Source: Acidimicrobiales bacterium
Lineage (GTDB): Bacteria; Actinomycetota; Acidimicrobiia; Acidimicrobiales; SZUA-35
Assembly: GCA_965216675.1 (NCBI GenBank)
Contig: CBDCGK010000004.1
Coordinates: forward strand, 2,055,692 to 2,119,691
Length of the DNA stretch: 64,000 nt
Direction: 5' to 3'
Notes under the pieces: model-generated
The model's database searches: none
Seen by the model: only the letters and a program-made list of their open reading frames with translations
Told to the model about the DNA's origin: nothing
Part shown: in pieces, positions 1 through 64,000 of the stretch
How the letters are laid out: each line of letters starts with the position of its first letter
Position numbering within the stretch: the first letter of the stretch is position 1
Position numbers and translations under genes: made by a program

Positions 1-635
1 GAGGCGGCGCCCGGCCTGATGTGGGAGACGTCGATGCCGCAGTGGACGACCTCGACCCGCCCGACGTTCCCGCACTCGGCGATGATGGCCGATCGGTTGT
101 ACTCGGAGATGGCGGCGATGAAGGCGGCCTCGGCGACCTTCGTCTTCATCATCGCCCGATGCCGGTGTACATCGGAACCGTGGGCGACAACGCTGTAGGG
201 CAAACCGGTCAGCCGGCCGATGACCCACGCGGCGAAGCCGCCGTGGGTCAGGAAGTGGGCGTGAACGTGTGAGACGTTGGAGGCCCGAAGATCATCTGCG
301 ATCGAACACGTCCGTGGCAGCAGATACAGATCCTTGAGCAACATGTGGGGAGAACGCCAGGTGTCGGCGAGGAGGCGGCCGATGATGGACCCGATCGCCC
401 GGGGTCGGGTGGCGACGAGGTTCAGGATCGCCCCAACGGCCCGCGTCCCCCACGGGCGGCCGTAGTTGGCCCGTTCGACGAGGGTCGCGGCCTTCGATTG
501 ATGGGGTCCCGGCTGTTCGGTGAGGAGGGGATGAATGTGGACCGTGAGGCCCTGGCCTTCCAGACCGAGAATCTCGTTGACGACGAAGGTCTCGGTGAAC
601 TTGGGAAATCGCGACATGACGACGGCGATCTCCAT
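1..635 (-). CDS. Glycosyltransferase family 4, N-terminal part (3' end lies beyond the window start)
   Basis: Absent from the ORF track because it has no stop in the window. My minus-strand translation from ATG at 635 reads MEIAVVMSRFPKFTETFVVNEILGLEGQGLTVHIHPL...HAHFLTHGGFAAWVIGRLTGLPYSVVAHGSDV. It shares the SRFPK-TETF N-terminal pattern of the GT4 at 18994-20265. The start is 14 nt after the stop of the upstream gene (650). Confidence 0.65.
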   Translation of the reverse strand, partial: MEIAVVMSRFPKFTETFVVNEILGLEGQGLTVHIHPLLTEQPGPHQSKAATLVERANYGRPWGTRAVGAILNLVATRPRAIGSIIGRLLADTWRSPHMLLKDLYLLPRTCSIADDLRASNVSHVHAHFLTHGGFAAWVIGRLTGLPYSVVAHGSDVHRHRAMMKTKVAEAAFIAAISEYNRSAIIAECGNVGRVEVVHCGIDVSHIRPGAA

Positions 636-649
636 GGGGGGCGCGGCCG

Positions 650-2473
650 TCATAGCTTCGACGCCCGACGGTCGTCGTCCGCCGTGAGGGCCGAGTCGCC
701 GTTCTGGCCGTGCCCGCCATCATCGCTCGACGGATCGTCGTCGACGGCGTCATCATCATCGAGATCGGTGGCGTCGGTGTCGGTGTGATCATCGACGTCG
801 GTGTCATCGTCGACGTCGAGATCGGTCGCGTCGAGGTCGGAATCGTCGAGATCGTCACCGTCATCGACGTCGTCCTCGTCTTCGTCCTCGGCGAGAGCGG
901 AGGCATGAAGATCGGAGTCGTCGAGCGCGGAGTCGTCGAGGACGTCGTAGAGATCGTCGAAGGCCAGGTAGTCGAGCTCGTCGTCGATGTCATCGCCCAG
1001 CTCGTCGTCATCGTCGTCATCGTCGTCATCGAGCTCATCGTCACCGTCGTCGTCGAACAGACCGTCGAGGTCGTCGTCGAACTCGTCGTACGCCGAGACG
1101 TTCTCGTCGTCGGTCGACTCGACGTCGCTCGAGACCGTCTCGGCGCGGACATCTTCGTTCGAAGCCGGGTCGACCACGTCTCCGATCACAGCGATATCGG
1201 CGTCCAGTCGCGGCCTCGCCGTCGACAGCGACGTGGCCATGATCAGCTCACCGCCGTCGAGTTCCAACACTGCTGTCGGCTTGGAGTTCAAACGGTCCAG
1301 GTCATCAAGCAGCGTGCGAACATCGCGACGTTCGGTCCGGCCCGAGCGCACGACCGGCACGATGCGGTCGACCGCCGGGACCGCCGTGAGAGCCCGGACC
1401 GACTTCCCGACCGCCGGCGCGACCAGGAAGAGAAGCTTGCTGTCGGAGCTCTCAGCGACCCGGGCGATTCGTTTGACGCCGGATTCGGTGTTGAGATCGA
1501 GCGGATCGATGATCTCGAGACCGAGGGCTGGATCGATGGCCGTCAGCAGCCGCCGGTCGGGGTCAAGGTCGGACAACACGACCGAACAGCTCAGGCGATG
1601 CCCGGCCAGAGCAAGAACCGCCACCAGTCGGGCAACATCGTCTTCGAGATCCTCGGTGACCGGCACGAACAGCATGGATCGGAACTGACCGAGCTGGATT
1701 CCCTTGATGACGAGCTGCTGGAAGATCAACTCGTATTCGTCGAGCTTGTTGGCCACCTGTTTCGCCGGCTTCCGGCGGAACAGCCGGCGGCGCCTGCTGG
1801 TCACGTGCTGAAGCGAGAAGACGTCGAGCCCGAGCAGCTCCAGGTACTGCCGATCGACCGGCCGGCGGCGGCTTCGAGGGGCCAGACCGCCAAGGGCCAG
1901 CCCGACACCCCCGCCCAGAATGGAGGTTCCGAGCAACGTCAGAATCGACCGGCTGCTCACCGGTTGGGCCGGGTCGGTGGCGTCGTCGAGCACGCGGACC
2001 TGACCTGGAGCCGGCCCGGTCACCGCAAGGTTGTCGGACTGCTGTTGTGATCCTTCGACCAGAACGATGAGATCGGCGGCCAACGTGGTTGCGAGGCGAG
2101 GAGGGTTGGTCGGGTCGTCACCGGTGACGACGAGCAGGATCACCCGTGACTTGTCGTCGGCGATCGCTCTGACATCACCGTCCTCGACGGTCACCCCGAG
2201 TGAGTCGGCCGCCCGGTTCACGGCGTTGCGACTGCTGAGCAGGTCGGCGTAGGTGCGCGACAGCAGACCGGCGGCGTCGAGTGTCGAACGGTCGGCGCCG
2301 ACAGGACCGACGAGCAACTGCATGGTCGACTCGTAACGTTGCTGCTGCGCGGAGCTGATGGCGACGCCGGCCGCAAGACCGACGAGGACCCCGAAGAGAA
2401 CGAAGACGGCACGTCGGACGAGACGGGCTCTTGCCCCCGGCTCGTCCCTTCTCATCCCTCCTGCTCTGATCAT
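650..2473 (-). CDS. Polysaccharide co-polymerase (Wzz/PCP-2-like) with a degenerate BY-kinase-like domain and a poly-acidic C-terminal tail
   Basis: Taken from ORF 650..2968. I place the start at ATG 2473 (MIRAGGMRR), which overlaps the stop of the upstream deacetylase gene (ATGA, 2470-2473). Two TM segments (VFVLFGVLVGLAAGVAI and LTLLGTSILGGGVGLALGGL) flank a Wzz-like loop. The cytoplasmic domain has no Walker A where BY-kinases have one (VPVTEDLEDDVARLVAVLALAG). The last ~170 aa are almost entirely D/E. Confidence 0.7.
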   Translation of the reverse strand: MIRAGGMRRDEPGARARLVRRAVFVLFGVLVGLAAGVAISSAQQQRYESTMQLLVGPVGADRSTLDAAGLLSRTYADLLSSRNAVNRAADSLGVTVEDGDVRAIADDKSRVILLVVTGDDPTNPPRLATTLAADLIVLVEGSQQQSDNLAVTGPAPGQVRVLDDATDPAQPVSSRSILTLLGTSILGGGVGLALGGLAPRSRRRPVDRQYLELLGLDVFSLQHVTSRRRRLFRRKPAKQVANKLDEYELIFQQLVIKGIQLGQFRSMLFVPVTEDLEDDVARLVAVLALAGHRLSCSVVLSDLDPDRRLLTAIDPALGLEIIDPLDLNTESGVKRIARVAESSDSKLLFLVAPAVGKSVRALTAVPAVDRIVPVVRSGRTERRDVRTLLDDLDRLNSKPTAVLELDGGELIMATSLSTARPRLDADIAVIGDVVDPASNEDVRAETVSSDVESTDDENVSAYDEFDDDLDGLFDDDGDDELDDDDDDDDDELGDDIDDELDYLAFDDLYDVLDDSALDDSDLHASALAEDEDEDDVDDGDDLDDSDLDATDLDVDDDTDVDDHTDTDATDLDDDDAVDDDPSSDDGGHGQNGDSALTADDDRRASKL

Positions 2474-3732
2474 GACGCGTTGCTTTCCTCGCCGCCTTCC
2501 GGCGATCGCCCGCTGCGATCGGGACGCTGGACGCGATCGGACCAGGGCAGCATCTGGATTCGCAGCGCGTTCATCCCCGTCCGCCTGCTCACGTTGAAAC
2601 GGCCGATCAGAAGTGGATCGTCGCTGTCGATCCGGTGCGCGGCCCGGCGCGTGGTGAAGGCCAACTCGAAATCGAGATCCTCGACCACGGCCCGGACCTC
2701 CGGCGTCCACTGACCGCTCGGATAGGCGAAGACGGGCGGTACCGTGCCCAACTGCTCCCGAAGGTCTTCGAGCGAACCGGCGATCTCGGCGCGGACATCG
2801 GCCGGGTCGAGCTGGTCGAGGTGGGGATGGCTCCGGGTGTGGGGACAGACCGAAATCCCGGCCTCCGCCGCCTTCCGGACGTCGGCCCAACTCATCACGT
2901 CGGCCGGTGGAGGGCTGACACCGAGGGCGGCCGTGAGCTCGCCGACCGCCGCCATCGCGTCGGCCCATGGGATCCGTTTGAAGTGCTCACGAAGCTCACC
3001 GAACGCGGCAGTCCGATCGGCCTCGGTGTGGAGAGGGTGTCGCCCGATCGGCTCGACCGGGGTCGAGGACTGGTCGGTCTTCATCACCGCTGCGTGCACC
3101 GCGTCCCACCAAAACCACGTGTCGGAACGGTCGACATAACCGGTCGGAACGAAGAGGACGGCGGGCAGGCCGTGAGCGACCAGAGCGGGGAGCGCATGGT
3201 CGACGAAATCGTCGACCGCGTCGTCGAAGGTGAGGAGGACGGCCCCGGGCGGCAGCAGGTCTCGATCAGCACGGGCGGCCATCACCGTGTCGAGCGACAC
3301 GACGTTGAAGTGGGACTGCAGGATGTCGAGGTGACGGTCGAATTCGGAGGGGGTGGCGCTGATGAGGCCGGGATGGCGGCCGTCGTCGGTGACCTCGGTG
3401 ACGCGATGGTAGGTGAGCGTGCACAACCTCCCCGGCGGCCATGTTCCGAGGCGTTCGATGCCGTCGAGAACCAGTGACGTGCCCCGCGCCTTGAGCAACC
3501 GACGTCCGACTGTGGAGAGACCGACCACGATCAGCCTCCGGGCTCTCGTCGGAACCGGTTCAGAGCCAGATTGGACGCGACAAGCCGACAGCTCAGAGCT
3601 CCGGCTTGTTCTGTCGTCTCGTCCATGTGGCCCATCGTCACGCTCGAGGCCTCCCCAGTTCTTACCAGTCCCCAACTTTATCAGCAAGTAAAGGGCGGAT
3701 TGACGGCCGGAGGGCCCGCTGAGTGAGGTCAT
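2470..3732 (-). CDS. Polysaccharide deacetylase (NodB homology domain)
   Basis: Motifs LLTFDDAVDD and CPHTRSHPHL, plus the typical TYHRV segment. The start is uncertain: I chose ATG 3732, but the ORF is open up to 3879. Confidence 0.8.
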   Translation of the reverse strand: MTSLSGPSGRQSALYLLIKLGTGKNWGGLERDDGPHGRDDRTSRSSELSACRVQSGSEPVPTRARRLIVVGLSTVGRRLLKARGTSLVLDGIERLGTWPPGRLCTLTYHRVTEVTDDGRHPGLISATPSEFDRHLDILQSHFNVVSLDTVMAARADRDLLPPGAVLLTFDDAVDDFVDHALPALVAHGLPAVLFVPTGYVDRSDTWFWWDAVHAAVMKTDQSSTPVEPIGRHPLHTEADRTAAFGELREHFKRIPWADAMAAVGELTAALGVSPPPADVMSWADVRKAAEAGISVCPHTRSHPHLDQLDPADVRAEIAGSLEDLREQLGTVPPVFAYPSGQWTPEVRAVVEDLDFELAFTTRRAAHRIDSDDPLLIGRFNVSRRTGMNALRIQMLPWSDRVQRPDRSGRSPEGGEESNAS

Positions 3733-3958
3733 CGTGCCCGAGGTCCCGATCACCGCCGACGAGCGAAGGAAAGGGGTTGGGCAACGTTTCCTAAAGAGAC
3801 CGATCGCGATCGGGATAGATCCGGACCGAAGTTTACAAAGACATGGACAATCCGTTGCTGTTGGCGAACGAAATGACATAAAACAACGGTGCTAGGCCGG
3901 TTTGCGACGACTGGTGCAACCAGGCCGACAGCGGGCATTAGTAGTTGCAGAGGTGTGT

Positions 3959-5662
3959 ATGAGTATCCGCGGAGTCATTCCGTTGCTTGTCGTCGCCATG
4001 ATCGGAGTCACGATCATGGTGGCCCAGCCGGAATCGGCCGGGGCCATCAACCCGTATCGGAGCATTTGGCTCACGCAGGCGGAGTTGGAGTCACTGCCCA
4101 TGAGTGGTCCGGCGTGGAACGCCGTCGTGGCCGAGGCAGAAGGTCGATTCGAGTCCCCCGACATTTCCGACAACTCGTCGGACCACGACACCCAGACGTT
4201 CGCTGCTGCTCTCGTGGCCGCCAGGACCGGCGACTCCGCGATGCGCCAGAAGACGGTCGAGGCCATCAGCTCGGCCATCGGCACCGAGAGCGGCGGCAAT
4301 ACGCTCGCGCTGAGCCGCAACCTCGTCGGCTACGTGCTGGCCGCCGACCTCATCGATCTGCCGTCGGCGTCGCCGAACGTCGACGCCAGGTTCCGGGAGT
4401 GGCTGAACACGGTGCGACGGAGGGATCTCGACGGTCGCACACTGATCTCCACCCACGATGATCGGCCCAACAACTGGGGCACCCACGCCGGCGCATCCCG
4501 GATGGCGGCCGCGCTCTACCTCGGTGACGCCACCGACTTCGCCAACGCGACCCGCACTTTCAAGGGGTTGCTCGGCGACCGCTCCGCCTACTCCGATTTC
4601 CGGTATGGAGACCTCGACTGGCAGGCCGACCGGAGCCGACCGGTGGGCATCAATCCCGCCGGCGCAACCATCAACGGCCACAGCGTCGACGGTGTCCTAC
4701 CCGACGACCAGCGTCGCGGCGGTGACTTCGCCTGGCCGCCGCCGTGCGAGAACTACGTGCGTGAGGCGATGCAGGGCATGGTCGTCCAGGCCGAGATCCT
4801 ACGTAGACAGGGCCAGGATGCCTTCGGGTGGTCCGACCGTGCCTTGCTGCGGGCCGCCAAATGGCTGACCGGCACCGCGGGCTGTGAGTTCGAGGGTGAC
4901 GACGAGTGGATCGCCCCGCTCCTCAACGCCGCCTACGGCACCTCATTCCCGGTCTCGACCCCGGTTCGGTCGGGCAAGCACGTCGGCTTCACCGACTGGA
5001 CGCACAGCGGGAGCGGCAGCCGGACGCCCGTCGTGACCACGACCGTGCCGGCGACGACAACCACCGCAGCACCGGATCCGACCGAACCGCCGGCCACCGA
5101 GACCACGGCGCTCCGGGTGTCGACCACGGCGACGACGACCACGAACGCCGCCGACACGCCCGACACCGATGATCGGACATCAGCGTGCACGATCACCGGC
5201 ACCGACGGACCGGATGTGATCAACGGCACCGACGGCGACGACGTCATCTGCGGACTCGGCGGTGACGACACGATCAACGCCGGCCGAGGTAACGACATCG
5301 TGTTCGCAGGTCCGGGTGACGACACCGTCTACGGCGATCGCGGCCGCGACATCCTCAATGGCGAGGACGGCAACGATTTCATCGACGGCGGTCGCAGCAA
5401 CGACTACATCGACGGCGGCGCCGGCGACGACACGCTCGACGGCGGGTCCGCTCGCGACACCATCGTCGGTGGCGGAGGTGACGACGAGATCCACGCCGGA
5501 TCCGGTCACGACATCGTCATGGGCGGCGACGGCGACGACGTCATGAACGGCGAGGACGGCGACGACTTCCTCGACGGCGGCGCCGGAGCCAACCGTCTCG
5601 ACGGCGGCGACGACGACAACATGTGCGCCATGACCGGTGGGGCACGGGCCGACACCTGCTGA
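3959..5662 (+). CDS. Secreted alginate-lyase/heparinase-like protein with a T/P-rich linker and RTX-type Ca-binding nonapeptide repeats
   Basis: Taken from ORF 3902..5662. The start is set at ATG 3959, giving a Sec-type signal (MSIRGVIPLLVVAMIGVTIMVAQPESAGA). The N-domain resembles alginate-lyase-family proteins (weak call). The linker is TTTVPATTTTAAPDPTEPPATETT. About 14 consecutive GGxGxDxxx repeats follow (GLGGDDTIN AGRGNDIVF AGPGDDTVY ...). Confidence 0.6.
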   Translation: MSIRGVIPLLVVAMIGVTIMVAQPESAGAINPYRSIWLTQAELESLPMSGPAWNAVVAEAEGRFESPDISDNSSDHDTQTFAAALVAARTGDSAMRQKTVEAISSAIGTESGGNTLALSRNLVGYVLAADLIDLPSASPNVDARFREWLNTVRRRDLDGRTLISTHDDRPNNWGTHAGASRMAAALYLGDATDFANATRTFKGLLGDRSAYSDFRYGDLDWQADRSRPVGINPAGATINGHSVDGVLPDDQRRGGDFAWPPPCENYVREAMQGMVVQAEILRRQGQDAFGWSDRALLRAAKWLTGTAGCEFEGDDEWIAPLLNAAYGTSFPVSTPVRSGKHVGFTDWTHSGSGSRTPVVTTTVPATTTTAAPDPTEPPATETTALRVSTTATTTTNAADTPDTDDRTSACTITGTDGPDVINGTDGDDVICGLGGDDTINAGRGNDIVFAGPGDDTVYGDRGRDILNGEDGNDFIDGGRSNDYIDGGAGDDTLDGGSARDTIVGGGGDDEIHAGSGHDIVMGGDGDDVMNGEDGDDFLDGGAGANRLDGGDDDNMCAMTGGARADTC

Positions 5663-5896
5663 CGACGCGATCTGTGACCGACGTCATGGTCGGACATCCT
5701 TGACTTCAACCTCACTTGAAGCCTTACGGTCGTAACCGTTGAACGAGGCTCAAACGAAAGGGAGTCAGCCATGTTCGGTTCCGATCAACTCGCACTCGAT
5801 CTCGCCCGGCAGTTCCGCAACGACGCGGAACGCCGGGCGGCCAATCACCGCCTGATCCAGGGTCTGTCGTCCGATGAACGGTCCGGAAACCGGCTA

Positions 5897-6841
5897 CTAC
5901 GTGTAGTCGTCGGGTAGTGCCGTGAACGCCTGCATGCAGCCGGGGCCGCAGAAGTACACGGTGGCCCCCTTGTGCTCGACGTGCAGCGACGCCGGCACTG
6001 CCGCGACCGTCATACCGCACACCGGATCGACCGATGTCTCGACCACGGGTTCGTTGGATGGTGCCCGATGGTCGTGATGTTCCAGGTCACCGGCGTCGAC
6101 ATCGGTCACGGGTCGAGGACGTACCGCGATGACCTCGGCCAGAATCGACAGTGCGATCTCCTCGGGAGTCTGGGCCCCGATGTCGAGTCCTGCGGGCGTG
6201 TGGACCCGCAGCCGGTGCTCGTCGGACAAGCCGAGCGATCCCAGTACGGCATCACCCCGACGTCGGCTTGCGACGAGCCCGATGTAGTCCACGCCGGCGT
6301 CCAGCGCCACGGTCAGCGCCGCCTCCTCACCCCGCCCGTGCGAGGCCACCACGACCGCCGACACGTCGCTGGGCAGCGGCTCCGGCAGGTCGTCGACCAG
6401 ACGTAGATCGAAGCCGAAGAGCCCGGCCCCCCGGTTGAGAGCCAGCGCGATCGGGCTGGTGCCGATCGTGTACACCAGTGCCGGCGGGACGATGGGTTCG
6501 AGGAAGATCTCCAGTGTCCCGCCCGACAGGCACGGATTGGCCACGGTCCGCTGTCCGACCGGGTCGTCCGGCGGCTCACCGCCGCCGGACTCACCGACGA
6601 TACGCAGAAGCAGCGACGCCCCCCGCTCGAGGCAGCCGAGGGCCTCGACCCGCACCGAGCTCTCGGCGCAGGCCCCGCCGACGAACCCCTCGATGTCGCC
6701 GTTTGGCAGGACGATCGCGGTGTCGCCGGCCTTGGCCGAGGTCGGCCGCTCGGCTCGGACCACCGTGGCCGACACGAACGGCACCCGCGTCGCCCGCAAC
6801 TCGATGGCCCGCCCGTCGGCCAGACCGCGCGTGATGCTCAC
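5897..6841 (-). CDS. XdhC/CoxI-family molybdoenzyme maturation protein fused to a C-terminal YHS/TRASH-type metal-binding domain
   Basis: XdhC_CoxI N-domain (VVRAERPTSAKAGDTAIVLPNGDIEGFVGGACAE). XdhC Rossmann-like C-domain (IGTSPIALAL...DYIGLVASRRRG). Terminal VDPVCGMTV...VYFCGPGCMQAF matches the YHS pattern. Lies directly downstream of coxL. Confidence 0.8.
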   Translation of the reverse strand: MSITRGLADGRAIELRATRVPFVSATVVRAERPTSAKAGDTAIVLPNGDIEGFVGGACAESSVRVEALGCLERGASLLLRIVGESGGGEPPDDPVGQRTVANPCLSGGTLEIFLEPIVPPALVYTIGTSPIALALNRGAGLFGFDLRLVDDLPEPLPSDVSAVVVASHGRGEEAALTVALDAGVDYIGLVASRRRGDAVLGSLGLSDEHRLRVHTPAGLDIGAQTPEEIALSILAEVIAVRPRPVTDVDAGDLEHHDHRAPSNEPVVETSVDPVCGMTVAAVPASLHVEHKGATVYFCGPGCMQAFTALPDDYT

Positions 6842-6922
6842 GACCCGACCACCCCCACCGTTCTGCCGTTGACCGACGTCGCTGAGCGACGCGGGACGGC
6901 GGCAGAACAGGTTTGCCGGGGG

Positions 6923-9337
6923 TCAGTCATCGGTGATGGCCAGGTCGGTGCGGAAGCTCCGACCCTGCATGGCCCGCCACACCTGGGCCGGGGTGCAGGG
7001 CATGTCGATGTCTTTGACATTGAACGGGGCCAGCGCATCGACGATGGCGTTGATCACGGCCGGCGGCGAACCGACTGTGGCCGACTCCCCCACCCCCTTC
7101 ACTCCGAGCGGGTGATGGGGCGACGGGGTGACCGTCTCCCCCGTCTCCCACGACGGACACTCCATCGAGGTCGGCAACAGGTAGTCCATGAACGAGGTGC
7201 CGAGACAGTTGCCGCCGGGGTCGAAGGCGATGACCTCCATGAGGGCCATGCCCACACCGTCGGCCAAACCGCCGTGGACCTGGCCCTCGACGATCATCGG
7301 GTTGATCCGGGGGCCGCAGTCGTCGACGGCGATGAACCGGCGGACCTTGACCTCGCCCGTTCCCCGGTCGATGTCGACCACGCAGATGTAGCAGCCGAAC
7401 GGGTAGGTGAGGTTGGGCGGGTCGTAGACGCATTGGGCGTCGAGCTGACCCTCCACCCCTTCCGGCAGCTCCAGCGGACCGTGGGCACCGAGCGCCACCT
7501 CCTGGATCGTGACCGACTTGTCGGGCGAGCCCTTCACCGTGAACACCCCGGTGTCGAACTCGAGGTCGTCGGGGTTGGCCTCCATCATGGTGGCCGCGAT
7601 GATCTTGGCCTTGTCGACCACCCGTCGGGAAGCCACGGCCGCCGCCGCCCCGGAGACCGGGGTCGAGCGGGAGCCGTAGGTTCCCAGACCAAAGGGGGTG
7701 TTGTCGGTGTCGCCGTGGACCACGTCGATGTCGGCGGTCGGGATGCCGGTCACGTGCGACACGATCTGGGCGAACGTGGTCTCGTGGCCTTGCCCCTGGG
7801 TCTGGACCGAGAGGCGGACGACGGCCTTGCCGGTCGGATGGACCCGCACCTCGCAGCCGTCGGCCATGCCGAGCCCGAGGATGTCCATGTGTTTGCGGGG
7901 GCCGGCGCCGACGGTCTCGGTGAAGAACGAGACCCCGATGCCCATCAGTTCGCCGCGCTCACGCTTGGCCGCCTGCTCGGCCCGGAGCTCGTCATAGCCG
8001 GCGATCTCCATCGCCTTCTGCAAGGCGGCCGGATAGTTACCCGAGTCGTACTCCCAACCGGTCGGCGAGTGATACGGGAACTGGTCGGGCTGGATGAAGT
8101 TCTTCATCCGCAGCTCGGCCTCGTCGATCCCGAGGTCGTCAGCCAGACGCTTGATCATCCGCTCGATCAGGTACACCGCCTCGGTCACCCGGAACGAGCA
8201 GGCGTAGGCCACGCCGCCGGGCGCCTTGTTGGTGTAGACGCCGGTGACCTTGCAGTGGGCGGCCGGGTAGTCGTAGGACCCGGTGAAGACGTGGAAGAAG
8301 CCGGCCGGAAACTTGGTGGGCTGAGCGGTGTTGTTGAACGCCCCGTGGTCGGCCAGCACGTCGACCTTCACGCCCAGGATCTTGCCCTCGGACGTGGCGG
8401 CGATCTCGCCGTGCATGTGGTAGTCACGGGCGAACGCGGTGGAGATCAGGTTCTCCGACCGATCCTCCATCCACTTGACCGGCTTCTTGGTCACGATCGA
8501 GCCGACCACCGACAGCACGTAGCCCGGATAGATGCCGACCTTGCCGCCGAACCCGCCGCCGATGTCGGGCGAGATGACCCGGATCTTGTGCTCCGGCAAC
8601 CCGGCCACCAACGCGTAGACCGTGCGGTGGGCGTGCGGGGCCTGAGTGGTGCACCACAGCGTGAGTTTGCCCTCGACCGGGTCCATGTTGGCCACCGACC
8701 CGCAGGTCTCCAGCGGCGCCGGATGGACCCGGGGGTAGAGGATGTCCTCGGTGACGACCACGTCGGCTTTGTCGAACTGGGCCTGGGTGGCGGCGGCGTC
8801 GCCCGACTCCCAGTCGAAGATGTGGTTGTCGGTCTTGCCCTCGATGTCGGTGCGGATCACCGGCGCGCCGTCGTCGAGCGCGGTGCGGGCGTCGACGACG
8901 GGATCGAGCTCCTCGTATTCGACGTCGATCAACTCCAGGGCGTCACGGGCCGCGTAGTGGTCTTCGGCGATGACGAACGCCACCTCCTGACCCTGGTAGC
9001 GGACCTTGTCGGTGGCCAGGATGGCGATCACATCATGGCTGAGGGACGGGGCCCAGGCCAGGTTCAGCGTCTCCAACACGGCACCGGTGATGACGGCCAC
9101 CACCTTGGGGTGGGCTTCGGCCGCGGAGGTGTCGATGTTGACGATGTTGGCGTGGGCCACCGGGCTGCGCAGCACGGCGCCGTGCAACATGCCGGGCAGT
9201 TTGATGTCGTCGAGGTAGTTGCCCTTACCCCGAACGAAGCGCACGTCCTCTTTGCGAGGTGTTCGACCGAAGCCGACTGTGGCCTCCTCGGTGAACGTGT
9301 CCGAGGACGTGGTTGGTGGGTTCTCGGTGACGGACAT
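6923..9337 (-). CDS. coxL: Aerobic carbon monoxide dehydrogenase large (molybdopterin) subunit, form-I-type
   Basis: 804-aa xanthine-oxidase-family Mo subunit. The active-site loop GGVAYACSFRV fits the form-I AYXCSFR signature. Gene order M-S-L. Confidence 0.9.
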   Translation of the reverse strand: MSVTENPPTTSSDTFTEEATVGFGRTPRKEDVRFVRGKGNYLDDIKLPGMLHGAVLRSPVAHANIVNIDTSAAEAHPKVVAVITGAVLETLNLAWAPSLSHDVIAILATDKVRYQGQEVAFVIAEDHYAARDALELIDVEYEELDPVVDARTALDDGAPVIRTDIEGKTDNHIFDWESGDAAATQAQFDKADVVVTEDILYPRVHPAPLETCGSVANMDPVEGKLTLWCTTQAPHAHRTVYALVAGLPEHKIRVISPDIGGGFGGKVGIYPGYVLSVVGSIVTKKPVKWMEDRSENLISTAFARDYHMHGEIAATSEGKILGVKVDVLADHGAFNNTAQPTKFPAGFFHVFTGSYDYPAAHCKVTGVYTNKAPGGVAYACSFRVTEAVYLIERMIKRLADDLGIDEAELRMKNFIQPDQFPYHSPTGWEYDSGNYPAALQKAMEIAGYDELRAEQAAKRERGELMGIGVSFFTETVGAGPRKHMDILGLGMADGCEVRVHPTGKAVVRLSVQTQGQGHETTFAQIVSHVTGIPTADIDVVHGDTDNTPFGLGTYGSRSTPVSGAAAAVASRRVVDKAKIIAATMMEANPDDLEFDTGVFTVKGSPDKSVTIQEVALGAHGPLELPEGVEGQLDAQCVYDPPNLTYPFGCYICVVDIDRGTGEVKVRRFIAVDDCGPRINPMIVEGQVHGGLADGVGMALMEVIAFDPGGNCLGTSFMDYLLPTSMECPSWETGETVTPSPHHPLGVKGVGESATVGSPPAVINAIVDALAPFNVKDIDMPCTPAQVWRAMQGRSFRTDLAITDD

Positions 9338-9339
9338 GT

Positions 9340-9852
9340 TCAGGCACCTTCCCCGTTGGCGCTGTGTTCAGCCGCCCAACGAATCGATCGGATGATGTTC
9401 TCGTAGCCGGTGCAGCGGCACAGGTTGCCGGAGATGGCCTCCCGGATCTCGGCTTCGGACGGATCGGGGTTGGCATCGAGCAGCGCCCGGCCGGTCATCA
9501 TCATCCCCGGCGTGCAGAACCCGCACTGCAGGCCGTGACACTTCATGAAGCCCTCCTGCACCGGGTCGAGACCGTCCTCGGTCTCCAGGTCCTCGACGGT
9601 GCGGACCTCGTGCCCACCGGCCATGGCGGCCAGCATCGTGCACGACTTGACCGGCTCTTTGTCGACCCAGACCACACAGGCCCCGCAGTTGGAGGTGTCG
9701 CAGCCCCAGTGCGTGCCGGTCAGGTCGAGGTGGTCTCGCAGGAAGTGCACGAGCAGGAGGCGGGGCTCGATGGTCTTGGTGACGTCGGTGCCGTTGACGT
9801 TGACCGTCACCTCCATCGTCGGTGTTTCCAGCATCTCGGAGATGTCGGTCAT
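9340..9852 (-). CDS. coxS: CO dehydrogenase small subunit ([2Fe-2S] x2)
   Basis: Motifs [24 protein letters not shown] and [11 protein letters not shown]. The start is set at ATG 9852 (MTDISEM), preceded by GGAAGGGAG. The stop is 2 nt before the coxL start. Confidence 0.9.
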
Positions 9853-9949
9853 TGGGCTCCCTTCCTGCCCCACACGGCAGATTCCAGCCAGCGACGTTTC
9901 GCCGACAGGCGAAACTCGGTTAGCAACGGCTCCGGCGTTGCGGCGGTCA

Positions 9950-10852
9950 TCAGTCGGCGCTCCTGTCGTCATCATAAGCACCGGCGCCGACGAGGGCCCG
10001 ACGCATCGCCCGCTTGGTCAACTCACCGGCCAGGTGGCGTTTGTAGTCGGCCGGACCCCGCTGGTCGGTGTTGGGGTTGGTGGCCTGGGCCGCCAGTTCA
10101 CCGACGTGTTCGACCAGGGTCTCGTTGGCCACCTGACCCCGGGCGGCATCCTCGGCAGCGGCGGCCACGAAGTGGGGAGCCTCGACCGCGGTGAGGCCGA
10201 TGCCGATCTCGGCGATGGTGTCGCCGTCGAGCCACAGCGCCACACCGGCGGCGGCGATGGCCCAGTCGCCGACCCGGCGCTCCACCTTCTCATAGGCCGA
10301 GCAGCCGCCCGGCCGGACGGGAACGGTGACCTCGGTGACCATCTCGTTCTCACCGACCACGGTCTGGTAGGGGCCGTCGTGGAACTCCCGCACCGGCACG
10401 GTGCGAGCTCCGTCGGGACCGATGATGTGCACGGTGGCCCGGACGGCGGCGAACGCCGCCGACAGATCCTCGGCCGGATCGGCCTGACACAGTGATCCAC
10501 CGACCGTGCCCCGGTTGCGCACCACCGGGTCGGCGATAACCCGCTCCGCCTCGGCGAAGATCGGATAGTGCTCGGCCACGACAGCGGAATCGAGGAGCTG
10601 GGCGTGGCGGACCATTGCCCCGATCCTGATCACGTCGCCGGCATCTCCCGATTCCAGGCTGATGTCGGACAGTCCCTCGACGTCGTTGATGTCGATCAGC
10701 GCCGTCGGAGCGGCGAAGCGGAGCTTCATCATCGGCAACAGACTGTGGCCCCCCGCCACCAGCCTTGCCTCGGAGCCGTGTTCGGCGAGCAACTCCAACG
10801 CATGGGTCACGCTGGAAGCCCGCTCGTACACGAACGGTGCCGGTACCTGCAT
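9950..10852 (-). CDS. coxM: CO dehydrogenase medium (FAD-binding) subunit
   Basis: The C-terminal 300 aa of ORF 9950..11629 start at [22 protein letters not shown] and contain [13 protein letters not shown] (FAD_binding_5 type). The upstream part of that ORF is Arg/Pro-rich junk. Confidence 0.85.
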
Positions 10853-10954
10853 ATTCGGTTGTCCCCTTCTCGTCGTCGAGCACCGCCCGCAGATGCTTGA
10901 AGCGGCAAGCAACGAGGTTAGCTGTCCGGTTCGATTCCGGCCAGACGGCGCGGA

Positions 10955-10990
10955 CTGCGCATGACACTGCGCATGACACTGCACATGACA
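10955..10990. repeat. Three tandem 12-bp direct repeats (CTGCGCATGACA x2, CTGCACATGACA) about 100-140 nt upstream of coxM
   Basis: Read directly from the sequence: ctgcgcatgaca ctgcgcatgaca ctgcacatgaca. Intergenic, between the beta-helix gene stop (11071) and the coxM start (10852). Confidence 0.8.
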
Positions 10991-10994
10991 AGGT

Positions 10995-11030
10995 GAAGCA
11001 GAATCGGTCGATATCGGCCGGTTCTGCTTC
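10995..11030 (-). terminator. Stem-loop (9-bp perfect arms GAAGCAGAA/TTCTGCTTC, with an inner CGATATCG palindrome) downstream of the beta-helix gene
   Basis: Inverted repeat read directly. It lies 41 nt after the stop at 11071 on the minus strand. There is no U-tract, so its function as a terminator is an inference. Confidence 0.45.
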
Positions 11031-11070
11031 ATGGTCGGGCTGCCGGGGCCCGAACCGGAGGCCGGCGGCG

Positions 11071-12516
11071 CTACGGGGCGCGGTGACCGTAGCTCGTGGC
11101 GTCGGGATTGGTGGGGACGTAGTTGCCGTCGAGCCGGGGGTCGATTTGACGGTTGCCGCCGCCATCGGTCAACTTGTCGGCGTTCTCGACCACGCCGGCG
11201 GAGTCCCAGCCGATGTTGTTGCGCACGATGTTGTTTCCCCCACCGCTGAGATGGCGGCCGGTGACGTTCGACAACCCGTCCTTCGGGGACACCAGGAGGT
11301 TCCGCTCGATGGTGATGTTCGACGTCTTGTAACTCAGCTGGATGTTCGACGGTCCGGTGTTGTCGACGATGGTGTTGTAGCGGATCTTCACGTTGGCGAT
11401 GCTCGGATAGCTGTCGTTCGGCGTCCCGACCTTGATGCCCCGCCCGTTGGACGAGCCGACCAGCAGGTTGCGCTCGATGACGCCGCCACCGCTCCCGCAG
11501 TTGCAGTAGATCAGGTGGTCCTGGTGGGTGCCGTTGGATCGGTAGGTGTCGTGAACATGCACGTCCCGGACGGTGAAGTTGACCGGCGACCCGACGATCA
11601 GCAGACCGCTGTAGCCCCGCGCCCCCCACACCTCGGCCTGCTCGAACACCCAGTCGCGACCGTTCTTCAGCAGCACCATGTGCTCGGACGAGCTGTTGCG
11701 GTCGTCCCAGGTCACGTTGATGCCCCGGATCGTCCAGTAGTCGATGTTGTAGAGGTTGAGCAGGCCCTTCACCACGACCCGCTCGCCGGGGGCCGCCTGA
11801 ACGAGGATCCGGCGGCTGGACGAGGTGTTCTTGCCGCCGACCCCGAGCTGGATCCGCTCCCGGTACTCGCCGCCCTTGACGATCAGCGTCTGACCGGCCT
11901 TCACCTCGTCGAGGCCTTTGGTGAGCGTGTTGTAGGGCGCCCCCTGTGACCCGTTTCCACCCGACGACGCGCTGCTGTCGACGTAGATCACGTCGCCACT
12001 CGGTGGTGGCAGCTCCGAGGTTGTCATGGTCTGTCGAGTCGTCGTGGTCTGCTGAACCGTCGTGGCCGCTCCCGTGCTGGACGTCGTGGCTCGCAACGTC
12101 GACACGGTGGACGAGCTGGTCGGTGCCGTGGAGGTGGATGCCGTGTTGGGAGACGCCGTGGAACTCGATGCCGTGTTGGAGGAGGCCGTGGAGGTCGTTG
12201 GATCGGGCGAGGTACTCGATGACGTATCGGACGCGGTGGTAGTCGGGTTCGTGTCGGTGACGTCGAGATCGACACCCTGACCGTCGTCGTCCGCCAGCAC
12301 TCGGAGCGACTCCGCATCGCCCTCGTCGCCGACGCCGATGGCGACAGTGGCCTCCGGTGACGGAGTGTCGCTGGCCAACTCAAAGGAGCCACCGGACGAG
12401 CTCGTTCCCGAGCAACCAGCGGCGAGCATCGCGAACACGGCCAGCGCGACCAGAGCGCCTCGCCGACGGTCATCACCGCCTGCCAGGCTCCGCCGCCTCG
12501 GTTCCAGTCGCCGCAT
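11071..12516 (-). CDS. Secreted lipoprotein with a right-handed parallel beta-helix (pectate-lyase/CASH-like) domain
   Basis: The start is set at ATG 12516 (MRRLEPRRR...ALAVFAMLAAGCSG, with lipobox LAAGC). A long S/T-rich linker follows. Then VIYVDSSASSGGNGSQGAPYNTLTKGLDEVKAGQTLIVKGGEY and repeated beta-helix turns (IERNLLV...NTIVDN...IERNLLV). Confidence 0.7.
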   Translation of the reverse strand: MRRLEPRRRSLAGGDDRRRGALVALAVFAMLAAGCSGTSSSGGSFELASDTPSPEATVAIGVGDEGDAESLRVLADDDGQGVDLDVTDTNPTTTASDTSSSTSPDPTTSTASSNTASSSTASPNTASTSTAPTSSSTVSTLRATTSSTGAATTVQQTTTTRQTMTTSELPPPSGDVIYVDSSASSGGNGSQGAPYNTLTKGLDEVKAGQTLIVKGGEYRERIQLGVGGKNTSSSRRILVQAAPGERVVVKGLLNLYNIDYWTIRGINVTWDDRNSSSEHMVLLKNGRDWVFEQAEVWGARGYSGLLIVGSPVNFTVRDVHVHDTYRSNGTHQDHLIYCNCGSGGGVIERNLLVGSSNGRGIKVGTPNDSYPSIANVKIRYNTIVDNTGPSNIQLSYKTSNITIERNLLVSPKDGLSNVTGRHLSGGGNNIVRNNIGWDSAGVVENADKLTDGGGNRQIDPRLDGNYVPTNPDATSYGHRAP

Positions 12517-12647
12517 TGAGGCAACGATACCGTGACCGCCACGGGGCAGATCCGTTTCATTACCCATTCTGAACCTTCGGCGGGCGACCCTTCCCCTGAC
12601 CGGACTCGCCGACTTCACGGGCTGGCCACCACGTTCACAGCCAGCGG

Positions 12648-14255
12648 TCACAGCCAGCGTTCGAGCACCGGGAACCGACGCAGCCTCGCCGCCTGAGGAA
12701 AGGTCTCGACCAGACGAAGGTCGGTCACATTCGAGGTAAACCCGACGAGGGCCAGTACGCCCGCCACCACGATCGACAGTGCAATGCCGGGATCGAGGGC
12801 GCACTGCACGGCAAGCGCGGCGGCGATCAGCAGGCCGGTGCGCCCGTAGACCCGACGCGCCGACGGGATTGGGTTCGCCACGGCCGTCGTTCCCAGCAGT
12901 CTCCAGTGGTTGGCGATGTTGCGGAGCACCATGCCGACCAGAGCGGCCACCGCCGCGCCGACGGGTCCCATGGCCGGAACCAGAACCAGATTGGCGGCGA
13001 CGATGAACAGGCCCGTGGTCACGTTGACGACCAGCACCCAGTTGACCCGGCGATGGATCTGGAGTGCCTGCTGGTTGAAGCCGAACGCCACGTCGAAGAA
13101 GGACGCCACCGACAGCAGGGCGAGGATGGGGGCACTGTCGCGATACTGCTCCCCGAACAGCAACACGGTGGTCCGCTCGGCGAAAATGGTGGTCATCAGG
13201 AAGACCGGCAGGCTCAACACCATCATCCAGCCGCTGACATCCCAGTAGAACCGGTTGAGTTCGGCCCCGGCCTCCCGGCGATACAACCGGGAGATCATCG
13301 GATTCACCAACGAACCGAACGCGAACATGACCACGAAATTGAGTCGGGCAGCCGGCCAGATCACCTGGTAGGTGGCCACGGAGCCGCTACCCAGCAGCCA
13401 GCCGATCATGCCGGTACTGATCGACGCGATCGTGAGTAGCACGACCTCGCTCGACAGCAGCGGAACCGAGAACGACAGGATGTCGCGCACGGGCGTGTCC
13501 CGCAGGTTGGAGGTCACGAACCGAACACGACCCTGCCTCACCAGCCCCGGGATCTGGACGAGGTAGAGCCCGAGCCCGGCGACCCCGGCGGCGACCAGAC
13601 CGACGATCACCCACACGGCCGGCAGATCGAAGTACACGACCAGCCCGACCGTGGCCAGTTTGAACGCCGGATTCAGGATGTGGTTGCGGACGAACAGCGA
13701 AATCGGACGGGCGAACACGGCGAAGAACGACGTCATCATCCGGTCGAAGGAGTCGAGCGGTGTGATCAACAGGGCCAACATGATCAGCAGTTCTGCCCCG
13801 GGCTCGCCGAGCTGGCCGGCCAACCGTTCCCGGAACAGGAAGACGCCGGAGGCGGCGACCAGCCAGACCGTTATCACCGTCACGCTGTAGAGCACGACCG
13901 TGCCGAAGACGTAGTGGTCTTCTTCGCGGTCTTCGCCGTAGATGACCAGGTGATGCGACATCGCCCGGTCCTGACCCAACGCGACCACCGCCCGGACCAT
14001 GTCCGAAACGGACAGTGCGAAGAGCAGCACGCCGAGCTCGGTCTTGAGGAAATGCTGGGCCAGCACGACCCTCACGACCACGTTGGAGGCGATGGAGATC
14101 AGCCGGCCGATGAGCAGGAGAGACGACCCACGGATCGCCTTGGCCGTCGAGTTGTCGTTTGATCGACCTTCCACCTGCTTCGCAGCCTCCACGCCGACAC
14201 ATCGCCCAATCTGTGTGCCGCGAACAGACGACCCAGCCACTCTATCGAGCCGCAA
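12648..14255 (-). CDS. wzx: Polysaccharide flippase (Wzx / MOP-superfamily polysaccharide biosynthesis protein)
   Basis: About 12-14 predicted TM helices. Typical N-terminus AIRGSSLLLIGRLISIASNVVVRVVLA. The exact start is uncertain. Confidence 0.8.
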   Translation of the reverse strand: MRLDRVAGSSVRGTQIGRCVGVEAAKQVEGRSNDNSTAKAIRGSSLLLIGRLISIASNVVVRVVLAQHFLKTELGVLLFALSVSDMVRAVVALGQDRAMSHHLVIYGEDREEDHYVFGTVVLYSVTVITVWLVAASGVFLFRERLAGQLGEPGAELLIMLALLITPLDSFDRMMTSFFAVFARPISLFVRNHILNPAFKLATVGLVVYFDLPAVWVIVGLVAAGVAGLGLYLVQIPGLVRQGRVRFVTSNLRDTPVRDILSFSVPLLSSEVVLLTIASISTGMIGWLLGSGSVATYQVIWPAARLNFVVMFAFGSLVNPMISRLYRREAGAELNRFYWDVSGWMMVLSLPVFLMTTIFAERTTVLLFGEQYRDSAPILALLSVASFFDVAFGFNQQALQIHRRVNWVLVVNVTTGLFIVAANLVLVPAMGPVGAAVAALVGMVLRNIANHWRLLGTTAVANPIPSARRVYGRTGLLIAAALAVQCALDPGIALSIVVAGVLALVGFTSNVTDLRLVETFPQAARLRRFPVLERWL

Positions 14256-14465
14256 TCGACGGTTGGGGGCGATTCAGGCCCGTTCCGAACCGGTCAACAT
14301 ACCCAGAATTGCCCATGGCGGCAGTGACAACCACCCTGGTTGACGGGCATCGACAACGGTAAACTTGCCGGTGGGCGATCCGGTCCCATCGGAGGACCCA
14401 AACGGCGGCAGTACCAGTCGGCGGGTGGCCAGGGATCCCATGATCTTCCAGAGAAGGTGTTTGAC

Positions 14466-15338
14466 ATGAGCGAACTACGGGCAGCCGTTCGGAGCCTGAT
14501 GCGCATGATGCCGCTCATTCTGCTGGCCGCACTGATCGTCGGCACGGCCGTCCTCCTCGTCCGGCGGGGCGCGCCGAAGGTCTATGAGAGCACGTCCCGG
14601 TACTTCGTGAGCCCTGTGACCGAGATCCAGGGAGGCGACGTCGGCGACCTGGTCGACGCGCTCAACACGCTCGACCGCGAGGTCATGACGATCTCGGTCG
14701 CCGAGGTGCTGGGTAGCGACGTCATGTTGCAGCGAGCGGCCGAATCACTCAACGTCACCGACGTCTCCGAGTACTCGACGTCGGCAGCGAGGGTTCCCTC
14801 GTCGCTGGCCGTCGAAGTCTACGTCAAGGGGCCGTCCCCCGATGGCACGCGGCTGGTCTCCGAGGGGATCGGCGCCGAGGCCAACGCCCTGCTCCGGGAC
14901 CTGATCGGCGCCTACGAGATCCAACCGCTCAACCAACCCACCGACCCGACGTCACCGATCAGTCCACAGCCACTGCGTGATGGCGTGTTCGCCGGCGTGC
15001 TCACGATCATCGCATTGTCGATGATCCGCCTGGTCACCTCCCCACAGGACGAGACCGGGCTTCGCCGGTCCATGTGGATTCGCCTCCGTGACGCCGCCCT
15101 TCTCGGCCGCTCGAGACGCAACCCTGCCCGGTCCCGACTCAAGCTGCATCCCAATGCCGTCGGCCAACGCGTCGACGGGGGCGGACCCGGGCAGGCCCGA
15201 CAGTTCGAGCACCCTGTGAATGGCGCGATGGGGAACGGAGGCGCACGGCAGCGGCACCTGCCCGACCCGTCGGCCGCGATCAACCTCGACGAGTTCACCA
15301 CCGCCGACGTCCGTCCGGAATCCTCCGGCAACTGGTAG
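14466..15338 (+). CDS. Second Wzz-like chain-length determinant (PCP) protein
   Basis: The start is set at ATG 14466 (MSELRAAV). N-terminal TM (MMPLILLAALIVGTAVLLV), then YESTSRYFV and a soluble loop. Second TM is VFAGVLTIIALSMIRLV. Confidence 0.6.
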   Translation: MSELRAAVRSLMRMMPLILLAALIVGTAVLLVRRGAPKVYESTSRYFVSPVTEIQGGDVGDLVDALNTLDREVMTISVAEVLGSDVMLQRAAESLNVTDVSEYSTSAARVPSSLAVEVYVKGPSPDGTRLVSEGIGAEANALLRDLIGAYEIQPLNQPTDPTSPISPQPLRDGVFAGVLTIIALSMIRLVTSPQDETGLRRSMWIRLRDAALLGRSRRNPARSRLKLHPNAVGQRVDGGGPGQARQFEHPVNGAMGNGGARQRHLPDPSAAINLDEFTTADVRPESSGNW

Positions 15339-15408
15339 TGCCTGGCTGCACGACCACGGTCGGGCCGATGTCGTCTCCCAGTGGAACGAACCGGGCACAC
15401 GTCGATCG

Positions 15409-16779
15409 ATGACCGACCTCGTGCCACCGGGACGATCCGCCGTCGACGATCCAGACGGTGGCGCCCACCGGCTCACCGGCGGACCGGGCGGAACGGCGCG
15501 ACCGGCGGTCGACGCCCTCGGCGTTGCGGTGGCCGTCGTCCTCACCGCCGTCTACGGTCGGATCGGTGACGCCAGCCCGCTGCTCGGCGGCGAGGGGACG
15601 ATCGCCCAGGTCCTCTCGGTGGCGGTCGGGGTCGCCATCTTCTGGCGCATCGTCGCCAACAACGCCGATCCCGGCCCCTGGCGGCTGGCGCTGGCGGTCA
15701 TCGGATCGTTCTTCTGCATCATCGTGACCTCGGTGCTCTACGCCGAGAATCACAGCTACGCCATCGACGACGCCGGCGATCTGGCCAAGTCGACCCTGGT
15801 CTTCGCAATCATCGTCGCCGGCGTGACCAACGCCTCCCAGCTGCGACTGGCCACCTGGGCCGTCGTCGCCGCAACAGCCTTTGTCAGCCTCATCAACATC
15901 TTCCAGCAGCTGACCCACACGTTCGGCACCGACTACTGGCAGCTGGCCACCTCCGAGGCCGAGGCCATCACCAGCTCCACGCTCGACTATCGCTCGGCCG
16001 GACCGTCGCTGGGACCGAACGGCTTCGCGCTGATGCTGATCTTCGCGCTCCCCCTGGCCATCGACCGTGCGCTCCACGAGCAGCGACGCGGGCTCCGGGC
16101 CGTCGCCGCGTTGTCGACGCTGTCGATCGTGGCCGCGATGCTGTTCACCTACAGTCGCAACGGCTTTCTCAACCTGGTCCTTCTGGGCCTGATGGTGGTC
16201 TACTTCTACCGGATCAACCTGCTGTACGCCTTGATCGGCATGCTGGCCTTCGCCTCGGTGATCGCGGTCGCCTCACCCGACGCCTTCATCGACCGGATCG
16301 CCACGCTGACCGAGTTCGTCGACAGCGACGCCGAGCAGGACGACTCCTTGTCGAGCGGGCGGCAGAGCGAGTACATCGTCGCCCTGCAGATGTTCGCCGA
16401 TCACCCGGTGACCGGTGTCGGCGTCGGCAACTACCCCCACCACTATCTCAGCTACTCCACCGCACTGGGCCTCGACGATCGCCGCGAGGACCGGGGCGCG
16501 CATTCGCTGTACCTGCAGTTCGCCGCGGAGCTCGGGATCATGGGCATCCTCTGGCTCGCCACGATCCTGCTCGTGCTGTTCCGTCGGCTCAACGGTACGA
16601 GGAAACGACTGGCGGCGGCCGGGATGGTCGCCACCTCGCATCAGATGGCGGCATACCAGATGGCGTTCACGCTGTTCTTCACCTTCAGCCTGCTCCGCCA
16701 CCTGTCGATACCGCGCTACTTCATGGTGGCACTGGCCTTCGCCGTGGCCGCCCCCTACGCCGTGGATCGACGGGAGTAG
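15409..16779 (+). CDS. O-antigen ligase/polymerase-family membrane protein (Wzy-like)
   Basis: Polytopic membrane protein with a Wzy_C-like core (LFTYSRNGFLNLVLLGLMVVYF ... GAHSLYLQFAAELG). The start is set at ATG 15409. Confidence 0.75.
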   Translation: MTDLVPPGRSAVDDPDGGAHRLTGGPGGTARPAVDALGVAVAVVLTAVYGRIGDASPLLGGEGTIAQVLSVAVGVAIFWRIVANNADPGPWRLALAVIGSFFCIIVTSVLYAENHSYAIDDAGDLAKSTLVFAIIVAGVTNASQLRLATWAVVAATAFVSLINIFQQLTHTFGTDYWQLATSEAEAITSSTLDYRSAGPSLGPNGFALMLIFALPLAIDRALHEQRRGLRAVAALSTLSIVAAMLFTYSRNGFLNLVLLGLMVVYFYRINLLYALIGMLAFASVIAVASPDAFIDRIATLTEFVDSDAEQDDSLSSGRQSEYIVALQMFADHPVTGVGVGNYPHHYLSYSTALGLDDRREDRGAHSLYLQFAAELGIMGILWLATILLVLFRRLNGTRKRLAAAGMVATSHQMAAYQMAFTLFFTFSLLRHLSIPRYFMVALAFAVAAPYAVDRRE

Positions 16780-16806
16780 GGCCCGAACCAACCGGCCCAG
16801 AACGGG

Positions 16807-17688
16807 TCAGCGGCGGCGCAGGCCGTACTCCTGATGGGACTTCTCCAGGAGTTCCCACATGGCCTCGCACAACTCTCGCACCTGCGGGTCGAGGGGAGTG
16901 TGCTTGCCCTTGTCCACCGAGGTGCGGTGGATCCCGCCGCCGGCACCCGGTCGGAGCGGTTCGACGCCGGCCAGCTCGTACATGGCGTCGATGGTCTCCT
17001 GGGGCTCGAGCACCAGATCCCGGTAGCTGCACATCCGAAGCCGGTCCTCCGCCACCAGGTTCTGGTCGAAGAACAGCTGATTGCGAAGCCACCAGAACAG
17101 CGCGGCAAAGTCGTGATTGTCCAGTGCATCGAAGTCGAATCCGGCCAGGATCTCGACCTCTTGATCACCGAGGCCCTGCGCCCTCCAGTCGCGGGGGTCG
17201 CCCGCCAGCGCCCTGGTCACGTTGGAACGCCCGTTGTCGTCACCGAAGCGTTTCAGGTTGCTGGCCGCCACGTCGGCATAGTGGCGGTACATCCACACGG
17301 CCCGGGAACGGGGCAGATCGTCGAGGAGTTGGCCCACCCGATGTGACTCCACCAGCGGCTTGATCACCACCATCGACGCCGCCGTGAGATCGGTCATGCG
17401 CCGGATGAACTGCTCGCTCCGCAGCCGGTGGTTGTAGGGCCAGCGCTCGAAGGCCAGGCCCAGCTCCCCGAACGACACCACGTTGGGATCGGCGGCGAAA
17501 ACGTGTTGCAGGGCGGTGGTCCCGGAGCGCTGGCAGCCGAAGATGAGCAGCGTCCTCGTGTCGACACGTCCCCCCTGACGGGCCCAGAGGGAGCCGACCT
17601 TGATCAGGTCCGCGCCGTAGCGCCGTCCGGCCCGTGCGACCCGTGCGGCTGAGCTGATCGTGTCCTCGATCGTCGTGCGCTGACTCAT
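16807..17688 (-). CDS. Sulfotransferase-family protein
   Basis: PAPS 5'-phosphosulfate loop LLIFGCQRSGTTAL and a 3'-phosphate motif region VWMYRHYADVAAS. The start overlaps the upstream GT stop (ATGA at 17685-17688). Confidence 0.8.
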   Translation of the reverse strand: MSQRTTIEDTISSAARVARAGRRYGADLIKVGSLWARQGGRVDTRTLLIFGCQRSGTTALQHVFAADPNVVSFGELGLAFERWPYNHRLRSEQFIRRMTDLTAASMVVIKPLVESHRVGQLLDDLPRSRAVWMYRHYADVAASNLKRFGDDNGRSNVTRALAGDPRDWRAQGLGDQEVEILAGFDFDALDNHDFAALFWWLRNQLFFDQNLVAEDRLRMCSYRDLVLEPQETIDAMYELAGVEPLRPGAGGGIHRTSVDKGKHTPLDPQVRELCEAMWELLEKSHQEYGLRRR

Positions 17689-18980
17689 TCGCGGCTCCCG
17701 GCCATCCCCCGATACTGGTCGGCCAGGGCGTTCACGGTGGATTCGATCGAATACCGATGCTGAACCGTGGCCCGAGCCGCCGTTCCCAGAGCGTAGCGAT
17801 CATCGGGGTCGCTCAGAAGTGTCACGGTGTCCGAGACGATGTCGTCGATCGTTCGGTCGGTTGAACCGCTCGACACGATGCGCCCGTCGACGCGGTCGGT
17901 CATCACGTCGCCGACACCGCCGACATCGGTCACGACACAGGCCAGGCCGCTGGCCATGGCCTCGAGCAGGGCGTTGGACAGGCCCTCAGCCTCCGAGGCC
18001 GAGACGTAGAGATCGGCCCACCGCAGTAGCAGCGGCATATCCTCCCGCTTGCCGAGGTGACGCACCCCGTCCAGCCCGTCCAGTTCGCCTTCAAGTGGTC
18101 CCTCACCGACCACGTACAGCCAGGCGTCAGGGTGTTCGGCGCGGACCTCGGACCACCGCCGGGCCAGATCGATCACCCGCTTCTCGGGGGAGATGCGGCC
18201 CACCATCAGTACCACCGGACCGTTCGTCCAGTCCGGCAACACCTCTCGGCGGGACCGGTGTCGGGCATGGGGGTCGACGAGGCTTCCCTCGACCTCGTCG
18301 TCGTCGAGCGGACGGAAACGGTCGGTGTCGACACCGTTGGGGATGAACACCCGCTGATCGTGGCCGACCCCTCGCCGCTCGAGTTCGGACTCCAGGTCCC
18401 TGCTGATAACCACGAAACGGTCGACAGTCCAGGTCAGCAGCCGGAGCCGCAGCCGACCGAGGGGCCGGGCCTCGAGCCGGCGGAGATCGCCGAGTTCGCC
18501 GGATCGCAGTAGCTTCGTGAGGTACGGGGTGCCGGTCACCGTCTTGTACAGCCCGGCGATCAGCGACGGGGTCAGCGTGTCGTAAGTGTGTACGACATCG
18601 GGACGCAGCCGGGCGAGATTCCACAACGCGCCGACCACGAACATGATGGCCTCGACCGGCTTGGGGCCCATGCACCGGATCCGTCGGACCTCGGCGCCGC
18701 GCAGGTACTCACGAGGCGGTTGCCCGGGCCGGGATCGGGTGAGCACGACCGATTCGATTCCGTGCGTCGACAGCAGGGGGATGAGACTGGCGAGTTGACG
18801 CTCAGCTCCCCCGACGGTTGGAAGGTAGTTCTGGATGACCATGGCGGCGCGAATCGGCCCCCGGCCCCCCGCCTGCTGCTCGACGCCCGGGGCGGCGTCG
18901 AAGGCGTTACCCGGCTCCACCTCATGGGTCGACGGGGCCGACGACGGCATCGCCACCATGTGATCGGACGAGTCGACCAT
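17685..18980 (-). CDS. Glycosyltransferase family 4
   Basis: N-terminal MVIQNYLPTVGGAERQ and an EX7E region (ASEAEGLSNALLEAMASGLACV). The start is uncertain; ATG 18980 is 14 nt after the upstream stop, and the alternative is ATG 18842. Confidence 0.8.
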   Translation of the reverse strand: MVDSSDHMVAMPSSAPSTHEVEPGNAFDAAPGVEQQAGGRGPIRAAMVIQNYLPTVGGAERQLASLIPLLSTHGIESVVLTRSRPGQPPREYLRGAEVRRIRCMGPKPVEAIMFVVGALWNLARLRPDVVHTYDTLTPSLIAGLYKTVTGTPYLTKLLRSGELGDLRRLEARPLGRLRLRLLTWTVDRFVVISRDLESELERRGVGHDQRVFIPNGVDTDRFRPLDDDEVEGSLVDPHARHRSRREVLPDWTNGPVVLMVGRISPEKRVIDLARRWSEVRAEHPDAWLYVVGEGPLEGELDGLDGVRHLGKREDMPLLLRWADLYVSASEAEGLSNALLEAMASGLACVVTDVGGVGDVMTDRVDGRIVSSGSTDRTIDDIVSDTVTLLSDPDDRYALGTAARATVQHRYSIESTVNALADQYRGMAGSRE

Positions 18981-18993
18981 CGCTGCGGTCTTC

Positions 18994-20265
18994 TCAGCCG
19001 CCGTCGGGCAGGAAGCAGTCGACCATACGGTTGGCCGTAGCCGCCAGATCGAAGTCCTGTTCCACCCGTTCACGGCCCCGCCTGCCCAGTGAGCGCCGAA
19101 GCGCGGCGTCATCGAGGAGGCGTTCGATGGCATCGGCCAGCTGCTCGGGGTCGCGTTGTTCGACGAGCAGACCGGTCACCTCGTGCTCGACCAATTCGGG
19201 TATGCCCGACACCCGCGTGCTGATGACCGGAACCCCGAGGGCCATGGCCTCGATGAGGGCCACCGGGATGCCGTCGCGTCGACCATCGGGCATGACCACC
19301 GACGGCATGACCGCCATATCGGCGGAAGCGATGATGTCGAAGACCCGGTCGATGTCGAGCGCTCCGTGGAAGACAACGTTGTCGTCGGCCTCGGCCTCCA
19401 ACTCGGCGCGAAGAGGACCGTCACCCACGACGTCGAGGATCACCTTGCGTCCCCGCAGCTCAAGGAGGCGCAGGGCGTCGAACAAGTGAGTGTGGCCCTT
19501 GAAGTTCCGCAGACCGGCAACCATGACCAGCCGCGCCGGGTGGTTGTCGGGCTCGACGGCACGAGCGGTGATAGCGGCCACATCGACACCGCAGTGAACG
19601 ATCTCGGCCGGTGGCAGATCGGGGTACAGCTCCCGCAGCAGTTCGCGGTTGTGATCCGAGATGGTCACCACCCCGCTGGCGGCAGCCAGCTTCTCACCCA
19701 GCATGCTTCGATTGATGTGGAGGTCGTGGGCGTGCAAGGTCACCGAGAACGGGAGCTCGGTCAGCAACCCGATCTGATGGGCGAGCAACGCCGAGTGGCT
19801 ACCCCAGTGGGCGTGCAGATGATCGATCTTGCGACGAACAACGCGGTCAGCGACCCACGGCGCAACCGCCGACACCGCGATGGCCCGGATCAGGAACTTC
19901 GGTGACCGCACGTTGCCGGCCAAGGCGCGCCACCACATGCGGGCCATTCGACCCGGGCGGCGGCGGAACCAGCGCAGCTGCGTGGCCAGTAGTTCGCCGA
20001 TTCCGGCGTCGTTGCCGGCAACCAGATCCGGGAGCAGGCGTCCCACTCCGGGCTGGATGATCTCCTCGGCCTCCCTGGTGATCGCGATCATCGTGACGTC
20101 GTGTCCGAGATCGGCCACGGCCAAGGCTTCGCGGGCGATGAAGGTCTCGGTCGTCTTGGGGAAGCGCGAAACCACATACCCCACCCTCACAGCGGGTTTC
20201 CCGACATCCTCAACCGACACCTTTGATCGGGTTTCGACCGGCGAGGTCGTTCCGGCCGGAGTCAC
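18994..20265 (-). CDS. Glycosyltransferase family 4
   Basis: VRVGYVVSRFPKTTETFIAREALAV plus C-terminal PSVVMPDGRRDGIPVALIEAMALGVPVI. GTG start at 20265. Confidence 0.8.
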   Translation of the reverse strand: MTPAGTTSPVETRSKVSVEDVGKPAVRVGYVVSRFPKTTETFIAREALAVADLGHDVTMIAITREAEEIIQPGVGRLLPDLVAGNDAGIGELLATQLRWFRRRPGRMARMWWRALAGNVRSPKFLIRAIAVSAVAPWVADRVVRRKIDHLHAHWGSHSALLAHQIGLLTELPFSVTLHAHDLHINRSMLGEKLAAASGVVTISDHNRELLRELYPDLPPAEIVHCGVDVAAITARAVEPDNHPARLVMVAGLRNFKGHTHLFDALRLLELRGRKVILDVVGDGPLRAELEAEADDNVVFHGALDIDRVFDIIASADMAVMPSVVMPDGRRDGIPVALIEAMALGVPVISTRVSGIPELVEHEVTGLLVEQRDPEQLADAIERLLDDAALRRSLGRRGRERVEQDFDLAATANRMVDCFLPDGG

Positions 20266-20527
20266 GGTCGTTCTCGCCGCGGAACCACGCCTGCCGGTTC
20301 ATCGGCGCGGCAACGAGCGCTGTGTCGTACGCCGCAAGCCATGGTGGTTCCGCCTCCAGATACCATATGAGTTTCGCCCTTTATGTAGCTTTCGGCCGCG
20401 TCGCCGCGTGCTCAGCCGGTAACTTCCAGCCCACCTTAGACCGACTGCCCGGCGAACCGGCTGAGTGAAGATGCCCGACTCAAAAATTCGGGTATTCCTC
20501 GCCCGGGAGGCGACTCGAACGCCGGGA

Positions 20528-21577
20528 TCAGGCCGTCCGGGCGGCGCCGAACACAACATCGATCAGGTTGCCGGCAACCACGTCGGGGGCCAGGAACTCG
20601 TCGAACACCGCGGCGTTGCTCTCGGCCCGCGCCGCGAGCCAGTCCGGGTCGTTGACGGCCTCGGCCACGGACTCCACAAGGTCCGCCGGCTCGTCGTAGC
20701 GAAATTGGTCGTCGAAACCTTTGAAGCCAGCGAGGTTGGCACGATCCTGAGGAATCGTCTGGCCCACGATCGGGAGCCCGACGGCCAACTGCTCGAACAG
20801 CTTGAATGAGAGGCACCGGTGGGCTCCCCAAACATAGATTCCGAGTCGTGAGTTCGACATCCGGGAGAGATGCTCGCGGGGTCGCACGGCCGTCGGCCGC
20901 ATTCTCCGCCATATCGACGACGAGGCGCTGATGAACGTCACCCGCGCATCGATGTCGGTACTGGCCACCAGCCGGCGACCGACCTCGGTGCGAAAGTCGT
21001 TGATGGGCGAGTGGTGTTGCTGACGGTAGAGGCGAACGACGAAGGACACGTCGTGGGTCTTCTCCGCCGACCGCAACGACCGCAGGTAATCGACGGTCGG
21101 GAGCCGCCGCAACTGACGCACACGGCGGACCATCGCCCGGCGGTCCCACCCGACCTCGGGCAGCTCTCGAAGCAGTGGTCGATGTTCCCACCACGGGACC
21201 AGGACCGGAGCGAACGGCGCACCCAGCGGCCGAATCTTGTCGTGGAGTGACGGATCGAGGTCCAACCCGGCCACGGCTTCGGGGTTGTGATTGCCCTTGA
21301 AATAGAAGTCGACGAGCTTGATGAGCTCGCGATGAACGAAGGCGGGCTTGTCGTGATTGTCGACGCAGAACCGGATGCGTTGGGCACCGTCGGAGGCCTC
21401 GAACAACGGGATCATCTGCATGTTCTCGTCGCCACCTGCGGCCGCCCTCAGATCATCGGGGAGGCGACGGGAAACGTCGAGGACGATTCGTCCGGCGCTC
21501 GCCTCATCGTGGAAGCCGGCCAGTAGAAACCCGCAGTAGGCAAGGTCGGTGACGCCGTAGTGTGTGATCCGCTTCAT
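20528..21577 (-). CDS. Putative glycosyltransferase (GT1-like C-terminal half only recognisable)
   Basis: The start is set at ATG 21577 (MKRITHYG). The C-terminal part FKLFEQLAVGLPIVG...DEPADLVESVAEAVNDPDWLA resembles the GT-B C-domain. The N-terminal half is unassigned. Confidence 0.4.
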   Translation of the reverse strand: MKRITHYGVTDLAYCGFLLAGFHDEASAGRIVLDVSRRLPDDLRAAAGGDENMQMIPLFEASDGAQRIRFCVDNHDKPAFVHRELIKLVDFYFKGNHNPEAVAGLDLDPSLHDKIRPLGAPFAPVLVPWWEHRPLLRELPEVGWDRRAMVRRVRQLRRLPTVDYLRSLRSAEKTHDVSFVVRLYRQQHHSPINDFRTEVGRRLVASTDIDARVTFISASSSIWRRMRPTAVRPREHLSRMSNSRLGIYVWGAHRCLSFKLFEQLAVGLPIVGQTIPQDRANLAGFKGFDDQFRYDEPADLVESVAEAVNDPDWLAARAESNAAVFDEFLAPDVVAGNLIDVVFGAARTA

Positions 21578-21743
21578 GAAGTAGGCCGAGTCTGGCGAAC
21601 GCTTCGGCCCCGGTCGGGACCTGTGGGTGATCGGTAGCGTGCAGGAGCACCCCGTCCACCCCGAAGACATCGCGAAGTCTACAGCCCGGCAGCCGACGGT
21701 GCTGATAGGTCGACAATCCCGTCGAAGGCTCGGGCGCGGTACC

Positions 21744-22955
21744 ATGCCCCCCATGTGGAGCACGAGAAACGGCATCGGCGGTTCACAACGTCTGGGTGTG
21801 GCGTCGGTGCTCTTCGCTCTGGCTACCGCCGGGGTCTGCTACGTCGGCCTGCCCGCCGCGTTGGCGATCGCACAACGTCGTCGGGCCCGCCCCATCAGCG
21901 GCGCCGAACCGCTTCCGCCGACCGTCACCGTCGTCATCGCAGCCCACAACGAGCAGGCCGACCTCCCGGCGAAACTCGACGACCTCCAGAATCAAGACCT
22001 ACCCGCCGGGGTGGAGATGCAGGTCATCGTGGCCTCGGACGGGTCCAGCGACGAGACGGTTCCCCTCGCCTCCGCCCACCCGCTCGACCCGGTGGTGCTG
22101 GATCTGCCAAGGGGAGGCAAGGCCAAGGCGCTCAATGCCGCCCTGGCGCTGGCCAAAGGAGACATCATCGTCTTCTCCGACGCCAACTCGCGGCTCGGCC
22201 CCGAGACGCTCGGTGTGCTGCTGGCCCCCTTCGCCGATCCCGAGGTCGGCGGCGTCGCCGGCCGCCAACGGTACGGCGACCCGTCGCAGGCCATCACCGG
22301 CGAGTCGGAGTACTGGGCCTACGAGGATCGGCTGAAAGTCCTCGAGTCGAGCATCGGCAGTGTCGTGTCGGCCACCGGCGCCCTCTACGCGATCAAACGC
22401 GATCTGGTCGACGAGGTCCCGCCCGACGTCACCGACGACTTCTTCATCTCGACCGGGGTGGTGGCCGCCGGGCAGCGACTCGTCTACGAACCGCTGGCGG
22501 TGGCTTGGGAGGACCCGTCAGGATCTCCGGCGTCGGAGTATCGACGCAAGGTCCGCATCATCACCCGAGGCCTGACCGGTGTGAGACGGCGCCGGAGCCT
22601 GCTCAACCCCGCCGAGCACGGCCACTACGCCCTCGTGCTCTTGGTACACAAGGTCCTTCGTCGACTGATGTTCATCCCACTTTCCGTCGGGGCCGTCGGG
22701 ATGTTCCTGCTCCGAAACGTCCATCCGCTGGTACGGGCGGCGACGTGGGCCGGGGTCGCTGCGACCGGACTGGCCGGGCTTGCCGTTCGCCACCCGGAGT
22801 CGGCGCCGGCCCGGTTCAAGCCCATCCGTCTACTGTCCCACTTCATCGTGGTGAACACCGCCGCCGCCCACGCGCTGCTCAACGTGATCCGGTCCCGCGA
22901 GTTCTCCGTCTGGGACCCGGAGCGACCGGACGAGCCCGGCACTCCTCGCCGCTGA
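21744..22955 (+). CDS. Glycosyltransferase family 2 (processive synthase-like, membrane-anchored)
   Basis: VTVVIAAHNEQADL, ASDGSSDET, VFSDANS and EYRRKVRIITRG (QxxRW-like), with N- and C-terminal TM helices. Confidence 0.85.
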   Translation: MPPMWSTRNGIGGSQRLGVASVLFALATAGVCYVGLPAALAIAQRRRARPISGAEPLPPTVTVVIAAHNEQADLPAKLDDLQNQDLPAGVEMQVIVASDGSSDETVPLASAHPLDPVVLDLPRGGKAKALNAALALAKGDIIVFSDANSRLGPETLGVLLAPFADPEVGGVAGRQRYGDPSQAITGESEYWAYEDRLKVLESSIGSVVSATGALYAIKRDLVDEVPPDVTDDFFISTGVVAAGQRLVYEPLAVAWEDPSGSPASEYRRKVRIITRGLTGVRRRRSLLNPAEHGHYALVLLVHKVLRRLMFIPLSVGAVGMFLLRNVHPLVRAATWAGVAATGLAGLAVRHPESAPARFKPIRLLSHFIVVNTAAAHALLNVIRSREFSVWDPERPDEPGTPRR

Positions 22956-23113
22956 CCAGCACCGTTCCTGGACCAAAGGCCCGGGTCGTCTGCCTCATCG
23001 TCGGGGGCCTCATAGGCGAGTTTCCCTGTTCTTAGCCCCCCAAGGGGTGACGGTAGGCTGGGTCGTGCCGACGTAGGCGAAGGCGATTTGCGGCCGGCGG
23101 AAAGGCGAATACC

Positions 23114-24115
23114 GTGGCGACCAAAATTGCAGTCACCGGCGCGGCGGGCTTCATCGGCTCGACGTTGGTCACCCAACTCCTGGACGCCGGACACACCGTT
23201 GTCGGGATCGACGTGCTCGACGACTTCTACCCGGTTTCGCTCAAGCGCTGGAACCTCGAGAAGTTCGAGGACCATCCGGCCTTCGACTTCCAAGAGGTCG
23301 ACATCCGCGACACCAAGGCGCTGCTCGACTGCACCGGATCGGTCGATGTGATGGTTCACCTTGCGGCTCTGGCCGGCGTTCGACCGTCGTCGGAACGGCC
23401 GCTCGACTACTACGACGTCAACGTCGGAGGAACCGCGGCGGTGCTGGACTTCGTGGTGCAAAACGAGGTCCCTCACCTGGTGTTCGCCTCGTCGAGCAGT
23501 ATCTACGGGATCAACCCCGACGTTCCCTGGACCGAGGATCACCTGCCACAGCCCATCAGCAACTACGCCAACAGCAAACTGGCCGGGGAGCGTCTGGTGG
23601 CCCGAGCCGCCGCACTCCACGGCTTCACCGCCACCGCGGCCCGCTTGTTCACCGTCTACGGGCCCGGTCAGCGTCCGGATCTGGCCATCACCAACTTCGC
23701 GGCCAAGATGCTCAACGGCGAGGAGATCAGGGTCTTCGGCGACGGTACGGCACTGCGTGACTTCACCTACGTCACCGACATCGTCAGCGGGATCCGGGGT
23801 TGCATCGACTACACCGACTCGACGTTCGAGCCCTTCAATCTCGCCCGCGGTGTACAGGTCGAGCTGTCCGCCGTCATTCATCTCCTGGAGAAGGTGCTCG
23901 ACGTCGAAGCCAAGATCGTCTACGCCGACGGCTTCCGGGGCGACGTTCCCCAAACCTGGGGTTCGATCGAGAAGAGTTCGGCGCTGCTCGGGTATCTGCC
24001 GTCGGTCGACCTGAAGGACGGGCTGGTGGAGTCACGAGACTGGTTCGAACAGGTTGCCGCGCTCGGCGTGAACGCCTGGGCGAGCCACCCTCAGACCGTC
24101 GATCGACTCGGTTGA
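23114..24115 (+). CDS. NAD-dependent nucleotide-sugar epimerase/dehydratase (SDR)
   Basis: GAAGFIGS Rossmann motif and YANSK catalytic motif. GTG start. Confidence 0.9.
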   Translation: MATKIAVTGAAGFIGSTLVTQLLDAGHTVVGIDVLDDFYPVSLKRWNLEKFEDHPAFDFQEVDIRDTKALLDCTGSVDVMVHLAALAGVRPSSERPLDYYDVNVGGTAAVLDFVVQNEVPHLVFASSSSIYGINPDVPWTEDHLPQPISNYANSKLAGERLVARAAALHGFTATAARLFTVYGPGQRPDLAITNFAAKMLNGEEIRVFGDGTALRDFTYVTDIVSGIRGCIDYTDSTFEPFNLARGVQVELSAVIHLLEKVLDVEAKIVYADGFRGDVPQTWGSIEKSSALLGYLPSVDLKDGLVESRDWFEQVAALGVNAWASHPQTVDRLG

Positions 24116-24180
24116 CGAATCCCGGCAATCGAGTCCAATTCGACCCGATTGGATCGGGCCCGGTGCGCTAGCGTCGCACC

Positions 24181-25422
24181 ATGAGTGAGTTCGGCCGGTC
24201 GATTCTCGACCTCTGGCATCTCGATCCGTCCTACGCCTACCTGAATCACGGCACCGTCGGAGCGACCCCGAAGCAGGTTCTGGCCGCCCAGCGGACCTGG
24301 AGCGAGCGAATCGAGCGCCACCCGGCGGAGTTCATGCTCCGTCAACTGGCCAACCCGATGGCCGGCGAGTGGACAGCGGACAGACCACCGGCGATGCGGG
24401 AGGCGGCCGCCGCCACGGCCCGGTTCGTCGGCGCCGACCCCGACGGACTCGTCCTGGTCGACAACATCACGACCGGAGCCAACGCGGTGCTCCGTTCCCT
24501 CGGTCTGGAGCCGGGCGACACCGTCGCCGTCACGAACCTGGGCTACGGAGGCGTCACCAACGCCGCCCGATTCGTGGCGGAGCGGTCCGGAGCCTCGCTC
24601 CAGTTCATCGATCTGCCGGCCCCGGGGGCGTCGGCCGACGAGTTCGCCTCGGCGTTCGACGAAGCCCTCCGCCCGGGCACGAAGCTGGCCGTGGTCGACC
24701 ATCTGTCCGCGTTCTCGGCGCTCATCCTGCCGGTGGAGCGGTTCATCGAATCGTGTCGGGCCAACGGCACGATGGTCCTGATCGACGCTGCTCACGTGCC
24801 TGGCCAGCTGGATCTCGACGTCTCCCGGCTGGCCGATCTGGGTGCCGATTTCTACACGGCCAACCTTCACAAGTGGGGCTGGACTCCTCGCAGCAGCGGG
24901 TTTCTCTGGGTGGCGCCCGAGCATCGGGACCGCATCCACCCGACGGTCATCTCCTGGGGCCTGGGCCGGGGTCTGGCCGCCGAGTTCGACCTGCTGGGCA
25001 CCCGCGATCCCACGCCCTTCCTGGTCATCCCCGAGGTGATCGACTATCGGGCGAGCTTCGGTGAGGACGCCATCCGCTCCTACATGCACGACACCTGCTG
25101 GACCGGGGCCCGCCATCTGGCGGCAGAGTTCGACATCCCGTTCGACACCCCGGAGTCGATGATCGGGGCCATGGCCGTGATCGGCCTGCCGCCACGGCTC
25201 GGGTCCACGACCGCCGATGCGGAACGGCTGCGAGCCCATCTCAGCGACGTCCACCGGATCGAGGTGCCGGTCTTCGCCGTCGGAGGCGACGGTGACGAGC
25301 CCGACTCGTACGGTGCCGGCGCCGAAGCAGGCCTCGTGGTTCGGATCTGTACCCACATCTACAACGACACCGGCGACATCGACCGACTGGTCGAGGGGAT
25401 CAAGCAGGCTCCGGGGGCCTGA
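24181..25422 (+). CDS. Class V aminotransferase-fold PLP enzyme (isopenicillin-N-epimerase/cysteine-desulfurase-like)
   Basis: Overall class V pattern. The PLP-lysine region is TANLHKWGW. Confidence 0.75.
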   Translation: MSEFGRSILDLWHLDPSYAYLNHGTVGATPKQVLAAQRTWSERIERHPAEFMLRQLANPMAGEWTADRPPAMREAAAATARFVGADPDGLVLVDNITTGANAVLRSLGLEPGDTVAVTNLGYGGVTNAARFVAERSGASLQFIDLPAPGASADEFASAFDEALRPGTKLAVVDHLSAFSALILPVERFIESCRANGTMVLIDAAHVPGQLDLDVSRLADLGADFYTANLHKWGWTPRSSGFLWVAPEHRDRIHPTVISWGLGRGLAAEFDLLGTRDPTPFLVIPEVIDYRASFGEDAIRSYMHDTCWTGARHLAAEFDIPFDTPESMIGAMAVIGLPPRLGSTTADAERLRAHLSDVHRIEVPVFAVGGDGDEPDSYGAGAEAGLVVRICTHIYNDTGDIDRLVEGIKQAPGA

Positions 25423-25468
25423 ACCGCGCTGCCATGCGGCTCCGTGACGCCAGCTATCATGCGGGCCC

Positions 25469-26857
25469 ATGACCGGAGCTGGAACCCGAAACACGGCGAT
25501 CGATCGTGCCGCCGACTACTTCGACAGCGGCACCCTCTTCGACGTGCTGGCCCGACGGGTGGCGGTTCCGACCGAGAGCCAGAATCCGGATCGGGCCGAC
25601 GCCCTCGTCGCCTATCTGACCGACGAGATGGTCCCGGCGTTCGAGGCGATGGGCTTCGAGTGCCGTCTCGTCGACCATCCCGAGGCGCTCGCCCCGTTCC
25701 TGCTGGCCGAACGGCACGAGGGTGACGACCGGCCGACGGTCCTGGGTTACGGCCACGGAGACGTCGTCCGGGGGCAGGACGACCGTTGGGCCGACGGGCT
25801 CGATCCGTGGCGGCTGACCGAGCGAGGCGACCGGTGGTACGGCCGAGGTGTGGCCGACAACAAGGGTCAGCACACGATCAACATGGCCGCCCTCGAAACG
25901 GTTGTCGAAACCCGTGGCGAGCTCGGTTTCAACGCCAAGTACATCATCGAGATGGGTGAGGAGACCGGGTCGCCGGGTTTCCACGCCTTCTGCCGGGATC
26001 ACGCAGACGGCCTGGCGGCCGACGTTCTCATCGCCTCGGACGGTCCACGGCTTCGGGCCGGACAGCCGACCGTGTTCCTCGGCGCCAGGGGTGCCGTCAA
26101 CTTCGATCTGGTCGTCGACGCCCGCGCCGGCGGCCACCACTCGGGCAACTGGGGTGGGCTGATCTCCAATCCGGCGCTGCAGCTCGCCCACGCGCTGTCG
26201 TCGATCGCGTCGGAGCGGGGTGAGATCCACATTCCCGAGTGGGTGCCCGACGAGATCCCGGCATCTGTTCGTCGGGCCCTCGAAGGACTGACCGTCGACG
26301 GCGGGGAGCACGGCCCGGTCGTCGAACCCGATTGGGGTCAACCCGGCCTGACCCCGGCTGAGCGGGTCTTTGCCTGGTGCTCGTTCGAGATACTGGCCTT
26401 CGAGGCGGGCACGCCGGCCAAACCGGTGAACGCCATCCCGCCGCGGGCCCGGGCCCACTGCCAGCTCCGTTTCGTCGTGGGGCCCGATGCCGACGACATC
26501 CTTCCGGCACTCCGTCGCCACCTCGACCGCAACGGTTTCGGCTTCGTGGCCATCGAGACCCAGGCCAGTGATGTGAAGTTCCGAGCGACCCGCACCGATC
26601 CCGACGACCCGTGGGTCCGCAGGGCCGTCACGTCGATCGAGTCGACGACGGGTTCGCCGGTCGCCCTGCTGCCCAACGTCGGCGGCTCGCTACCCAACGA
26701 CGCGTTCGCCGACATACTCGGCCTGAAGACGATCTGGGTGCCGCACTCCTATCCGGGCTGCAGCCAGCACGCGCCCGACGAGCACGGCCTCTCATCGGTC
26801 TTTCGGGATGCGCTCCTGGCCATGACCGGCCTCTACTGGGACCTCGGCCAAACCTGA
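25469..26857 (+). CDS. M20-family metallopeptidase/dipeptidase
   Basis: GYGHGDVV and GRGVADNKGQ motifs. Confidence 0.85.
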   Translation: MTGAGTRNTAIDRAADYFDSGTLFDVLARRVAVPTESQNPDRADALVAYLTDEMVPAFEAMGFECRLVDHPEALAPFLLAERHEGDDRPTVLGYGHGDVVRGQDDRWADGLDPWRLTERGDRWYGRGVADNKGQHTINMAALETVVETRGELGFNAKYIIEMGEETGSPGFHAFCRDHADGLAADVLIASDGPRLRAGQPTVFLGARGAVNFDLVVDARAGGHHSGNWGGLISNPALQLAHALSSIASERGEIHIPEWVPDEIPASVRRALEGLTVDGGEHGPVVEPDWGQPGLTPAERVFAWCSFEILAFEAGTPAKPVNAIPPRARAHCQLRFVVGPDADDILPALRRHLDRNGFGFVAIETQASDVKFRATRTDPDDPWVRRAVTSIESTTGSPVALLPNVGGSLPNDAFADILGLKTIWVPHSYPGCSQHAPDEHGLSSVFRDALLAMTGLYWDLGQT

Positions 26858-26869
26858 CGGTGCCTCGGG

Positions 26870-27412
26870 CTACTCGCTCTGCTCGTAGATCGGTGTGATC
26901 ATGGCCCGGGCCAGCGTGTTGCCGAACATGTTGAAGCCGCAGATCGCCGGGGTCACACCGTCATCGATCGGCAGCGACTCGACGCCGAGCGCGTGCACGG
27001 CGAAGATGTAGCGGTGTGGCCCGTGACCGGCCGGCGGCGCCGAGCCGAGGTAGCCGGGCAGACCGGCGTCGTTGCGCAGATGGCCGGCGCCCTCCGGTAG
27101 ACCCGAGCCGTCCTGGGCCCCGGCCCCGGTCGCCAGTTCCGTGACCGACGCCGGGATGTTGTAGACGGCCCAGTGCCAGAATCCGCTGCCGGTCGGAGCG
27201 TCGGGATCGAAGCAGGTGACCACGAAACTCTTGGTCTCGTCGGGGAACCCCGACCAGGAGAGCTGGGGTGAGACATCTTCGCCTCCGGCGCCGAAGATGC
27301 CGCTGACCTGGGGCATGGGCAGCATCTCACCGTCGGCGACGTCGGCACTCGTGACCGTGAACGATCCGACCTCGGGTAGAAACTCGTACGGGATGGGTGC
27401 ACGTGCTGTCAT
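26870..27412 (-). CDS. YbhB/YbcL-family phosphatidylethanolamine-binding (Raf kinase inhibitor-like) protein
   Basis: [21 protein letters not shown] and GHGPHRYIF motifs. A TAGAAT hexamer (27425-27420, minus strand) sits 7 nt upstream of the ATG, which is compatible with a leaderless transcript. Confidence 0.85.
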
Positions 27413-27455
27413 GGCGGTGATTCTACGTCAAGCGGCCCCGATGCGCCGACGGGAG

Positions 27456-27498
27456 GGGATCGATCCCGCTTTCACCTGACCGAGCTGCCCGATAAACT
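27456..27498 (+). promoter_or_regulatory. Candidate operator-promoter 1: GGGATCGATCCC-N25-TAAACT, upstream of the Tad operon
   Basis: Perfect 12-bp palindrome at 27456-27467. TTTCAC lies at the -35 position and TAAACT at 27493-27498. Spacing is identical to the three other copies. Confidence 0.55.
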
Positions 27499-27650
27499 CA
27501 GCTCCCTGGAGGAATTTGTCCAATCCTGTTGACGGAGCCACCGTTTGATCGAACAAGCATCGATCACGCAGTGTCGATGGCCGGCCGGGTTGAACAGTCA
27601 GTGGTGACGATGACCTCACCTCGATGTGAGGTGGCGGAGGAGGGCGTCGG

Positions 27651-28349
27651 ATGACGTCGACGTTACAAGGGGCGACCCGGAGTGGCAGCAACGGTGGAAC
27701 CACTCCGGCGACCGGGCGGCCAACGACCATCAAGCGTCGCCGATCGTGGCGACCGGGCCTGCTGGCCCTGAGCCTGTTCTTGATCGTCGGCTCCATGTTG
27801 GCCGGACTGTGGCTCTACCAGTCGACCACGTCGAGGGTCGGCATTCTCGTGGCCGCCACCGACCTGGAGGCCGGCGACAGGCTGACCGTCGCCGACACCC
27901 GGGTGCAGTTCGTCGCCGCCGAACCGGATTTCCTGCAGGCCCTCTTCACCGAGGAGCAGGCGACGTCCAGCGGCTTCTACGGCGAGACGCTCGGCCTCAC
28001 CGTGGGTCGAGCGATTCCAGCCGGGTCACCGCTGGTGCGCGCCTATCTGGTCACCGACGAGAACCTCATCCCCACGGGGAAGGCAATCGTCGGCGTCGAC
28101 CTCGAGGTGGGCTCCTACCCCAACCTGATCCGCGACGGTCACACAGTCGATCTGCAGGCCACCTCCGACGACGACGAGCAGCTCACCTCGATTTCGCTGG
28201 GCCGGGCCGAGGTTTGGAGCGCCGTCGTCGATCCCACCAACGGCAAGCTGAGGGCCGATCTGATCGTGGATCTCGAGAACCAGAACGCCGTGGTGCAGGC
28301 CCACCGCAATGACCTTCTCCGCCTGACTCTGGTCGACGGGGGTTCCTGA
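27651..28349 (+). CDS. cpaB: Flp pilus assembly protein CpaB-like (SAF domain)
   Basis: N-terminal TM (LLALSLFLIVGSMLAGLWLY) and a SAF-like segment (LGLTVGRAIPAGSPLVRAYL). First gene of the Tad operon. Confidence 0.7.
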   Translation: MTSTLQGATRSGSNGGTTPATGRPTTIKRRRSWRPGLLALSLFLIVGSMLAGLWLYQSTTSRVGILVAATDLEAGDRLTVADTRVQFVAAEPDFLQALFTEEQATSSGFYGETLGLTVGRAIPAGSPLVRAYLVTDENLIPTGKAIVGVDLEVGSYPNLIRDGHTVDLQATSDDDEQLTSISLGRAEVWSAVVDPTNGKLRADLIVDLENQNAVVQAHRNDLLRLTLVDGGS

Positions 28350-28352
28350 CCG

Positions 28353-29246
28353 GTGCTGGTCAGCCTTTCCTCGTGCCGCGGGGCGCCCGGTGTCTCGAGC
28401 TGGGCGCTGACACTGGCGACAGCCTGGCCGCACTCACATGATCGGGTGCTGGTGGAAGCCGACTGTTCGGGCGGTGTGTTCGGCGGTCGCTACGACGTGG
28501 CCGTCGAACCCGGATCGGCCGAGCTCGTCTCCCAGGCCCGCCGTGGCCGGTTCGATTCCGACCTCGATCTGACCCGGTTTGCGCGCCACGTCCGCACCTC
28601 GGAGAGCCGCGACAGCGAACTCTGGGTCGTGCCGAGCCCGTTGTCGAGCCACGAGTCGCTCGACGTGTGGCGGGCCATGGCCGCTCCGACGGCGGAGGCC
28701 ATGGCCCACGACGATCGGTTGTGGCTGGCCGACTGCGGGCGGGTCTGGCACCGGTCACCCGTCGAGGCGCTGCTGGCCATCGCACCACTGAGCATCGTGG
28801 TCAGCGATCATACGATGCCGTCGCTCCTGGTCTTGAAAGCGCGTATCGAGTCGCTCCCGCACCAGACCGCGATCATCGTTGTCGGCGACATGCAGTACAC
28901 GACCGACGATCTGATCGACTTCACCGGTGCCGACTACGTGTGGAATGTGCCCTTCGTTCGCCGGCTCGATTCGCTGGCGGCCGAATTCGCCACCAGCGGA
29001 CGGGCTCGCCGGTCCCGAACGTGGCGGACCGCACTCGGGATCACCCAGACCCTGGCGACCGGTCTGCAACCGGCTGGACGGATCGCCCCCAGCCACCGGG
29101 AGATCCACCAACAGGATCGCGAGCAGCCGGACGCCCCGCCCGAGGTCAACGGTTCGACACCGGAAACATCCGACGATACCGACGGGCCGCCGGCTGGGGC
29201 CGGTCCGCACGACGAGCAGACCGAGGACTCCGGAGTGGCGTCGTGA
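28353..29246 (+). CDS. CpaE/TadZ-like ParA/MinD-fold protein with a degenerate P-loop
   Basis: VLVSLSSCRGAPGVSSWALTLATAW occupies the deviant Walker A position. Sits between cpaB and the secretion ATPase. GTG start 3 nt after the cpaB stop. Confidence 0.55.
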   Translation: MLVSLSSCRGAPGVSSWALTLATAWPHSHDRVLVEADCSGGVFGGRYDVAVEPGSAELVSQARRGRFDSDLDLTRFARHVRTSESRDSELWVVPSPLSSHESLDVWRAMAAPTAEAMAHDDRLWLADCGRVWHRSPVEALLAIAPLSIVVSDHTMPSLLVLKARIESLPHQTAIIVVGDMQYTTDDLIDFTGADYVWNVPFVRRLDSLAAEFATSGRARRSRTWRTALGITQTLATGLQPAGRIAPSHREIHQQDREQPDAPPEVNGSTPETSDDTDGPPAGAGPHDEQTEDSGVAS

Positions 29247-29271
29247 TCGCCGGTGAGCGGGAGGTCGATCG

Positions 29272-30597
29272 ATGAGCGACCGGGTCTTCGACGCGCTGGT
29301 GGAAACGGCTCGAACCGCCGTACAGGAGGCGCAGGCCCGAGCCGTCGACAACGGCAAACCCCGGCTGTCCTATGACGCCATGGAAGCCGTCGTGGTCGAC
29401 GCCGTCCGCGAGGGCATCAGCCGGTACGCCAACGAGCAGGTGCGACTCGGCCGACGTACGATGTCGGACTCCCAGGAGCAGGCGATGCTGCGGCGGGTGG
29501 TGCGGTTCGTCACCGGCCTCGGACCGGTCGAGGAACTGCTGGCCGACGATGCCGTCGAGGAGATCTACGGCCACTACGACTACGTGCAGATCGACAAGGG
29601 CGGCCAGCCGGTCGCCGTCGTCCGCGACCTGTGGCCCTCCGAGCAGGCGATGGTGCAGTGGCTGTCCGATCTGGCTCGCAACCGGGGCCTCACCGAGCGG
29701 CAGTTCAACGCCGGTTCGCCGTTGCTGGTGTTGCGGCTGCGGGCCGGGATGCGGCTGAGCGCGGTTCGCGACGTGTCGCAGCGGGCGATGTTCAACCTGC
29801 GGCGCAACACCCTCTCCTACGTCAACATTCCGATGCTGGTCGGCAAGGGCATGATGCCGTCTCATGTCGGCGAGCTGCTCCACGCGGCCATGGCGTGTGA
29901 GCTGATGCGGATCGTGTTCGTCGGAGCGACCGGAGCCGGCAAGACCACACTCGCCCGGGCTTGTCTCGACGAGCTGGATCCACAGAAGAACGTGGTCATC
30001 GTCGAGGACACCGCCGAGATCGACATGTGGCACCGGGAGCGCCATCCGCTGTTCCACTCCTTCGAGGTCCGGGAGCCGAACGCCGAGGGCGAGGGCGCGG
30101 TGCCGATGGCCCAACTCGTCAAACAGACACTTCGGCACCGCCCCGACTGGTTCTCGGTGGGCGAGTGCCGCGACGGCGACACGGCGGCCGAGATGTTGAA
30201 GGCCATGACCTCGGGCCACTCGTCGTTGACGACGGTGCACGCCGAGTCGGCCAAGGGCGGGATCGCCAAGATGGCCCTGATGCTCGCCCTGTCCGAGGGC
30301 CGGCTCTCGCTGCCGGTGGCCCACAATCTGATCTCGCAGGGTGTCGATCTGATCATCCACGTCGCCCGCGATCCCCGCAAGGGCCACCGCTACATCACCG
30401 AGGTGGTGGAGGTGGCGGGCTTCGACGGCGAGCAGGCGTCGATCAACCAGATCTACCGGGCCGAGCAGTCGCCGTTCGGCTACGTGACGACGTCGACCTT
30501 CAGCCCGAACCTCGAGGAACGGCTCGGCGGCGTCGGTCTCAACCTGCCCCGCTTCTACCAGCAGTGCGATCGGTCGGCGACGAAGGCGGTGTCGTAA
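29272..30597 (+). CDS. tadA: Tad secretion ATPase (CpaF/TadA, type II/IV secretion NTPase)
   Basis: Walker A FVGATGAGKTTLA, Walker B VVIVEDTAEI and the GECRDGD motif. Confidence 0.9.
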   Translation: MSDRVFDALVETARTAVQEAQARAVDNGKPRLSYDAMEAVVVDAVREGISRYANEQVRLGRRTMSDSQEQAMLRRVVRFVTGLGPVEELLADDAVEEIYGHYDYVQIDKGGQPVAVVRDLWPSEQAMVQWLSDLARNRGLTERQFNAGSPLLVLRLRAGMRLSAVRDVSQRAMFNLRRNTLSYVNIPMLVGKGMMPSHVGELLHAAMACELMRIVFVGATGAGKTTLARACLDELDPQKNVVIVEDTAEIDMWHRERHPLFHSFEVREPNAEGEGAVPMAQLVKQTLRHRPDWFSVGECRDGDTAAEMLKAMTSGHSSLTTVHAESAKGGIAKMALMLALSEGRLSLPVAHNLISQGVDLIIHVARDPRKGHRYITEVVEVAGFDGEQASINQIYRAEQSPFGYVTTSTFSPNLEERLGGVGLNLPRFYQQCDRSATKAVS

Positions 30598-31463
30598 TGG
30601 CCCCCGGAGCGCTCGCGGCGGCTGTGGTTGCCGGCCTGTTGGCCACCGGTCTGGTCGTCTTCGCCTACTCGTTCACCGAGCCGCCACCCAAGGAGGCGAA
30701 GCCGCCGTGGCTGGGCAGGGAGGTCAGCGGCGCGATCCTGGTCTGGGTGGCGTTGAGCGTCGTCGCCGGTCTGGTCGCCTGGTTCGGATCGGGCTGGCCC
30801 GCCGTCGGTTTGGGGGCAGCCGGGTTGGTGTGGGTGTTCAAGTTCTGGTTACGGGCCAATCGGGAGCGGGCCGTCTACTTCAAGACCACCGAGGCCATCT
30901 CGACCTGGGTGGACATGGTGAAGGACTCCCTCGCCGGCGGCGCCGGTCTGAGCCAAGCCATCGAGGCCACCGTTCCGGTTGCCCCCGACATCGTGCGGCC
31001 CCACGTCGCCCGGCTGGCCGGATCGCAGCGGACGTCGAGCCAGTCGGTGGCATTGCGCCAGTTCGCCGACGGTCTGGCCCACCCCACCTCGGACCTGGTG
31101 GTGCAAGCGCTGATCACCGCCAGCGAACACCAGGGTCGCGACCTGCCGAAGCTGTTGGCCAAGACCTCCGAGCAGGCCCGGGCCCGCAACGCCTCGGTCC
31201 TGCAGACCGAGTCGGAACGAGCCCAGCTCTACACCGAGGCCTGGATCATGGTGCTGGCCATCTCGCTGCTCGGCGTCGTCATCACTCTCGTCGCCCGCGA
31301 CTTCTTCACCCCCTACGACACACCGCTGGGGCAGCTGGTCCTGACCGGGCTGATGGCGGTCGTCGTCGGTTCGATTGCGTCGTTGATCCACGCCGGGCGG
31401 CCGCAACGGGAGCTCCGGCTGCTCGCCACACCCGACCAACTCCGGCGAGGAGGTCGGCCGTGA
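30597..31463 (+). CDS. tadB: Tad pilus inner-membrane platform protein TadB (T2SSF domain)
   Basis: ATG 30597 overlaps the tadA stop (TAATG). TM-rich sequence (MAPGALAAAVVAGLLATGLVVF...), in frame with ORF 29961..31463. Confidence 0.8.
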   Translation: MAPGALAAAVVAGLLATGLVVFAYSFTEPPPKEAKPPWLGREVSGAILVWVALSVVAGLVAWFGSGWPAVGLGAAGLVWVFKFWLRANRERAVYFKTTEAISTWVDMVKDSLAGGAGLSQAIEATVPVAPDIVRPHVARLAGSQRTSSQSVALRQFADGLAHPTSDLVVQALITASEHQGRDLPKLLAKTSEQARARNASVLQTESERAQLYTEAWIMVLAISLLGVVITLVARDFFTPYDTPLGQLVLTGLMAVVVGSIASLIHAGRPQRELRLLATPDQLRRGGRP

Positions 31464-32326
31464 TCCTCTTCGCAGTCCTCTTCGTCTCGGCGGCTCTGGG
31501 TACCGGACTGCTGCTGGCCTACCGGTCGTTCACCCTGCCGGCGACCTCGCTCGACACCGCCCTCGAGCGGTCCCGACACACCTGGCAGGACGCGCCCGAG
31601 TCGCTGTTCGATCGGATCGTCCGCCAGGTCGAGGCCATCGGCACGACGGTGCCAGCAGCCGACCTCGAGGTGCTCAACTGGACCGAGTACGAGTGGCATC
31701 GCCGGCGGCTCTATTTCGTGCTCGGCTCGGCCGTCTTCGGGGCGCTGGCCACGGTGGTCGCTCGGCTCTACGTGGAGTTCCCGGTGCTGCTGGCTCTACC
31801 GCTCATCATGGCGATCTTCGGGGCGCTCGGCCTGGCCCTGGTCGAATCCGACCGGACGACCAAGGCCACCGCCGCCCGGAGCGAGATCAGGGCCGCGCTC
31901 ACCCAGTTCCTCGAACTGACCTCGATCATGCTGGCCGGTGGGGCCGGTGCAGAGACGGCGCTGGAACGGGCGTCGCTCAACGGCTACGGCCGGGGGTTCA
32001 CCATGTTCGCCCGGGAGATCGTCCGGGCCAAGGAGGACCCGAGGCTCAATGCGTTTGTCGCGCTGCGAGATCTCGGTATGCGGATCAACGTCAACGAACT
32101 GGTGGATTTCGGCAACGTGATGATCCTGAGCAGCGAGAACTCGGCCACGATCCGTCAGGCCCTCAATGACAAAGCCGGACTGATCGTGCTGCAGGATCAC
32201 GAGCGGCGCCGGGCCGCGGCCAACTCCCGAAACGTCTGGATGTCGATTCCCGTCGTCGGCATGGCCGGTGGTTTCATCTTCTGGCTCATGTACGCAGCGA
32301 CCGCCAGCCTCGTCGGAGTCGGCTGA
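31460..32326 (+). CDS. tadC: Tad pilus inner-membrane platform protein TadC (T2SSF domain)
   Basis: GTG 31460 overlaps the tadB stop (GTGA). Sequence VILFAVLFVSAALGTGLLLAY..., in frame with ORF 30707..32326. Confidence 0.8.
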   Translation: MILFAVLFVSAALGTGLLLAYRSFTLPATSLDTALERSRHTWQDAPESLFDRIVRQVEAIGTTVPAADLEVLNWTEYEWHRRRLYFVLGSAVFGALATVVARLYVEFPVLLALPLIMAIFGALGLALVESDRTTKATAARSEIRAALTQFLELTSIMLAGGAGAETALERASLNGYGRGFTMFAREIVRAKEDPRLNAFVALRDLGMRINVNELVDFGNVMILSSENSATIRQALNDKAGLIVLQDHERRRAAANSRNVWMSIPVVGMAGGFIFWLMYAATASLVGVG

Positions 32327-32386
32327 CGTCGAGTGACCACGAACGACCCTCTGCAAACCACCACACAAACCCAAATGGAGCAAACC

Positions 32387-32605
32387 ATGAAGAAAATGCA
32401 TGATCTGACCATCGCAACCTACGTTCCCGCCCGGAACGCGGTCGGCCGGTTCTGGCGGGATCAGCGAGGGGCGTCGATCTCCACCGTGCTGCTCATCGCC
32501 ATCCTCGTCATCGCCATCGCCGCCTTCGGTGCCATCGTGGCCGGCCAGATCAACACTGCCGGACAGTCCGTCGGTGGTGTCGACTTCAGCGGCAACAACA
32601 ACTAG
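32387..32605 (+). CDS. flp: Flp-family prepilin (non-canonical mature N-terminus)
   Basis: GGAG lies 6 nt upstream of ATG 32387. The sequence MKKMHDLTIATYVPARNAVGRFWRDQRG/ASISTVLLIAILVIAIAAFGAIVAG resembles an Flp leader ending in G followed by a hydrophobic helix. The ORF is open from 32333. Confidence 0.6.
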   Translation: MKKMHDLTIATYVPARNAVGRFWRDQRGASISTVLLIAILVIAIAAFGAIVAGQINTAGQSVGGVDFSGNNN

Positions 32606-32614
32606 CGCAGTCCA

Positions 32615-32998
32615 TTGGCCGTCGGCAGACTTCGAGCCGAGGAGGGCGAGACCGCGGTCGCTTCGACGATCCTGGTTCCGCTTCTGCTGTTCGGTCTCTT
32701 CATGCTGATTCAGATCCTCATGGGTTTCTATGTCCGCTCGGTGGCGTCCGCCGCCGCCACCGACGCAGCATCGTTCCTCGCCCAGGACGGGGTGACGAGC
32801 GGTCAGGCGGAGGCCTACGCCCGAGACTTCATCGCCGATCAATCGGGTGGACTGGTGTCGAACCTGACGGTCACTGCTTCCAAGGGTGCGGAGTTCACCA
32901 ATGTCTCGATCAACGGCGACACCAACCTCCTGTGGAGCGTCGGTCTCGGTGTCGACGCATCGGCCCCTGTCGAACGATTCCAACCCCAGGGGCCATGA
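32615..32998 (+). CDS. TadE-like pseudopilin
   Basis: TTG start. TadE N-terminal pattern EEGETAVASTILVPLLLFGLFMLIQIL. Confidence 0.65.
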   Translation: MAVGRLRAEEGETAVASTILVPLLLFGLFMLIQILMGFYVRSVASAAATDAASFLAQDGVTSGQAEAYARDFIADQSGGLVSNLTVTASKGAEFTNVSINGDTNLLWSVGLGVDASAPVERFQPQGP

Positions 32999-33498
32999 CC
33001 GTGCAGCCACGGAGCCCAAAAACGTCCCCGGCCCTCATCGTCGCGCTCGATGAAGAGGGGTCGGCCGGCTACTCGACCCTCGTGGTCGTACTCACCTTCT
33101 TTGCCGTGCTCGGATTGGGGGTGGCGGGCATGCGGGTCTTCACCGGAGCCGGCGATCTCCATTCGGCGGCCCAGTCGGCGGCTCGGGCGGCGGCCCTCGA
33201 GCACGACCTGGGAGATGCCCAAGCGGCCGCGCAAACCGTGGCGATGGCCGAATTGGCCCGGGCCGACGAGGCGTGTGAGAGTCCGACCATCCAGGTGTCA
33301 CCGGGTGGCGGCGGGTTCGAGCCGGGTGGCTCGGTTCGGATCGACATGACCTGCACGGTTTCGTACCAGGGCCTGTGGGTGCCGTTCATGGGGTCCTCGC
33401 GGGCCGTCTCGGTGTCGGCGGTGGAGCCGATCGACTGCTTGCGGGGCGGCGGCTCCAACGCGCTGGACCTGGCCGACAACTGTTACTACGGCGGGTGA
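32995..33498 (+). CDS. TadE/TadF-like pseudopilin
   Basis: ATG 32995 overlaps the preceding stop (ATGA). Sequence DEEGSAGYSTLVVVLTFFAVLGLGVAG. Confidence 0.6.
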   Translation: MTVQPRSPKTSPALIVALDEEGSAGYSTLVVVLTFFAVLGLGVAGMRVFTGAGDLHSAAQSAARAAALEHDLGDAQAAAQTVAMAELARADEACESPTIQVSPGGGGFEPGGSVRIDMTCTVSYQGLWVPFMGSSRAVSVSAVEPIDCLRGGGSNALDLADNCYYGG

Positions 33499-33502
33499 TC
33501 GT

Positions 33503-33925
33503 ATGAGGCGGCGGACGGCACGAGCAGACGAGGATCGGGGCGATGCCGGCGTGGCGTTCATTCTGATCATTCCTGCGTTGCTGTTCGTCGCCGTTCACCT
33601 CATCACCGCCAGCCAGCAGCTCTACGAGCGCCGGGAGGCCTGGGCCGTGGCCGCATCCGCCAGCAGGGTCGGGGCGCAGGCCGACCCCTTACTCGTCCGC
33701 CAGACCAACGAACCGACCATCGACGCGGCCAAAGCCCGGGCCGCCGTGAACCGCTACGTCACCGACAACGGGTACCAGCTCGACGTGTTCGACCTGACCG
33801 GCAACACCGTGACCGTCGAGATCTCGGGAACCATCGACTACGTGTTCCCGACGGTGCTGAGCACAACGATCACCGGCCGGGCCGAAACGACCCTTCGGGC
33901 CGGTGTCGTTCAGGAGGGGGGATGA
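33503..33925 (+). CDS. TadE/TadG-like pseudopilin
   Basis: EDRGDAGVAFILIIPALLFVAVHLITA, then a ~100-aa soluble domain. Confidence 0.55.
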   Translation: MRRRTARADEDRGDAGVAFILIIPALLFVAVHLITASQQLYERREAWAVAASASRVGAQADPLLVRQTNEPTIDAAKARAAVNRYVTDNGYQLDVFDLTGNTVTVEISGTIDYVFPTVLSTTITGRAETTLRAGVVQEGG

Positions 33926-36204
33926 TGGCCGGCACGGCCCGTCGCCTGCTGCGAGTCGCTCAGACTCTTCTCGCCGGGCTGTTCGGCCTGGTCGTGCTCG
34001 TCGGTGTGCCCCTGGCTCTGTGGCGGTTCGTCGGCAACCCACTCGATCTCCTCCCCCAATCGTGGGAGGAGGCCCGGCGAATGGTCGACCAGCGCAACCT
34101 CACCGCTGATGTCCTGCTCGCGGTACTGACCTGCATCATGTGGGTGCTGTGGTTTCAGTTTGTGTGGGCCACGTTGTGGGAGCTGTTCGTCGTCGGCCCC
34201 AAGGCCGGGAGGGGTGAGGTCGCCCGTGAGGCGCCGGGCGTTCCCCGGTTCATCCGCTCGATCGTCTCGGCCGTGACCTCGGGCCTGCTGTCGGCCAGCG
34301 TTGTGGCCAGCGCCTCGTCGGCGGGGTCGTTGCTTCCCGACCTGGTGGCCAGCGCTCCGGTGTTGGCGACCGAGCTCGTGCAGGGTGACGTCGTCGACGC
34401 CGACACCCAGGCCGCCGGAACGATGGCGATGCAGTTCTACCGCATCACCGATCACGACCGCATGTGGGATCTGGCCGGGCAGAACGACGCCGTGCTGCAG
34501 CGCATTCTCGAGATGAACGCCGACCAGGTGCGCTCACCGATCGACTTCCGACCGGGTATGACCATTCGGGTTCCGGCCAGCCTCAACCTGCCCGACGCGG
34601 TGGCCGACGAGGCCGAGCTCCATACGACCGACGGTGACACCGCCGCCGGCGAGGCGAACGGCAACGTCGTCTATGAGGTGGTCGAGGGTGACAACCTCTG
34701 GAACATCTCCAAGACCCGCTTGAGCGAGGCCGACGGCGAGAGACCGTCGAACCGGGAGATCCTGGAGGAGGTGACCGACGTCGTCGAGCGGAATCCCGAT
34801 GTCATCGAGGACCCGGATCTGATCTACCCCGGTGAGCTGTTGTCACTTCGTTCGGTTGAGGACGCGGTCGAGGCAACCGATGCCGGGCGAAACGAGGGCG
34901 ACGCCACCGACGAGGACCCGGTCCACGAAGGTGCCGCCGAAGAAAATGCCGCCGAAGACGAAGGCACGGCCGACGAAGGCACGGCCGTCGACGAAGGCAC
35001 CGCCGAGGAGGGCTCCGCCCAGCCCTCGGTCGGGGACGGCACAACCATCGATTCCATCCCGGTCGACCCCGGCGACGGATCGTCAACCACGGCGGACCCT
35101 CTGGACGATCCGGAGATCGCTCCGGTGACCGGTTCACCGTCGGCCGTACCGTGGCTGGTCGGCGGCGCCGCACTGTCGTCGGCACTGCTCGGCCTGTACC
35201 TGGCCGGGCGGCGGCAGACGAACGGGTTCACGGTCGGATACTCCCGAAAGCCCGACGACGGCGACGAGGAGACCCCGCCGCTCCTCCAGGCCATCGCCCG
35301 CACCGCCGACCCGCGGTTCATGACCTGGATCGCCCGTCGTCTCGACGACACGCTCGCAGGCCACGGCACCACCGCCGCATTCCCGACGGCCATGCTGGTC
35401 ACGCCGGGGCAGCGGCTGGAGATGCAATGGCCGAATCCGGTGGTGCTGACGGCACCGAAGTGGGGCATGGTCGACGGCGAAGGTCGACGGTGGGCGTGCG
35501 CCTATGATCCCGACGACGCCTCGGCCCCGGCCGACACTCCGACAAGCCCGGGCTCGACGACCACTGCTGCGCTCCCCGCCATGCTCAGTCTCGGACGGGT
35601 GCTCGACGTTCCCGGATCGGCCGGCCCCGCCGATGAGCCACCTGACGACACCGAGCTGCTGGTCAACGTCGAACACTTCGGCTCGATCGCCGTCTGCGGG
35701 TCGACGGCGCACGTCTTCCCGGCGATTCGGGCGATGATCTTCGAACTCGCGGTCGGAGGTCAGGTTTGCCGGACCCACGTGACGACCGTCGACTTCGAGG
35801 TCGAAGGCGCCGAGGTCCTGCCCGCCATCGCCGCCGCCCGCGAGGAGGAGGCCTTCGAGGCCGCCGCCGCCCCGGCCGACACCGGATCGACATTGCGCGT
35901 CTTCGTCGTTCAGGCCATCGGCGCTCAACTCGACCGCTGGTTCGAGCTGGCCAAACCCGAGACCGGGGTGGCGCTGATCCTCATCGGCGACGTCCGTTCG
36001 AGCCGGCTGGGCTCCCGGTTCGTGCTCGCCGATGACGGCACCGGCGAGTTCCACGGCCTCGAACAGCGGGTTCGGGTTCACGGGTTGGGCCCCTCCACCG
36101 CCCTGGCGATCGAGGACCTGTTCCGCTCATCCGAACCAACTGCCGCCGGCGAATCGGAGTCGGTCGAGCCGCAGGTCGAATCGTTCGAGCGGTCGGGCGG
36201 TTGA
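33922..36204 (+). CDS. Membrane protein with two LysM-like motifs and a large acidic/unknown C-terminal region
   Basis: The start overlaps the preceding stop (ATGA). Two N-terminal TMs. LysM-like segments YRITDHDRMWDLAG...GMTIRVP and YEVVEGDNLWNISK...LIYPGELLSL. Last large gene of the Tad operon. Confidence 0.65.
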   Translation: MMAGTARRLLRVAQTLLAGLFGLVVLVGVPLALWRFVGNPLDLLPQSWEEARRMVDQRNLTADVLLAVLTCIMWVLWFQFVWATLWELFVVGPKAGRGEVAREAPGVPRFIRSIVSAVTSGLLSASVVASASSAGSLLPDLVASAPVLATELVQGDVVDADTQAAGTMAMQFYRITDHDRMWDLAGQNDAVLQRILEMNADQVRSPIDFRPGMTIRVPASLNLPDAVADEAELHTTDGDTAAGEANGNVVYEVVEGDNLWNISKTRLSEADGERPSNREILEEVTDVVERNPDVIEDPDLIYPGELLSLRSVEDAVEATDAGRNEGDATDEDPVHEGAAEENAAEDEGTADEGTAVDEGTAEEGSAQPSVGDGTTIDSIPVDPGDGSSTTADPLDDPEIAPVTGSPSAVPWLVGGAALSSALLGLYLAGRRQTNGFTVGYSRKPDDGDEETPPLLQAIARTADPRFMTWIARRLDDTLAGHGTTAAFPTAMLVTPGQRLEMQWPNPVVLTAPKWGMVDGEGRRWACAYDPDDASAPADTPTSPGSTTTAALPAMLSLGRVLDVPGSAGPADEPPDDTELLVNVEHFGSIAVCGSTAHVFPAIRAMIFELAVGGQVCRTHVTTVDFEVEGAEVLPAIAAAREEEAFEAAAAPADTGSTLRVFVVQAIGAQLDRWFELAKPETGVALILIGDVRSSRLGSRFVLADDGTGEFHGLEQRVRVHGLGPSTALAIEDLFRSSEPTAAGESESVEPQVESFERSGG

Positions 36205-36217
36205 TGACGGTATCCGG

Positions 36218-36676
36218 ATGACGGCGCTCGGCTGGATCTGGTTCGCCGCTGTCGCCGCCATCGTCGTGACCCTGTCCGTGACCGACTGGCGTCGCCGCAG
36301 GGTGGCGAACAGCCTGGTGGTGCCGCTGACCGCGCTGGCGGTCGTGTTCGTGGCCGCCGGTGACACCGACGCCGTCGTGACATCGCGGTGGTGGGCGGCG
36401 GCCGCCGCAGCCGTGGCGTTCCTGGCCGGCCTCACCGCCTGGACGGTTGGTCTGGTCGGCGCCGGTGACGTGAAACTGCTGGCGCCGGTCGCGCTGATCA
36501 TGACCCGCCTCGGGTCCACCGCCTGGCTGCTCTACCTCGGCGTGTTCATCGTCACCGCGGTGCTGGTCCTGGTGGCGGGCGACCGCCGGGATCGGTCGCT
36601 TCCCCTGGCCCCGGTGCTGGGGCTCGGCGTCATCCCGGCTCTCCTCGCCGCTCCCCCACCCTGGTTCGGGTCGTGA
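36218..36676 (+). CDS. tadV: Prepilin peptidase (A24 family, TadV-like)
   Basis: Polytopic protein. The two aspartate motifs are LSVTDWRRRRV and GAGDVKLLAP. ATG 36218 is in frame with ORF 36032..36676. Confidence 0.8.
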   Translation: MTALGWIWFAAVAAIVVTLSVTDWRRRRVANSLVVPLTALAVVFVAAGDTDAVVTSRWWAAAAAAVAFLAGLTAWTVGLVGAGDVKLLAPVALIMTRLGSTAWLLYLGVFIVTAVLVLVAGDRRDRSLPLAPVLGLGVIPALLAAPPPWFGS

Positions 36677-36712
36677 ATCCGAACGCCGCTGTCAGAGGAG
36701 CCAGGCTGCGTC

Positions 36713-38896
36713 TCAGTCGAGCGACCAGATCTGGACGGTGCCGTCGAGGCGACCGACGGCCAGCGCCCGGCCGGTGCTCGACCAGCTGACCGCGGTGGCG
36801 TCTCCGTTCCCCGAGGGGGTCAGTTCGACGACCTCGTCACCGGTGACGAGATCCCGGATCCGAACGACGCCGTCCGCGTATCCGACGGCCAGGAGCACGC
36901 CGTCGTCGAGCCGGAGATCGGATGCCAGCACGCTGTTGCCGACGTCGATGCTCGACAGATCCTCGACGGTCCCGTCGGCATCGACCGATCGGAGGGTGAC
37001 GGTGCCGTCATCGTCGGTGGTGAGGACGAGGGTGGCAGCCACCCACTGCACCGACCGGGTCCAACGCCGGTCCGGATTCTCGACGACGGCGATCGGTGCG
37101 GGGGTCTCGATGTCCCATACGATGACCCGACCGTCCTTGCCGCTTGACACCGCCCTCCCGCCGCTCGGGTCCCAGGCGAGGTCGAGCACGTCACCGTCGT
37201 GTCCGTCGAGCACTGCCGGCTCGGAACCGCCCAGATCCCGGACCACGATCCGTCCGCCGGCGTAGCCCTCGAGGAGTCGGGTGCCGCCCGGATCCCAGGC
37301 GACCGCCTCGGCCGATGAGGCGCCGGAGCCGACACGGGTCGGCCCGCCGCCGTCCACTGACGCCACGGCAACGGTCCCGTCGGTGACGGCCACAGCCATC
37401 TGTGTTCCGTCGGGCGACCAGGCGGCGTCGACGACCCAATCGCCGGCGTCGAACTCCGAAGCCGGACCGTTGGATCCCGACAGGGGCCAGATTCGAACCG
37501 CACCGTCGGTGCCGGCGGTGGCCAACTCCGGACCGGCCGGGGCGAAGGCCACGACGGTCACCCAGGACGACGGGTGCGCTTCCCACTCCCGTGTCGGCTC
37601 GCCGACATCAGCCCAAGCGGCACGAGCGGCGGCGGCCGACCGGTCGTCGGTGCTGCGCTCGATGAACTCGCCCGGTTTGGAACCGGATCCGGTCAGCCCC
37701 GCATAGGCGACCGCGGCGACCAGAAACCCGCCGGCGGCGAGCATCGCCCAGTGCCAGCTCGGCCTCGCTCGACCGGTGATGACCGAGCCGGACCGCCGAC
37801 GCGCAGGCTTGTCGACGGTCGGTTCCGTGGGACGGTCCATCGATCCGACCGGCCGCGTCGACGACGGCTCGACGGCCGCGCCGACATCACCGATCGGCTC
37901 GATGCGGAGCCGAGCCCGAGGTTCGGACTCCGGCTCCGGGGCCGGGTTCGGTGGCGGGGTCGGTTGGATGGGATTGCGATCGCCGCCGACCTCGGTCTCG
38001 GCTTCGACCTCGTCGCTCACGATCGGGGTCGGGTCGATGCCGTTGGCCTTCTGGATCTCGACGAGCCGGCGGGCGACCGCCAGACAGGTCGGCGGTCGAC
38101 GGTCCGGGTCTCGGGCCATCATGTCGGTGAGCAGGTCGGCGAGTGCCATTGGCGCCGATGCCGTCAGCCGGGGTGGCGTCTTCGCCGCGGTCACCCGGTG
38201 CACCACGACCTCGGTCGACGGGTCGGTGAACGCCGGCGTTCCCTCCGTCAGGGCGAAGAGGCTGGCACCGAGGGAGTAGATGTCGCTGCGCGCCGTGGGC
38301 CGCTCACCCTCCAGTACCTCGGGGGCACCGTACAGCGGCGTGGTGGAGACCTTGACCGTGAACGACCCACCGACACCGGGAGCGGCGAACGACGCGATGC
38401 CGAAGTCGGCCAGAATAGGCTGCCGATCGAACTCGCCACGGAAGATATTTGCAGGTTTGACGTCACGATGCACGAAACCTCTTGCGTGTGCGGTGTGCAA
38501 CGCACCGGCGATCTTTATACCGAAATCGACCACTTCCGGCCATGCCAATGGACCAGAATCATCGACCAGGTCGGCATAGTTGCCACGAGGGTAGTAGGGC
38601 ATGACGATGTACGGGTGCCGGTCCGCCGTCGTACCACTGCCGTACAGATCGATGATGTTCGGATGCGTCGACAGCCGACCCATCGCCGCCAGCTCGCGCT
38701 CGAGGGCAAGCTCCGTCGCAGCATCGACGCGGCCCCGGTGAAGCACCTTGACCGCAACGGTTCGACCGTGGCGAACATCCCTCGCCCGGTACACGACACC
38801 GGAGCTTCCCACGGCGAACTGCCCCAAATCGGCCAATCCCGGGATGCCGAGTTCGTTGGTCGACTTCCCTTCCCGATCGCCGTCGCCGCTCATCAC
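36713..38896 (-). CDS. Ser/Thr protein kinase with one TM segment and an extracytoplasmic WD40/beta-propeller domain
   Basis: Kinase motifs VAVKVL, HRDVKPANIF, DFGIA and YGAPEV. TM WHWAMLAAGGFLVAAVAYAGL. Repeated ...DG.VR.WDL/WSPDG... blades follow. Confidence 0.9.
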   Translation of the reverse strand: MMSGDGDREGKSTNELGIPGLADLGQFAVGSSGVVYRARDVRHGRTVAVKVLHRGRVDAATELALERELAAMGRLSTHPNIIDLYGSGTTADRHPYIVMPYYPRGNYADLVDDSGPLAWPEVVDFGIKIAGALHTAHARGFVHRDVKPANIFRGEFDRQPILADFGIASFAAPGVGGSFTVKVSTTPLYGAPEVLEGERPTARSDIYSLGASLFALTEGTPAFTDPSTEVVVHRVTAAKTPPRLTASAPMALADLLTDMMARDPDRRPPTCLAVARRLVEIQKANGIDPTPIVSDEVEAETEVGGDRNPIQPTPPPNPAPEPESEPRARLRIEPIGDVGAAVEPSSTRPVGSMDRPTEPTVDKPARRRSGSVITGRARPSWHWAMLAAGGFLVAAVAYAGLTGSGSKPGEFIERSTDDRSAAAARAAWADVGEPTREWEAHPSSWVTVVAFAPAGPELATAGTDGAVRIWPLSGSNGPASEFDAGDWVVDAAWSPDGTQMAVAVTDGTVAVASVDGGGPTRVGSGASSAEAVAWDPGGTRLLEGYAGGRIVVRDLGGSEPAVLDGHDGDVLDLAWDPSGGRAVSSGKDGRVIVWDIETPAPIAVVENPDRRWTRSVQWVAATLVLTTDDDGTVTLRSVDADGTVEDLSSIDVGNSVLASDLRLDDGVLLAVGYADGVVRIRDLVTGDEVVELTPSGNGDATAVSWSSTGRALAVGRLDGTVQIWSLD

Positions 38897-38963
38897 AGCT
38901 CAGAGTATTGGCGGATTGCGGCCGGACCACATCGCCCGGCCACCTCACAACCGGTGATCGCAC

Positions 38964-39006
38964 GGGATCGATCCCCATTGTCGGATCCGGGCACCCCGCT
39001 TAACGT
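38964..39006 (+). promoter_or_regulatory. Candidate operator-promoter 2: GGGATCGATCCC-N25-TAACGT, upstream of the WXG100 gene
   Basis: Palindrome at 38964-38975. TTGTCG lies at the -35 position and TAACGT at 39001-39006, about 43 nt before ATG 39049. Confidence 0.55.
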
Positions 39007-39048
39007 TGGCGACACGAACAAGAACTATCAAATCAGGAGGAAATGACA

Positions 39049-39327
39049 ATGGCACTCTTCGGTGCAGATATCGAACAACTGCGTGGCCTTGGATCCAAGT
39101 TCGACACCAACTGGGCGGGCGAACTCGAGGGCCTGATCGGCACCATCGATTCCGAGGTGGCGGCATCGGAGGCCATTTGGGTCGGTCCCGACGCCAACAA
39201 CTTCCGGGGCACCACCTGGCCCCAGCACAAGGCTGCGATGCAGGCGGCGCGGGAGGCCCTGATTCAAGCGGGCACCCTCGCTCGGGCTCAGGCCGACCAG
39301 CAGGAGCAGACGAGCGCCGTCCGCTGA
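39049..39327 (+). CDS. WXG100-family (ESAT-6-like) protein
   Basis: 92 aa, helical, with a central W-x-G (EAIWVGPDANNF). AGGAGG lies 8 nt upstream of ATG 39049; the track start at 39043 is too close to the SD. Confidence 0.8.
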   Translation: MALFGADIEQLRGLGSKFDTNWAGELEGLIGTIDSEVAASEAIWVGPDANNFRGTTWPQHKAAMQAAREALIQAGTLARAQADQQEQTSAVR

Positions 39328-39479
39328 TCGCTCCTCTCGTGACTGCGGCACCTCGTGTGCCGGGCGGGTTCACGACGGGCGATGCTGAAGGGGAGTGGGC
39401 CACGGTCCGCTCCCCTTCGCAGTGAGGCGGCGGCCAGGTGTGAGGTGGTTCGGACCGGTCCTGCGATCTGGAGGTCCGT

Positions 39480-40223
39480 TTAGTCGGCCTCGTGATCCTC
39501 GAGGGCCTCGAGATCGGTCTCGGTGAGGATCCCCCGCTCGATGGCCACCTCGGCCAGGATCCGCCGCCGGTCGTTGTTGCGGCCACCGACCCCCTTGTCG
39601 AGGCCCCGCACACCGAGGTTGGTGAGCCGCCCGCAGAGGTTGTCGAGTTTGCGGTTGAACTTGGTTTTGCTCCAACCCAGCCGGGTTTGAGCGTCGTCGT
39701 TGGTCGGGAGTTGGAGAGGCTGGTGCGGGTTGCGCAGGAGCGACTCGGCCAGCACGGTCATCAGGAGGCGTTGTTCATGAGTCCACGGAATGAGGTGCAG
39801 TCCGACGGTGTCGCTGGGTTCCGCCGGTTCGACGCGCTCGATCGGCGGCCCGCTGAGCAACAGCTCATAGCGGGTGGAGCCGGCCACGAAGTGCACGAGA
39901 AGGTTCTCACCGGGGAGCATTTGGCCGGTGCCGGACGTGAGCCGGGCGCTGGCCTTGGTGTCGCGGTCGAACATCTCCAGCTCGATGCGGGACCCGGTGT
40001 TGACCAGCCACCAGCGGCCGTCGCGATGCTCGAACCGGCCGAGTTGACGATGCAGAAAGGCGTTGTCGTCGATGTCGAGTTCGGCTCCCCGGCCGAACGT
40101 GAGCGACTGGTCCACCTCCAGCAGGGTCAACTCGCCGCAATAGTCGACCAGCAGACAGCCTTCGCCGACCGCCTCCGCATAGCCGTCGGGAAGGTCGTCG
40201 ATGTCGTCCATGGCCCTGACCAA
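39480..40223 (-). CDS. FHA-like domain protein with a putative C-terminal helix-turn-helix
   Basis: N-terminal LTFGRGAELDIDDNAFLHRQLGRFEHRDGRWWLVNTGS is a divergent FHA pattern. C-terminal DAQTRLGWSKTKFNRKLDNLCGRL looks like an HTH. Divergent from the EccC-like gene. Confidence 0.5.
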   Translation of the reverse strand: MVRAMDDIDDLPDGYAEAVGEGCLLVDYCGELTLLEVDQSLTFGRGAELDIDDNAFLHRQLGRFEHRDGRWWLVNTGSRIELEMFDRDTKASARLTSGTGQMLPGENLLVHFVAGSTRYELLLSGPPIERVEPAEPSDTVGLHLIPWTHEQRLLMTVLAESLLRNPHQPLQLPTNDDAQTRLGWSKTKFNRKLDNLCGRLTNLGVRGLDKGVGGRNNDRRRILAEVAIERGILTETDLEALEDHEAD

Positions 40224-40291
40224 GATAGTGGCATCGGACCCGGCGTTGTCGAAGCTTGTCCGGCGGGTTCAGGTCTCGTCGGGAGTGACCG

Positions 40292-43200
40292 ATGAGGTTG
40301 CTGCTGACGATCGAGGGAATCGGCGATCGATCGATCGAGGTGTCCGACGACGCCACCGTCGGCGATCTTCTGGACACGCTGGTCGTGACCGACCGGGTTT
40401 CGGACGACCACTCCCGGCCGGTGGCGGTTGCCCACGGGTTCGTGGTCGAGCGAACCGGTCAGGTGGTCACGCCGGAGACCCCGACCGCCAAGGCCAACAT
40501 CCGATCCGGAGACCGGGTCCGGCTCGTCGACCACGGGGAAGCGGTGCGGCTCGGCCGCTCGCTGCTCGACCCGTCCGGGCCGGTGGCCGACCGACCGGCG
40601 GCGTGGGTCAAGCTACTGACCGGCCCGATGGCCAATACCGTCTTCGAAGTCTCCTTCGGTGACAGCACGATCGGGCGGGGCCGGGACAACGACATCGTGA
40701 TCGACGACGACGCCATGTCGTCGCACCATGCGGTCGCCACCGTCGACGACCATTCGATCACCGTGACCGACCTGGCCTCCACCAACGGGGTGGTGACCGA
40801 CCGAGCCGCCGGCAACGACGCCCTCACCCGCTCGACGACCCTGCTCCCCGGACGCCGGGTGCTGCTCGGGACGACGTGGATCGAGATCGAGCACTGCCAC
40901 CGGACGAGAGGACTGGCCGACGTCGACGGCCCGACGGTCGAGTTCAACCGGCCACCCCGGCTCGTGACCCCCTTCGAGGCGCACTCCATCACGCTGCCCG
41001 AACCGCCCGACCATCCCGGACGAACCCGCCTCCCGATGATCACCGCCCTGGTCCCGCTTCTGATGGCCGGGGTGTTGGTGTATTCGCCGGTGATGTTCGG
41101 GGGTGAACCCAACTACCGGTACGGCCTGTTCATGCTGTTCTCGCCGCTGATGATCATGGGCTCGTTCTGGGAACGCAAGCGCAGCGGTCGCGCCGACTTC
41201 AAACAGGCTCTGAGGACGTTCCGAGCCGAGCTGTCGGTCGCCGAGTCCGAACTGTCGGCGGCCCAGGTTCACGAGCAGCGGGGCCGGTTGCGGGCGGCGC
41301 CGTCGATCACGGAACTGGCCGAGGCGGTCGATGCGCTGTCACCTCGCCTGTGGGAGCGAGCCGTCGGCGACACCGACACGTTCTCCCTTCGGGTCGGTCT
41401 GGCCGACCAGCCGTCGATGGTCGAGATCATCGACTCAGGACGGGGCCCGGCCGATCTCCGCCACGAGGTCGACGAGCTGCCGAACCGCTATGCAACGGTG
41501 CCGGGGGTTCCGGCGTTGGCCGACATGCGGGTACACGGCGGGATCGGGGTGTCGGGAACGCGGGAGTACGTCACGCCGCTCTGCTATTCGCTGGTCGCTC
41601 AGACCGCGATCCTGCACAGTCCGGCCGAGGTGCTGGTGGCAGCCATGGTTCCGCCCGACGCCAAACGGGACTGGGAGTGGATGAAGTGGCTGCCCCACTG
41701 TCCGCCCGAGGACTCCCCGCTCGGGGGACCACACCTGGCCGCCGACGAGCTGGCATGCCGCAACCTGCTCGGCCGGCTGCTGGAGCTCGTCGATCAGCGT
41801 GGAGGCGGACGGCACCACGGCCGGGAGCCGAACGGAGCCGGAGCCACGCCATGTGTGTTCGTGGTCATCGCCGAGGGCGTGCCCGTCGTGCAGCACGAAC
41901 TCACCCGTCTTCTCGAGGACGGCCCGAGCGCCGGGGTGTTTCCGCTGTGGATCTCCGGGGCCTCCCGTCGGGTCCCCCGCCCGATCGGCAATGTCATCGA
42001 CATCGCCCCCGACGGCTCGACCGCCACGCTGGCGTTCGCCGGGGGCGGAGCCAACCCCAACCCCGGCCCGGGCTCCAACGCCACCGCAAACCCGGCCCCG
42101 GCCGTCACCGACATCGCGATCGAAACCCTCGGCGAGGATGCGGTGACCGAGCTGGCCCGCCGCCTGGCGCCGGTCGAGGACGTCAGCGCCCGCTTCACCC
42201 GGACCTCCGCGATTCCCGACATGGTGAGCCTCGTCGATCTGCTCGGCGGCCCCGACGTTCTCGACACCCCCGACCGGCTCCTCGGCCGGTGGGCCGGTCG
42301 GCCCAAACACCTGGAGGCACCGGTCGGCCGGACCGCCGACGGGGTCTTCACCCTCGACATCCGCCGCGACGGACCCCACGGCCTCGTCGGCGGGACCACC
42401 GGCGCAGGCAAGAGCGAGTTCCTGCAGACCTGGATCATGGCGATGGCGGCGTCGTTCAGTCCGGAGACGGTCAACTTCCTCCTGGTCGACTACAAGGGCG
42501 GTGCGGCGTTCAAGGACTGCAGCCGTCTGCCTCACTCGGTCGGCATGGTCACCGACCTCGATCCGGCCGGAATCCGCCGGGCGCTGGTGTCGCTCGGAGC
42601 CGAGGTCCGCCGCCGGGAACTCATCCAGGACGAGCACAACTGCACCAGCCTGCTCGACATGATCGACAAGGGCATCGACGAGGCGCCACCGAGTCTGCTC
42701 ATCATCGTCGACGAGTTCGCCGCCCTGGTGCAGGAGGTACCGGAGTTCATCGAGGGCATGGTCGACATCGCCCAGCGGGGTCGCAGCCTCGGCGTGCATC
42801 TTGTGCTGGCCACTCAGCGGCCGGCCGGAGTGATCACCGGGCAGATCAAGGCCAACACCGACCTCCGTATCGCGCTGCGCACCTCCGACAAGGAAGACTC
42901 GGTCGACGTGATCGAGACACCCGACGCCGCCGACATCGATCGGCGAACCCCGGGGCGGGCGATCTCCCGCATCGGCCGTCAACGCACCCAATTCCAGTCG
43001 GCCTACGTCGGCGGCGTGACCGAAACCGATGCGATGTCGGGCCCGGAGGTCGGCATCGACAGGTTCTCCTTCGACGGCATCGAGCCGATCGATATCCCCG
43101 GCGACAGGCGACAGGACGAGCGGACCGGGGCCACCGACCTGGAGCGGCTGGTCGACAACATCGAAGCAGCCCACCGCCGGTCGAACCGACCGATGCCCCG

Positions 43201-44770
43201 ACGCCCGTGGCTCGATCCGCTGCGCCCGGCCTACGACCTGGAGAACCTGTTCGACGCCGTCGCCGGCACCGACGTGGACCCGGCAACCGTCGTCGATTCC
43301 GGCGGTTCCCTACCGATCGGTCTGGTCGACCTCCCTGATGACCAGACCCAGGTTCCGTTCACGTTCCGGCTCGACACCGACGGCAGCCTGGGTGTGGTCG
43401 GAGCGGGCGGCGCCGGCAAGACGGTGGCGCTGCGGACCATCGCCGTGGCCGCCGCCCTCTCGGTCGACGATCCCTCCGACGCCCCGATCGTCTACGGGCT
43501 CGACTTCGCCGGGCGCGGCCTGCAGATGCTCGAAACCCTGCCCCATGTGGCGGGCATCGTGGCCGACGACGAGCCCGAGCGGATCCAGCGGGTGCTGGCC
43601 ACCATGGAGACCGAACTCGTCGAACGCACCCGTCTGTTCTCCGAGGCGAGGGCCTCGTCGTTCCCCGAATACCGGCGGGCGTCGGGCGGATCGATGGTGC
43701 GGCATCTGCTCCTCATCGACGGCTACCCGTCGTTCCACGAGCTGTACTCCGGCGTGGAACGGGACCGATGGATCAACCTGGTTCGGCGCCTCATCGTCGA
43801 GGGCCGCCAGTTCGGACTGCACGTGGTGCTGACCGCTCCCCGGCGCGACACCGTCTACTCCACCGTCGCCCGCTCCATCGGACGGTGGCTCGTGCTCCGC
43901 CAGACGTCGAGCGACGACTATCGGAGCCTCGAACTGCCGCCCGACCTGCTGGGAGAGGAACCACCGCCTGGACGGGCGATCCACAATCGCCGCATGGCCC
44001 AAGTGGCCGTGCTCGGCGGACGCCCCGACACCGAATCCCAGGTCCAGGCGGTGTCGAGGTTGGGCGCCGAGATGACACGGCGGGGATTCCCGTCCGCTCC
44101 CCCGATCCGGTTGCTTCCCACCGAGGTCGACCGGAGCGACCTCGTCGAGCCGCGGGCCGTCGGCCTGCTTGACCGCGACTTCAGCGAATGGACCCTGCCC
44201 GAACGGTTCCGGGTGTTCCTCGTCACCGGGCCCCGCTCCAGCGGTCGAACGACCGCACTGTTCACGCTCGGTGCAGCGGCGACCGAGGCGACCGACGCCT
44301 CGGCGAACGGCCGAGCCGACGTGATCCTGTTGTCGGCACGCCCTCCGGCTGCGCCGATCCCAGCCGACTGGCGGACGGCTGTCGGCGACACGGAGGTGCG
44401 GCCCGTCGTCGACGAGCTCTCCGCTCCGGCGACGACGTCGGCGGGAGGCCGGCGAACCGTCGTCCTGGTCGACGACGCCACGGCGCTGGTCGACATGGGC
44501 GTTCCGTTGGGACCACTCGTCGAGGCCGCCGACGGCGAACGGCTCCGTGTGATCGTCGTGATGGACGACACGAAGGCGCGATCCAACTTCGACGCCTTCT
44601 CCCGTTCGGTGCGGGCGTCACGTCTCGGCCTTCTGCTGCGGCCGAGCCCGTTGGAGGACAAGGAGATCTACGGCCTACCACTACCCCGGGTGGCCAGTCA
44701 CCTCTGGCCTGTCGGCCGCGGCTACATCGTTGACGACCAGGCGATCGAGATGATCCAGCTCGGAGCGTGA
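40292..44770 (+). CDS. eccC: Type VII secretion FtsK/SpoIIIE-family ATPase (EccC/EssC-like) with N-terminal beta-grasp-like and FHA domains
   Basis: FHA pattern TIGRGRDNDIVIDDDAMSSHHAVATVDDHSITVTDLASTNGVV. Two TMs (LPMITALVPLLMAGVLVY and YGLFMLFSPLMIMGSFW). Three P-loop domains: GGTTGAGKSEFL with LLIIVDEFAAL, GAGGAGKTVAL with HLLLIDGYP, and TGPRSSGRTTAL with VVLVDDATAL. Confidence 0.9.
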   Translation: MRLLLTIEGIGDRSIEVSDDATVGDLLDTLVVTDRVSDDHSRPVAVAHGFVVERTGQVVTPETPTAKANIRSGDRVRLVDHGEAVRLGRSLLDPSGPVADRPAAWVKLLTGPMANTVFEVSFGDSTIGRGRDNDIVIDDDAMSSHHAVATVDDHSITVTDLASTNGVVTDRAAGNDALTRSTTLLPGRRVLLGTTWIEIEHCHRTRGLADVDGPTVEFNRPPRLVTPFEAHSITLPEPPDHPGRTRLPMITALVPLLMAGVLVYSPVMFGGEPNYRYGLFMLFSPLMIMGSFWERKRSGRADFKQALRTFRAELSVAESELSAAQVHEQRGRLRAAPSITELAEAVDALSPRLWERAVGDTDTFSLRVGLADQPSMVEIIDSGRGPADLRHEVDELPNRYATVPGVPALADMRVHGGIGVSGTREYVTPLCYSLVAQTAILHSPAEVLVAAMVPPDAKRDWEWMKWLPHCPPEDSPLGGPHLAADELACRNLLGRLLELVDQRGGGRHHGREPNGAGATPCVFVVIAEGVPVVQHELTRLLEDGPSAGVFPLWISGASRRVPRPIGNVIDIAPDGSTATLAFAGGGANPNPGPGSNATANPAPAVTDIAIETLGEDAVTELARRLAPVEDVSARFTRTSAIPDMVSLVDLLGGPDVLDTPDRLLGRWAGRPKHLEAPVGRTADGVFTLDIRRDGPHGLVGGTTGAGKSEFLQTWIMAMAASFSPETVNFLLVDYKGGAAFKDCSRLPHSVGMVTDLDPAGIRRALVSLGAEVRRRELIQDEHNCTSLLDMIDKGIDEAPPSLLIIVDEFAALVQEVPEFIEGMVDIAQRGRSLGVHLVLATQRPAGVITGQIKANTDLRIALRTSDKEDSVDVIETPDAADIDRRTPGRAISRIGRQRTQFQSAYVGGVTETDAMSGPEVGIDRFSFDGIEPIDIPGDRRQDERTGATDLERLVDNIEAAHRRSNRPMPRRPWLDPLRPAYDLENLFDAVAGTDVDPATVVDSGGSLPIGLVDLPDDQTQVPFTFRLDTDGSLGVVGAGGAGKTVALRTIAVAAALSVDDPSDAPIVYGLDFAGRGLQMLETLPHVAGIVADDEPERIQRVLATMETELVERTRLFSEARASSFPEYRRASGGSMVRHLLLIDGYPSFHELYSGVERDRWINLVRRLIVEGRQFGLHVVLTAPRRDTVYSTVARSIGRWLVLRQTSSDDYRSLELPPDLLGEEPPPGRAIHNRRMAQVAVLGGRPDTESQVQAVSRLGAEMTRRGFPSAPPIRLLPTEVDRSDLVEPRAVGLLDRDFSEWTLPERFRVFLVTGPRSSGRTTALFTLGAAATEATDASANGRADVILLSARPPAAPIPADWRTAVGDTEVRPVVDELSAPATTSAGGRRTVVLVDDATALVDMGVPLGPLVEAADGERLRVIVVMDDTKARSNFDAFSRSVRASRLGLLLRPSPLEDKEIYGLPLPRVASHLWPVGRGYIVDDQAIEMIQLGA

Positions 44771-45180
44771 ACGACAACCGTTGGTGGCCCGGAGCCGCTA
44801 CCGTTGCGGATCGAAGAATGGACAAGAACATGAACGCGGACAACGACAGGAAAAACAAGGACAGGAATACCGACGATCACCGGGTGGACCGCCGGGATCA
44901 TCGGATGTCCGAGCCGCGCTCGGGTGGTCCGGCCGAGACCGCCATGCGTCAAGGCATCATCGCGCTGTCGCCTTTCTTCGTCGTGGTCAGCCGCCTCATG
45001 GGCGTGCTCATCTCCGGAGTCGGTCTGCTGCTCGTCGTGGCGGGTATCGCGGGCGCCGACGACGGGGGCCTCGTCCTCGCCGTCGTCGGGCTGGTGCTGG
45101 TCGCACTCGGACTGCTGATCTTCTTCGGCGGTCCCCGCTATGCCCGGACGGTCCGGCGACATCACGGCGCCGGTTCCTGA
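44767..45180 (+). CDS. Small membrane protein (charged N-terminus, 2-3 TM helices), translationally coupled to eccC
   Basis: The GTG start overlaps the eccC stop (GTGA). TM segments IIALSPFFVVVSRLMGVLISGVGLLLVVAGIAG and LVLAVVGLVLVALGLLIFFGG. No family recognised. Confidence 0.5.
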   Translation: MNDNRWWPGAATVADRRMDKNMNADNDRKNKDRNTDDHRVDRRDHRMSEPRSGGPAETAMRQGIIALSPFFVVVSRLMGVLISGVGLLLVVAGIAGADDGGLVLAVVGLVLVALGLLIFFGGPRYARTVRRHHGAGS

Positions 45181-45198
45181 CAGCGATCCCGCCGATCG

Positions 45199-45241
45199 GG
45201 GATCGATCCCGATTTTCGGTCCCGACCTGATTTTCTACCAT
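45199..45241 (+). promoter_or_regulatory. Candidate operator-promoter 3: GGGATCGATCCC-N25-TACCAT, upstream of the WXG-fusion effector
   Basis: Palindrome at 45199-45210. TTTTCG lies at the -35 position and TACCAT at 45236-45241, about 43 nt before GTG 45284. Confidence 0.55.
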
Positions 45242-45283
45242 CGCCGACGACAGCGGTAGTAGGACGATGGAAGGGATCGGCCG

Positions 45284-46453
45284 GTGGCAGACCTCCATGG
45301 GTTGGACATTGACGAGATGACCCGGCTCGCCGGCGAGATCGACCGGGCGGCCGACGGATGCGACGTCGTCGCCGGGGCGGCTTCGGTCGGTGCGGCCGAA
45401 TCGGTGCGGATCTGGGTTGGAGCCGATGCGGACGACTTCCGCAGTACGTGGTCGGCCACCCACGATCCGGCGGTGCGGCGGGCGGGAGCCGAACTGCGGG
45501 CGATGGCCGAGGTCATCCGGCGCAACCGGGACGAGCAGATCGTCGCCAGCGACGCCGGGACGATCAGCGGCGGTCCGGGTGGGTTCCCCGGCCAGCCAGG
45601 TTGGCCCGGTGGCCCGGGTGGGGCTGGTGGCGCCGGAGGCGCCGGGCCGACGATCACCGTCGACCCCGACGGTCGGGTCTGGACCGGCGCGTTCGACGTG
45701 GGCGACCGGACCGACGGGCGCCTGATCGGTGAGTACGAAACGGGTTGGGCGCTGTCGGCGGCCGCCGCCGGTTCCGCCTCCTACCAGGAGGTCCCGGGCG
45801 GCTTCGAGTTCGACGCCTGGATCGAGGGTCGCTCCGGCTTCCAGGCCCAGGTCGGCGGCACCTACACGAACAATCACCTCGGGCACGATCTTCTGGCCCA
45901 GGGCGAGCTCGGCGTCTTCCTCGGCGGACGAGGCGAGGGGTCGACCGCGCTGGCCTGGACCGACGATGGCTATCTCATCGACCTCGAAGCCGAGGCGTTT
46001 CTCGGAGCCGAGGCCTATGCCAACGGCAACGTCGACTACGGGGCGCTTGGGGCCGGCGGCGCCGCGGTGGCCATGGTCGGCGCCACCGCCGGGGCCAACT
46101 ACCTGAACGAATTCGACGGCCGCAACGTCCGAACCGACCTCGGGGCCGAGGCGTTCCTGGGGGCCAAGGCCGGGGTGGAAGGCGATGTCACGCTGTTCGG
46201 CGACGACGTCTCGGTCGGAGGCGGTGTCGGTGTGTCGACCGGTATCGGCGGCGGCATCGACGGTGGCTTCGCCTTCGGGCTCGACGAGGTCGGCGTCGAA
46301 CTGGATCTGGGTCTGGCCCTCGGCCTCGGCTTCGACGCCTCCATCGACCTGTCATTCGACCCTGTCGGCGTCGGCAGCGGATTGGTCGATGCCGGCGGGG
46401 CCGCCGTCGACTTCGGCAAGGACACCACCGGTTGGATCAGCCCATGGTGGTGA
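45284..46453 (+). CDS. WXG100-like N-terminal domain fused to a Gly/Pro linker and a Gly/Ala-rich C-terminal domain (candidate T7SS substrate)
   Basis: The N-terminus (V)ADLHGLDIDEMTRLAGEI...VRIWVGADADDF parallels the standalone WXG100 (ALFGADIEQLRGLGSKF...AIWVGPDANNF). Linker GGPGGFPGQPGWPGGPGGAGGAGGAGP. The C-domain has internal repeats (EAEAFLGAEAYANG / LGAEAFLGAKAGVEG). Confidence 0.7.
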   Translation: MADLHGLDIDEMTRLAGEIDRAADGCDVVAGAASVGAAESVRIWVGADADDFRSTWSATHDPAVRRAGAELRAMAEVIRRNRDEQIVASDAGTISGGPGGFPGQPGWPGGPGGAGGAGGAGPTITVDPDGRVWTGAFDVGDRTDGRLIGEYETGWALSAAAAGSASYQEVPGGFEFDAWIEGRSGFQAQVGGTYTNNHLGHDLLAQGELGVFLGGRGEGSTALAWTDDGYLIDLEAEAFLGAEAYANGNVDYGALGAGGAAVAMVGATAGANYLNEFDGRNVRTDLGAEAFLGAKAGVEGDVTLFGDDVSVGGGVGVSTGIGGGIDGGFAFGLDEVGVELDLGLALGLGFDASIDLSFDPVGVGSGLVDAGGAAVDFGKDTTGWISPWW

Positions 46454-46493
46454 ACCGAGCGAACCGAGTGAACCGACAACCGAAAGGACGATC

Positions 46494-46997
46494 ATGACCC
46501 GCACCATGGGCTTTCCCACCCCCGACTTCCCCGGCCCCCCACCGTTCCGATTCGAGCTCCCGCAGGACTGGCGGGCGATGCCGTCGGTCCAAGCCGACGC
46601 TGTCGTCGTCGGACCGGAGGCCCACGACGGGGTGCACCCGAACGTGGTGGTCGCCAACCACAAGGTACCGCCCACCGACGATCCGGCATCGCTGCTCCGG
46701 ACCATGATCGATCAACAGGTCCGGCGCGACAACGTTCAGCTCGACGGTGACCCGGCGGTGTCCGACGACGGTCTATCGTGCCGCGTGCGTCTCACCCGCC
46801 GCGGCACCGCTGAGGCCGCGCCCGGCGACGCCGCCGCGGTCCCGACCGATGCGGTCGACATTGCGCAGTCGCTGAACCTGCGCTACATCGCCGGCTCACA
46901 CGTGGCCCATGTCCTGGCCGCCACCGGCACCTACGCCCCGTCAAGCGACGAAAGCCGTGCCGTGGTCGACGAGGTGATCCGCTCCGTCGAGTGCTGA
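46494..46997 (+). CDS. Effector-associated accessory protein (paralog of 52467..53114; candidate chaperone/adaptor or immunity)
   Basis: ATG 46494 lies within ORF 46185..46997, preceded by AAAGGA. It shares DFPxxPxxxxxxPxxWR and VxGPxxxDGVxPNxxVxxxxVP blocks with the 52467 gene. Confidence 0.55.
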   Translation: MTRTMGFPTPDFPGPPPFRFELPQDWRAMPSVQADAVVVGPEAHDGVHPNVVVANHKVPPTDDPASLLRTMIDQQVRRDNVQLDGDPAVSDDGLSCRVRLTRRGTAEAAPGDAAAVPTDAVDIAQSLNLRYIAGSHVAHVLAATGTYAPSSDESRAVVDEVIRSVEC

Positions 46998-47068
46998 CCT
47001 GAACTGGCCTGGCAGCAGGCCGGCGTCATGCGGTACCGTTCTGCTGGTTCACCCCCAGGAGGCAGACG

Positions 47069-48313
47069 ATGGTGACGATCAGCGCCGAACCCGAGTCGGT
47101 TGGGATGAGCTCGGAACGGTTGGGCCGTATCGCTCCGGTGATGGACTCGTACGTGACCGAGCGGGGGGTGGTCGGCATCTCGACGGCCCTCAGCCGTCGG
47201 GGCGAGGTCGTGTACGCCGAGCGGTTCGGTCACCAGGACCGGGAAGCCGGTGTGCCGATGGCGGTCGACACGATCTTTCGGATCTACTCGATGACCAAGC
47301 CGGTGGTGTCGACGGCGCTGATGATGCTCCACGAGGAGGCGGCGTTCCAACTCGAACAACCGGTGATGAAGTATCTGCCGGCGTTCAAGCAGACGAAGGT
47401 CCTGAACGGCGACGGCAGCCTGGCCAAACAGAGCCGGCCGATGGACATCCGAGACGTTCTCACCCACACCAGCGGTCTGACCTACGACTTCATGATCGAC
47501 AACCCGGTCGCCGCGTTGTACCGGGAGGCCCGCCTGATGAACGACGCCACCCGAACCCTCGACGAGGTCATGACCACGCTCGCCGGGTTCCCCCTGGCGT
47601 TCCAACCCGGCGAGCGGTGGCACTACAGCGTCGGCATTGACGTGGCCGCCCGGTTGATCGAGGTGCTGGCCGATCAGCCGCTGGGCGACTTCCTGCAGGA
47701 GCGGATCTTCGGACCGCTCGGAATGGTCGACACGGCGTTCGGTGTGCCCGACGAGGAGCTCGGTCGGTTGTCGGCCATGTACGGACTTCCCGATCTCGTC
47801 GGTCGGGATTACACCGCCGACGACCTGGTGGCGGCCGCCCTCGACGAGTTCAACGAACGGATCGACGTGTCCGAGACCTACCCGACCGACACGCCGGACG
47901 TGTTCCAGCGGGGTGGCCTCGGGTTGTTCTCCACCGTCGACGACTACCACCGGTTCGCTCGGATGCTGGCCGACAACGGCCGGAGCCCCGACGGGCGGCA
48001 GCTGATCGGCCGCAAGACGCTCGAACTCATGCATCGCAACCATGTGACACCCGACCTGCTCCCCTACGAGATCATGGGCATCGCCAATCCCGGCATGGGA
48101 TTCGGCCTGGGCTCCCGGGTGCTGCTCGACGGCGGCCGGTTCGCGGGCACGGGCACCGACGGGGAGTTCGGGTGGGCCGGTGCGGCCAAGACCTACTACT
48201 GGGTCGATCCGGTGGAGGAGGTGGTTGGCGTGTTCATGTCGCAGTACATGACCGGGCCGCTGCTCCCCGACCGGGACTTCCGCTCGCTGGTGTACCAGGC
48301 CATCGTCGATTGA
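47069..48313 (+). CDS. Serine hydrolase of the beta-lactamase/transpeptidase-like family
   Basis: S-x-x-K motif (IYSMTKPV), in a class C/esterase-like context. Confidence 0.85.
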   Translation: MVTISAEPESVGMSSERLGRIAPVMDSYVTERGVVGISTALSRRGEVVYAERFGHQDREAGVPMAVDTIFRIYSMTKPVVSTALMMLHEEAAFQLEQPVMKYLPAFKQTKVLNGDGSLAKQSRPMDIRDVLTHTSGLTYDFMIDNPVAALYREARLMNDATRTLDEVMTTLAGFPLAFQPGERWHYSVGIDVAARLIEVLADQPLGDFLQERIFGPLGMVDTAFGVPDEELGRLSAMYGLPDLVGRDYTADDLVAAALDEFNERIDVSETYPTDTPDVFQRGGLGLFSTVDDYHRFARMLADNGRSPDGRQLIGRKTLELMHRNHVTPDLLPYEIMGIANPGMGFGLGSRVLLDGGRFAGTGTDGEFGWAGAAKTYYWVDPVEEVVGVFMSQYMTGPLLPDRDFRSLVYQAIVD

Positions 48314-48372
48314 ACCCACCATCGGTCACTCCCCGGGTCGCCGGTGTCGACGGAGCCCGCCGTGGGTGGGTG

Positions 48373-49014
48373 ATGGCGACGATCGGCCCCGACCCGACTC
48401 ACGACAGTGAGCTGACGTTCGGCGCCGAGTTCACGGTCCTGCTCGAGCGGTGCCGGGTGTCCCGTCTGGCGGCGGTCGGCGTCGACATCCCGATCGGGTT
48501 CGCTGCCGACGGCCACCGAGACGCCGAGCGCCTGGCCCGGGCCCGGCTCGGACGGCGGGCCTCCACCTTGTTCGCCATGCCGGCGCACGCCGCGCTCGAC
48601 GTCGACGACTGGTCGAGGGCGTTGGATCTCAACCGCCGGATCGCCGGCAAGGGCTTCAGCAAGCAGGCGTTCGGTCTCCTCGCCGGGAGCCGGGAGGTCC
48701 GGGCCGCCCTGTCGCCGTCGGAGCAGCCATGGTGCAGCGAGGTCCACCCCGAGTCGTCGTTCACCGCCATGAACGACGGTGAGCCCCTGCCGTCGAAGCA
48801 CACCGATGAGGGTCGGTCCCAACGGCTCGGTCTCGTCACCAGCCTGATCGCCGCCGATGCCGCCGACCGCGTCGCGACATCCGGTGTCTCACCGGTCGAC
48901 GCGCTCGACGCCTACGCCGCGGCGTGGACGGCCCTCCGACTGTCGCGGGGCGAGGCCGATGTCCTCGGCGACGGACACGACCCCGACGGCTACTCGCTCA
49001 CCATCGCCGTCTGA
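48373..49014 (+). CDS. DUF429-family protein
   Basis: The AGVDGARRGWV pattern is typical of DUF429. This pattern lies just upstream of the ATG I chose (48373). No in-frame ATG/GTG/TTG lies between the preceding gene's stop and that motif, so the true start probably lies further 5', overlapping the preceding gene. Confidence 0.5.
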   Translation: MATIGPDPTHDSELTFGAEFTVLLERCRVSRLAAVGVDIPIGFAADGHRDAERLARARLGRRASTLFAMPAHAALDVDDWSRALDLNRRIAGKGFSKQAFGLLAGSREVRAALSPSEQPWCSEVHPESSFTAMNDGEPLPSKHTDEGRSQRLGLVTSLIAADAADRVATSGVSPVDALDAYAAAWTALRLSRGEADVLGDGHDPDGYSLTIAV

Positions 49015-49043
49015 CCTGCGCCGTCCCGGTGGTCCCAGCCATT

Positions 49044-51068
49044 TCAGGAGGCGAGGACCGTGTCGAGGTAGACGTACTCCAATGCGCTCAAGCGGGCCTG
49101 CTGTTTGAGATTGGCTCCCGCGCTGTGGCCGCCCTCGGTGTTCTCGTAGTAGTAGACGTCGTGGCCCTGGTCGGTCATGCGGGCCACCATCTTGCGGGCG
49201 TGTCCGGGGTGGACCCGGTCATCGCGGGTCGAGGTGACGAAGAAGACCGTCGGATAGTCGACGTCGGGCGCCACGGTGTGGAACGGCGAGTACGAGGTGA
49301 GGTAGTCGGCCATCTCGGGGTCGGTGGGATCACCGTACTCCCCCACCCAGCTCGCGCCGGCCAGCAGCAGGTGGTACCGCAACATGTCAAGCAGCGGCAC
49401 GGCGCAGATCACCCCGGCGCACAGATCGGGACTGCGGGTGAAGACCGAGCCGACGAGCAGACCTCCGTTGCTTCCACCGGAGATGGCGAGGTGATCATGG
49501 TCGGTGACGCCGGTGGCGATGAGCTCGGCGGCGACGGCCTCGAAGTCCTCGAACGCCTTGTGCCGGTTGGCCTTGAGGGCGGACTGGTGCCACGACGGTC
49601 CGTATTCGCCACCGCCCCGGATGTTGGCCACGACGAAGGTGTTGCCCCGCTCGAGCCACAGCTTCCCGGTGACCGCGCTGTAGCCGGGAGTCAGCGGGAT
49701 CTCGAAGCCCCCGTACCCGTAGAGCAGCGTTCTGGTTGGGCCTTGGGTTTGCGGATCACCGACCACGAAGTACGGCACCCGGGTGCCGTCGGCCGAGGTG
49801 GCGAAACGCTGCTCGGCGACCAGGCCACCGGCGTCGAACCGGGCCGGCTGGCTGCGCAGCAGGCGGGGCTCGAGATCCCCGGCGGCGCCCACGTCGACGG
49901 CCATCAGCGACGGGGGCGTGAGATGATCGTTGTAGGAGACGAAGCACTCGGTGTTGTCATCGGATGCCGACAACAGGTTGACGGTGCCGAGACCGTCGAT
50001 CGGCACCTCTTCGCTCGACCAGTCCCCGCTGCCGTCGGGCCTGGCCACATACAGTCCGCCGATCACGTCCTCGATGACGGCGTACACGACGGCGTCCCGG
50101 GTTGTCGCCGCTCCGGCCACCGACGACCGCTCGTCGGGCTGGTAGAGACAGCTGACGGCGTCGGTGTCGAGATCGAGGGCGATGAGGCTGCCCTGGCTGA
50201 GGCCACGCCAGTCGGAGCGGAGGATGGCGAGTGCCCGACCGTCGAAGAAGCCCTGGAACTGGGCGTCGGGGGGAAGGTCGACGGGGGTGAGGGTCATGTC
50301 GTCGCCTGCGAGGTGGATCTCGCTGGTGAAGAAGTCGGGCATCGCCACCACCGACACGTAGGTGCCCTCGTTTCGATGTTGGACCGACGGCGAGATCAAA
50401 ATCCAGGAGCGGTCGATCTCCTGCACGGTCTCCGCCGCCGCCAGGGGCTGACCTCGCCGCCACCGTTTGATGACCGCCGGGTAGCCGGACTCGGTGAGCG
50501 AGCCCTCGCCGAAGTCGGTGCCGATGAGCACCGTGTCATCGTCGACATAGGCCACGAACGTCTTGGCCTCGACCACATCGAACCCGCCGTCGATGAAGCG
50601 GCGGTCGACGAGGTCGAACTCCCGCACGGTGACGGCGTCCTTGCCCCCGTCCGACAGCATCACCATGGCCCGCGAATAGTCGGCGTTCACCGCCGCGCCC
50701 TTCCAGACGTGGTTGGCGTCCTCGGCCTCGGCCAGGGCGTCGAGGTCGAGCACGATCTCCCAGTCCGGCTCGTCGGCCTCGTAGCCGGCCCGATCAACCC
50801 GCCGCCACAGACCTCGAACGTTGTTGGCGTCCTGCCAGAAGTTGTAGACCACGTCGCCGCGGATCACGCCGAAGGCGATGCGATCATCGGCCTCCAGGAT
50901 CTCGAGTGCGGCGGACTGGTACTCGTCGAACAGCGGAGACGCCTCGAACTCGGCCAGCGTCTCGGCGCTGACGGCCTCGACCCACTCGAGGGCTTCGGTG
51001 CCCTCGACCTCCTCGAGCCACTCGTACTCGGCGTCGGCTTTCGGTCCCGTCCCGGCTTCACCGTTCAT
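49044..51068 (-). CDS. Prolyl oligopeptidase-family serine peptidase (S9)
   Basis: N-terminal propeller region plus the catalytic ISGGSNGGLLVG, with C-terminal D/H regions. Confidence 0.9.
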   Translation of the reverse strand: MNGEAGTGPKADAEYEWLEEVEGTEALEWVEAVSAETLAEFEASPLFDEYQSAALEILEADDRIAFGVIRGDVVYNFWQDANNVRGLWRRVDRAGYEADEPDWEIVLDLDALAEAEDANHVWKGAAVNADYSRAMVMLSDGGKDAVTVREFDLVDRRFIDGGFDVVEAKTFVAYVDDDTVLIGTDFGEGSLTESGYPAVIKRWRRGQPLAAAETVQEIDRSWILISPSVQHRNEGTYVSVVAMPDFFTSEIHLAGDDMTLTPVDLPPDAQFQGFFDGRALAILRSDWRGLSQGSLIALDLDTDAVSCLYQPDERSSVAGAATTRDAVVYAVIEDVIGGLYVARPDGSGDWSSEEVPIDGLGTVNLLSASDDNTECFVSYNDHLTPPSLMAVDVGAAGDLEPRLLRSQPARFDAGGLVAEQRFATSADGTRVPYFVVGDPQTQGPTRTLLYGYGGFEIPLTPGYSAVTGKLWLERGNTFVVANIRGGGEYGPSWHQSALKANRHKAFEDFEAVAAELIATGVTDHDHLAISGGSNGGLLVGSVFTRSPDLCAGVICAVPLLDMLRYHLLLAGASWVGEYGDPTDPEMADYLTSYSPFHTVAPDVDYPTVFFVTSTRDDRVHPGHARKMVARMTDQGHDVYYYENTEGGHSAGANLKQQARLSALEYVYLDTVLAS

Positions 51069-51180
51069 CCGGTCACACTAACAGCGCCGACCGGATCGAA
51101 CCGCGCCGGGCCGAGCCCCCGCAAACGGGGTCCCGGCTCGGCACGGATGCGAACGGACGGACCTGCGGAGTCCGCCGGGT

Positions 51181-52374
51181 TCAGTAGCTCTTGGGGAGCC
51201 CCAGGCACTTCTGGGCGACGAAGGCCAGGACCAGGTTGTTGTTGATCGGGGCCACCTGGTAGAGGCGGGTCTCCCGGAGTTTGCGTTCGATGTCATACTC
51301 GGTGGCGAATCCGAAGCCGCCGTGGGTGTTGACCGCGGCGTTGCCCGCCTCCCACGACGCCTCCGAGGCGAGCATCTTCGCCATGTTGGCCTCGGCTCCA
51401 CACGATCGGCCGGTGTCGAACAGCTCGGCGGCCTTCCACCGCATCAGGTTGGCCGCCTCGAGGTGGGCGTACGCCTTGGCCAGGGGAAAGGCCACGCCCT
51501 GGTTCATGCCGATGGGCCGCCCGAAGACGACACGCTCCTTCGCGTACGCCGACGCCCGATCGAGGAAGAACGTGCCGTCACCGATGCACTCGGAGGCGAT
51601 GAGGATGCGTTCGGCGTTCATGCCGTCGAGGATCTGACGGAAGCCGTTGCCCTCGACCCCGACCAGCGAGTCGGCGGGGATCTCGACGTCGTCGAAGAAC
51701 ACCTCGGTCGAGTTGTGGTTCATCATCGTCTCGATGGGGTTGATGGTGAGCCCGGGCAGCAGCTCGCCGTCGTCACCTCGGAGATCGAACAGGAACGTCG
51801 ACATGCCGGCCAGCCGCTCGGCTGGATCATCCGAGGGCGCAGTGGTGCGGGCCAGGAGCAACATCATGTCGGAGTACAGGGCCCGTGAGGTCCAGATCTT
51901 CTGGCCGCTGACCTTCCAGACATCACCGTCTCGAACGGCTCGGGTGCGGATGGCGGTGGTCTCGGATCCGGCGGTCGGTTCGGTCACCCCGAAGGCCTGG
52001 AGCCGCTTTCGTCCATCGGCGATCTGGGGCAGGTAGCGCTGCTTCTGCTCGTCGGAGCCGTGGCGTAACAGTGTGCCCATGATGTACATCTGGGCGTGGC
52101 AGGCCGACGGGTTGCCACCCGAGGCGGCGATCTCCTCCAGGATCACCGACGCCCCGCCGAGGCTCAGACCCCCGCCGCCGTACTCGGTCGGGATGAGCGA
52201 ACCGAGCCAGCCCTGATCGGTGAGTTCGGAGACGAACTCCTCCGGGTAGCGGTCGGGTTCGAGGGAGCGCCAGTAGTCGTTGCCGTAGTCGTCGCACAAT
52301 CGGCGGATCTCGGATCGGATGAGATCGTGGTCCTCGTCGGTGTAGGGATCGGCGTCGGTGTCGGCAGCGCTCAT
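51181..52374 (-). CDS. Acyl-CoA dehydrogenase
   Basis: Full-length ACAD pattern (LQAFGVTEPTAGSE, GGFGFATEYDIERKLRE). Confidence 0.9.
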   Translation of the reverse strand: MSAADTDADPYTDEDHDLIRSEIRRLCDDYGNDYWRSLEPDRYPEEFVSELTDQGWLGSLIPTEYGGGGLSLGGASVILEEIAASGGNPSACHAQMYIMGTLLRHGSDEQKQRYLPQIADGRKRLQAFGVTEPTAGSETTAIRTRAVRDGDVWKVSGQKIWTSRALYSDMMLLLARTTAPSDDPAERLAGMSTFLFDLRGDDGELLPGLTINPIETMMNHNSTEVFFDDVEIPADSLVGVEGNGFRQILDGMNAERILIASECIGDGTFFLDRASAYAKERVVFGRPIGMNQGVAFPLAKAYAHLEAANLMRWKAAELFDTGRSCGAEANMAKMLASEASWEAGNAAVNTHGGFGFATEYDIERKLRETRLYQVAPINNNLVLAFVAQKCLGLPKSY

Positions 52375-52417
52375 AGCGCCTCAACCGTAGTCAACGCCGG
52401 ACGCAGCCGGACAGCCG

Positions 52418-52460
52418 GGGATCGATCCCGATTTCGTCATCGCGGGCCGGTTTCTACGAT
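52418..52460 (+). promoter_or_regulatory. Candidate operator-promoter 4: GGGATCGATCCC-N25-TACGAT, upstream of the satellite effector module (leaderless geometry)
   Basis: Palindrome at 52418-52429. TTTCGT lies at the -35 position and TACGAT at 52455-52460. ATG 52467 begins 6 nt after the hexamer. Confidence 0.55.
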
Positions 52461-52466
52461 CAGGTC

Positions 52467-53114
52467 ATGGATACCACGTTGGACGAACCCGTCACCGAGA
52501 CCGGAGCCCACCCGCGGCCCGACGGGAGTGGAACGGGACGCACCGTGCGCCATCCGTCGGTCGACTTCCCGCCGGCACCGGTGGTGGAGCTCGTGATCCC
52601 GGAGACGTGGCGACCGATCGGGGTTGCCGTCCTCAACGAGATGCGGACGCAGCCCGACATCGCCGTTGCCGGGCCGGACGTGGTCGATGGCGTACGTCCG
52701 AACCTGATGGTCAAGACGAGTCGGGTGCCGGGCACCGAAGGCGGGCACCCGCCGGAGGCGAGGACCCTTTTGGCCAGGCTCTTCGACCGTCAGGCCGACG
52801 AGCGGGGCGTCCTCGACTTCGAGTTCCGGATCCACGACGACGGGCCCCAACCCTATGGGGTCAGCCGGCACCGGGAGCTGCCGTCGGGTGTCGAGGTCCT
52901 GCGACTGACCTGCGCCATCGTCGTGTCGAGCGATCCGATCCGGTACCTGGTCATCACCCAGGCCTCGGCGAGCCCGGCCGACGAGCTCGGTCTGGCCGCC
53001 ATCGAGGCCGCGTTCGGGTCACTGCGGATCGCAGCACCCGTACCTCCCACCGATGGCAGGACCCCGGCCAGTGACACGGCCTTAGCCAATGACAGGGCCA
53101 CAAACGATGCCTGA
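52467..53114 (+). CDS. Effector-associated accessory protein (paralog of 46494..46997)
   Basis: Shares blocks with 46494 (DFPPAPVVELVIPETWRPIG, VAGPDVVDGVRPNLMVKTSRVP). Its 3' end overlaps the toxin gene start by 8 nt (ATGCCTGA). Confidence 0.55.
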   Translation: MDTTLDEPVTETGAHPRPDGSGTGRTVRHPSVDFPPAPVVELVIPETWRPIGVAVLNEMRTQPDIAVAGPDVVDGVRPNLMVKTSRVPGTEGGHPPEARTLLARLFDRQADERGVLDFEFRIHDDGPQPYGVSRHRELPSGVEVLRLTCAIVVSSDPIRYLVITQASASPADELGLAAIEAAFGSLRIAAPVPPTDGRTPASDTALANDRATNDA

Positions 53115-54207
53115 ACTGGTTGGCGCAGACATCGAGCGGCTGCGGGCGATGGCATCGTCGTTCGAGCACCGGGCCGAGGCCATCACCTCGATGGAGCGAC
53201 AGGTCACGGCGGCCTGCGGGGAGCTTCACCGGTTCTGGCACGGCGCCGATGCAGCCGACTTCGTCGGCCGGTGGCAGTCGAACCATCGTCCGAGGCTCCT
53301 TGCCGTGGCGGCCGGTCTTGTCGACGTGTCCCAGCTGCTGAGCGGCAACGCCGACGAGCAGCACCTGACCAGCAGTGTCGGCGGCGGAGCCACGACGGGT
53401 GGCGGCCGCTTCGACCGCGGCGCCGGCGGCGGCGGAGGAGGAGGCGGCTGGGGTGGCGGTTTCGGCCTGCCGATACTCGGTGACGGCTGGAACCTGGTCA
53501 GCGAGTTCGCCACCGACACCTGGGACGGCATCACCGACACGGCCGGCACCGTCTGGGACGGGGCAACCGACGTGGCGGTCGACACCTGGGACGGTCTCAC
53601 CGACACCGCCGGAACCGTGTGGGGAGGCATCACCGGCACCGCCGGCACGGTCTGGGGTGGGCTGACGTCGGCTGCCGGGGCGGCTGTCGACGAAACCGGC
53701 CACCGACTCTCCGAGTTCGGACAGTACGGCCTGGCCTACACGGAGCGATGGCTCGACAACCCGATCCAATCGGTGTTCGACGAACTCACGTTCACCGGAC
53801 AATTCGAGCGACTCGTCGGAGCGGGCTCGATTCTGTTTCTCGGCGGCGAATACCAGGAGAACCTGGGCAACGGTGACGCCGAGTTCATCACCGGCCTGCC
53901 GATCCGTTTCAACGACGCGATCACGCTCGGCCATTCCGTGCTGATCGACGATCCTCGACCAAGCGGTGGTCTCCTTGAGCACGAGCTACAGCACGTCGAC
54001 GACGTCGAGGCGGTTGGCGGGGTCGGCTTCTATTCGAGCTACCTCGGCAACTGGATCGGCAACATCATCGGCGGTCAGGATCCGAGCATCGGCGGCGAAG
54101 CCTACGAGAACATCTGGTGGGAGCAGCGGGCCCACGCCACGCAGGACGGCAATCCGCCCTCCGATCTCGACTTCGGCCGGTTCGATCCCCGCAACTGGTT
54201 CGACTGA
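53107..54207 (+). CDS. WXG100-like N-terminal domain fused to Gly-rich/tandem-repeat linker and a C-terminal HExxH (DUF4157-like) metallopeptidase-type toxin domain
   Basis: N-terminus MPELVGADIERLRAMASSF...RFWHGADAADF. Poly-Gly tract. Repeats (TDTAGTVWDG-like) x5. C-terminal AITLGHSVLIDDPRPSGGLLEHELQHVDD, with HELQH at 53980-53994. Confidence 0.7.
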   Translation: MPELVGADIERLRAMASSFEHRAEAITSMERQVTAACGELHRFWHGADAADFVGRWQSNHRPRLLAVAAGLVDVSQLLSGNADEQHLTSSVGGGATTGGGRFDRGAGGGGGGGGWGGGFGLPILGDGWNLVSEFATDTWDGITDTAGTVWDGATDVAVDTWDGLTDTAGTVWGGITGTAGTVWGGLTSAAGAAVDETGHRLSEFGQYGLAYTERWLDNPIQSVFDELTFTGQFERLVGAGSILFLGGEYQENLGNGDAEFITGLPIRFNDAITLGHSVLIDDPRPSGGLLEHELQHVDDVEAVGGVGFYSSYLGNWIGNIIGGQDPSIGGEAYENIWWEQRAHATQDGNPPSDLDFGRFDPRNWFD

Positions 54208-54650
54208 TGGGCGATCCAGCCGCCGACCGGGCCGGTGGTACGCTCGGCGACGTGCCCCGCACATCCGTCGACACCCTTGGACGCACTGCCGCCGCGCTTG
54301 CACTTGCCACCGTGCTGCTCGCCGCCTGCTCACAATCGCGCCCGGTCACGATCACGTCGCCGTGTGACACCGACGTGTTGGTCGACTGGCTGTACCGGTC
54401 GCAGGGCGGGAGCGATGTGGTCACCGAGGACTACGTGATCGAAGCCGGCGAACACGTCTACAGCGACGCAGTGGAGACCGAGTACATCGCCCTCACGGTC
54501 GACGGTCGGATTCTGGCCGAGACGTCCCTGCCGGCCGACAAACTCGACGATGAGGGCGCAAACGCCTTTCCGCCGATGGCGATCCCGGCCGAGGCCTGCA
54601 GTGAGCTCACTCCCGCCACCGACGACGGGTCCGGCACCGGCGGATACTGA
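54207..54650 (+). CDS. Lipoprotein, candidate cognate immunity protein
   Basis: ATG 54207 overlaps the toxin stop (TGATG). Signal and lipobox AAALALATVLLAAC. Small (147 aa); no family recognised. Confidence 0.55.
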   Translation: MGDPAADRAGGTLGDVPRTSVDTLGRTAAALALATVLLAACSQSRPVTITSPCDTDVLVDWLYRSQGGSDVVTEDYVIEAGEHVYSDAVETEYIALTVDGRILAETSLPADKLDDEGANAFPPMAIPAEACSELTPATDDGSGTGGY

Positions 54651-54693
54651 CATCAGGTCGACGGCACCGGCCCGTTCGGTGAGATACTGAACC

Positions 54694-55491
54694 ATGGTCG
54701 AGTCGGAACACTCGCCGCATCTCGACGATGCGATCTCCGAAACACCGGCCGACGCGACCGACGACCCCGGTCCGGTGGTGATCCTCGCCTACGACGGTCT
54801 GGCCGCCGACGAGGCGGCCGTCCTGGTCGAGATCCTCTCGACCGCCGACCTCGACGTCACCATCGCCAGCGTCCTGGCCGAGCCGGTCACGTCCTACAAC
54901 GGGAGGGTGGTCGTGGCCCGCCCGGCGGGATCGATCGAGCGCTGCAGCGCGCTCCTCGTCCCCGGCGGCCTCGGGGTGCGCACCACCGCCGAGAACCCGG
55001 CGGTGCTTCGAGCGATCGCCGAGCTGTCGACGAAGGCCCGGTGGCTCGGGGCGACGTCGACCGGGTCGGTCCTGTTGGCCGCTGCCGGCATCATCGACGG
55101 GGCCCGGGTCACGACGCATTGGCTGGCCGGCGACCTCATCACCGACCGGGGACTGGAGCTGTCGGAGGAACCACTGGTCGAGTGGGGTCGGCTGCTCACC
55201 GCCTCGGGCATCGTCGGCACCGCCGATCTGTCGTTCCGGTTGGTCGGGGCGCTTCTCGGGCACAAGGCCGAGACCCGGGTGCGCTCGGTGTTCGTCCCGC
55301 CGCCATCCGACGCCGATCCCCGCTACCGCCGCGACTCCCGGCGGTGGTGGCGTCGGATCGCCTCGTCACTGGCGGGCCGACCCGATCAGTCGTCCCGCAA
55401 ACGAGTGGTCGACGAAGACCGCACCCTGGCGCTGATGGACCCTGAGGGCCGAGCCGACGTGTTCGTGCTCGATCTCGTCGACGACGAGTGA
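54694..55491 (+). CDS. DJ-1/PfpI-family protein (nucleophile Cys apparently replaced)
   Basis: VVILAYDGLAADEAAVLVEIL, ALLVPGGLG and RVTTHWLAG. The nucleophile elbow reads GATSTGS instead of the usual xxxCxG. Confidence 0.7.
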   Translation: MVESEHSPHLDDAISETPADATDDPGPVVILAYDGLAADEAAVLVEILSTADLDVTIASVLAEPVTSYNGRVVVARPAGSIERCSALLVPGGLGVRTTAENPAVLRAIAELSTKARWLGATSTGSVLLAAAGIIDGARVTTHWLAGDLITDRGLELSEEPLVEWGRLLTASGIVGTADLSFRLVGALLGHKAETRVRSVFVPPPSDADPRYRRDSRRWWRRIASSLAGRPDQSSRKRVVDEDRTLALMDPEGRADVFVLDLVDDE

Positions 55492-55572
55492 CTGCAGTCG
55501 AGTAGTCGAGGCCGAGTAGTCGAGACCGAGGAACGGCAGCCGAGTGATCGCGGCCGAGCGCCCATCACACCT

Positions 55573-56352
55573 TCACACGCTGCGGGCCACGAACACCATC
55601 TCCCGACCCGGCCGGTCCGGGGCGTCGCGAACGTCGTCGACCTCGAAACCGGCGGCGGCAAGATCGGCCCGGATCTCCGCCTCGCCGCGGAATCGAAGCG
55701 TCGAGTCGGAGACCAGGAGTTCATCGTCGTCGAAGTGGTAGCTGGAGCGGAACGTCACCAGCGGTGGCGCCACGGCGGTCACGTCGATCCAGTAGTCGAC
55801 CGATCCGCCTCCGGGTAGCCGATGGCGGCGATGCGTGAACTCCCTCGTCCATCCCTCCCAGGCCCGGACCGCCGGAACCCGGGTCTCGAAGACCAACCGA
55901 CCGCCGGGAGCGAGCGCACCGTGGATGCCGGCGAGGATGGCCGCCCACTGCTGGTCGGTGACGAACACCTGGGCCACGTTCCCGGTCATGACGGCCAGGT
56001 CGACCTGGAGCGCCGATGGGAGATCGGTCACCGTGCCGAGAACCCAGGTCACCTTGTCGGCATGGGACTTGGTGCGGGCCACGGCCAGCGAGGCGGCGGC
56101 CGGATCAACGCCGACGACCTGGTGACCCAGCGAGGCCAGGAGGGTGGCCAGCGACCCGGTGCCGCAGCCGACGTCGAGAACGCTGTGGGCCCCGAACTCG
56201 GTGGCGGCGGCGATGTAGAGGTCGAGATCGTCGCGGGCGCCGTCGACCAGGTCGTAGACGGCGGCCAGACGGGGATGGGCGAAGCAGGCATCGGGAGCAG
56301 CGAAGTCGTCGAATTCCTCGCCGGCCGTCAGGTCACCGGTCATGACACTCAC
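55573..56352 (-). CDS. Class I SAM-dependent methyltransferase
   Basis: Motif I VLDVGCGTGSLA. Confidence 0.85.
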   Translation of the reverse strand: MSVMTGDLTAGEEFDDFAAPDACFAHPRLAAVYDLVDGARDDLDLYIAAATEFGAHSVLDVGCGTGSLATLLASLGHQVVGVDPAAASLAVARTKSHADKVTWVLGTVTDLPSALQVDLAVMTGNVAQVFVTDQQWAAILAGIHGALAPGGRLVFETRVPAVRAWEGWTREFTHRRHRLPGGGSVDYWIDVTAVAPPLVTFRSSYHFDDDELLVSDSTLRFRGEAEIRADLAAAGFEVDDVRDAPDRPGREMVFVARSV

Positions 56353-56393
56353 CGTAGGTGAAGGGGTCGCCGGACACCGGGTAAAATCGGGTC

Positions 56394-56837
56394 ATGGCTT
56401 CGAATGTCGAGTCGTCGGTGGTGGCCTGCCCGTCGTGTGGCACGAAGAATCGGACGCCGGTGGCGGTCAGCGGACGCCCCCGCTGCGCCAAATGCCACGC
56501 CGATCTACCGTGGCTGGTCGACGCCACCGATGCCACGTTCAGCGACGCCATCCGCACCAACCGCCTCGTGCTCGTCGACCTGTGGGCGCCGTGGTGCGGA
56601 CCGTGCCAGATGATAGCCCCGATCCTGAAGAAGCTGTCGGTCGACTACAGCGACCGGCTGAAGGTGGTCAAGGTCAACGTCGACGTGAACCCGCAGACGT
56701 CGATGGACTACCGGGCCCAGAGCATCCCGATGATGGTGTTCATCCACAAGGGCGAGACGCTGGAAACGGTCATCGGCGCCCATCCCGAACCGGCGATGCG
56801 CCACAAGATCGATCAGCATCTCGCCGCCATCGGCTGA
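56394..56837 (+). CDS. trxC: Thioredoxin 2-type thioredoxin with an N-terminal zinc-finger
   Basis: CPSCGTKNR...RCAKCH followed by the WAPWCGPCQ active site. Confidence 0.9.
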   Translation: MASNVESSVVACPSCGTKNRTPVAVSGRPRCAKCHADLPWLVDATDATFSDAIRTNRLVLVDLWAPWCGPCQMIAPILKKLSVDYSDRLKVVKVNVDVNPQTSMDYRAQSIPMMVFIHKGETLETVIGAHPEPAMRHKIDQHLAAIG

Positions 56838-56858
56838 GCGGTCTCAGCCCGGCGTCGC

Positions 56859-57467
56859 TCACCGTTGCCGCCGGAGTAACTCCTGCCACTCGTGATCCGG
56901 CGGTAGCGCGTCGACGAGGAACGCCCGGCCGTCATCGGTGAGTTCCGGAATCACCTGCTCCGCGTCCAGGCGGTCCTTGGGTCGTACCGACGTCGACTTG
57001 AACAACAGCTGCAGCTCGGGCGCAAGGTAGGGCCGGCCGCCGGGTGCCTCCAGGACGGCTCGATCCCACGGCCACGCCACCGTCGGATCACGGCGGTAGC
57101 GCCACATTCTCCGGTCACCCTCGCCGATGGTGAGGTCGAGGTTCCACGGGCCGCCGCCCGGGCGGCGAACCCAGACGTTGTTGTGAGACCGACCGGCGTC
57201 GAGCGCCGACCCGTGCCACGGGGTGAGTCGTCCGGCGGCGGCGAGCCACAGATCCCATCCCGCGGTGGACAACCACCGGTGGACGACGACCGCGTCGGAG
57301 CGGACAACGCCGACGTCGATGTCGTCGTGGTCCCGCCATCGTCGGCCGAGATGAAGCTCGAGGGCGTGGCCCCCGGAGATCCACCAGCGGAAGTCCGCGC
57401 CGTCGAACAGCGCCACCACCTCGGTGAGATCGAGCGGCTCCCATGTCCCGAGATCGTCGGCGGTCAT
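56859..57467 (-). CDS. Nucleotidyltransferase-fold protein (aminoglycoside 2''-nucleotidyltransferase-like family)
   Basis: The start is set at ATG 57467 (MTADDLG). Sequence FRWWISGGHALELHLGRRWRDHDDIDVGV. The upstream part of ORF 56859..57863 looks non-coding. Confidence 0.6.
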   Translation of the reverse strand: MTADDLGTWEPLDLTEVVALFDGADFRWWISGGHALELHLGRRWRDHDDIDVGVVRSDAVVVHRWLSTAGWDLWLAAAGRLTPWHGSALDAGRSHNNVWVRRPGGGPWNLDLTIGEGDRRMWRYRRDPTVAWPWDRAVLEAPGGRPYLAPELQLLFKSTSVRPKDRLDAEQVIPELTDDGRAFLVDALPPDHEWQELLRRQR

Positions 57468-57536
57468 GGCCACCAGTGTGCCGCCCTGGTCGGGCGTGTG
57501 TTCGACAGCTGGAACCTTCAATGGTGAACTGGGGCG

Positions 57537-59087
57537 ATGAGCCCACAGAGTTTCGACTGGCTGGCCCACCACGCCAACGTCCGTCCCGACAAAGAGGCCG
57601 TGATCGATCTCGGCACCAAACGGCGGTTCACCTGGTCCGAGATCAACGACCGAACCTCCCGCCTGGCCGCCGCGCTGACCACCGAGTTCGGGGTCGGCGA
57701 CGGTGACCGGGTCGCGGTGCTGGCCCACAACAACTCCAATCTGTTCGAGGTGCAGTTCGCCTGTTGGAAGCTCGGCGCCATCATGGTCCCGCTGAACTGG
57801 CGCCTGGCGGTACCCGAGCTGGAGTTCATCGTCGGTGACGCCGCTCCGATCGTGATGATTCACGACGACTCGCAGGCCGGGGTCGCACAGCAGGTGGCCA
57901 AGACCTGCGGCGTCGATCGTCTCGTCAACTGGGACGGACCGTCATCGGACGAGGCGGCCCGCGTCGCCGACTACGAGGACCTGATCGTCTCGATCGAACC
58001 GATGGACGACCCGCTCGGTCCGTGGTTCCACGATCAGCCGGTCACGATCATGTACACGTCGGGCACCACGGGCCGGCCGAAGGGGGCCATCATCACCCAG
58101 GGGATGGTGCTGTGGAACGCGGTCAACTGCACCGAGTTCTTCCGGCTGGGCACCGATATGACCAACCTGGCGTTCCTGCCGCTGTTCCACACCGGCGGCC
58201 TCAACTGCTTCGCCAACCCGGCATTCCACTACGGCGGACGGAACATCATCATGCGCGACTTCGAACCGTCGCTGGCGCTGGACTACATGACCAATGCCGA
58301 CCACGGCGTGACCCACCTGCTCGGCGTGCCGGCCAACTTCCTGTTCATGAGCCAGGATCCGGCATTCGAGACGGCCACGTTCCCGACGGTCGACATCTGC
58401 AGCGTCGGCGGCTCGCCAACACCCGAGCCACTGATCGAGACGTGGGCGGCCAAGGGCCTGCCGCTCCAGCAGGCGTTCGGCATGACCGAGACCTCGCCGA
58501 TGGTGCTGTCGTTGACGCCCGAGTCGGCGACCACCAAGATCGGGGCGGCCGGCAAACCGGGCATGCACACCGAGGTACGCCTCGTCGACGAGGACGGTGT
58601 CGAGATTCACGAGCCGGGCGTGACCGGTGAGCTGTGGGTGCGGGGACCGAACGTGACCCCCGGCTACTGGAACCGCCCGGACGCCACCGCCGGGGCCATC
58701 ACCGACGGTTGGCTCCACACCGGCGACGCCGCCCGCCGTGACGACGACGGGTACTACTACATCATCGACCGCTGGAAGGACATGTACATCTCGGGCGGTG
58801 AGAACGTGTACCCCGCGGAGGTCGAGTCGGTGCTGTACCAGCTTCCCGAGATCGCCGAGGTGTCGGTCATCGGTGTGCCCGACGAGCGCTGGGTCGAGGT
58901 CGGCCGGGCCTGTGTGGTGCTGAAGGAGGGGGCCGAGCTGAGCGCCCAGGCGATCATCACCCACTGCCGGGCCAACCTGGCCCGGTTCAAGGTGCCCCAG
59001 TCGGTGGTCTTCCTCGACGAAATCCCCCACAACGCCACCGGCAAAGTGCTGAAGCGCGAGCTGCGCCGCCTCCACGGCGGCGGCTGA
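57537..59087 (+). CDS. AMP-dependent acyl-CoA synthetase/ligase (FadD-like)
   Basis: IMYTSGTTGRPKG, GELWVRGPNVTPGYW and HTGD motifs. Confidence 0.9.
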   Translation: MSPQSFDWLAHHANVRPDKEAVIDLGTKRRFTWSEINDRTSRLAAALTTEFGVGDGDRVAVLAHNNSNLFEVQFACWKLGAIMVPLNWRLAVPELEFIVGDAAPIVMIHDDSQAGVAQQVAKTCGVDRLVNWDGPSSDEAARVADYEDLIVSIEPMDDPLGPWFHDQPVTIMYTSGTTGRPKGAIITQGMVLWNAVNCTEFFRLGTDMTNLAFLPLFHTGGLNCFANPAFHYGGRNIIMRDFEPSLALDYMTNADHGVTHLLGVPANFLFMSQDPAFETATFPTVDICSVGGSPTPEPLIETWAAKGLPLQQAFGMTETSPMVLSLTPESATTKIGAAGKPGMHTEVRLVDEDGVEIHEPGVTGELWVRGPNVTPGYWNRPDATAGAITDGWLHTGDAARRDDDGYYYIIDRWKDMYISGGENVYPAEVESVLYQLPEIAEVSVIGVPDERWVEVGRACVVLKEGAELSAQAIITHCRANLARFKVPQSVVFLDEIPHNATGKVLKRELRRLHGGG

Positions 59088-59117
59088 TCATGACGGTCGC
59101 CGCGTAAGGTTGGTCAG

Positions 59118-60026
59118 GTGGAGGCCTCGAATCCCGACAAGATCATCTTCCCGAAACCCGGGTACACGAAGGCGGACCTCGTCGGCTACTACGACAAGGT
59201 CGCCGAACACATGCTGCCGATGCTCCTCGAACGGCCGCTGACCCTGCACCGGTTCCCCAACGGTGTCGGGGCCAAGGGTTTCATGCAGAAGAACGTGGCC
59301 AAACACTTCCCCGACTCCATCGGCCGGTTCGAGGTTCCAAAGCAGGAGGGCGGCACCACCGTCTACCCGGTGGTGACCGAGGCCGAGCACATTCCGTGGC
59401 TGGCCAACCAGGGCACGATCACGTTCCACATCTGGACGTCGAGGATCGGCGATGAGTCACCGGACTGGATGGTGCTCGATCTCGACCCGTCGACCGCCAA
59501 AGACGCCGCCGACGTGCACCAGGTGGTGCTCCTGGTGCGCGACGTCCTTGCCGAGTTCGATCTCCATGCCGTACCGGTGGTCACCGGATCCAAGGGGTTC
59601 CACCTCTGGATTCGCCTTGCCGGCGACCGGGATCAGCGCCAGGTCGCCATCGCCAACCGGGCCCTGGCCGGTCTGGTCGCGGCCCGCCATCCGACGACGG
59701 CAACCACCGAGTTCCTGAAGAAGGATCGGAAGGGGCGGGTGTTCGTCGACTGGCTGCGGGCCAATCGAGGCGCCACCGTGGTGGCCCCGTTCTCGCTGCG
59801 GGCCACGACGACGGCCTCGGTGGCGGTACCGGTCGACTGGGACGAGGTTGCCGACGTGACGCCCGATCAGTGGACCCTCGCCGACGTCGATACCGTGCTG
59901 GCCCGTCCGAACCTCGACATCCGGGCGGAGCCACGACCGCTCCCGGTCGACGACATCGTCGCCACGGCTCGGCGAGAGGGCGTCGATCTCGACACGCCGT
60001 TCGACCGGTTCGGCCGAAAACGCTGA
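59118..60026 (+). CDS. ligD: Stand-alone LigD-type polymerase/primase domain protein (NHEJ)
   Basis: DKIIFPKPGYTKADLVGYYDKVAEHMLPMLLERPLTLHRFPNGV and VFVDWLRAN, typical of the LigD Pol domain. GTG start. Confidence 0.8.
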   Translation: MEASNPDKIIFPKPGYTKADLVGYYDKVAEHMLPMLLERPLTLHRFPNGVGAKGFMQKNVAKHFPDSIGRFEVPKQEGGTTVYPVVTEAEHIPWLANQGTITFHIWTSRIGDESPDWMVLDLDPSTAKDAADVHQVVLLVRDVLAEFDLHAVPVVTGSKGFHLWIRLAGDRDQRQVAIANRALAGLVAARHPTTATTEFLKKDRKGRVFVDWLRANRGATVVAPFSLRATTTASVAVPVDWDEVADVTPDQWTLADVDTVLARPNLDIRAEPRPLPVDDIVATARREGVDLDTPFDRFGRKR

Positions 60027-60058
60027 CCGATCCGTCGGCGGACGCCGATCAGAAGACG

Positions 60059-60946
60059 TCAGAAGGAGGCGGCGAGGGCGGCGACTGATGCGTCGGCACC
60101 ACTCTCGATGGGATCGCCATGGCCGACGAGCAGGGTGTTGAAGGTCATGGCCGCCAGGGTCGTGATGCTGTCGCGGGCCAAGGTGACGTCGGCGGTGAAT
60201 CGAGCGGGCGGCTCGGCCGCCTGGCCGGCGTCGATGGTCAACGCATCGCCGGCGATGAGCAACCCGGTGCCCCGGTCGATGACCGACATCGATCCCGGGG
60301 TGTGCCCGGGGGTGGCCAACACCTCCATCCCGAACACATCCTCGCCGCCCACGAGGCCCGTGACGTCCGCGTCGATCCCGCCGAGGTCGGCCTCACCGGC
60401 ATAGGCGGTGGCGTTGACCGCCATCGCCAGCACGTCACCGATCGAGCCGACGTGATCATCGTGGTTGTGGGTCAGGATCACGCTCTCGACGTCGTTGTAG
60501 TTCAGGCCCAGCTCGGCCAACGACTCGCCGATCGTGTCGGAGCTCCCGGATCCACCGGTGTCGACGATGGCGGCCCGGTTGCCGCGGGCCACCACGTAGG
60601 CCGAGACGAACCCGAGGTTGGCTCTCGACCAACGCAGGTCGCCGGCGGGGTCGGTGGCGTCACCGTCGGCCGGCGCGCTGTCCTGCCCATCACCGGGGTC
60701 GCCGGCGAGCGCCGTGGTCGAGGTGGTGCCCTCGTCGGGACTCGACGTGGCCGCGGTCGTGCCGCCCCCGTCCTCCGAGGAGTCGCCGTCGGAGCAGGCC
60801 GCGATCGCCACCGGAGTCAGGACGGCCAAGGCCAGCGCTCCGCCTCCGATGTCGCCGAGGAAGGCCCGCCGGGTGCGGAGCCTGGGTAGCGGCCGGATGA
60901 CGAGGCCGCGCTGCGTGTGGTCGTGATGATGGTGATGGCCGGACAT
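60059..60946 (-). CDS. MBL-fold metallo-hydrolase, Tat-signal lipoprotein with a His-rich extreme N-terminus
   Basis: HNHDDHVG (HxHxDH). N-terminus MSGHHHHHDH...TRRAFLGDIGGGALALAVLTPVAIAAC. Confidence 0.85.
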   Translation of the reverse strand: MSGHHHHHDHTQRGLVIRPLPRLRTRRAFLGDIGGGALALAVLTPVAIAACSDGDSSEDGGGTTAATSSPDEGTTSTTALAGDPGDGQDSAPADGDATDPAGDLRWSRANLGFVSAYVVARGNRAAIVDTGGSGSSDTIGESLAELGLNYNDVESVILTHNHDDHVGSIGDVLAMAVNATAYAGEADLGGIDADVTGLVGGEDVFGMEVLATPGHTPGSMSVIDRGTGLLIAGDALTIDAGQAAEPPARFTADVTLARDSITTLAAMTFNTLLVGHGDPIESGADASVAALAASF

Positions 60947-61025
60947 GGGGCAACGGTAGCCCAGCAGCTTTCGTAGCGGAACGCGAGGCGCAGCCTCGCT
61001 TTTTGCTACGAGACGTTGGGGATCG

Positions 61026-61838
61026 TCAGGTTATGAGGACGGGAGTGCCGAGAGGAACGCTTACGGCCAGCTGTTCGATGACCGAGTTCTCGATTCGGAT
61101 GCAGCCGTGGCTCACGTCGGTGCCCAACGACGACGGGTCGTTGGTGCCGTGCAACCCGATGATTGCGGTGTCGGCCCCGCCGAACGACTCCAGCACCTCG
61201 CTGAACCCCGACAGCCCGAACGCGTACGGACCATAGGGACCGGTCGGGTCCGGGGGTGCGAGCAACTCGAGAAGGTAGAAGTCACCCACCGGTGTCGGCG
61301 TGTCGCCCGTGCCGATCGCCACCTCTGTCTCGAGCCAGAGGGAGTTCTGGTTGAACACTCTGAGCGAGTAGGCGGAACGATCGATCTCGATCCGAAACGG
61401 GTTGTTGCTCAGGGCGACATCGGCTCGACGAACCCAGCCGGTGGTGCCGTTCGGCTGCACCGGGAGGTGGACGTGGACCCACTGGCCGTCGCCGGCTCCC
61501 CCGTCGACGGCCCGAAACACCAACGGCGAGCCGACGGCGGTCGGATTGGCGAACTCGGCCACCGCCGGCGACGACTCGTCGGCGTCGATTCGGGCGACGA
61601 CCGTCGGCGACGTTGCCGAGGCCACGACGGTGAATGGCGGCGGACCCTCCGCGAGGTCGGTATCGGCCGCGCCGGCCAGGTCTTCGCTGGCGCCGGATTC
61701 ACCGTCGGAGTCCTGCACGCTCTCACTGACCAGCCGATCGCCGGCCGAGTCGGCCGGCGTTGGGCCGGGGTCGGTCGCACACCCGACGGCCGCCAGCACC
61801 GACAACACGGGCAGGAGATGCCTGGCGACACGTGTCAT
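61026..61838 (-). CDS. L,D-transpeptidase (YkuD domain) lipoprotein
   Basis: VSHGCIRIENS catalytic motif. Signal and lipobox LSVLAAVGC. Confidence 0.85.
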   Translation of the reverse strand: MTRVARHLLPVLSVLAAVGCATDPGPTPADSAGDRLVSESVQDSDGESGASEDLAGAADTDLAEGPPPFTVVASATSPTVVARIDADESSPAVAEFANPTAVGSPLVFRAVDGGAGDGQWVHVHLPVQPNGTTGWVRRADVALSNNPFRIEIDRSAYSLRVFNQNSLWLETEVAIGTGDTPTPVGDFYLLELLAPPDPTGPYGPYAFGLSGFSEVLESFGGADTAIIGLHGTNDPSSLGTDVSHGCIRIENSVIEQLAVSVPLGTPVLIT

Positions 61839-61885
61839 CGGTGTCGGCGGTCGAGCGAAGACCGGAGTCTGGAACCGGGAAGGGA

Positions 61886-62365
61886 TCAGCCGGTGTAGGT
61901 CGGGTCGGCTGGAGTCGGGGTCGCCGGTTCGGCGTCGGTGAGGGCCTCACAGGTGACGGTGAGGCGTGAGCCCAGGCTGGTGGCACCGTCGTCACCCAGC
62001 ACGACGGCGGCCGAGATCGTGTCGCCAAGGGTGAGGGTTCCACCCTCGGTCGTGACGGCATCGGCGGTGTCCTCGATGCCGTCGATCGAAACCGACGAAT
62101 CACCACTGGTCACGACCAGCGTGTTGCCCGGGTGGACCGACTCGCCGTTGGTGACGACGGCCTCCACGGTGCAGGCCCGTCCGGCCAGTTCGTCGGCCAC
62201 GTCGGCCGAGCCCATAGCCACGCTCGAACCAACCTCTCCTGTGGCGTAGACCTCTTGAATCGGAATCTCGATGACGGTCTCCGGGTCTTCGGCCGAGACG
62301 GCCGTTCCGAACATCGAGAAAGTCACTGCAACCGCGCCGAGGGCGGCCATCTGGCGTACACGCAT
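61886..62365 (-). CDS. Secreted hypothetical protein
   Basis: The start is set at ATG 62365, giving the signal peptide MRVRQMAALGAVAVTFSMFGTAVSA. Two Cys. No family recognised. Confidence 0.45.
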   Translation of the reverse strand: MRVRQMAALGAVAVTFSMFGTAVSAEDPETVIEIPIQEVYATGEVGSSVAMGSADVADELAGRACTVEAVVTNGESVHPGNTLVVTSGDSSVSIDGIEDTADAVTTEGGTLTLGDTISAAVVLGDDGATSLGSRLTVTCEALTDAEPATPTPADPTYTG

Positions 62366-62561
62366 CCCATACCTCTTTGTCGTGGACCCCCGCAGAACAA
62401 GATCGGAGCGCAACACTCGCCCCACGTTGCGTGGTGCTCTGCTTGTTGCTGCTTAGGGGTGAACCTACCGGCAGAGTAGCACGGAACAGCCGACCTTCAT
62501 CGCGACGGAAAAAGAAGCTTGTGGGGCCGTAGAATGAAGGATTGCGAACCGGGAGGACAAT

Positions 62562-64000
62562 TTGGCGGAGGGACTGTTTGGCGGACGAGTAGCATTGGGC
62601 GAGGAACTCGGTCGCGGAGCGATGGGGGTCGTCTACAAGGCTGTTCTCGACGGCACCGACGTCGCCGTCAAGGTCCTCCATCCACACCTCACCTCGGATC
62701 TCGCCGTGGTCGGACGTTTCGTGCGGGAACACCAGGCCCTCAGCCGGATCGATCATCCCAACGTGGTGCGGGTGATCGAGCTCGTCGTCGACGACCCTCG
62801 CCTCGGCATCATCATGGAGTACCTGCGGCACCCCGACCTGGGTCGGGTGATCTCCACCGGGATCGACGCTCGCCGAGCAGTCAATCTGGCCGCCGGGATC
62901 GCATCCGGGGTCTCGGCCATTCACGATGCCCAGGTCGCCCACCGCGACCTCAAACCGGCCAACGTGATCGTGACCGAGGTCGTCGGCGACGACGGCCGGA
63001 TCTGCGAGGTTCCGAAGATCGCCGACTTCGGTGTGTCGCGGCTCATCGGCCAGTCGATCGTCAGTTCGTCGACGACCACGCTCGGCACGCCGCTCTACAT
63101 GTCGCCCGAGGCCACCGGAGGTTCGACACCCATCGGCCGCCCTTCCGACATCTACTCACTGGGCGTGATCCTGTTCGAGATGTTGACCGGCCATCCCCCG
63201 TATCAGGCCGAGGAGCCGATCGCCGTTGCCGTGGCCCACGTGAAGAGTCCGATTCCGGTACTGGGTGGTGTGCCCGATCAGCTCTCGGAGTTGTTGCAGT
63301 CGATGCTGGCGAAAGAGGCCGCCGACCGCCCCGACGCCGCCACCGTTGCGTCCGCCCTCGAGAATCTGGCGCCGATCACGCCGCCCGACCTCGAGCCGAC
63401 GGTGCTCAACGAGCCGGTCATCGATCTTCGAGATCCCACCGGACCCACCGACCGGCAATCCACCGGTGAAGGTTCCACCGGAAACGAGACCGTGTTCGGC
63501 CACGGAGGCCCGCCGGCGGTCCGATCCTCAGCCACCATTGTTGTCTCGAATCCCGGGCCGGTGGCGCCGTTCGAGACCGACGGGGCGGCAACTCGAACCG
63601 AACCGGGCGGGGGACACGGATCATTCGGCTACCCATCGGGCAACGGCGGCGAACAACGGCCGAGGTCCATCCTCGGCTACGGACCACCCGAGCGGCCCGG
63701 CACCGATCACGGTGGCGCCGCGCCGACGGCCGACACCGGCTGGGGAGGTACCACCGGCCCGTCCGGGCGTCCCCACCGGGATCTGGCACCGACGACTGCG
63801 GCGACGGTCGACCGCAGCCGCCTGCCCATCGCACTGGCGGCGCTGGCGTTGCTCATTCTCCTCCCGGCCGCGTGGTTCCTCTTCGGTCGCTCCGACTCCG
63901 GTTCGGCCGACGTCGGGGCGGGAACCACCGAAGCGGCCTTCTCGTTCATGCCTCACCTCGGGGCCAACGGACTCATCACGACCCGGCGCTGGGAGCTCGG
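62562..64000 (+). CDS. Ser/Thr protein kinase (5' part; continues past the window end)
   Basis: Absent from the ORF track because it has no stop in the window. In my translation of this frame, TTG 62562 lies 5 nt after GGAGG. The sequence reads LAEGLFGGRVALGEELGRGAMGVVYKA...VAVKVL...HRDLKPANVIV...DFGVSR...YMSPEA, then a Pro/Gly-rich linker and the TM LPIALAALALLILLPAAWFLFG. Confidence 0.85.
   Translation, partial: MAEGLFGGRVALGEELGRGAMGVVYKAVLDGTDVAVKVLHPHLTSDLAVVGRFVREHQALSRIDHPNVVRVIELVVDDPRLGIIMEYLRHPDLGRVISTGIDARRAVNLAAGIASGVSAIHDAQVAHRDLKPANVIVTEVVGDDGRICEVPKIADFGVSRLIGQSIVSSSTTTLGTPLYMSPEATGGSTPIGRPSDIYSLGVILFEMLTGHPPYQAEEPIAVAVAHVKSPIPVLGGVPDQLSELLQSMLAKEAADRPDAATVASALENLAPITPPDLEPTVLNEPVIDLRDPTGPTDRQSTGEGSTGNETVFGHGGPPAVRSSATIVVSNPGPVAPFETDGAATRTEPGGGHGSFGYPSGNGGEQRPRSILGYGPPERPGTDHGGAAPTADTGWGGTTGPSGRPHRDLAPTTAATVDRSRLPIALAALALLILLPAAWFLFGRSDSGSADVGAGTTEAAFSFMPHLGANGLITTRRWEL

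What the first reader, a model, noticed from the sequence alone, without database searches (positions are those of the whole stretch)
5897..6841. XdhC/CoxI-type maturation factor fused to a YHS (TRASH-type) metal-binding domain, immediately downstream of a Mo-Cu CO dehydrogenase
Form-I CODH needs copper inserted into its [CuSMoO2] site. In model carboxidotrophs this involves CoxD/E/F. Here the only accessory gene next to coxMSL is an XdhC/CoxI-family protein. Its last ~45 aa (VDPVCGMTVAAVPASLHVEHKGATVYFCGPGCMQAF, DNA about 5900-6035) match the YHS pattern found in copper-handling proteins. A covalent fusion of a Mo-cofactor chaperone to a putative Cu-binding module is a plausible dedicated Cu-delivery device.
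Basis: partly seen in the sequence, partly recalled or inferred. Interest (0 to 1): 0.6.

Follow-up and report, generated by a model that had tools for sequence, protein, structure and literature searches.

The report
CoxF maturation factor with copper-type YHS domain
The last gene of this aerobic carbon-monoxide dehydrogenase operon is the CoxF-type maturation factor carrying a tethered Cys-rich YHS/TRASH metal-binding domain, a fusion that in the genomes sampled sits next to the copper-containing (form I) enzyme and is a testable candidate for the long-sought copper donor.

Summary
Window 5897-6841(-) encodes a 314-aa protein with three Pfam domains: XdhC_CoxI, XdhC_C and a C-terminal YHS domain. 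The YHS domain has the motif D272-x2-C275-x-M277...C298-x3-C302. The gene lies 81 nt downstream of a form-I coxMSL operon (CoxL over the TIGR02416 cut-off, motif VAYACSFR).

This is the orthologue of CoxF, not something other than CoxD/E/F. CoxF is the XdhC-family factor already proposed to supply copper in Oligotropha carboxidovorans, whose own CoxF lacks YHS.

The fusion is widespread: Actinomycetota, Chloroflexota, Burkholderiaceae and a haloarchaeon.
- Of 123 CoxF-type genes examined, 120 keep the Asp/Cys/Met/Cys/Cys motif.
- Apart from six loci cut by a contig end, each lies beside a CoxL with AYxCSFR or in a genome that holds a form-I coxL.
- None of 20 other XdhC paralogues carries YHS.
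- The genome's form-II cluster has no such gene.

This specificity favours a copper-linked role, most likely Cu(I) capture and hand-over through a flexible linker. Metal binding was not tested. No searchable paper links XdhC or CoxF with YHS. The genome has coxD/E pairs elsewhere.

Verdict: a real feature, a new variant of a known kind, of moderate interest.

The parts
9950..10852 (-). coxM, FAD-binding medium subunit of form-I CO dehydrogenase
   Evidence: Pfam FAD_binding_5 and CO_deh_flav_C. The start is taken at the Met of MQVPAPF within the long ORF 9950..11629.
9340..9852 (-). coxS, [2Fe-2S] small subunit (start codon uncertain)
   Evidence: Pfam Fer2 and Fer2_2. The ORF is 9340..9981. 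The likely start is the Met of MTDISEM.
6923..9337 (-). coxL, Mo-Cu large subunit of form-I CO dehydrogenase. The VAYACSFR motif (A377-R383) holds Cys380, the predicted Cu ligand.
   Evidence: TIGR02416 scores 1312 bits against a cut-off of 991. It is the only CoxL over the cut-off in the genome. A377, Y378, C380, S381, F382 and R383 are invariant in 29 CoxL sequences.
6842..6922 (-). coxL-coxF intergenic spacer that folds into a long hairpin covering the purine-rich stretch before the GTG start
   Evidence: strand folding on 6835-6930(-): -52.2 kcal/mol, z = -3.9, 0 of 200 shuffles fold as well. No intrinsic-terminator or sigma-70 promoter match.
5897..6841 (-). coxF-type XdhC-family maturation factor with C-terminal YHS domain (314 aa plus stop codon)
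6602..6796 (-). XdhC_CoxI N-terminal domain (residues 16-80), with invariant Cys58 in GGxCAE
   Evidence: Pfam PF02625, 55.6 bits. Invariant columns.
6131..6472 (-). XdhC_C Rossmann-like domain (residues 124-237)
   Evidence: Pfam PF13478, 77.3 bits. AF2 pLDDT is above 90. The closest solved folds are 2WE8/2WE7 and 3ON5.
6038..6118 (-). Disordered linker (residues 242-268) with a His-rich patch LEHHDH
   Evidence: AF2 pLDDT is 47-64 across residues 245-267. Columns vary in length and composition. The PAGxDxG-to-DPVC distance ranges from 39 to 97 aa across 96 homologues.
5903..6031 (-). YHS/TRASH domain (residues 271-313): D272-P-V-C275-G-M277 ... F-C298-G-P-G-C302
   Evidence: Pfam PF04945. 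The spacing C-x22-C-x3-C is read directly from the sequence. The domain model has pLDDT 91.8 and resembles the YHS domains of diiron monooxygenase alpha subunits and eL24.

Best explanation
The gene encodes the CoxF-type member of the XdhC family, the accessory factor of form-I (Mo-Cu) CO dehydrogenase that acts at the copper-insertion step. Its XdhC core (residues 1-240) is inferred to dock on CoxL that is folded and Moco-loaded but still lacks copper, and to shield the sulfurated molybdenum. Its C-terminal YHS/TRASH domain is inferred to capture Cu(I) with Cys275, Cys298 and Cys302, probably helped by Asp272 and Met277. The domain hangs on a disordered tether of about 27 residues and would hand the ion to the Mo-SH / Cys380 (AYACSFR) site, completing the [CuSMoO2] cluster. 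Shown here: the domain architecture, CoxF orthology, conservation of the ligand set, the flexible linker, and restriction of the fusion to form-I cox contexts in the genomes sampled. Inferred: copper as the metal, the direction of transfer, and contact with CoxL. The unlinked coxD/coxE genes of this genome may still be needed for the preceding sulfuration and reduction steps.
For: - Architecture and fold.
- CoxF orthology: the best pHCG3 match is coxF, which sits after coxD and coxE, not coxI. The tree places all YHS proteins and O. carboxidovorans CoxF in one clade against CoxI, with SH-aLRT 99. In Paraburkholderia the YHS protein occupies the CoxF slot, coxMSL-G-D-E-[XdhC-YHS].
- Function of CoxF: coxF and coxE mutants of O. 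carboxidovorans could not use CO, and their inactive apo-enzyme was studied. The authors propose that CoxF supplies Cu (PMC4240915).
- Specificity, first sample: in 401 Actinomycetota genomes, about 75 full-length fusion hits lie directly downstream of a CoxL over the TIGR02416 cut-off. All 40 loci fetched from them carry [VI]AY[RA]CSFR.
- Specificity, second sample: of 80 named loci, 71 have a same-strand upstream CoxL with AY.CSFR. Six are cut by a contig end, one is divergently oriented to a form-I operon, and two are unlinked but in genomes that hold a form-I coxL.
- Controls: 0 of 20 XdhC paralogues elsewhere carry YHS. This genome's form-II coxSLM-coxDE cluster (AYRGAGR) has no XdhC-YHS.
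- Argument from the controls: sulfuration and Moco insertion are needed by all xanthine-oxidase-family enzymes (established knowledge of the XdhC family). A domain restricted to the copper-containing member therefore points to copper.
- Ligand set: Asp at C-3 in 113 of 114 sequences, Met at C+2 in 114 of 114, and C-x22-C-x3-C in 112 of 114. The same Asp plus three Cys are the proposed copper ligands of the Cu-activated YHS adenylyl cyclase of M. phlei (PMC4626032).
- His-rich patch in the linker of this subclade.
- A minimal coxMSL plus XdhC-YHS cluster also occurs in Thermomicrobium roseum, which has been reported to use CO (PMC6776052).
Against: - No metal-binding data exist for any CoxF YHS domain.
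- YHS/TRASH folds are not copper-specific. The YHS domain of toluene-4-monooxygenase is metal-free in crystals, and eL24 binds Cd through its cysteines (PMC4626032).
- The model organism's CoxF works without YHS, as do CoxF of Bradyrhizobium betae and Roseivivax and of two genomes in family f47. In Deinococcus sp. AJ005 two of the three Cys are replaced. The domain is therefore dispensable in some lineages.
- The CODH copper site is reached only through a substrate channel (PMC4240915 describes the channel), so how a folded domain would deliver an ion there is unclear.
- The Pfam score of this particular sequence is only 1 bit over the cut-off.
Confidence: 0.55

Rival explanations
1. The YHS domain senses copper rather than donating it. 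Cu binding switches the XdhC core on, so that maturation proceeds only when copper is available. The ion that enters CODH comes from another source.
For: The only YHS domain with functional data found in the papers searched here, the M. phlei adenylyl cyclase, behaves as a Cu-dependent switch (PMC4626032). The association with form I fits sensing as well as delivery.
Against: The long, variable, disordered linker of 39-97 aa and the tandem duplication of the domain in L085 suit a swinging carrier better than an allosteric switch. The cyclase linker is only 8 residues. CoxF is already tied genetically to copper supply (PMC4240915).
Confidence: 0.15
2. The YHS domain is a structural Zn- or Fe-binding, or metal-free, module for protein-protein docking onto CoxL, CoxD/E or the membrane. 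It has no role in handling copper.
For: The closest solved folds are the YHS domains of diiron monooxygenase alpha subunits and ribosomal eL24, where the fold is structural. The toluene-4-monooxygenase YHS domain carries no metal (PMC4626032). Thirteen of 114 homologues have a fourth Cys (FCC), which would suit a tetrahedral Zn site.
Against: A generic docking module would not be expected only on the XdhC paralogue that serves the copper-containing enzyme. The invariant Met two residues after the first Cys, and the Asp, are ligand-type positions. The linker of this subclade has a His-rich patch.
Confidence: 0.15
3. The three cysteines relay sulfur as a persulfide. They would build the mu-sulfido bridge of the cluster, extending the known link between XdhC proteins and cysteine desulfurase.
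For: XdhC proteins assist Moco sulfuration and interact with a NifS-like desulfurase (summarised in PMC4240915 and PMC2997495). Conserved Cys residues could carry a persulfide.
Against: Mo=S sulfuration is also needed by xanthine dehydrogenases and other family members, yet their XdhC paralogues lack YHS (0 of 20). In O. carboxidovorans sulfuration is assigned to CoxD, not to CoxE or CoxF (PMC4240915). The conserved Asp and Met have no obvious role in persulfide chemistry.
Confidence: 0.07

Closest known systems
CoxF of Oligotropha (Afipia) carboxidovorans OM5, plasmid pHCG3
   Same: Both are XdhC-family proteins (XdhC_CoxI plus XdhC_C) encoded in a form-I cox cluster. They fall in the same clade against CoxI, with 35-36% identity over the core. 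CoxF is genetically required for CO use, and its authors propose it as the copper supplier (PMC4240915).
   Different: O. carboxidovorans CoxF is 280 aa and ends after the core, with no YHS domain. Its authors invoke a different putative Cu motif and phytase activity. There coxF follows coxD and coxE. Here the gene directly follows coxL, and coxD/E are unlinked.
CoxI / Rv0376c-type XdhC homologues (solved structures 2WE7 and 2WE8 from M. smegmatis; 3ON5 from B. halodurans)
   Same: Same fold for the core (Foldseek E 1e-13 to 1e-11). Same two Pfam core domains.
   Different: A separate clade. Usually encoded upstream of coxM or elsewhere. Never seen with YHS in the loci examined.
YHS/TRASH metal-binding domains (Pfam PF04945): N-termini of Cu-ATPases, the M. 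phlei adenylyl cyclase, diiron monooxygenase alpha subunits, ribosomal eL24
   Same: About 45 residues with a DPVCGM...FCxxxC signature and the TRASH spacing C-x22-C-x3-C. Small beta-hairpins plus a helix. The Asp plus three Cys set is the one proposed for Cu binding in the cyclase (PMC4626032).
   Different: Here the domain is fused to a molybdenum-cofactor chaperone through a long disordered tether. No structure or metal analysis exists for this subgroup.
R. capsulatus XdhC / E. coli PaoD (Moco-insertion chaperones of the xanthine oxidase family)
   Same: Family membership, and the inferred role in protecting and inserting sulfurated Moco (PMC2997495).
   Different: These serve copper-free enzymes and have no YHS domain.

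Membership tests
XdhC family (Pfam XdhC_CoxI + XdhC_C) | Both Pfam domains score above their gathering cut-offs | tested here: met
   PF02625 scores 55.6 bits against 24.3, and PF13478 scores 77.3 against 29.7.
XdhC family (Pfam XdhC_CoxI + XdhC_C) | Fold like solved XdhC-type proteins | tested here: met
   The AF2 model (pLDDT 88.7) matches 2WE8/2WE7 and 3ON5 at E 1e-13 to 1e-11.
CoxF subgroup (CODH copper-step maturation factor) | Closer to CoxF than to CoxI | tested here: met
   The best pHCG3 hit is coxF. The CoxF clade is separated from CoxI with SH-aLRT 99.
CoxF subgroup (CODH copper-step maturation factor) | Encoded in a form-I coxMSL cluster | tested here: met
   The gene lies 81 nt downstream of coxL on the same strand.
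CoxF subgroup (CODH copper-step maturation factor) | Required for Cu insertion into CODH | not testable with these tools
   Needs genetics and metal analysis. Known only for O. carboxidovorans (PMC4240915).
YHS/TRASH domain (PF04945) | Profile match above the gathering cut-off | tested here: met
   31.4 bits against 30.3, which is marginal; 35.6 bits. All 33 homologues match, best E 1.5e-11.
YHS/TRASH domain (PF04945) | TRASH cysteine signature C-x19-22-C-x3-C with a preceding Asp | tested here: met
   D272, C275, 22 residues, C298, three residues, C302. These positions are invariant. Asp is present in 113 of 114 homologues, and the C1-C2 spacing is 22 residues in 112 and 21 in 2.
YHS/TRASH domain (PF04945) | YHS/TRASH fold | tested here: inconclusive
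   The domain model has pLDDT 91.8. The top Foldseek hits are YHS domains of phenol hydroxylase, ToMO and sMMO, and eL24, with TMq 0.5-0.7. All E-values exceed 0.2 because the domain is only 53 residues.
YHS/TRASH domain (PF04945) | Binds a transition metal (Cu) | not testable with these tools
Form-I aerobic Mo-Cu CO dehydrogenase (neighbouring coxL) | TIGR02416 above its cut-off, AYXCSFR active-site loop, gene order M-S-L | tested here: met
   1312 bits against 991, motif VAYACSFR, order coxM-coxS-coxL.

The most novel reading that the evidence does not exclude
YHS-CoxF is a self-contained two-metal chaperone. The single protein would both guard the sulfurated Mo cofactor and insert Cu(I), so that coxMSL plus this one gene is a sufficient module for making active Mo-Cu CODH. 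Such minimal clusters are seen here, in Thermomicrobium roseum, and in 11 of the 80 named loci. The YHS-less CoxF with CoxD/E and phytate chemistry of the alphaproteobacterial model organism would then be a derived special case rather than the general mechanism.
Probability: 0.2. Interest if true: 0.75.

Novelty: new variant of a known kind. Interest (0 to 1): 0.52.

Why it matters
How copper reaches the buried [CuSMoO2] site of aerobic CO dehydrogenase is unresolved. This enzyme underlies bacterial consumption of atmospheric CO. The only model comes from O. carboxidovorans, whose CoxF has no recognisable metal-binding domain.

This report shows that in Actinomycetota, Chloroflexota and Burkholderiaceae the orthologous factor carries a conserved Asp/Cys/Met/Cys/Cys module on a flexible tether, and a haloarchaeal example does too. 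It also shows that the module tracks the copper-containing form of the enzyme. That gives a concrete, mutable candidate copper site. It also suggests the model organism may be atypical, and it could help efforts to produce active Mo-Cu CODH in other hosts.

The gene itself is one ordinary member of a very large family that is annotated only as "XdhC family protein".

Tried and rejected
- Complex prediction of CoxL (residues 25-804) with the YHS domain (collected) returned "no answer". It is not used as evidence either way.
- Search for sequencing runs: no RNA holder is listed, so expression and co-transcription could not be examined.
- Sequence search of the PDB with the tail alone gave only weak hits, E 0.4-1.7.
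- Literature searches for XdhC+YHS, 'carbon monoxide dehydrogenase'+'TRASH domain' and 'YHS domain'+molybdenum found nothing relevant. The M. smegmatis CODH structure paper does not mention CoxF, CoxI or XdhC.
- I considered that partial alignments ending near residue 241 in G269, G252 and G332 meant YHS-less proteins. Fetching the DNA showed that G269 and G252 do carry YHS after a long linker. G332 was not fetched.
- I considered G287 a counter-example, a fusion without form-I coxL. The locus turned out to be a decayed cox operon with coxL fragments that include VAYRCSFR.
- I looked for a split-off YHS gene or a remnant beside the YHS-less CoxF of G243 and G256. None was found; mocA follows directly.
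- The NCBIfam hit to XdhC_rel_AOR (90 bits against a cut-off of 350) was rejected as a family assignment.

Full report
**The sequence**

Window 5897..6841 on the minus strand is an open frame of 314 codons starting with GTG. Its homologues start at the same place.

Pfam finds three domains:
- XdhC_CoxI at residues 16-80, 55.6 bits.
- XdhC_C at residues 124-237, 77.3 bits.
- YHS (PF04945) at residues 271-313, 31.4 bits against a cut-off of 30.3.

The YHS score is marginal for this one protein, but several results show it is real. The six-frame genome search gives 35.6 bits. All 33 aligned homologues match PF04945, with a best E of 1.5e-11. D272, P273, V274, C275, M277, F297, C298, G299 and C302 are invariant. 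The spacing C275-x22-C298-x3-C302 is the TRASH signature.

AlphaFold2 models a confident XdhC core (residues 1-240, pLDDT above 90), a disordered linker (245-267, pLDDT 47-64) and a confident small domain (268-314, pLDDT about 93). Folded alone, the domain has pLDDT 91.8.

The core resembles the solved XdhC-type proteins 2WE8/2WE7 and 3ON5. The small domain resembles the YHS domains of phenol hydroxylase, toluene/o-xylene monooxygenase and methane monooxygenase alpha subunits, and ribosomal eL24. TMq is 0.5-0.7, but the E-values are weak because the domain is only 53 residues.

**Context in the window and genome**

Directly upstream on the same strand lie coxM, coxS and coxL. CoxL scores 1312 bits on TIGR02416 (cut-off 991) and carries VAYACSFR, the form-I signature. 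It is the only CoxL in the 5.65-Mb genome over that cut-off.

The XdhC-YHS gene is the last of the operon, and the next gene converges on it.

The genome is not short of other accessory genes:
- Two coxD/coxE pairs, at C4:341598-344004 and C4:1442050-1444219. The second follows a form-II coxS-L-M cluster with AYRGAGR.
- coxG plus mocA at C4:279656-281256.
- A CoxI-like XdhC at C4:713217-714372.

None of these has a YHS domain. The only other YHS match in the genome is in an unrelated 609-codon frame.

**What the protein is**

[quoted passage not shown] The best match of the window protein on plasmid pHCG3 is the gene after coxD and coxE, which is coxF, not coxI.

I built a maximum-likelihood tree of 47 XdhC cores with the YHS columns removed. 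It puts every YHS-bearing protein and O. carboxidovorans CoxF in one clade, separated from CoxI with SH-aLRT 99. CoxF pairs with the YHS-bearing protein of Paraburkholderia (support 85).

In Paraburkholderia aromaticivorans the YHS protein sits exactly in the CoxF slot: coxMSL-coxG-coxD-coxE-[XdhC-YHS]-mocA-x-coxI.

The gene is therefore a CoxF orthologue. YHS-less CoxF proteins are nested among YHS-bearing ones, so they look like losses. They include Afipia at 280 aa, Bradyrhizobium betae at 280 aa, Roseivivax at 259 aa, and two of the four sampled genomes of family f47.

**How specific the fusion is**

I searched the same 401 Actinomycetota genomes with the protein and with TIGR02416.
- About 75 full-length hits reach the YHS domain.
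- Read side by side, they lie 30-120 nt downstream of a CoxL over the form-I cut-off, on the same strand. The exceptions coincide with contig breaks.
- These tallies include the unpublished genomes G088 and G120, which show the same adjacency. G336 contributes only a non-fusion hit. None of the three was fetched, and removing them changes nothing.

I then fetched 40 of these loci and scored them by script.
- Every XdhC-YHS gene is next to a CoxL with [VI]AY[RA]CSFR.
- Only G243 and G256 lack the domain.
- G287, which had no TIGR02416 hit, turned out to be a decayed cox operon.

A separate scan of 185,579 species genomes gave 568 relatives. Of the best 80, all Actinomycetota:
- All 80 keep the motif.
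- 71 have the upstream form-I CoxL.
- Six are cut by a contig end, and a CoxL C-terminal fragment is visible.
- One is divergently oriented to a form-I operon.
- Two are unlinked, but their genomes hold a form-I coxL.

As a control, 20 XdhC paralogues elsewhere in these genomes have no YHS at all.

Outside the phylum:
- 120 of 120 best Burkholderiaceae homologues carry the three domains. Some are already named "YHS domain protein" or "CoxF", among them two from P. xenovorans LB400.
- 119 of 120 best Chloroflexota homologues carry them: Thermomicrobium, Thermorudis, Sphaerobacter, Chloroflexia and Anaerolineales.
- Single loci in Thermomicrobium roseum, the haloarchaeon Natronorubrum bangense and Deinococcus sp. 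AJ005 sit in form-I clusters.
- The Deinococcus copy has lost two of the three Cys.

**Mechanism**

In O. carboxidovorans, coxE and coxF mutants cannot use CO and were studied as an inactive apo-enzyme. Its authors propose that CoxF supplies the copper (PMC4240915).

The YHS domain of the M. phlei adenylyl cyclase makes that enzyme copper-activated. One Asp and three Cys are the proposed ligands (PMC4626032).

The CoxF YHS domains keep exactly that set, plus an invariant Met two residues after the first Cys. The counts are Asp 113/114, Met 114/114, and C-x22-C-x3-C 112/114. The linker varies in length, and the distance from the core PAGxDxG motif to DPVC ranges from 39 to 97 aa. One MAG has two YHS domains in tandem. 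The Acidimicrobiia subclade has a His-rich patch just before the domain.

[quoted passage not shown] Only form-I CODH needs copper, and only its XdhC paralogue carries this domain.

The most economical reading is therefore a tethered Cu(I)-binding arm that feeds the Mo-SH / Cys380 site while the core holds CoxL. This is inference. No metal binding, contact or transfer was shown. The domain is dispensable in some lineages.

The rivals, scored separately, are copper sensing, a structural Zn or docking module, and a persulfide relay. The persulfide idea fits least well, because other XdhC paralogues lack YHS and sulfuration is assigned to CoxD in the O. carboxidovorans model.

**Novelty**

The architecture is visible in precomputed Pfam annotations and in a few database names. 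I found no paper that holds XdhC together with YHS, or CO dehydrogenase together with the TRASH domain. Recent CODH work does not mention it.

Published gene maps call the gene after coxL either coxF or coxI without comment.

The window's gene is thus one member of a large, unremarked variant of a known maturation factor. Its value is that it offers a defined candidate copper site for an unresolved assembly step.

Noticed in passing
window 6842-6922 (- strand): The 81-nt spacer between the coxL stop and the coxF-YHS start folds into one long hairpin (-52.2 kcal/mol, z -3.9). It pairs the purine-rich GGUGGGGGUGG just before the GTG start. This may lower translation of the chaperone relative to the enzyme subunits. 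Conservation in relatives was not checked.
   Followed up: partly
window 6068-6085 (- strand; residues 253-258): A His-rich patch (LEHHDH) sits in the disordered linker just before the YHS domain. Similar His runs occur in the closest Acidimicrobiia homologues (EHHDH, HHHH, HHH), which is suggestive of auxiliary metal capture.
   Followed up: partly
window 5771-5917 (+ strand): A small convergent ORF with a strong Shine-Dalgarno (AAAGGGAG) overlaps the 3' end of the coxF-YHS gene (seen). It was not examined further.
   Followed up: no
L085:5974-7356 (Sporichthyaceae MAG, DATAUG010000123.1): This CoxF carries two tandem YHS domains, each with C-x22-C-x3-C. It is divergently oriented to its form-I coxMSL.
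   Followed up: partly
L063 (G287:C5:277000-296000): A whole form-I cox operon has decayed into frameshifted fragments of coxM, coxS, coxL (including VAYRCSFR) and a truncated XdhC-YHS. It lies next to an intact form-II cluster.
   Followed up: partly
P0214 (565 aa, JGI metagenome): A triple fusion of XdhC_CoxI, XdhC_C, YHS and NTP_transf_3 (PF12804, MocA-like cytidylyltransferase). It links the copper-step factor physically to synthesis of the MCD cofactor.
   Followed up: no
own genome C4:1442050-1448225: A form-II-type cluster, coxS-coxL(AYRGAGR)-coxM-coxD-coxE, with MoxR/VWA partners but no XdhC gene. A second orphan coxD/coxE pair lies at C4:341598-344004.
   Followed up: partly
L022:7980-9041 (Deinococcus sp. 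AJ005 plasmid p380k): The CoxF-position protein keeps a YHS-like tail, but the first Cys is Asp and the second is Thr (SPVDGEEI...YYFTCANC). The site is degenerate.
   Followed up: no
L064 (Acidimicrobiales MAG, JBFHEP010000122.1), the closest relative at 78% identity: Here XdhC-YHS is not next to coxMSL. The form-I coxL lies on another contig of the same MAG. The upstream genes were not identified.
   Followed up: partly

Follow-up and report, generated by a model that had tools for sequence, protein, structure and literature searches.

Gene content of the locus

The window, the 64-kb stretch of DNA that was analysed, comes from a member of the Acidimicrobiia and carries a Tad-type pilus operon beside the genes of a T7SS-like system (Table 1). 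The source organism is an uncultured MAG. In the gene for the transmembrane Ser/Thr kinase a hydrophobic segment is encoded between the Pkinase and WD40 domains, and the WD40 propeller is predicted to lie outside the cytoplasm; every relative keeps the gene, oriented divergently to that for WXG100. Orthologues of the small WXG100-like protein share 51–97% identity. Further downstream lie two units (s3 and s4), each pairing an effector with a WXG100-like N-terminus with an accessory gene, the N-terminus of the s3 effector being 29–30% identical to both the WXG100 protein and the s4 effector. The housekeeping genes that separate the two units include a + strand beta-lactamase-family gene (47069–48313) and a DUF429 gene; a − strand gene at 46931–48322 was considered and rejected, the + strand beta-lactamase-family gene occupying this region instead.

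Table 1. Genes and putative promoter elements of the locus, in window positions.
Feature	Position	Strand	Basis or remarks
s1 operator	27456–27467	+	Tad operon promoter; exact match
s1 core	27470–27498	+	−35-like TTTCAC 27470–27475, 17-nt spacer, putative −10 TAAACT 27493–27498; read from sequence
Tad-type pilus operon	27651–36676	+	Pfam matches, L001/L051 orthologue annotation, orthologue map; starts with SAF/CpaB-like protein, then 297-aa protein
TadA/CpaF ATPase	29272–30597		Tad operon
T2SSF membrane proteins and small pilin-like ORFs			Tad operon
LysM protein, 760 aa	33922–36204		Tad operon
A24 prepilin peptidase	36032–36676		Tad operon
Transmembrane Hanks-type Ser/Thr kinase, C-terminal WD40 beta-propeller	36713–38896	−	Pkinase E 1.6e-39, WD40 matches
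s2 operator	38964–38975	+	WXG100 promoter; exact match
s2 core	38978–39006	+	−35-like TTGTCG 38978–38983, 17-nt spacer, putative −10 TAACGT 39001–39006
Small WXG100-like protein, 94 aa	39043–39327	+	TIGR03930 WXG100_ESAT6 E 3e-5, below curated cut-off
FHA + probable HTH protein, 243 aa	39480–40211	−	Predicted structure; ATG at 40211
EssC/EccC-like FtsK/SpoIIIE ATPase, 1492 aa, N-terminal FHA	40292–44770	+	FtsK_SpoIIIE E 2.6e-48, FHA E 1.2e-9 (Pfam)
s3 operator	45199–45210	+	Exact match
s3 core	45213–45241	+	−35-like TTTTCG 45213–45218, 17-nt spacer, putative −10 TACCAT 45236–45241
s3 effector, WXG100-like N-terminus, 389 aa	45284–46453	+	TIGR03930 weak
s3 accessory gene	~46494–46997	+	53% identical to motif-driven gene in L001
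s4 operator	52418–52429	+	Exact match
s4 core	52432–52460	+	−35-like TTTCGT 52432–52437, 17-nt spacer, putative −10 TACGAT 52455–52460
s4 accessory protein	52467–53114	+	Paralogue of 46494–46997, 32% over 84 aa
s4 effector, WXG100-like N-terminus, 372 aa	53089–54207	+	Pfam WXG100 E 0.0043, TIGR03930 E 7e-5

A conserved palindrome at a fixed distance from a putative −10 box

GGGATCGATCCC, a perfect two-fold symmetric 12-bp palindrome with no spacer between its halves, occurs four times in the window, and an exact-match count agreed with the sequence-only reading both on the positions (Table 1) and on all four copies being intergenic. Site s1 is flanked by a PEBP gene (26870–27412, −) and the SAF/CpaB-like first Tad gene, s2 by the WD40 kinase gene (−) and the WXG100 gene, and s4 by an acyl-CoA dehydrogenase gene (start 52374, −) and the accessory gene at 52467, with s3 placed 19 nt past the stop of the ORF 44767–45180 and ahead of the effector gene at 45284. 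Dinucleotide-preserving shuffles (n = 100) yielded a mean of 0.05 copies, and none of the 100 held four or more. The same reading had found no fifth full copy by eye, and a search of the 64-kb window likewise gave neither a fifth exact copy nor any copy with one mismatch, those with two mismatches being at chance level (11 vs 10.8 expected).

At every site the palindrome is followed after 25 nt by a TANNNT hexamer, with a T-rich −35-like hexamer beginning 2 nt past the palindrome and leaving a 17-nt spacer, as had been read from the sequence before. On the + strand of the window (67% GC) TANNNT has a background of 7.7e-4 per position, and the chance of three further copies matching the offset seen at the first is ~5e-10. 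These putative −10 boxes are of the housekeeping TANNNT type; the accompanying −35 hexamers are poor, and a consensus promoter standing on its own was not detected. Each TANNNT faces the downstream + strand gene (4/4), with none at the same offset on the opposite side of any window copy. This strict one-sidedness speaks for a role of the sites at the + strand genes and against one at the PEBP, kinase or dehydrogenase genes, on which an additional action had been suggested. The leaderless geometry proposed for s4, with the ATG (52467) 6 nt after the −10, stands and is the same at the orthologous copy in relative L041.

Six relatives fetched by protein homology rather than by motif (L001, L002, L003, L049, L071, L073) hold 10 further exact copies, all intergenic, with a TANNNT 25 or 26 nt off and always towards the gene; the 14 exact copies now counted, four in the window and 10 in these protein-anchored relatives, all lie outside coding DNA. 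The relatives' copies precede orthologous or same-class genes, namely the Tad operon, WXG100, effectors with a WXG N-terminus and the accessory-protein family. All seven related Tad promoters carry the s1 palindrome (five exact, two with one central mismatch), with a spacing to the −10 of 25 nt in four genomes and 26 nt in three, such that the claim of exactly 25 nt holds for the four window sites but not as an absolute rule. In the s1 promoter core GCTTTC and TAAACTCA are conserved in relatives. At the WXG100 promoters of four genomes only the CGGGATCGATCCCCATTGTC block and CTTAnnGT are invariant, the flanks and spacer having diverged and the palindrome, the −35-like TTGTC and the −10 alone remaining. 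The s2 palindrome is kept even in the clade of L007, L031, L035 and L042, in which the ATPase is only ~50% identical. L001 carries the orthologous s3 promoter with an exact palindrome (14762), L006 with a one-mismatch version (GGGATCCATCCC) at unchanged spacing; homologues of the s4 effector in L002, L003, L038 and L049 lie directly behind palindromes of their own. Non-orthologous promoters have only GGGGATCGATCCCGAT and TA...T in common. The gene classes behind 27 non-redundant sites with 25-nt spacing were Tad SAF, WXG100, effectors with a WXG N-terminus and the p215/acc175 accessory family; one of these effectors has a calpain-like C-terminal domain. Those sites that came from DNA pattern scans have this geometry by construction.

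Scanned for the pattern, 185,579 species genomes yielded 41 matches, ~17 of them in Acidimicrobiia and on the same contigs as ATPase homologues; outside this lineage, over 596 Gb of genomes, the pattern is seldom seen. The complete chromosome of a relative (OZ244195.1, 5.39 Mb) has two full-pattern matches, both inside the gene cluster, from which the regulon appears small and local rather than genome-wide. A genome-wide dispersed repeat, the refuting case named in the sequence-only reading, is argued against by the absence of GGGATCGATCCC from coding DNA and, in terms of the pattern searched, from the rest of that chromosome. Its shortness, the common restriction/methylation motifs GATC, CGATCG and ATCGAT that it contains and an inspection of the source genome covering 64 kb only might suggest that the 12-mer is there by chance or as a neutral repeat, be it the remnant of a small dispersed element or a methylation/restriction palindrome, and plays no part in transcription. 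This explanation is close to refuted by the low chance expectation and the lack of coding copies, by the copies sharing no extended repeat beyond ~16 nt, by retention at orthologous promoters in genomes with proteins 50–80% identical and by rarity outside the lineage. The comparative data support GGGATCGATCCC as a real cis-regulatory element. It is highly improbable that the 12-mer is an extended −35 read directly by an alternative sigma factor with no separate transcription factor. The fixed distance to the −10, the single orientation and an ECF sigma gene behind one copy in L001 would suit such a scheme, but 25 bp from element to −10 is too long for any sigma-70-family −35/−10 pair, the −10 is of housekeeping type, the perfect symmetry indicates a dimer and the window holds no ECF sigma orthologue.

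The FHA + HTH protein and the proposed regulon

Retention of the palindrome at these promoters in uncultured relatives among the Acidimicrobiia makes it highly likely that GGGATCGATCCC is where a single dedicated regulator binds, the neighbouring FHA + HTH protein being the most plausible one. This protein had already been put forward as a candidate regulator (39480–40223), and structure comparison found in it an FHA fold and a probable HTH. In a model with an AF2 pLDDT of 91.9 the N-terminal domain matches FHA structures (E 2.5e-5), and the best Foldseek matches of the C-terminal four-helix domain are LuxR/GerE/NarL-type DNA-binding domains (TMt 0.75–0.80, E 0.5–3). The protein has no family annotation; Pfam gave no match to the full-length window protein at E up to 10, a single chance-level match (0.19) to its C-terminal domain and, over 27 family members, nine sub-threshold matches to five HTH/Crp families, summed per family. 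The invariant W..KFNRKLD of the family lies within the predicted recognition helix; in the FHA domain G, R, H and N are conserved and the canonical pThr-binding Ser is not. At 87–91% identity in relatives, against 72–82% for the ATPase, it exceeds all other proteins of the locus in conservation; in a distant clade it is 60% identical, still divergent from the ATPase gene and accompanied by an exact palindrome. Its gene adjoins those of the WD40 kinase and the FHA-bearing ATPase. No operator was found at the regulator gene or the ATPase gene, the 40212–40291 intergenic region holding no palindrome, such that there is no autoregulatory signature.

The palindrome might instead be bound by a regulator encoded elsewhere, such as a response regulator of the NarL/LuxR type or some other factor that binds as a dimer, with the FHA + HTH protein doing something else, for example acting as a scaffold for the FHA-bearing ATPase. 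The HTH evidence is weak, and near the distant homologues that share the recognition-helix motif (L045/L046 at 45% identity, Gordonia L047 at 35%) neither GGGATCGATCCC nor any other recurring palindrome occurs, suggesting that specificity is set elsewhere or that the family does not bind the site. A motif-driven operon in L001 (21504–24033) encodes an ECF sigma factor and another kinase, showing that the circuit includes further regulators. An outside regulator is nevertheless rather doubtful, the motif being confined to the cluster in the complete chromosome and accompanied by the FHA + HTH gene wherever a locus extends far enough to include the two (the window, L001–L003, L006, L032, L049 and L051 with L031), and no other DNA-binding-like protein was found in the 64 kb.

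The reading we prefer, at a probability of about 0.45, is that GGGATCGATCCC would be the operator of a dimeric factor dedicated to the Tad/T7SS-like cluster, namely the FHA + HTH protein acting as a class II activator set by the kinase. Lying 25 bp (25–26 in relatives) upstream of the TANNNT −10, the operator would be centred at about −43.5 from the inferred start site, the place of a class II activator touching RNA polymerase, and would abut weak −35 elements (TTnnnn) that begin 2 bp past it in promoters of the housekeeping-sigma type. Conservation, orientation, gene classes and absence from coding DNA all support the earlier proposal of a single regulon, in which the Tad operon, the WXG100 gene and both effector modules share an operator placed at about −49 to −38. 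The WD40 kinase would be the sensor, with a phospho-threonine signal through the FHA domain setting the activity of the regulator. A single external cue would then induce the pilus operon along with the WXG100 substrate and the WXG-type effector/accessory modules, and the kinase would also exert post-translational control over the FHA-bearing ATPase.

Class II activators of the LuxR/NarL/GerE type, such as LuxR at the lux box and DosR at GGGAC-N-GTCCC sites, bind as dimers to a short GC-flanked palindrome overlapping or abutting the −35 and centred near −42 to −44. The GGGA...TCCC half-sites here resemble DosR boxes, although this 12-bp palindrome lacks a spacer, and the C-terminal domain of the 243-aa protein has its best structural matches in this class, although it has no GerE Pfam match and no receiver or autoinducer domain, the input being FHA. 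EmbR of Mycobacterium tuberculosis, a partner of the kinase PknH, joins a SARP DNA-binding domain to an FHA domain, and the structure 2ff4, among the FHA-domain matches of the 243-aa protein, is presumably EmbR. Both proteins combine an FHA domain with a DNA-binding domain, a probable one in the 243-aa protein, and EmbR is coupled to a transmembrane Hanks kinase, as we propose for the 243-aa protein. EmbR differs in its N-terminal winged-helix SARP and BTAD, against the N-terminal FHA and C-terminal four-helix HTH here, in having no sequence similarity to the 243-aa protein and in its arabinosyltransferase gene targets.

It is unlikely that the same operator and regulon are governed by a repressor, the FHA + HTH protein or another, that occludes the −35 region until a signal relieves repression. 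Polymerase could be excluded by a factor whose site stops 2 bp short of the −35-like hexamer, costly or toxic secretion substrates are often held repressed and perfect, non-degenerate sites suit a tight repressor; however, a repressor has no need for 25–26 bp phasing, and poor −35 hexamers with no stand-alone consensus promoter fit activator dependence better. The near single-bp phasing across unrelated promoters, with these weak hexamers, favours activation.

Relation to known sensing and secretion systems

The Esr threat-sensing pathway, which controls Esx in Schaalia odontolytica, combines a sensor bearing a beta-propeller with a Ser/Thr kinase of the Hanks type and an FHA output protein, and induces transcription of a WXG100/EccC secretion system and of surface structures (Wang et al., bioRxiv 2026, PMC13622651). 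The locus described here likewise has a propeller, Hanks kinase, FHA protein and WXG100/EccC system; FHA is in some cases fused to EccC, as in the ATPase of this locus. In Esr the propeller belongs to EsrA, a filamentous surface protein of its own, and the partners include MoxR, vWA, transglutaminase and PP2C (PMC13622651), whereas here kinase and propeller form one protein and no such partner was seen in the cluster. EsrG is a pseudophosphatase-IDR-FHA protein without a DNA-binding domain, no operator is described and how it alters transcription is stated as unknown (PMC13622651), in contrast to the FHA protein with a probable HTH and the defined operator found here. The pathway is confined to the class Actinomycetes (PMC13622651), while this lineage belongs to the Acidimicrobiia and its cluster includes Tad genes.

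Among T7SS variants, T7SSd/e have an FHA-bearing TsxC and a kinase and T7SSg/h are Tad-adjacent (Garrett et al. 2024, PMC11217815). The present system resembles these in its FtsK/SpoIIIE ATPase with N-terminal FHA, WXG100 protein, Ser/Thr kinase and LXG/WXG-type toxin candidates, its kinase having WD40 in place of the helical C-terminus of the T7SSd kinase. Tad lies beside some Bacillota T7SS loci with ATPases without FHA, unlike the FHA-bearing ATPase here, and "common regulation?" is posed there as an open question (PMC11217815). The sequence-only reading had not seen a contact-dependent antagonism programme described for Tad and T7SS together; co-location of the two in Bacillota was already known, but no shared cis-element or regulator for the two is reported in that study (PMC11217815). 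If our reading is true, this locus would go beyond the Esr precedent in having a defined operator and in placing Tad genes under kinase/FHA-like control.

Palindrome copies and promoter geometry in the window

The 64 kb window contains four copies of the 12-bp palindrome GGGATCGATCCC, a candidate operator (s1-s4 in sequence order; see the table), where 0.05 copies were predicted from dinucleotide-preserving shuffles, and all four copies are intergenic. Copies with one mismatch were absent from the window and those with two mismatches were at chance level with no enrichment. At each of the four copies 25 nt separate the palindrome from a -10 hexamer of the form TANNNT (TAAACT, TAACGT, TACCAT and TACGAT, respectively), while a TT-initial hexamer begins 2 nt past the palindrome at all sites leaving a 17-nt spacer to the -10. 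Since TANNNT is found at a frequency of 7.7e-4 per position in the 67% GC window sequence the common 25-nt offset is far beyond chance, and as no window copy has a TANNNT at the same offset on the opposite side the element is directional despite the symmetric 12-mer. The sequence-only reading had claimed four copies of the palindrome at this fixed distance from a -10 with a 17-nt spacer, and both parts of that claim hold, the first on exact counts against the shuffles and the second on reading the four sites.

The TT-initial -35-like hexamers match TTGACA at just three to four of six positions and a scan of the sites for generic or E. coli-type consensus promoters found no stand-alone consensus promoter. 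Assuming that the -10 occupies -12 to -7, the palindrome would lie at about -49 to -38, centered at -43.5 and abutting the weak -35. Phasing that is constant almost to the base pair among unrelated promoters, combined with the weak -35 elements, speaks for an activator of class II type rather than a repressor, such that the protein bound at the palindrome may stimulate transcription. At several promoters a further GGGATC-like half-site was noted upstream of the palindrome, about one helical turn away, exemplified by ggGGATCgcacGGGATCGATCCC in WXG100 promoters and by GGGATCGGGGATCGATCCC in L001 (a locus from a related genome, as are all loci with an L number), which suggests cooperative or higher-order binding. 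A terminator or RNA hairpin was rejected, none being predicted at the sites and the loopless 12-nt palindrome being too weak. An alternative-sigma -35 element was ruled out by the distance to the -10, which at 25 bp is too great, and by the two-fold symmetry of the sequence. A literature search for the 12-mer returned unrelated papers only, with no report of it as an operator.

Features of the window and of related loci
Feature	Position	Strand	Description
s1	window 27456		Tad-type operon: SAF/CpaB-like, TadA/CpaF, T2SSF proteins, pilin-like ORFs, 760-aa LysM protein, A24 peptidase
s2	window 38964		94-aa WXG100-like protein, TIGR03930 match below cut-off
s3	window 45199		389-aa protein with WXG100-resembling N-terminus, then accessory gene
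s4	window 52418		Leaderless geometry; paralogue of s3 accessory gene, then second effector with WXG N-terminus
s3-s4 interval			Beta-lactamase-family, DUF429, S9 peptidase and acyl-CoA dehydrogenase genes
Kinase gene	window 36713-38896	minus	Transmembrane Ser/Thr kinase, C-terminal WD40 propeller
Kinase-gene -10 block	window 38893-38910	minus	CTCAGAGTATTG (plus-strand sequence)
Candidate regulator	window 39480-40211	minus	243-aa FHA+HTH protein
Secretion ATPase	after the 243-aa gene		1492 aa, FtsK/SpoIIIE, N-terminal FHA, EssC/EccC type
Tad leader	window 27505-27650		150 nt
Tad-leader hairpin	window ~27612-27632		CCTCACCTCGATGTGAGG
Accessory genes	window 46494-46997 and 52467-53114		Paralogues without family annotation
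Extra half-sites	window 38950-38963; L002 6700-6712; L003 8075-8087; L001 21494-21503		GGGATC-like
Polysaccharide locus	window 11000-25500		Surface polysaccharide genes
586-aa protein gene	window 3902-5662		Alginate-lyase domain and RTX calcium-binding repeats
Second Hanks-type kinase gene	window 62562-63998		Incomplete at window end
Distant-clade site	L031 7761-7772; L051 3753-3764		GGGATAGATCCC, between T2SSF gene and 80-aa pilin-like gene
ECF-sigma/kinase operon	L001 21504-24033		Accessory-family gene, ECF sigma factor, second Ser/Thr kinase
Calpain-like effector	L019 5557 onwards		Leaderless-geometry palindrome before effector with WXG-like N-terminus

Conservation and distribution of the candidate operator

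The window derives from an uncultured member of the Acidimicrobiia, and the nearest homologues of the secretion ATPase are encoded in Acidimicrobiia/Acidimicrobiales MAGs. Related loci were fetched through homologues of the ATPase, the candidate regulator and SAF, independently of the motif, and six of these protein-anchored loci (L001, L002, L003, L049, L071, and L073) contain ten further exact palindromes, every one of them intergenic with a TANNNT following at 25 or 26 nt on the side of the next gene. The WXG100 promoters of four genomes have only CGGGATCGATCCCCATTGTC and CTTAnnGT invariant, the spacer and flanks having diverged. Of the Tad promoters in seven genomes five keep the palindrome exactly and two have one central mismatch, with GCTTTC and the TAAACT-like hexamers conserved. 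Common to eight promoters of different genes are only GGGGATCGATCCCGAT and TA...T. Copies with one mismatch in the relatives are orthologous promoter sites (L006 7043, L070, and L072) or are without the geometry. In a distant clade (L031, L051 and others) the homologue of the 243-aa regulator is 60% identical and again divergent from the ATPase gene with the exact palindrome kept, while the Tad promoter has a one-mismatch GGGATCGGTCCC about 100 nt upstream of the SAF gene with no canonical -10 at 25 or 26 nt. Between a T2SSF gene and an 80-aa pilin-like gene in L031 and L051 another one-mismatch site, GGGATAGATCCC, is followed by GATGTAC, likewise with no canonical TANNNT at 25 or 26 nt.

The pattern GGGATCGATCCC-NNTT-N21-TANNNT was also scanned through a collection comprising a single genome for each species (596 Gb), giving 41 matches, of which about 24 are scattered low-GC chance matches and about 17 lie in Acidimicrobiia MAGs. 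Several of the latter share contigs with ATPase homologues including a clade in which the ATPase is about 50% identical, and on the complete 5.39 Mb chromosome OZ244195.1 both of the two matches fall within the cluster. A few further sites, alike in kind, came from a scan of metagenomes. The sites compared number 27 non-redundant ones at the 25-nt spacing, or 29 with two at 26 nt. Because a search with the pattern can return only sites of this geometry, it is the protein-anchored loci that carry the argument. The genes downstream of the 27 sites fall into four classes, namely the Tad SAF operon, WXG100 genes, effectors with a WXG N-terminus (one with a calpain-like domain) and the accessory family. 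In one relative, genes for an ECF sigma factor and a kinase come after the accessory-family gene.

A genome-wide dispersed repeat, named in the sequence-only reading as one outcome that would speak against its proposal, is not what the scans and the four classes of downstream gene show, and a dispersed repeat or mobile-element remnant was likewise ruled out by the finding that non-orthologous copies have only about 16 nt and the -10 in common. The proposal itself, that one palindrome joins the four units in one regulon, is supported by comparative genomics through the protein-anchored relatives and the promoter footprints, and the probability that the operator is functional is put at about 0.9.

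On OZ244195.1 (L001) one palindrome heads an operon in which an accessory-family gene is joined by genes for an ECF sigma factor and a second Ser/Thr kinase, possibly a second regulatory tier; the ECF sigma factor has no orthologue in the window. The effector of L019, from the Actinomycetes MAG JAEZFY010000261.1, carries the calpain-like cysteine protease motif GDLGNCWLLA, and Peptidase_C2 effectors are also present in the L001 and L002 clusters.

Genes of the cluster and the candidate regulator

Matches to T2SSE (E 5.6e-30) and SAF (E 3.9e-7) were obtained in the window for the s1 unit, and T2SSF and Peptidase_A24 were detected on orthologues to which the window genes are homologous. Its predicted products comprise the TadA/CpaF ATPase, TadB/C platform, prepilin peptidase and CpaB-like SAF protein of a Tad (tight adherence) pilus. 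In the Tad leader a conserved block CTGGAGGAAnnTGTCCAATCnTGT directly follows the -10, and a small hairpin lies immediately 5′ of the Shine-Dalgarno sequence GGAGGAGGG, its stem CAC/GTG being replaced in L040 by CAT/ATG, a compensatory change. A known RNA element in this leader was ruled out, with no Rfam match and folding no better than that of shuffles (z 0.43).

The 94-aa product of the s2 unit scores 24 bits against TIGR03930 (E 3e-5; cut-off 44.85 bits); there was no Pfam match at E 0.01 and no database record of its exact sequence. The ATPase matches PF01580 (E 2.6e-48) over two stretches, as expected of a membrane FtsK/SpoIIIE protein with multiple P-loops. No Pfam families for EccB/D/E/MycP or EssA/B/EsaA were found among the cluster proteins and, with no further core membrane components, the system is called T7SS-like only. 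The two accessory genes are 32% identical over 84 aa, and as one lies 5′ and the other 3′ of a WXG-type effector gene each could be a candidate for immunity or chaperone function. The kinase gene has a conserved -10, TACTCT, which is only 8 nt before the ATG such that this gene is probably leaderless or short-leadered; relative to this gene the s2 palindrome would be centered at about -74. Elsewhere in the window the incomplete second Hanks-type kinase is about 31-35% identical to the cluster kinase domain, and the 586-aa protein is probably a secreted enzyme unconnected to the finding.

As far as scanned, neither the conserved cluster nor the window as a whole encodes a DNA-binding candidate other than the 243-aa protein. 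Sequence searches with it against Pfam, NCBIfam and the PDB gave no significant match. Its AlphaFold models are confident, with a pLDDT of 92 for the entire protein and of 89 for the C-terminal domain modeled separately. Foldseek matched the N-terminal half to the FHA domains Rv1747 FHA-1, OdhI and GarA (E 2.5e-5 to 1e-4, probability 1.0), and the model has the 11-strand beta-sandwich and conserved Gly-Arg, His and Asn of a predicted FHA fold, G40, R41 and H54 being invariant in the family and N71 nearly so. The best PDB matches of the four-helix C-terminal domain are the DNA-binding domains of LiaR, DegU, GerE, NarL and VraR (LuxR/GerE/NarL type), superposing with TMt 0.75-0.80 and rmsd about 2 Å but with weak E-values of 0.5-3. 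This domain has no PF00196 match, and 27 family members gave nine sub-threshold matches summed over five HTH/Crp Pfam families; the predicted recognition helix contains an invariant motif, W..KFNRKLD. In relatives the protein is 87-91% identical, compared with 72-82% for the ATPase. The wider family comprises at least 321 clusters at 50% identity (E 1e-30 or better), unannotated and of about 230-250 aa each, with homologues of 35-45% identity adjoining PP2C, FHA, kinase and FHA-ATPase genes.

Two observations count against the assignment of the FHA+HTH protein as the regulator. Distant loci with homologues of 35-45% identity (L045-L048) contain neither GGGATCGATCCC nor any other recurring palindrome, and the pThr-binding Ser of the S-x-x-H loop is not conserved, the third position before H54 being variable with N50 conserved instead, which leaves phosphopeptide binding uncertain. 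The full mechanism, in which the FHA+HTH protein would be an activator under kinase control, is given a little less than an even chance.

Relation to known systems

The closest known system to the locus is the Esr pathway of Schaalia, in which Esx induction and surface remodeling are brought about by a beta-propeller surface sensor together with a kinase and an FHA output, the step from the FHA protein to transcription being stated as unknown and the pathway's range being the class Actinomycetes only (2026; PMC13622651). Like Esr, the window locus has a Ser/Thr kinase, a candidate FHA output protein and an FHA-ATPase linked to esx-type genes (PMC13622651). Unlike Esr, the locus fuses the propeller to the kinase, its FHA protein carries a probable HTH, its lineage is Acidimicrobiia, beyond the reported range, and the EsrA propeller filament, MoxR, vWA, transglutaminase EsrD and PP2C EsrF domains are absent from the scanned cluster genes. 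The Schaalia response includes surface polysaccharide genes; upstream of the window cluster is a large surface-polysaccharide locus (GT4 and GT2 glycosyltransferases, a Wzy-like ligase, flippase, sulfotransferase and epimerase) with no palindrome. FHA-bearing T7SS ATPases with kinases (T7SSd/e) have been described, as have Tad genes adjoining T7SSg/h with common regulation posed as a question (Garrett et al., 2024; PMC11217815). At the level of cis evidence, the shared operator would answer that question for one lineage.

The compact FHA+HTH candidate regulator is encoded close to the proposed sensor kinase. Among FHA-bearing transcription factors the nearest precedent is EmbR, whose architecture differs from that of the window protein. 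To our knowledge, how T7SS/Esx-type systems are switched on beyond mycobacteria and Firmicutes is largely unknown. The locus offers a concrete testable case in one lineage, with a sharply delimited operator of class II geometry common to a pilus operon, a WXG100 substrate and polymorphic-toxin-like effectors. It is rather unlikely that the FHA+HTH family as a whole is a direct, single-protein transcriptional output of Hanks-type kinases, firing in this lineage a combined Tad-pilus/EssC-like apparatus and toxins from one 12-bp operator; if this were true, the step that is lacking from kinase/FHA threat sensing to the induction of Esx-type genes would have been found, along with evidence for a Tad pilus and a T7SS-like ATPase acting as one antagonism or contact machine. 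The operator may also be used as a sequence tag for new secreted effectors in Acidimicrobiia metagenomes, having so far flagged the calpain-like effector and the ECF-sigma/kinase operon.

Follow-up and report, generated by a model that had tools for sequence, protein, structure and literature searches.

The DNA stretch analysed here (the window) comes from a member of the Acidimicrobiia and comprises 64 kb out of a roughly 5.2-Mb genome. Gene models were derived from GC3-based calls and translations, and essentially all plausible ORFs of the 64 kb were scanned with Pfam and NCBIfam. The genes listed in a preliminary description of this DNA were all recovered in this way at the coordinates given there, apart from one start that was corrected (see below).

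The motor of the locus is a membrane ATPase of the EssC/EccC family (1492 aa, 40292-44770, + strand). It matches Pfam FtsK_SpoIIIE (2.6e-48) and FHA (1.2e-9) and, in NCBIfam, EssC (TIGR03928, 4.7e-172), EccCa (1e-105) and EccCb (9e-87), all below the equivalog cut-offs, compared to 1.2e-18 for the FtsK family. From its N-terminus, the protein is composed of a ubiquitin-like (Ubl) beta-grasp domain (residues 1-80), an FHA domain (104-201), an NRPPR motif, two transmembrane (TM) segments (~245-300), a linker/D0 region and three FtsK-type P-loop domains with Walker A motifs at 700, 1037 and 1313, the third being a K-to-R variant. Both N-terminal folds were present in an AF2 model of residues 1-240 (pLDDT 87). 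The FHA domain, whose Foldseek matches are the FHA domains of GarA, OdhI and FhaA at 3e-9, carries the motifs GR128-129, S143xxH146 and N165-G166, and these phosphothreonine columns are invariant or nearly so in 70 relatives. The Ubl profile matched ubiquitin (1.4e-5) as well as ISG15 and SAMP1, while a full-length hhalign comparison with Bacillus YukD gave an E-value of 0.0035 at a reported probability of only 9%. The N-terminus of the ATPase is a YukD-type (YukD/EsaB-equivalent) ubiquitin-like domain joined to one phosphothreonine-competent FHA domain. A Ubl domain is a typical feature of type VII secretion systems (T7SS).

A receptor Ser/Thr kinase (STK-TM-WD40) is encoded at 36713-38896 on the - strand, as judged by Pfam matches to Pkinase (1.6e-39) and WD40 (2.8e-27) and a PknB-like match in NCBIfam. 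Its catalytic domain (30-270), with intact VAVK, HRD, DFG and APE motifs, is followed by a Thr/Pro-rich linker, one TM segment (381-401) and an extracytoplasmic WD40 beta-propeller (~440-727). Kinases were found in 8 of 15 related loci, and orthologues of the same architecture adjoin the ATPase or a WXG gene in L001, the closest relative of the window, in L018 and in L021.

The gene for p247 (247 aa, 39480-40223, - strand; the true start is likely the ATG at 40211) is transcribed divergently from that of the ATPase. The protein had no Pfam or NCBIfam match; its AF2 model (pLDDT 92) has an FHA fold, and Foldseek retrieved the FHA domains of Rv1747 (FHA-1, 2.3e-5), OdhI and GarA. It is predicted to be cytoplasmic, with a divergent N-terminal FHA domain (24-124) and a C-terminal five-helix domain (149-246). 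GR is kept in this FHA domain and the canonical SxxH is not, so that phosphothreonine binding by p247 is uncertain. The names of its 315 homologues are uninformative (where there is one, it is 'hypothetical protein'), and only weak matches to HTH_24/HTH_36, in 5 of 15 family members, underlie an HTH assignment. At 89% identity in L001, p247 shows the highest conservation of all genes in the locus, and it directly adjoins the ATPase in L001, L010, L012, L016 and L021. Another homologue ends a MoxR-DUF58-TgpA-PP2C-FHA operon that lacks the ATPase and thereby connects the family with the Esr threat-sensing pathway; in Schaalia, Esx is under the control of the FHA output of that pathway. A PP2C phosphatase was not found in the 64-kb window, in which most relatives differ. 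The kinase and an FHA-like protein had been described as flanks of the locus. Both are present, but as conserved neighbours of the ATPase clade rather than mere flanks; since they recur beside the ATPase in distant relatives, they are probably its core partners.

The window contains three WXG proteins, whose WXG100 matches all fall below curated cut-offs. The stand-alone WXG94 (94 aa, 39043-39327, + strand; TIGR03930 3e-5; W46-V-G) has an AGGAGG ribosome-binding site and orthologues in L001, L018 and L021. WXG94 is a candidate core substrate of the EsxA/TsxA type; inspection by eye showed no canonical export motif (YxxxD/E) at its C-terminus. The second, a candidate effector of 389 aa (45284-46453, + strand; TIGR03930 0.033), combines a WXG100-like N-terminus (W44-V-G), homologous to WXG94 and to other WXG fusions, with a C-terminal domain of unassigned fold that is rich in Gly and Ala, the two being joined by a Gly-rich linker. 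A full-length orthologue occurs in L001. With L012_394, a protein of L012, the alignment is confined to the WXG N-terminus (residues 4-90), although the C-terminus of that protein is likewise Gly/Ala-rich by eye. The next gene, p167 (167 aa, + strand), is the one with the corrected start: the position given earlier, 46185, belongs to an out-of-frame 5′ extension, as judged by GC3, and the gene spans 46494-46997. The product is predicted to be cytoplasmic and has no direct Pfam match; it is LpqN/DcrB-like by way of its L012 homologue, which matches PF10738 (Lpp-LpqN) and weakly DcrB, and which also lies 3′ of a gene for a WXG fusion with a Gly/Ala-rich C-terminus. For the fusion encoded just before it, p167 may be an immunity protein or a chaperone.

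A satellite toxin module (52467-54650, + strand) includes p215 (52467-53114), a paralogue of p167, the third WXG protein, a toxin candidate of 372 aa identified by its WXG100 matches (53089-54207), and p177 (~54207-54650), all on the + strand. The 372-aa fusion gene carries 33-nt tandem repeats at 53520-53656, and its C-terminal domain an HExxH motif (HELQH) at residue 298. The 47 representative relatives of this domain have it at or near the C-terminus in every multidomain match, and its carriers include RHS-repeat proteins and one WXG100 protein. The p177 product, 3′ of the HExxH fusion, is a predicted lipoprotein (lipobox LAAC) and a candidate immunity protein. The N-termini of WXG fusions are conserved, and their C-termini differ by locus (Gly/Ala-rich, HExxH, GHSFGG hydrolase or hydrophobic). 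From their sequences, the WXG fusions look like polymorphic toxins with adjacent candidate immunity genes. The conserved neighbours of the motor are a kinase of kinase-TM-ectodomain type, p247, a small WXG100 protein, and WXG fusions with genome-variable C-termini followed by small candidate immunity genes.

Among the ORFs scanned across the 64 kb, no Pfam or NCBIfam match was found for EccB, EccD, EccE or mycosin, nor for EssA, EssB, EsaA or a free YukD, and none of the proteins of the locus is polytopic and EccD-like by hydropathy. This profile check bears out the preliminary description of a T7SS-like locus devoid of any canonical T7SSa or T7SSb accessory component in the window. Its further claim of an ATPase with WXG proteins only was right in that classical partners are lacking in the 64 kb, but it passed over the Ubl and FHA domains: as the former is fused to the ATPase N-terminus, the Ubl component is not missing. 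Nor were canonical components found in some 13 loci related to this one, which come from Acidimicrobiia, Micrococcales, Mycobacterium and others. Their absence is therefore a property of the lineage and not an accident of this window. In T7SSa and T7SSb, core genes normally cluster with the ATPase, which speaks against an apparatus completed by extra membrane components encoded elsewhere in the genome, or by unrecognised proteins. Such a non-minimal apparatus is possible but rather doubtful. The window represents a small part of the genome, and three kinds of candidates can be named: the TM protein TM137 here, RDD-family membrane proteins elsewhere, and the ectodomain/TM of the kinase as an EssB-like scaffold. 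TM137 (137 aa, 44767-45180, + strand, the frame favoured by GC3) has two TM helices preceded by a charged N-terminus that is probably disordered, and is translationally coupled to the ATPase, its GTG start overlapping the TGA stop as GTGA. RDD proteins adjoin the ATPase in L002, L012, L016 and L022. Nevertheless, the 64-kb window yielded no RDD protein and, across 15 loci, no membrane family was conserved besides the ATPase and the kinase. TM137 has a homologue in L001 (1.6e-16) and none in L010-L022. In particular L021, whose ATPase is 52% identical to that of the window, repeats the order STK-WD40, WXG, p247, ATPase, WXG fusion and small gene without any gene at the TM137 position and without Tad. 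TM137, previously suggested as a channel partner, is thus probably no general subunit of the channel but a lineage-specific accessory. Lineage-specific small TM proteins are found in other T7SS variants as well (TsdH and TseK; Garrett 2024).

The locus abuts a complete Tad (Flp) pilus operon (27651-36676, + strand), as already stated in the preliminary description and confirmed with Pfam, NCBIfam and tblastn. The operon encodes CpaB, a TadZ-like protein, TadA, TadB (30597-31463) and TadC (about 31460-32326), both found by tblastn, Flp (32333), TadE, two TadG-like proteins, a LysM-TM protein of 760 aa (33922-36204) and an A24 prepilin peptidase (36215-36676), with all these coordinates on the + strand. 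The LysM protein had been proposed as a replacement for a missing secretion component. Instead, it tracks the Tad operon, being present in Tad operons with the ATPase (L001, L010, L018) and without it (L017) and absent from ATPase loci that lack Tad; by this distribution it belongs to the Tad operon. Could the ATPase/kinase module act together with the pilus, either as a co-regulated device for contact-dependent antagonism or adhesion, in which the pilus brings cells together and the T7SS delivers toxins, or with Tad supplying envelope-spanning parts? Tad operons also abut the ATPase locus in L001 and L010, and in L018/L019 one separates the ATPase from the STK-WD40/WXG genes. Moreover, T7SSg and T7SSh of Bacillota always adjoin Tad genes, so that the adjacency seen here is an independent recurrence in another phylum. 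However, there are no Tad genes within 10 kb in L021, L011, L012, L015, L016 and L022, the L017 operon occurs on its own, and no gene is fused or shared between the two systems. We therefore consider this partnership unlikely. We regard the Tad operon as genomic context outside the secretion core, though it may be functionally linked.

That the ATPase would be no protein exporter but would act at the end of a threat-sensing kinase pathway as another FtsK/HerA-type output, such as a translocase for DNA or other macromolecules, with WXG genes only loosely associated, is very improbable: although L010 and L016 have no WXG gene near the ATPase, the ATPase often ends MoxR-vWA-TgpA-kinase conflict-type operons, and its scores fall short of the T7SS equivalog cut-offs, EssC/EccC is by far its best family match, the two-TM, multi-P-loop architecture is diagnostic, the Ubl domain is T7SS-typical, 9 of 15 loci have WXG100 genes next to the ATPase, mostly directly downstream of it, and Esx secretion in Schaalia requires the EccC of a related Esr-linked system.

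Taken together, we favour, with moderate confidence, a functional type VII-like locus that belongs to a distinct lineage of actinobacteria, is gated by Ser/Thr phosphorylation and is predicted to export WXG-tagged polymorphic toxins. The extracytoplasmic propeller would sense a cue from the cell surface or a neighbour, upon which the kinase would autophosphorylate its Thr-rich juxtamembrane linker or phosphorylate partner proteins. Docking of the ATPase FHA domain on phosphothreonine could then help the ATPase oligomer to assemble or become active, while p247 would in parallel provide another FHA output, which may act on transcription through its HTH-like domain. The WXG100 protein would serve as co-substrate and activator, and the fusion toxins, the Gly/Ala-rich one and the HExxH one, would be exported against competitors, the producer being protected by p167, p215 and the lipoprotein p177. 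The translocon itself, the least certain step, is probably built mainly from the TM helices of the ATPase, because ATPase and kinase hold the only conserved membrane segments. As it lacks all classical membrane partners, the locus could be used to test what forms the type VII channel.

The ATPase has 576 relatives at E<1e-50 and those among the matches listed all are FHA + FtsK proteins of about 1450-1500 aa from Actinomycetota. In an NJ tree over D1-D2, the only tree method used, the window ATPase falls in an actinomycetotal clade with 100% bootstrap. EccC, EssC and TscC-TsjC (T7SSa-j, including T7SSd) branch outside this clade, each subtype being represented by a single reference sequence copied from PDF text with OCR damage. 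The accession lists of Garrett et al. do not include six RefSeq accessions that belong to the clade. These data suggest that the ATPase lineage is distinct, widespread in actinobacteria and outside the published T7SSa-j scheme. Earlier work has noted both FHA-EccC fusions and T7SS variants linked to kinases (Garrett 2024; Wang 2026). [quoted passage not shown]

Since the G+C content of the window lies at 65-71%, gene calling relied on GC at third codon positions and on a GC1>GC2 pattern. With these calls and their translations, all the genes listed in the preliminary description were recovered. The locus starts with a kinase-TM-WD40 protein (36713-38896, minus strand) with intact catalytic motifs, a single TM helix at 381-401 and an extracytoplasmic WD40 domain, as judged by Pfam and by inspection of TM segments and motifs. 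Then come WXG94, a stand-alone 94-aa WXG100 protein (39043-39327, plus strand, with an AGGAGG ribosome-binding site), p247, a 247-aa FHA-like protein (39480-40223, minus strand), and the 1492-aa EssC/EccC-family ATPase (40292-44770, plus strand). The next gene, TM137 (44767-45180), encodes a 137-aa protein with two TM helices and its GTG start is shared with the ATPase stop codon as GTGA. It is followed by a 389-aa WXG fusion (45284-46453) and by the gene for p167, of 167 aa (46494-46997); the start previously placed at 46185 for the latter proved to be an out-of-frame extension according to GC3. A second WXG fusion, of 372 aa, is located at 53089-54207, and a complete Tad operon lies upstream of the ATPase locus (27651-36676). 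A promoter and terminator scan of the 36-48 kb region returned no promoter-like and one terminator-like site, not exceeding shuffled sequence, and was thus uninformative.

The remaining content of the window concerns exopolysaccharide synthesis, xanthine-dehydrogenase-type enzymes, the Tad pilus and ordinary metabolism. The region 650-24115 is a large cell-surface polysaccharide cluster with a Wzz/GNVR chain-length protein, a Wzy-type polymerase, a flippase, several GT2/GT4 glycosyltransferases, a sulfotransferase, an epimerase/dehydratase and an aminotransferase. It includes a secreted RTX-repeat alginate-lyase-like protein (3902-5662) and several proteins with no family match, among them those encoded at 14340-15338 and 20528-21775.

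Canonical T7SS components were searched with Pfam over essentially all plausible ORFs of the 64 kb, and with NCBIfam, which holds the TIGR models for EccB/D/E, mycosin, EssA/B and EsaA, over all locus proteins and every Pfam-negative protein. Neither scan gave a single match to EccB, EccD, EccE, mycosin, EssA, EssB or EsaA among the window ORFs, and hydropathy indicated no polytopic EccD-like or 11-TM protein in the locus. These results confirm, for the 64-kb window, the absence reported in the preliminary description. EccB, EccD, EccE and mycosin were not found in about 13 related loci either, and no canonical T7SSa or T7SSb component was detected across the related loci compared. Three sequence features of T7SS in a broad sense are present: a WXG100 protein of the usual size, about 100 aa, whose gene accompanies that of the ATPase (WXG94, besides two WXG-domain fusions), a membrane-anchored FtsK/SpoIIIE-family ATPase with two TM segments and tandem P-loops, and a ubiquitin-like (Ubl) component, here fused to the ATPase. 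By its sequence, the locus is a T7SS-like system without canonical partners, as first proposed, but one that holds more than an ATPase and WXG proteins, since it includes the fused Ubl and FHA domains and a conserved kinase and p247.

The best NCBIfam match of the ATPase was EssC (TIGR03928, 4.7e-172), followed by EccCa (1e-105) and EccCb (9e-87), each under its equivalog cut-off. FtsK_SpoIIIE was matched by Pfam over two stretches (2.6e-48), and Walker A motifs at 700, 1037 and 1313 indicate three P-loop domains. Hydropathy located a TM helix at 245-271 and a second, weaker one. No identical record was retrieved by an exact-sequence look-up. Residues 1-240 were modelled with AF2 from an alignment of 70 sequences (pLDDT 87); the model displays a beta-beta-alpha-beta-beta-beta beta-grasp at 1-80, with pLDDT >90 in most blocks, and an FHA domain at 104-201. 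The latter resembles GarA, OdhI and FhaA (Foldseek, about 3e-9), and its phosphothreonine-binding columns are invariant or at least 90% kept in 70 relatives (G128, S143 and H146 invariant; R129, N165 and G166). Such intact motifs have been reported for kinase-associated subtypes, not for EssC (Garrett et al. 2024, PMC11217815).

When the profile of the first ~85 residues was compared with the PDB, only ubiquitin-fold proteins were matched, namely a designed ubiquitin (1.4e-5), ISG15, SAMP1 and the UBX-like domain of OTU1. The match to Bacillus YukD was weak (hhalign, E 0.0035 over 76 of 79 residues, with a probability of only 9%). Using the two-domain N-terminal model, the top 50 Foldseek matches were all FHA domains and none was Ubl, so that the Ubl assignment rests on topology, profile search and hhalign and not on a structural-database match. 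Taken together, the beta-grasp model and the ubiquitin-fold matches indicate that the 'missing' YukD/EsaB-type Ubl of the locus is fused to the N-terminus of the motor. In Actinobacteria, YukD domains were known only as fusions to the 12-TM EccD protein (Iyer et al. 2006), and the actinobacterial T7SSd has no Ubl at all (Garrett et al. 2024, PMC11217815).

The closest genome is an Acidimicrobiales MAG (L001; OZ244195.1), collinear and with a 72% identical ATPase; metagenomic proteins closer still to the window ATPase are labelled Acidimicrobiia. At E<1e-50, 576 relatives were retrieved. The 120 of them that were listed are nearly all of 1420-1560 aa, carry FHA and FtsK domains and mostly cover the query near full length; sources among these listed matches include Acidimicrobiia, Acidiferrimicrobium, Tetrasphaera, Brachybacterium, Mycobacterium spp., Myceligenerans, Arthrobacter, Microbacterium and Cellulomonas. 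To place this family, the D1-D2 regions of ten reference ATPases (EccC, EssC and TscC-TsjC) were transcribed from Fig. S2 of Garrett et al. and aligned with 15 window-family members, and a neighbour-joining tree was computed over 520 columns with 200 bootstraps. In this distance-based tree, with a single reference per subtype subject to OCR errors, the 15 window-family ATPases form one clade (100% bootstrap) and the b-j references cluster together (96%). Over D1-D2, identity of the window ATPase is 25.6% to EccC, the lowest of the references, 29.7% to TsdC and 34.5% to TsiC. Six RefSeq accessions of the clade were absent from the supplementary files of Garrett et al. 2024, accession lists included (PMC11217815). 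The locus belongs to a large actinobacterial Ubl-FHA-ATPase lineage not found in the T7SSa-j lists. More distant FHA-ATPases occur in three loci of Pseudoclavibacter spp. (L003, L004 and L006; 31% identical, about 1590-1630 aa), where a gene for a conserved ~1250-aa protein comes next, along with another conserved set of genes. These loci may represent another arrangement, possibly T7SSd-like with a TsdI-type protein.

Gene neighbourhoods were compared in 15 loci. Apart from the ATPase, present in all 15, we recorded WXG-domain proteins in nine, Ser/Thr kinases in eight, the p247 family in six, Tad genes in four, and the TgpA transglutaminase and the p167 family in three each; no further membrane protein family common to the 15 loci was found. 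In L021, with a 52% identical ATPase, the gene order is that of the window: STK-WD40 (minus strand), a 94-aa WXG protein, p247 (minus strand), ATPase, WXG fusion and a small gene, with neither Tad operon nor TM137. TM137 had been proposed as channel partner of the ATPase. A universal role of this kind is not tenable, as its only homologue is in L001 and no gene occupies that position in L021. In Myceligenerans, Arthrobacter, Acidiferrimicrobium and Mycobacterium, the ATPase closes MoxR-DUF58-TgpA-(RDD)-PP2C-FHA-kinase operons, and in two of these distant operons a p247 homologue overlaps the ATPase start. From gene content, the conserved partners of the ATPase are a receptor kinase and the FHA/helical protein p247. 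RDD-family membrane proteins, some with a zinc ribbon or an FHA domain, stand beside the ATPase in four loci of the Actinomycetes branch (L002, L012, L016 and L022) and are not found in the window; they may act as a membrane partner particular to that lineage.

Within the locus, conservation is highest for p247, with 89% identity to its L001 counterpart versus 72% for the ATPase. It matched no Pfam or NCBIfam family, and none of its 315 homologues bears an informative name; the family is currently annotated as hypothetical only. The AF2 model (pLDDT 92) consists of an FHA fold at 24-124 and five helices at 149-246. Structural neighbours of the FHA fold include Rv1747 FHA-1 (2.3e-5), OdhI and GarA; G44-R45 is invariant and the canonical SxxH is not kept. 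The helical domain harbors an invariant segment W184...F189-N-R-K-L-D194. Given that its profile had no match in the PDB and that Pfam matches to HTH_24/HTH_36 were weak and confined to five of 15 members, this C-terminal domain can only be called 'HTH-like'. Elsewhere, in L013/L014 (JGI 3300031161, ENA ERZ795068), a 44% identical p247 homologue is the last gene of an operon encoding a giant cadherin/Big_9 protein, MoxR, DUF58, TgpA, an unknown gene, PP2C and FHA, with no EssC-like ATPase nearby. Its presence in an operon devoid of ATPase suggests that the p247 family is a general FHA-type output of MoxR/TgpA/kinase conflict-sensing operons.

WXG94 carries a central W-V-G and matches TIGR03930 at 3e-5, under the 44.85-bit cut-off. 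The N-terminal ~95 residues of both window WXG fusions are homologous to WXG94 and to the fusions of other loci; the C-termini vary between loci. That of the 389-aa fusion is Gly/Ala-rich, as in its L001 orthologue, and the WXG fusion of L012 has a similar composition, yet can be aligned with the 389-aa fusion over the N-terminus only. A hydrophobic C-terminal domain is found in L018, and in L021 (14431-16116) an alpha/beta-hydrolase with a GHSFGG nucleophile elbow, which makes this fusion a candidate lipase/esterase-type T7SS toxin in Actinomycetota.

The 372-aa fusion of the window, whose gene contains four copies of a 33-nt tandem repeat (11 aa, TDTAGTVWDGx-like, 53520-53656), ends in a domain with HELQH (HExxH). 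Among 1.84 billion proteins, 47 representative relatives of this domain were retrieved; wherever the match is multidomain, the domain occupies the C-terminal end or a position close to it, and RHS-repeat proteins as well as a WXG100 protein are among the carriers. We take such a distribution as the signature of a polymorphic toxin. The next gene encodes a lipoprotein (p177, LAAC lipobox) and starts in a TGATG overlap after the HExxH fusion, an arrangement that points to a toxin acting on the envelope, paired with an extracytoplasmic immunity protein. The two genes (53089-54650) look like a previously unnamed polymorphic toxin/immunity pair. The p167 gene directly follows the Gly/Ala-rich fusion. 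Its L012 homologue, of the LpqN/DcrB fold family, also comes after a WXG fusion whose C-terminus is Gly/Ala-rich, and p215 is paralogous to p167. Sequence searches of the PDB gave nothing significant for the HExxH toxin domain or p167. Overall, the cargo of the locus looks like polymorphic toxins, and these genes point to new toxin and immunity families: the WXG-HExxH domain shared with RHS proteins, the Gly/Ala-rich domain and the LpqN/DcrB-like partners.

A 760-aa LysM membrane protein (33922-36204) had been suggested as a replacement for the missing components. Like its homologues P0248, P0250 and P0252, it begins with two TM helices, after which come LysM repeats, an acidic linker, one more TM helix and a cytoplasmic domain; homologues of greater length carry BTAD (SARP-type) and LysM. 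In L001, L010, L018 and L017 it sits between the pseudopilins and the prepilin peptidase, L017 being a Tad operon with no ATPase within 10 kb, and its homologue is missing from Tad-less ATPase loci. This distribution excludes it as a T7SS component and assigns it to the Tad operon, where it resembles a peptidoglycan-binding regulator that spans the envelope and is specific to the Tad loci of actinobacteria.

Tad genes lie beside the ATPase locus in four of the five loci of the Acidimicrobiia subclade; this adjacency is lost in L021 and in every locus more distant than that. In L018/L019 (GCA_041156825.1, contig JBFPEL010006636.1, 20.8 kb; ATPase 53% identical) the Tad operon is in the middle, with the ATPase, a WXG fusion, a gene of 172 aa and a protein weakly resembling EspG on one side and the STK-WD40 kinase and a WXG94 orthologue on the other. 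We considered that this contig might be a circular or mobile element; its ends do not overlap and no bridging p247 fragment was found. A metagenome contig search with the ATPase returned a single distant locus, so Tad adjacency is known from the compared loci. Since this adjacency is constant for T7SSg and T7SSh in Bacillota (Garrett et al. 2024, PMC11217815), its recurrence in a second phylum, as a second and independent case, is noteworthy but does not prove a mechanistic link.

The only conserved membrane segments of the lineage are those of the ATPase and of the receptor kinase, and Ubl and FHA are fused to the motor. One tentative reading, which we hold as possible though rather improbable, is that the lineage is a naturally minimal T7SS in which a hexamer of the Ubl-FHA-EssC-type ATPase would be the sole dedicated membrane translocon. 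The one-polypeptide beta-propeller receptor kinase would serve as scaffold and gate, like EssB or EccB/D/E, and phosphothreonine-FHA docking would switch on the export of polymorphic toxins when a competitor, an epibiont or another external cue is sensed; coordination with Tad pili may be added to this in Acidimicrobiia. The identity of the type VII translocation pore and the nature of the export switch are open questions for ESX and T7SSb alike. A lineage so widespread in Actinomycetota and outside the T7SSa-j accession lists could offer a compact system for asking whether the ATPase suffices as the channel, which role the Ubl has and how phosphothreonine-FHA binding gates secretion.

The locus does not qualify as T7SSa: neither the window nor about 13 related loci have EccB, EccD, EccE or mycosin, and the ATPase, instead of being FHA-less and grouping with EccC, has an FHA domain and only 25.6% identity to EccC. 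T7SSg and T7SSh of Bacillota share simple gene sets immediately beside a complete Tad pilus operon. However, they belong to another phylum, their ATPases lack FHA and group with the other Bacillota-type references in the neighbour-joining tree, and their Ubl (TsxB) is free.

T7SSb of Bacillota (EssC/YukB, EssB/YukC, EsaB/YukD and EsxA) is also among the closest known systems. The EssC model is the best ATPase match, with an N-terminal FHA; both need a Ubl and have a single WXG100 gene; and substrates are polymorphic toxins with N-terminal helical WXG/LXG-type domains and immunity genes. The kinase has the kinase-fold-TM-ectodomain topology of the pseudokinase EssB, a likeness in topology that is also seen in TscD/TsdD. 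In contrast, the window has neither EssA nor EsaA, one FHA after a fused Ubl instead of two FHA domains and a free EsaB, phosphothreonine motifs that the EssC FHA lacks, and a kinase that is catalytically intact by its motifs.

T7SSd (Olsenella and Bifidobacterium; PMC11217815) is also actinobacterial and shares an EssC-like ATPase with an N-terminal FHA bearing intact phosphothreonine motifs, a membrane Ser/Thr kinase whose kinase domain is cytoplasmic, just one WXG100 gene, a small TM protein and the lack of EccB/D/E, mycosin, EssA/B and EsaA. Correspondingly, the window kinase motifs are intact and the GR/SxxH/NG columns of the ATPase FHA are kept. Membership in T7SSd is nevertheless rejected in view of the ATPase phylogeny, the fused Ubl and the missing TsdI. 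Identity of the window ATPase to TsdC (29.7%) does not exceed that to EssC or TsiC (33-34.5%), and its clade (100% bootstrap) falls outside the group with TsdC in the neighbour-joining tree with its one OCR-derived reference per subtype. T7SSd has no Ubl component, whereas one is fused to the window ATPase; ORF scans detected no TsdI-like giant Ig-repeat protein in the window; TsdH has a single TM helix, whereas TM137 has two and is not conserved; the kinase ectodomain is helical in T7SSd and a WD40 propeller here; and p247 has no counterpart there.

Another close system is Esr-linked Esx of Actinomycetes (Wang ... Mougous 2026, PMC13622651), in which a kinase is activated by a beta-propeller sensor at the surface, and EsrG, an FHA output of variable architecture, then controls Esx transcriptionally or post-translationally; translational fusions of FHA (EsrG) to EccC were also noted. 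The use of a beta-propeller sensor, a Ser/Thr kinase and FHA outputs to control Esx/T7SS would be common to both, distant members of the ATPase clade end MoxR-DUF58-TgpA-PP2C-FHA-kinase operons, and a p247 homologue closes one such operon. The features and neighbourhoods of p247 match the logic of the Esr pathway. The window differs in that propeller sensor and kinase are one polypeptide and that ORF scans found no MoxR, vWA/DUF58, transglutaminase (TgpA) or PP2C. Instead of the full Esr set (the beta-propeller filament EsrA, MoxR, vWA, transglutaminase, kinase, PP2C and FHA output) it thus has a propeller-kinase fusion and FHA proteins; MoxR, DUF58/vWA, TgpA and PP2C genes do occur in its relatives L012, L013, L015 and L016. 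As 'ubiquitin', 'EccB' and 'EccD' are absent as words from the main text of PMC13622651, the Ubl fusion and the missing membrane components are apparently not addressed there. Many T7SS variants, control by kinase and FHA, and FHA-EccC fusions have been described before. According to PMC13622651, Esr is in effect restricted to the class Actinomycetes, whereas the window organism belongs to Acidimicrobiia, to which the present locus would extend kinase- and FHA-linked T7SS regulation, recently tied to epibiont defence.
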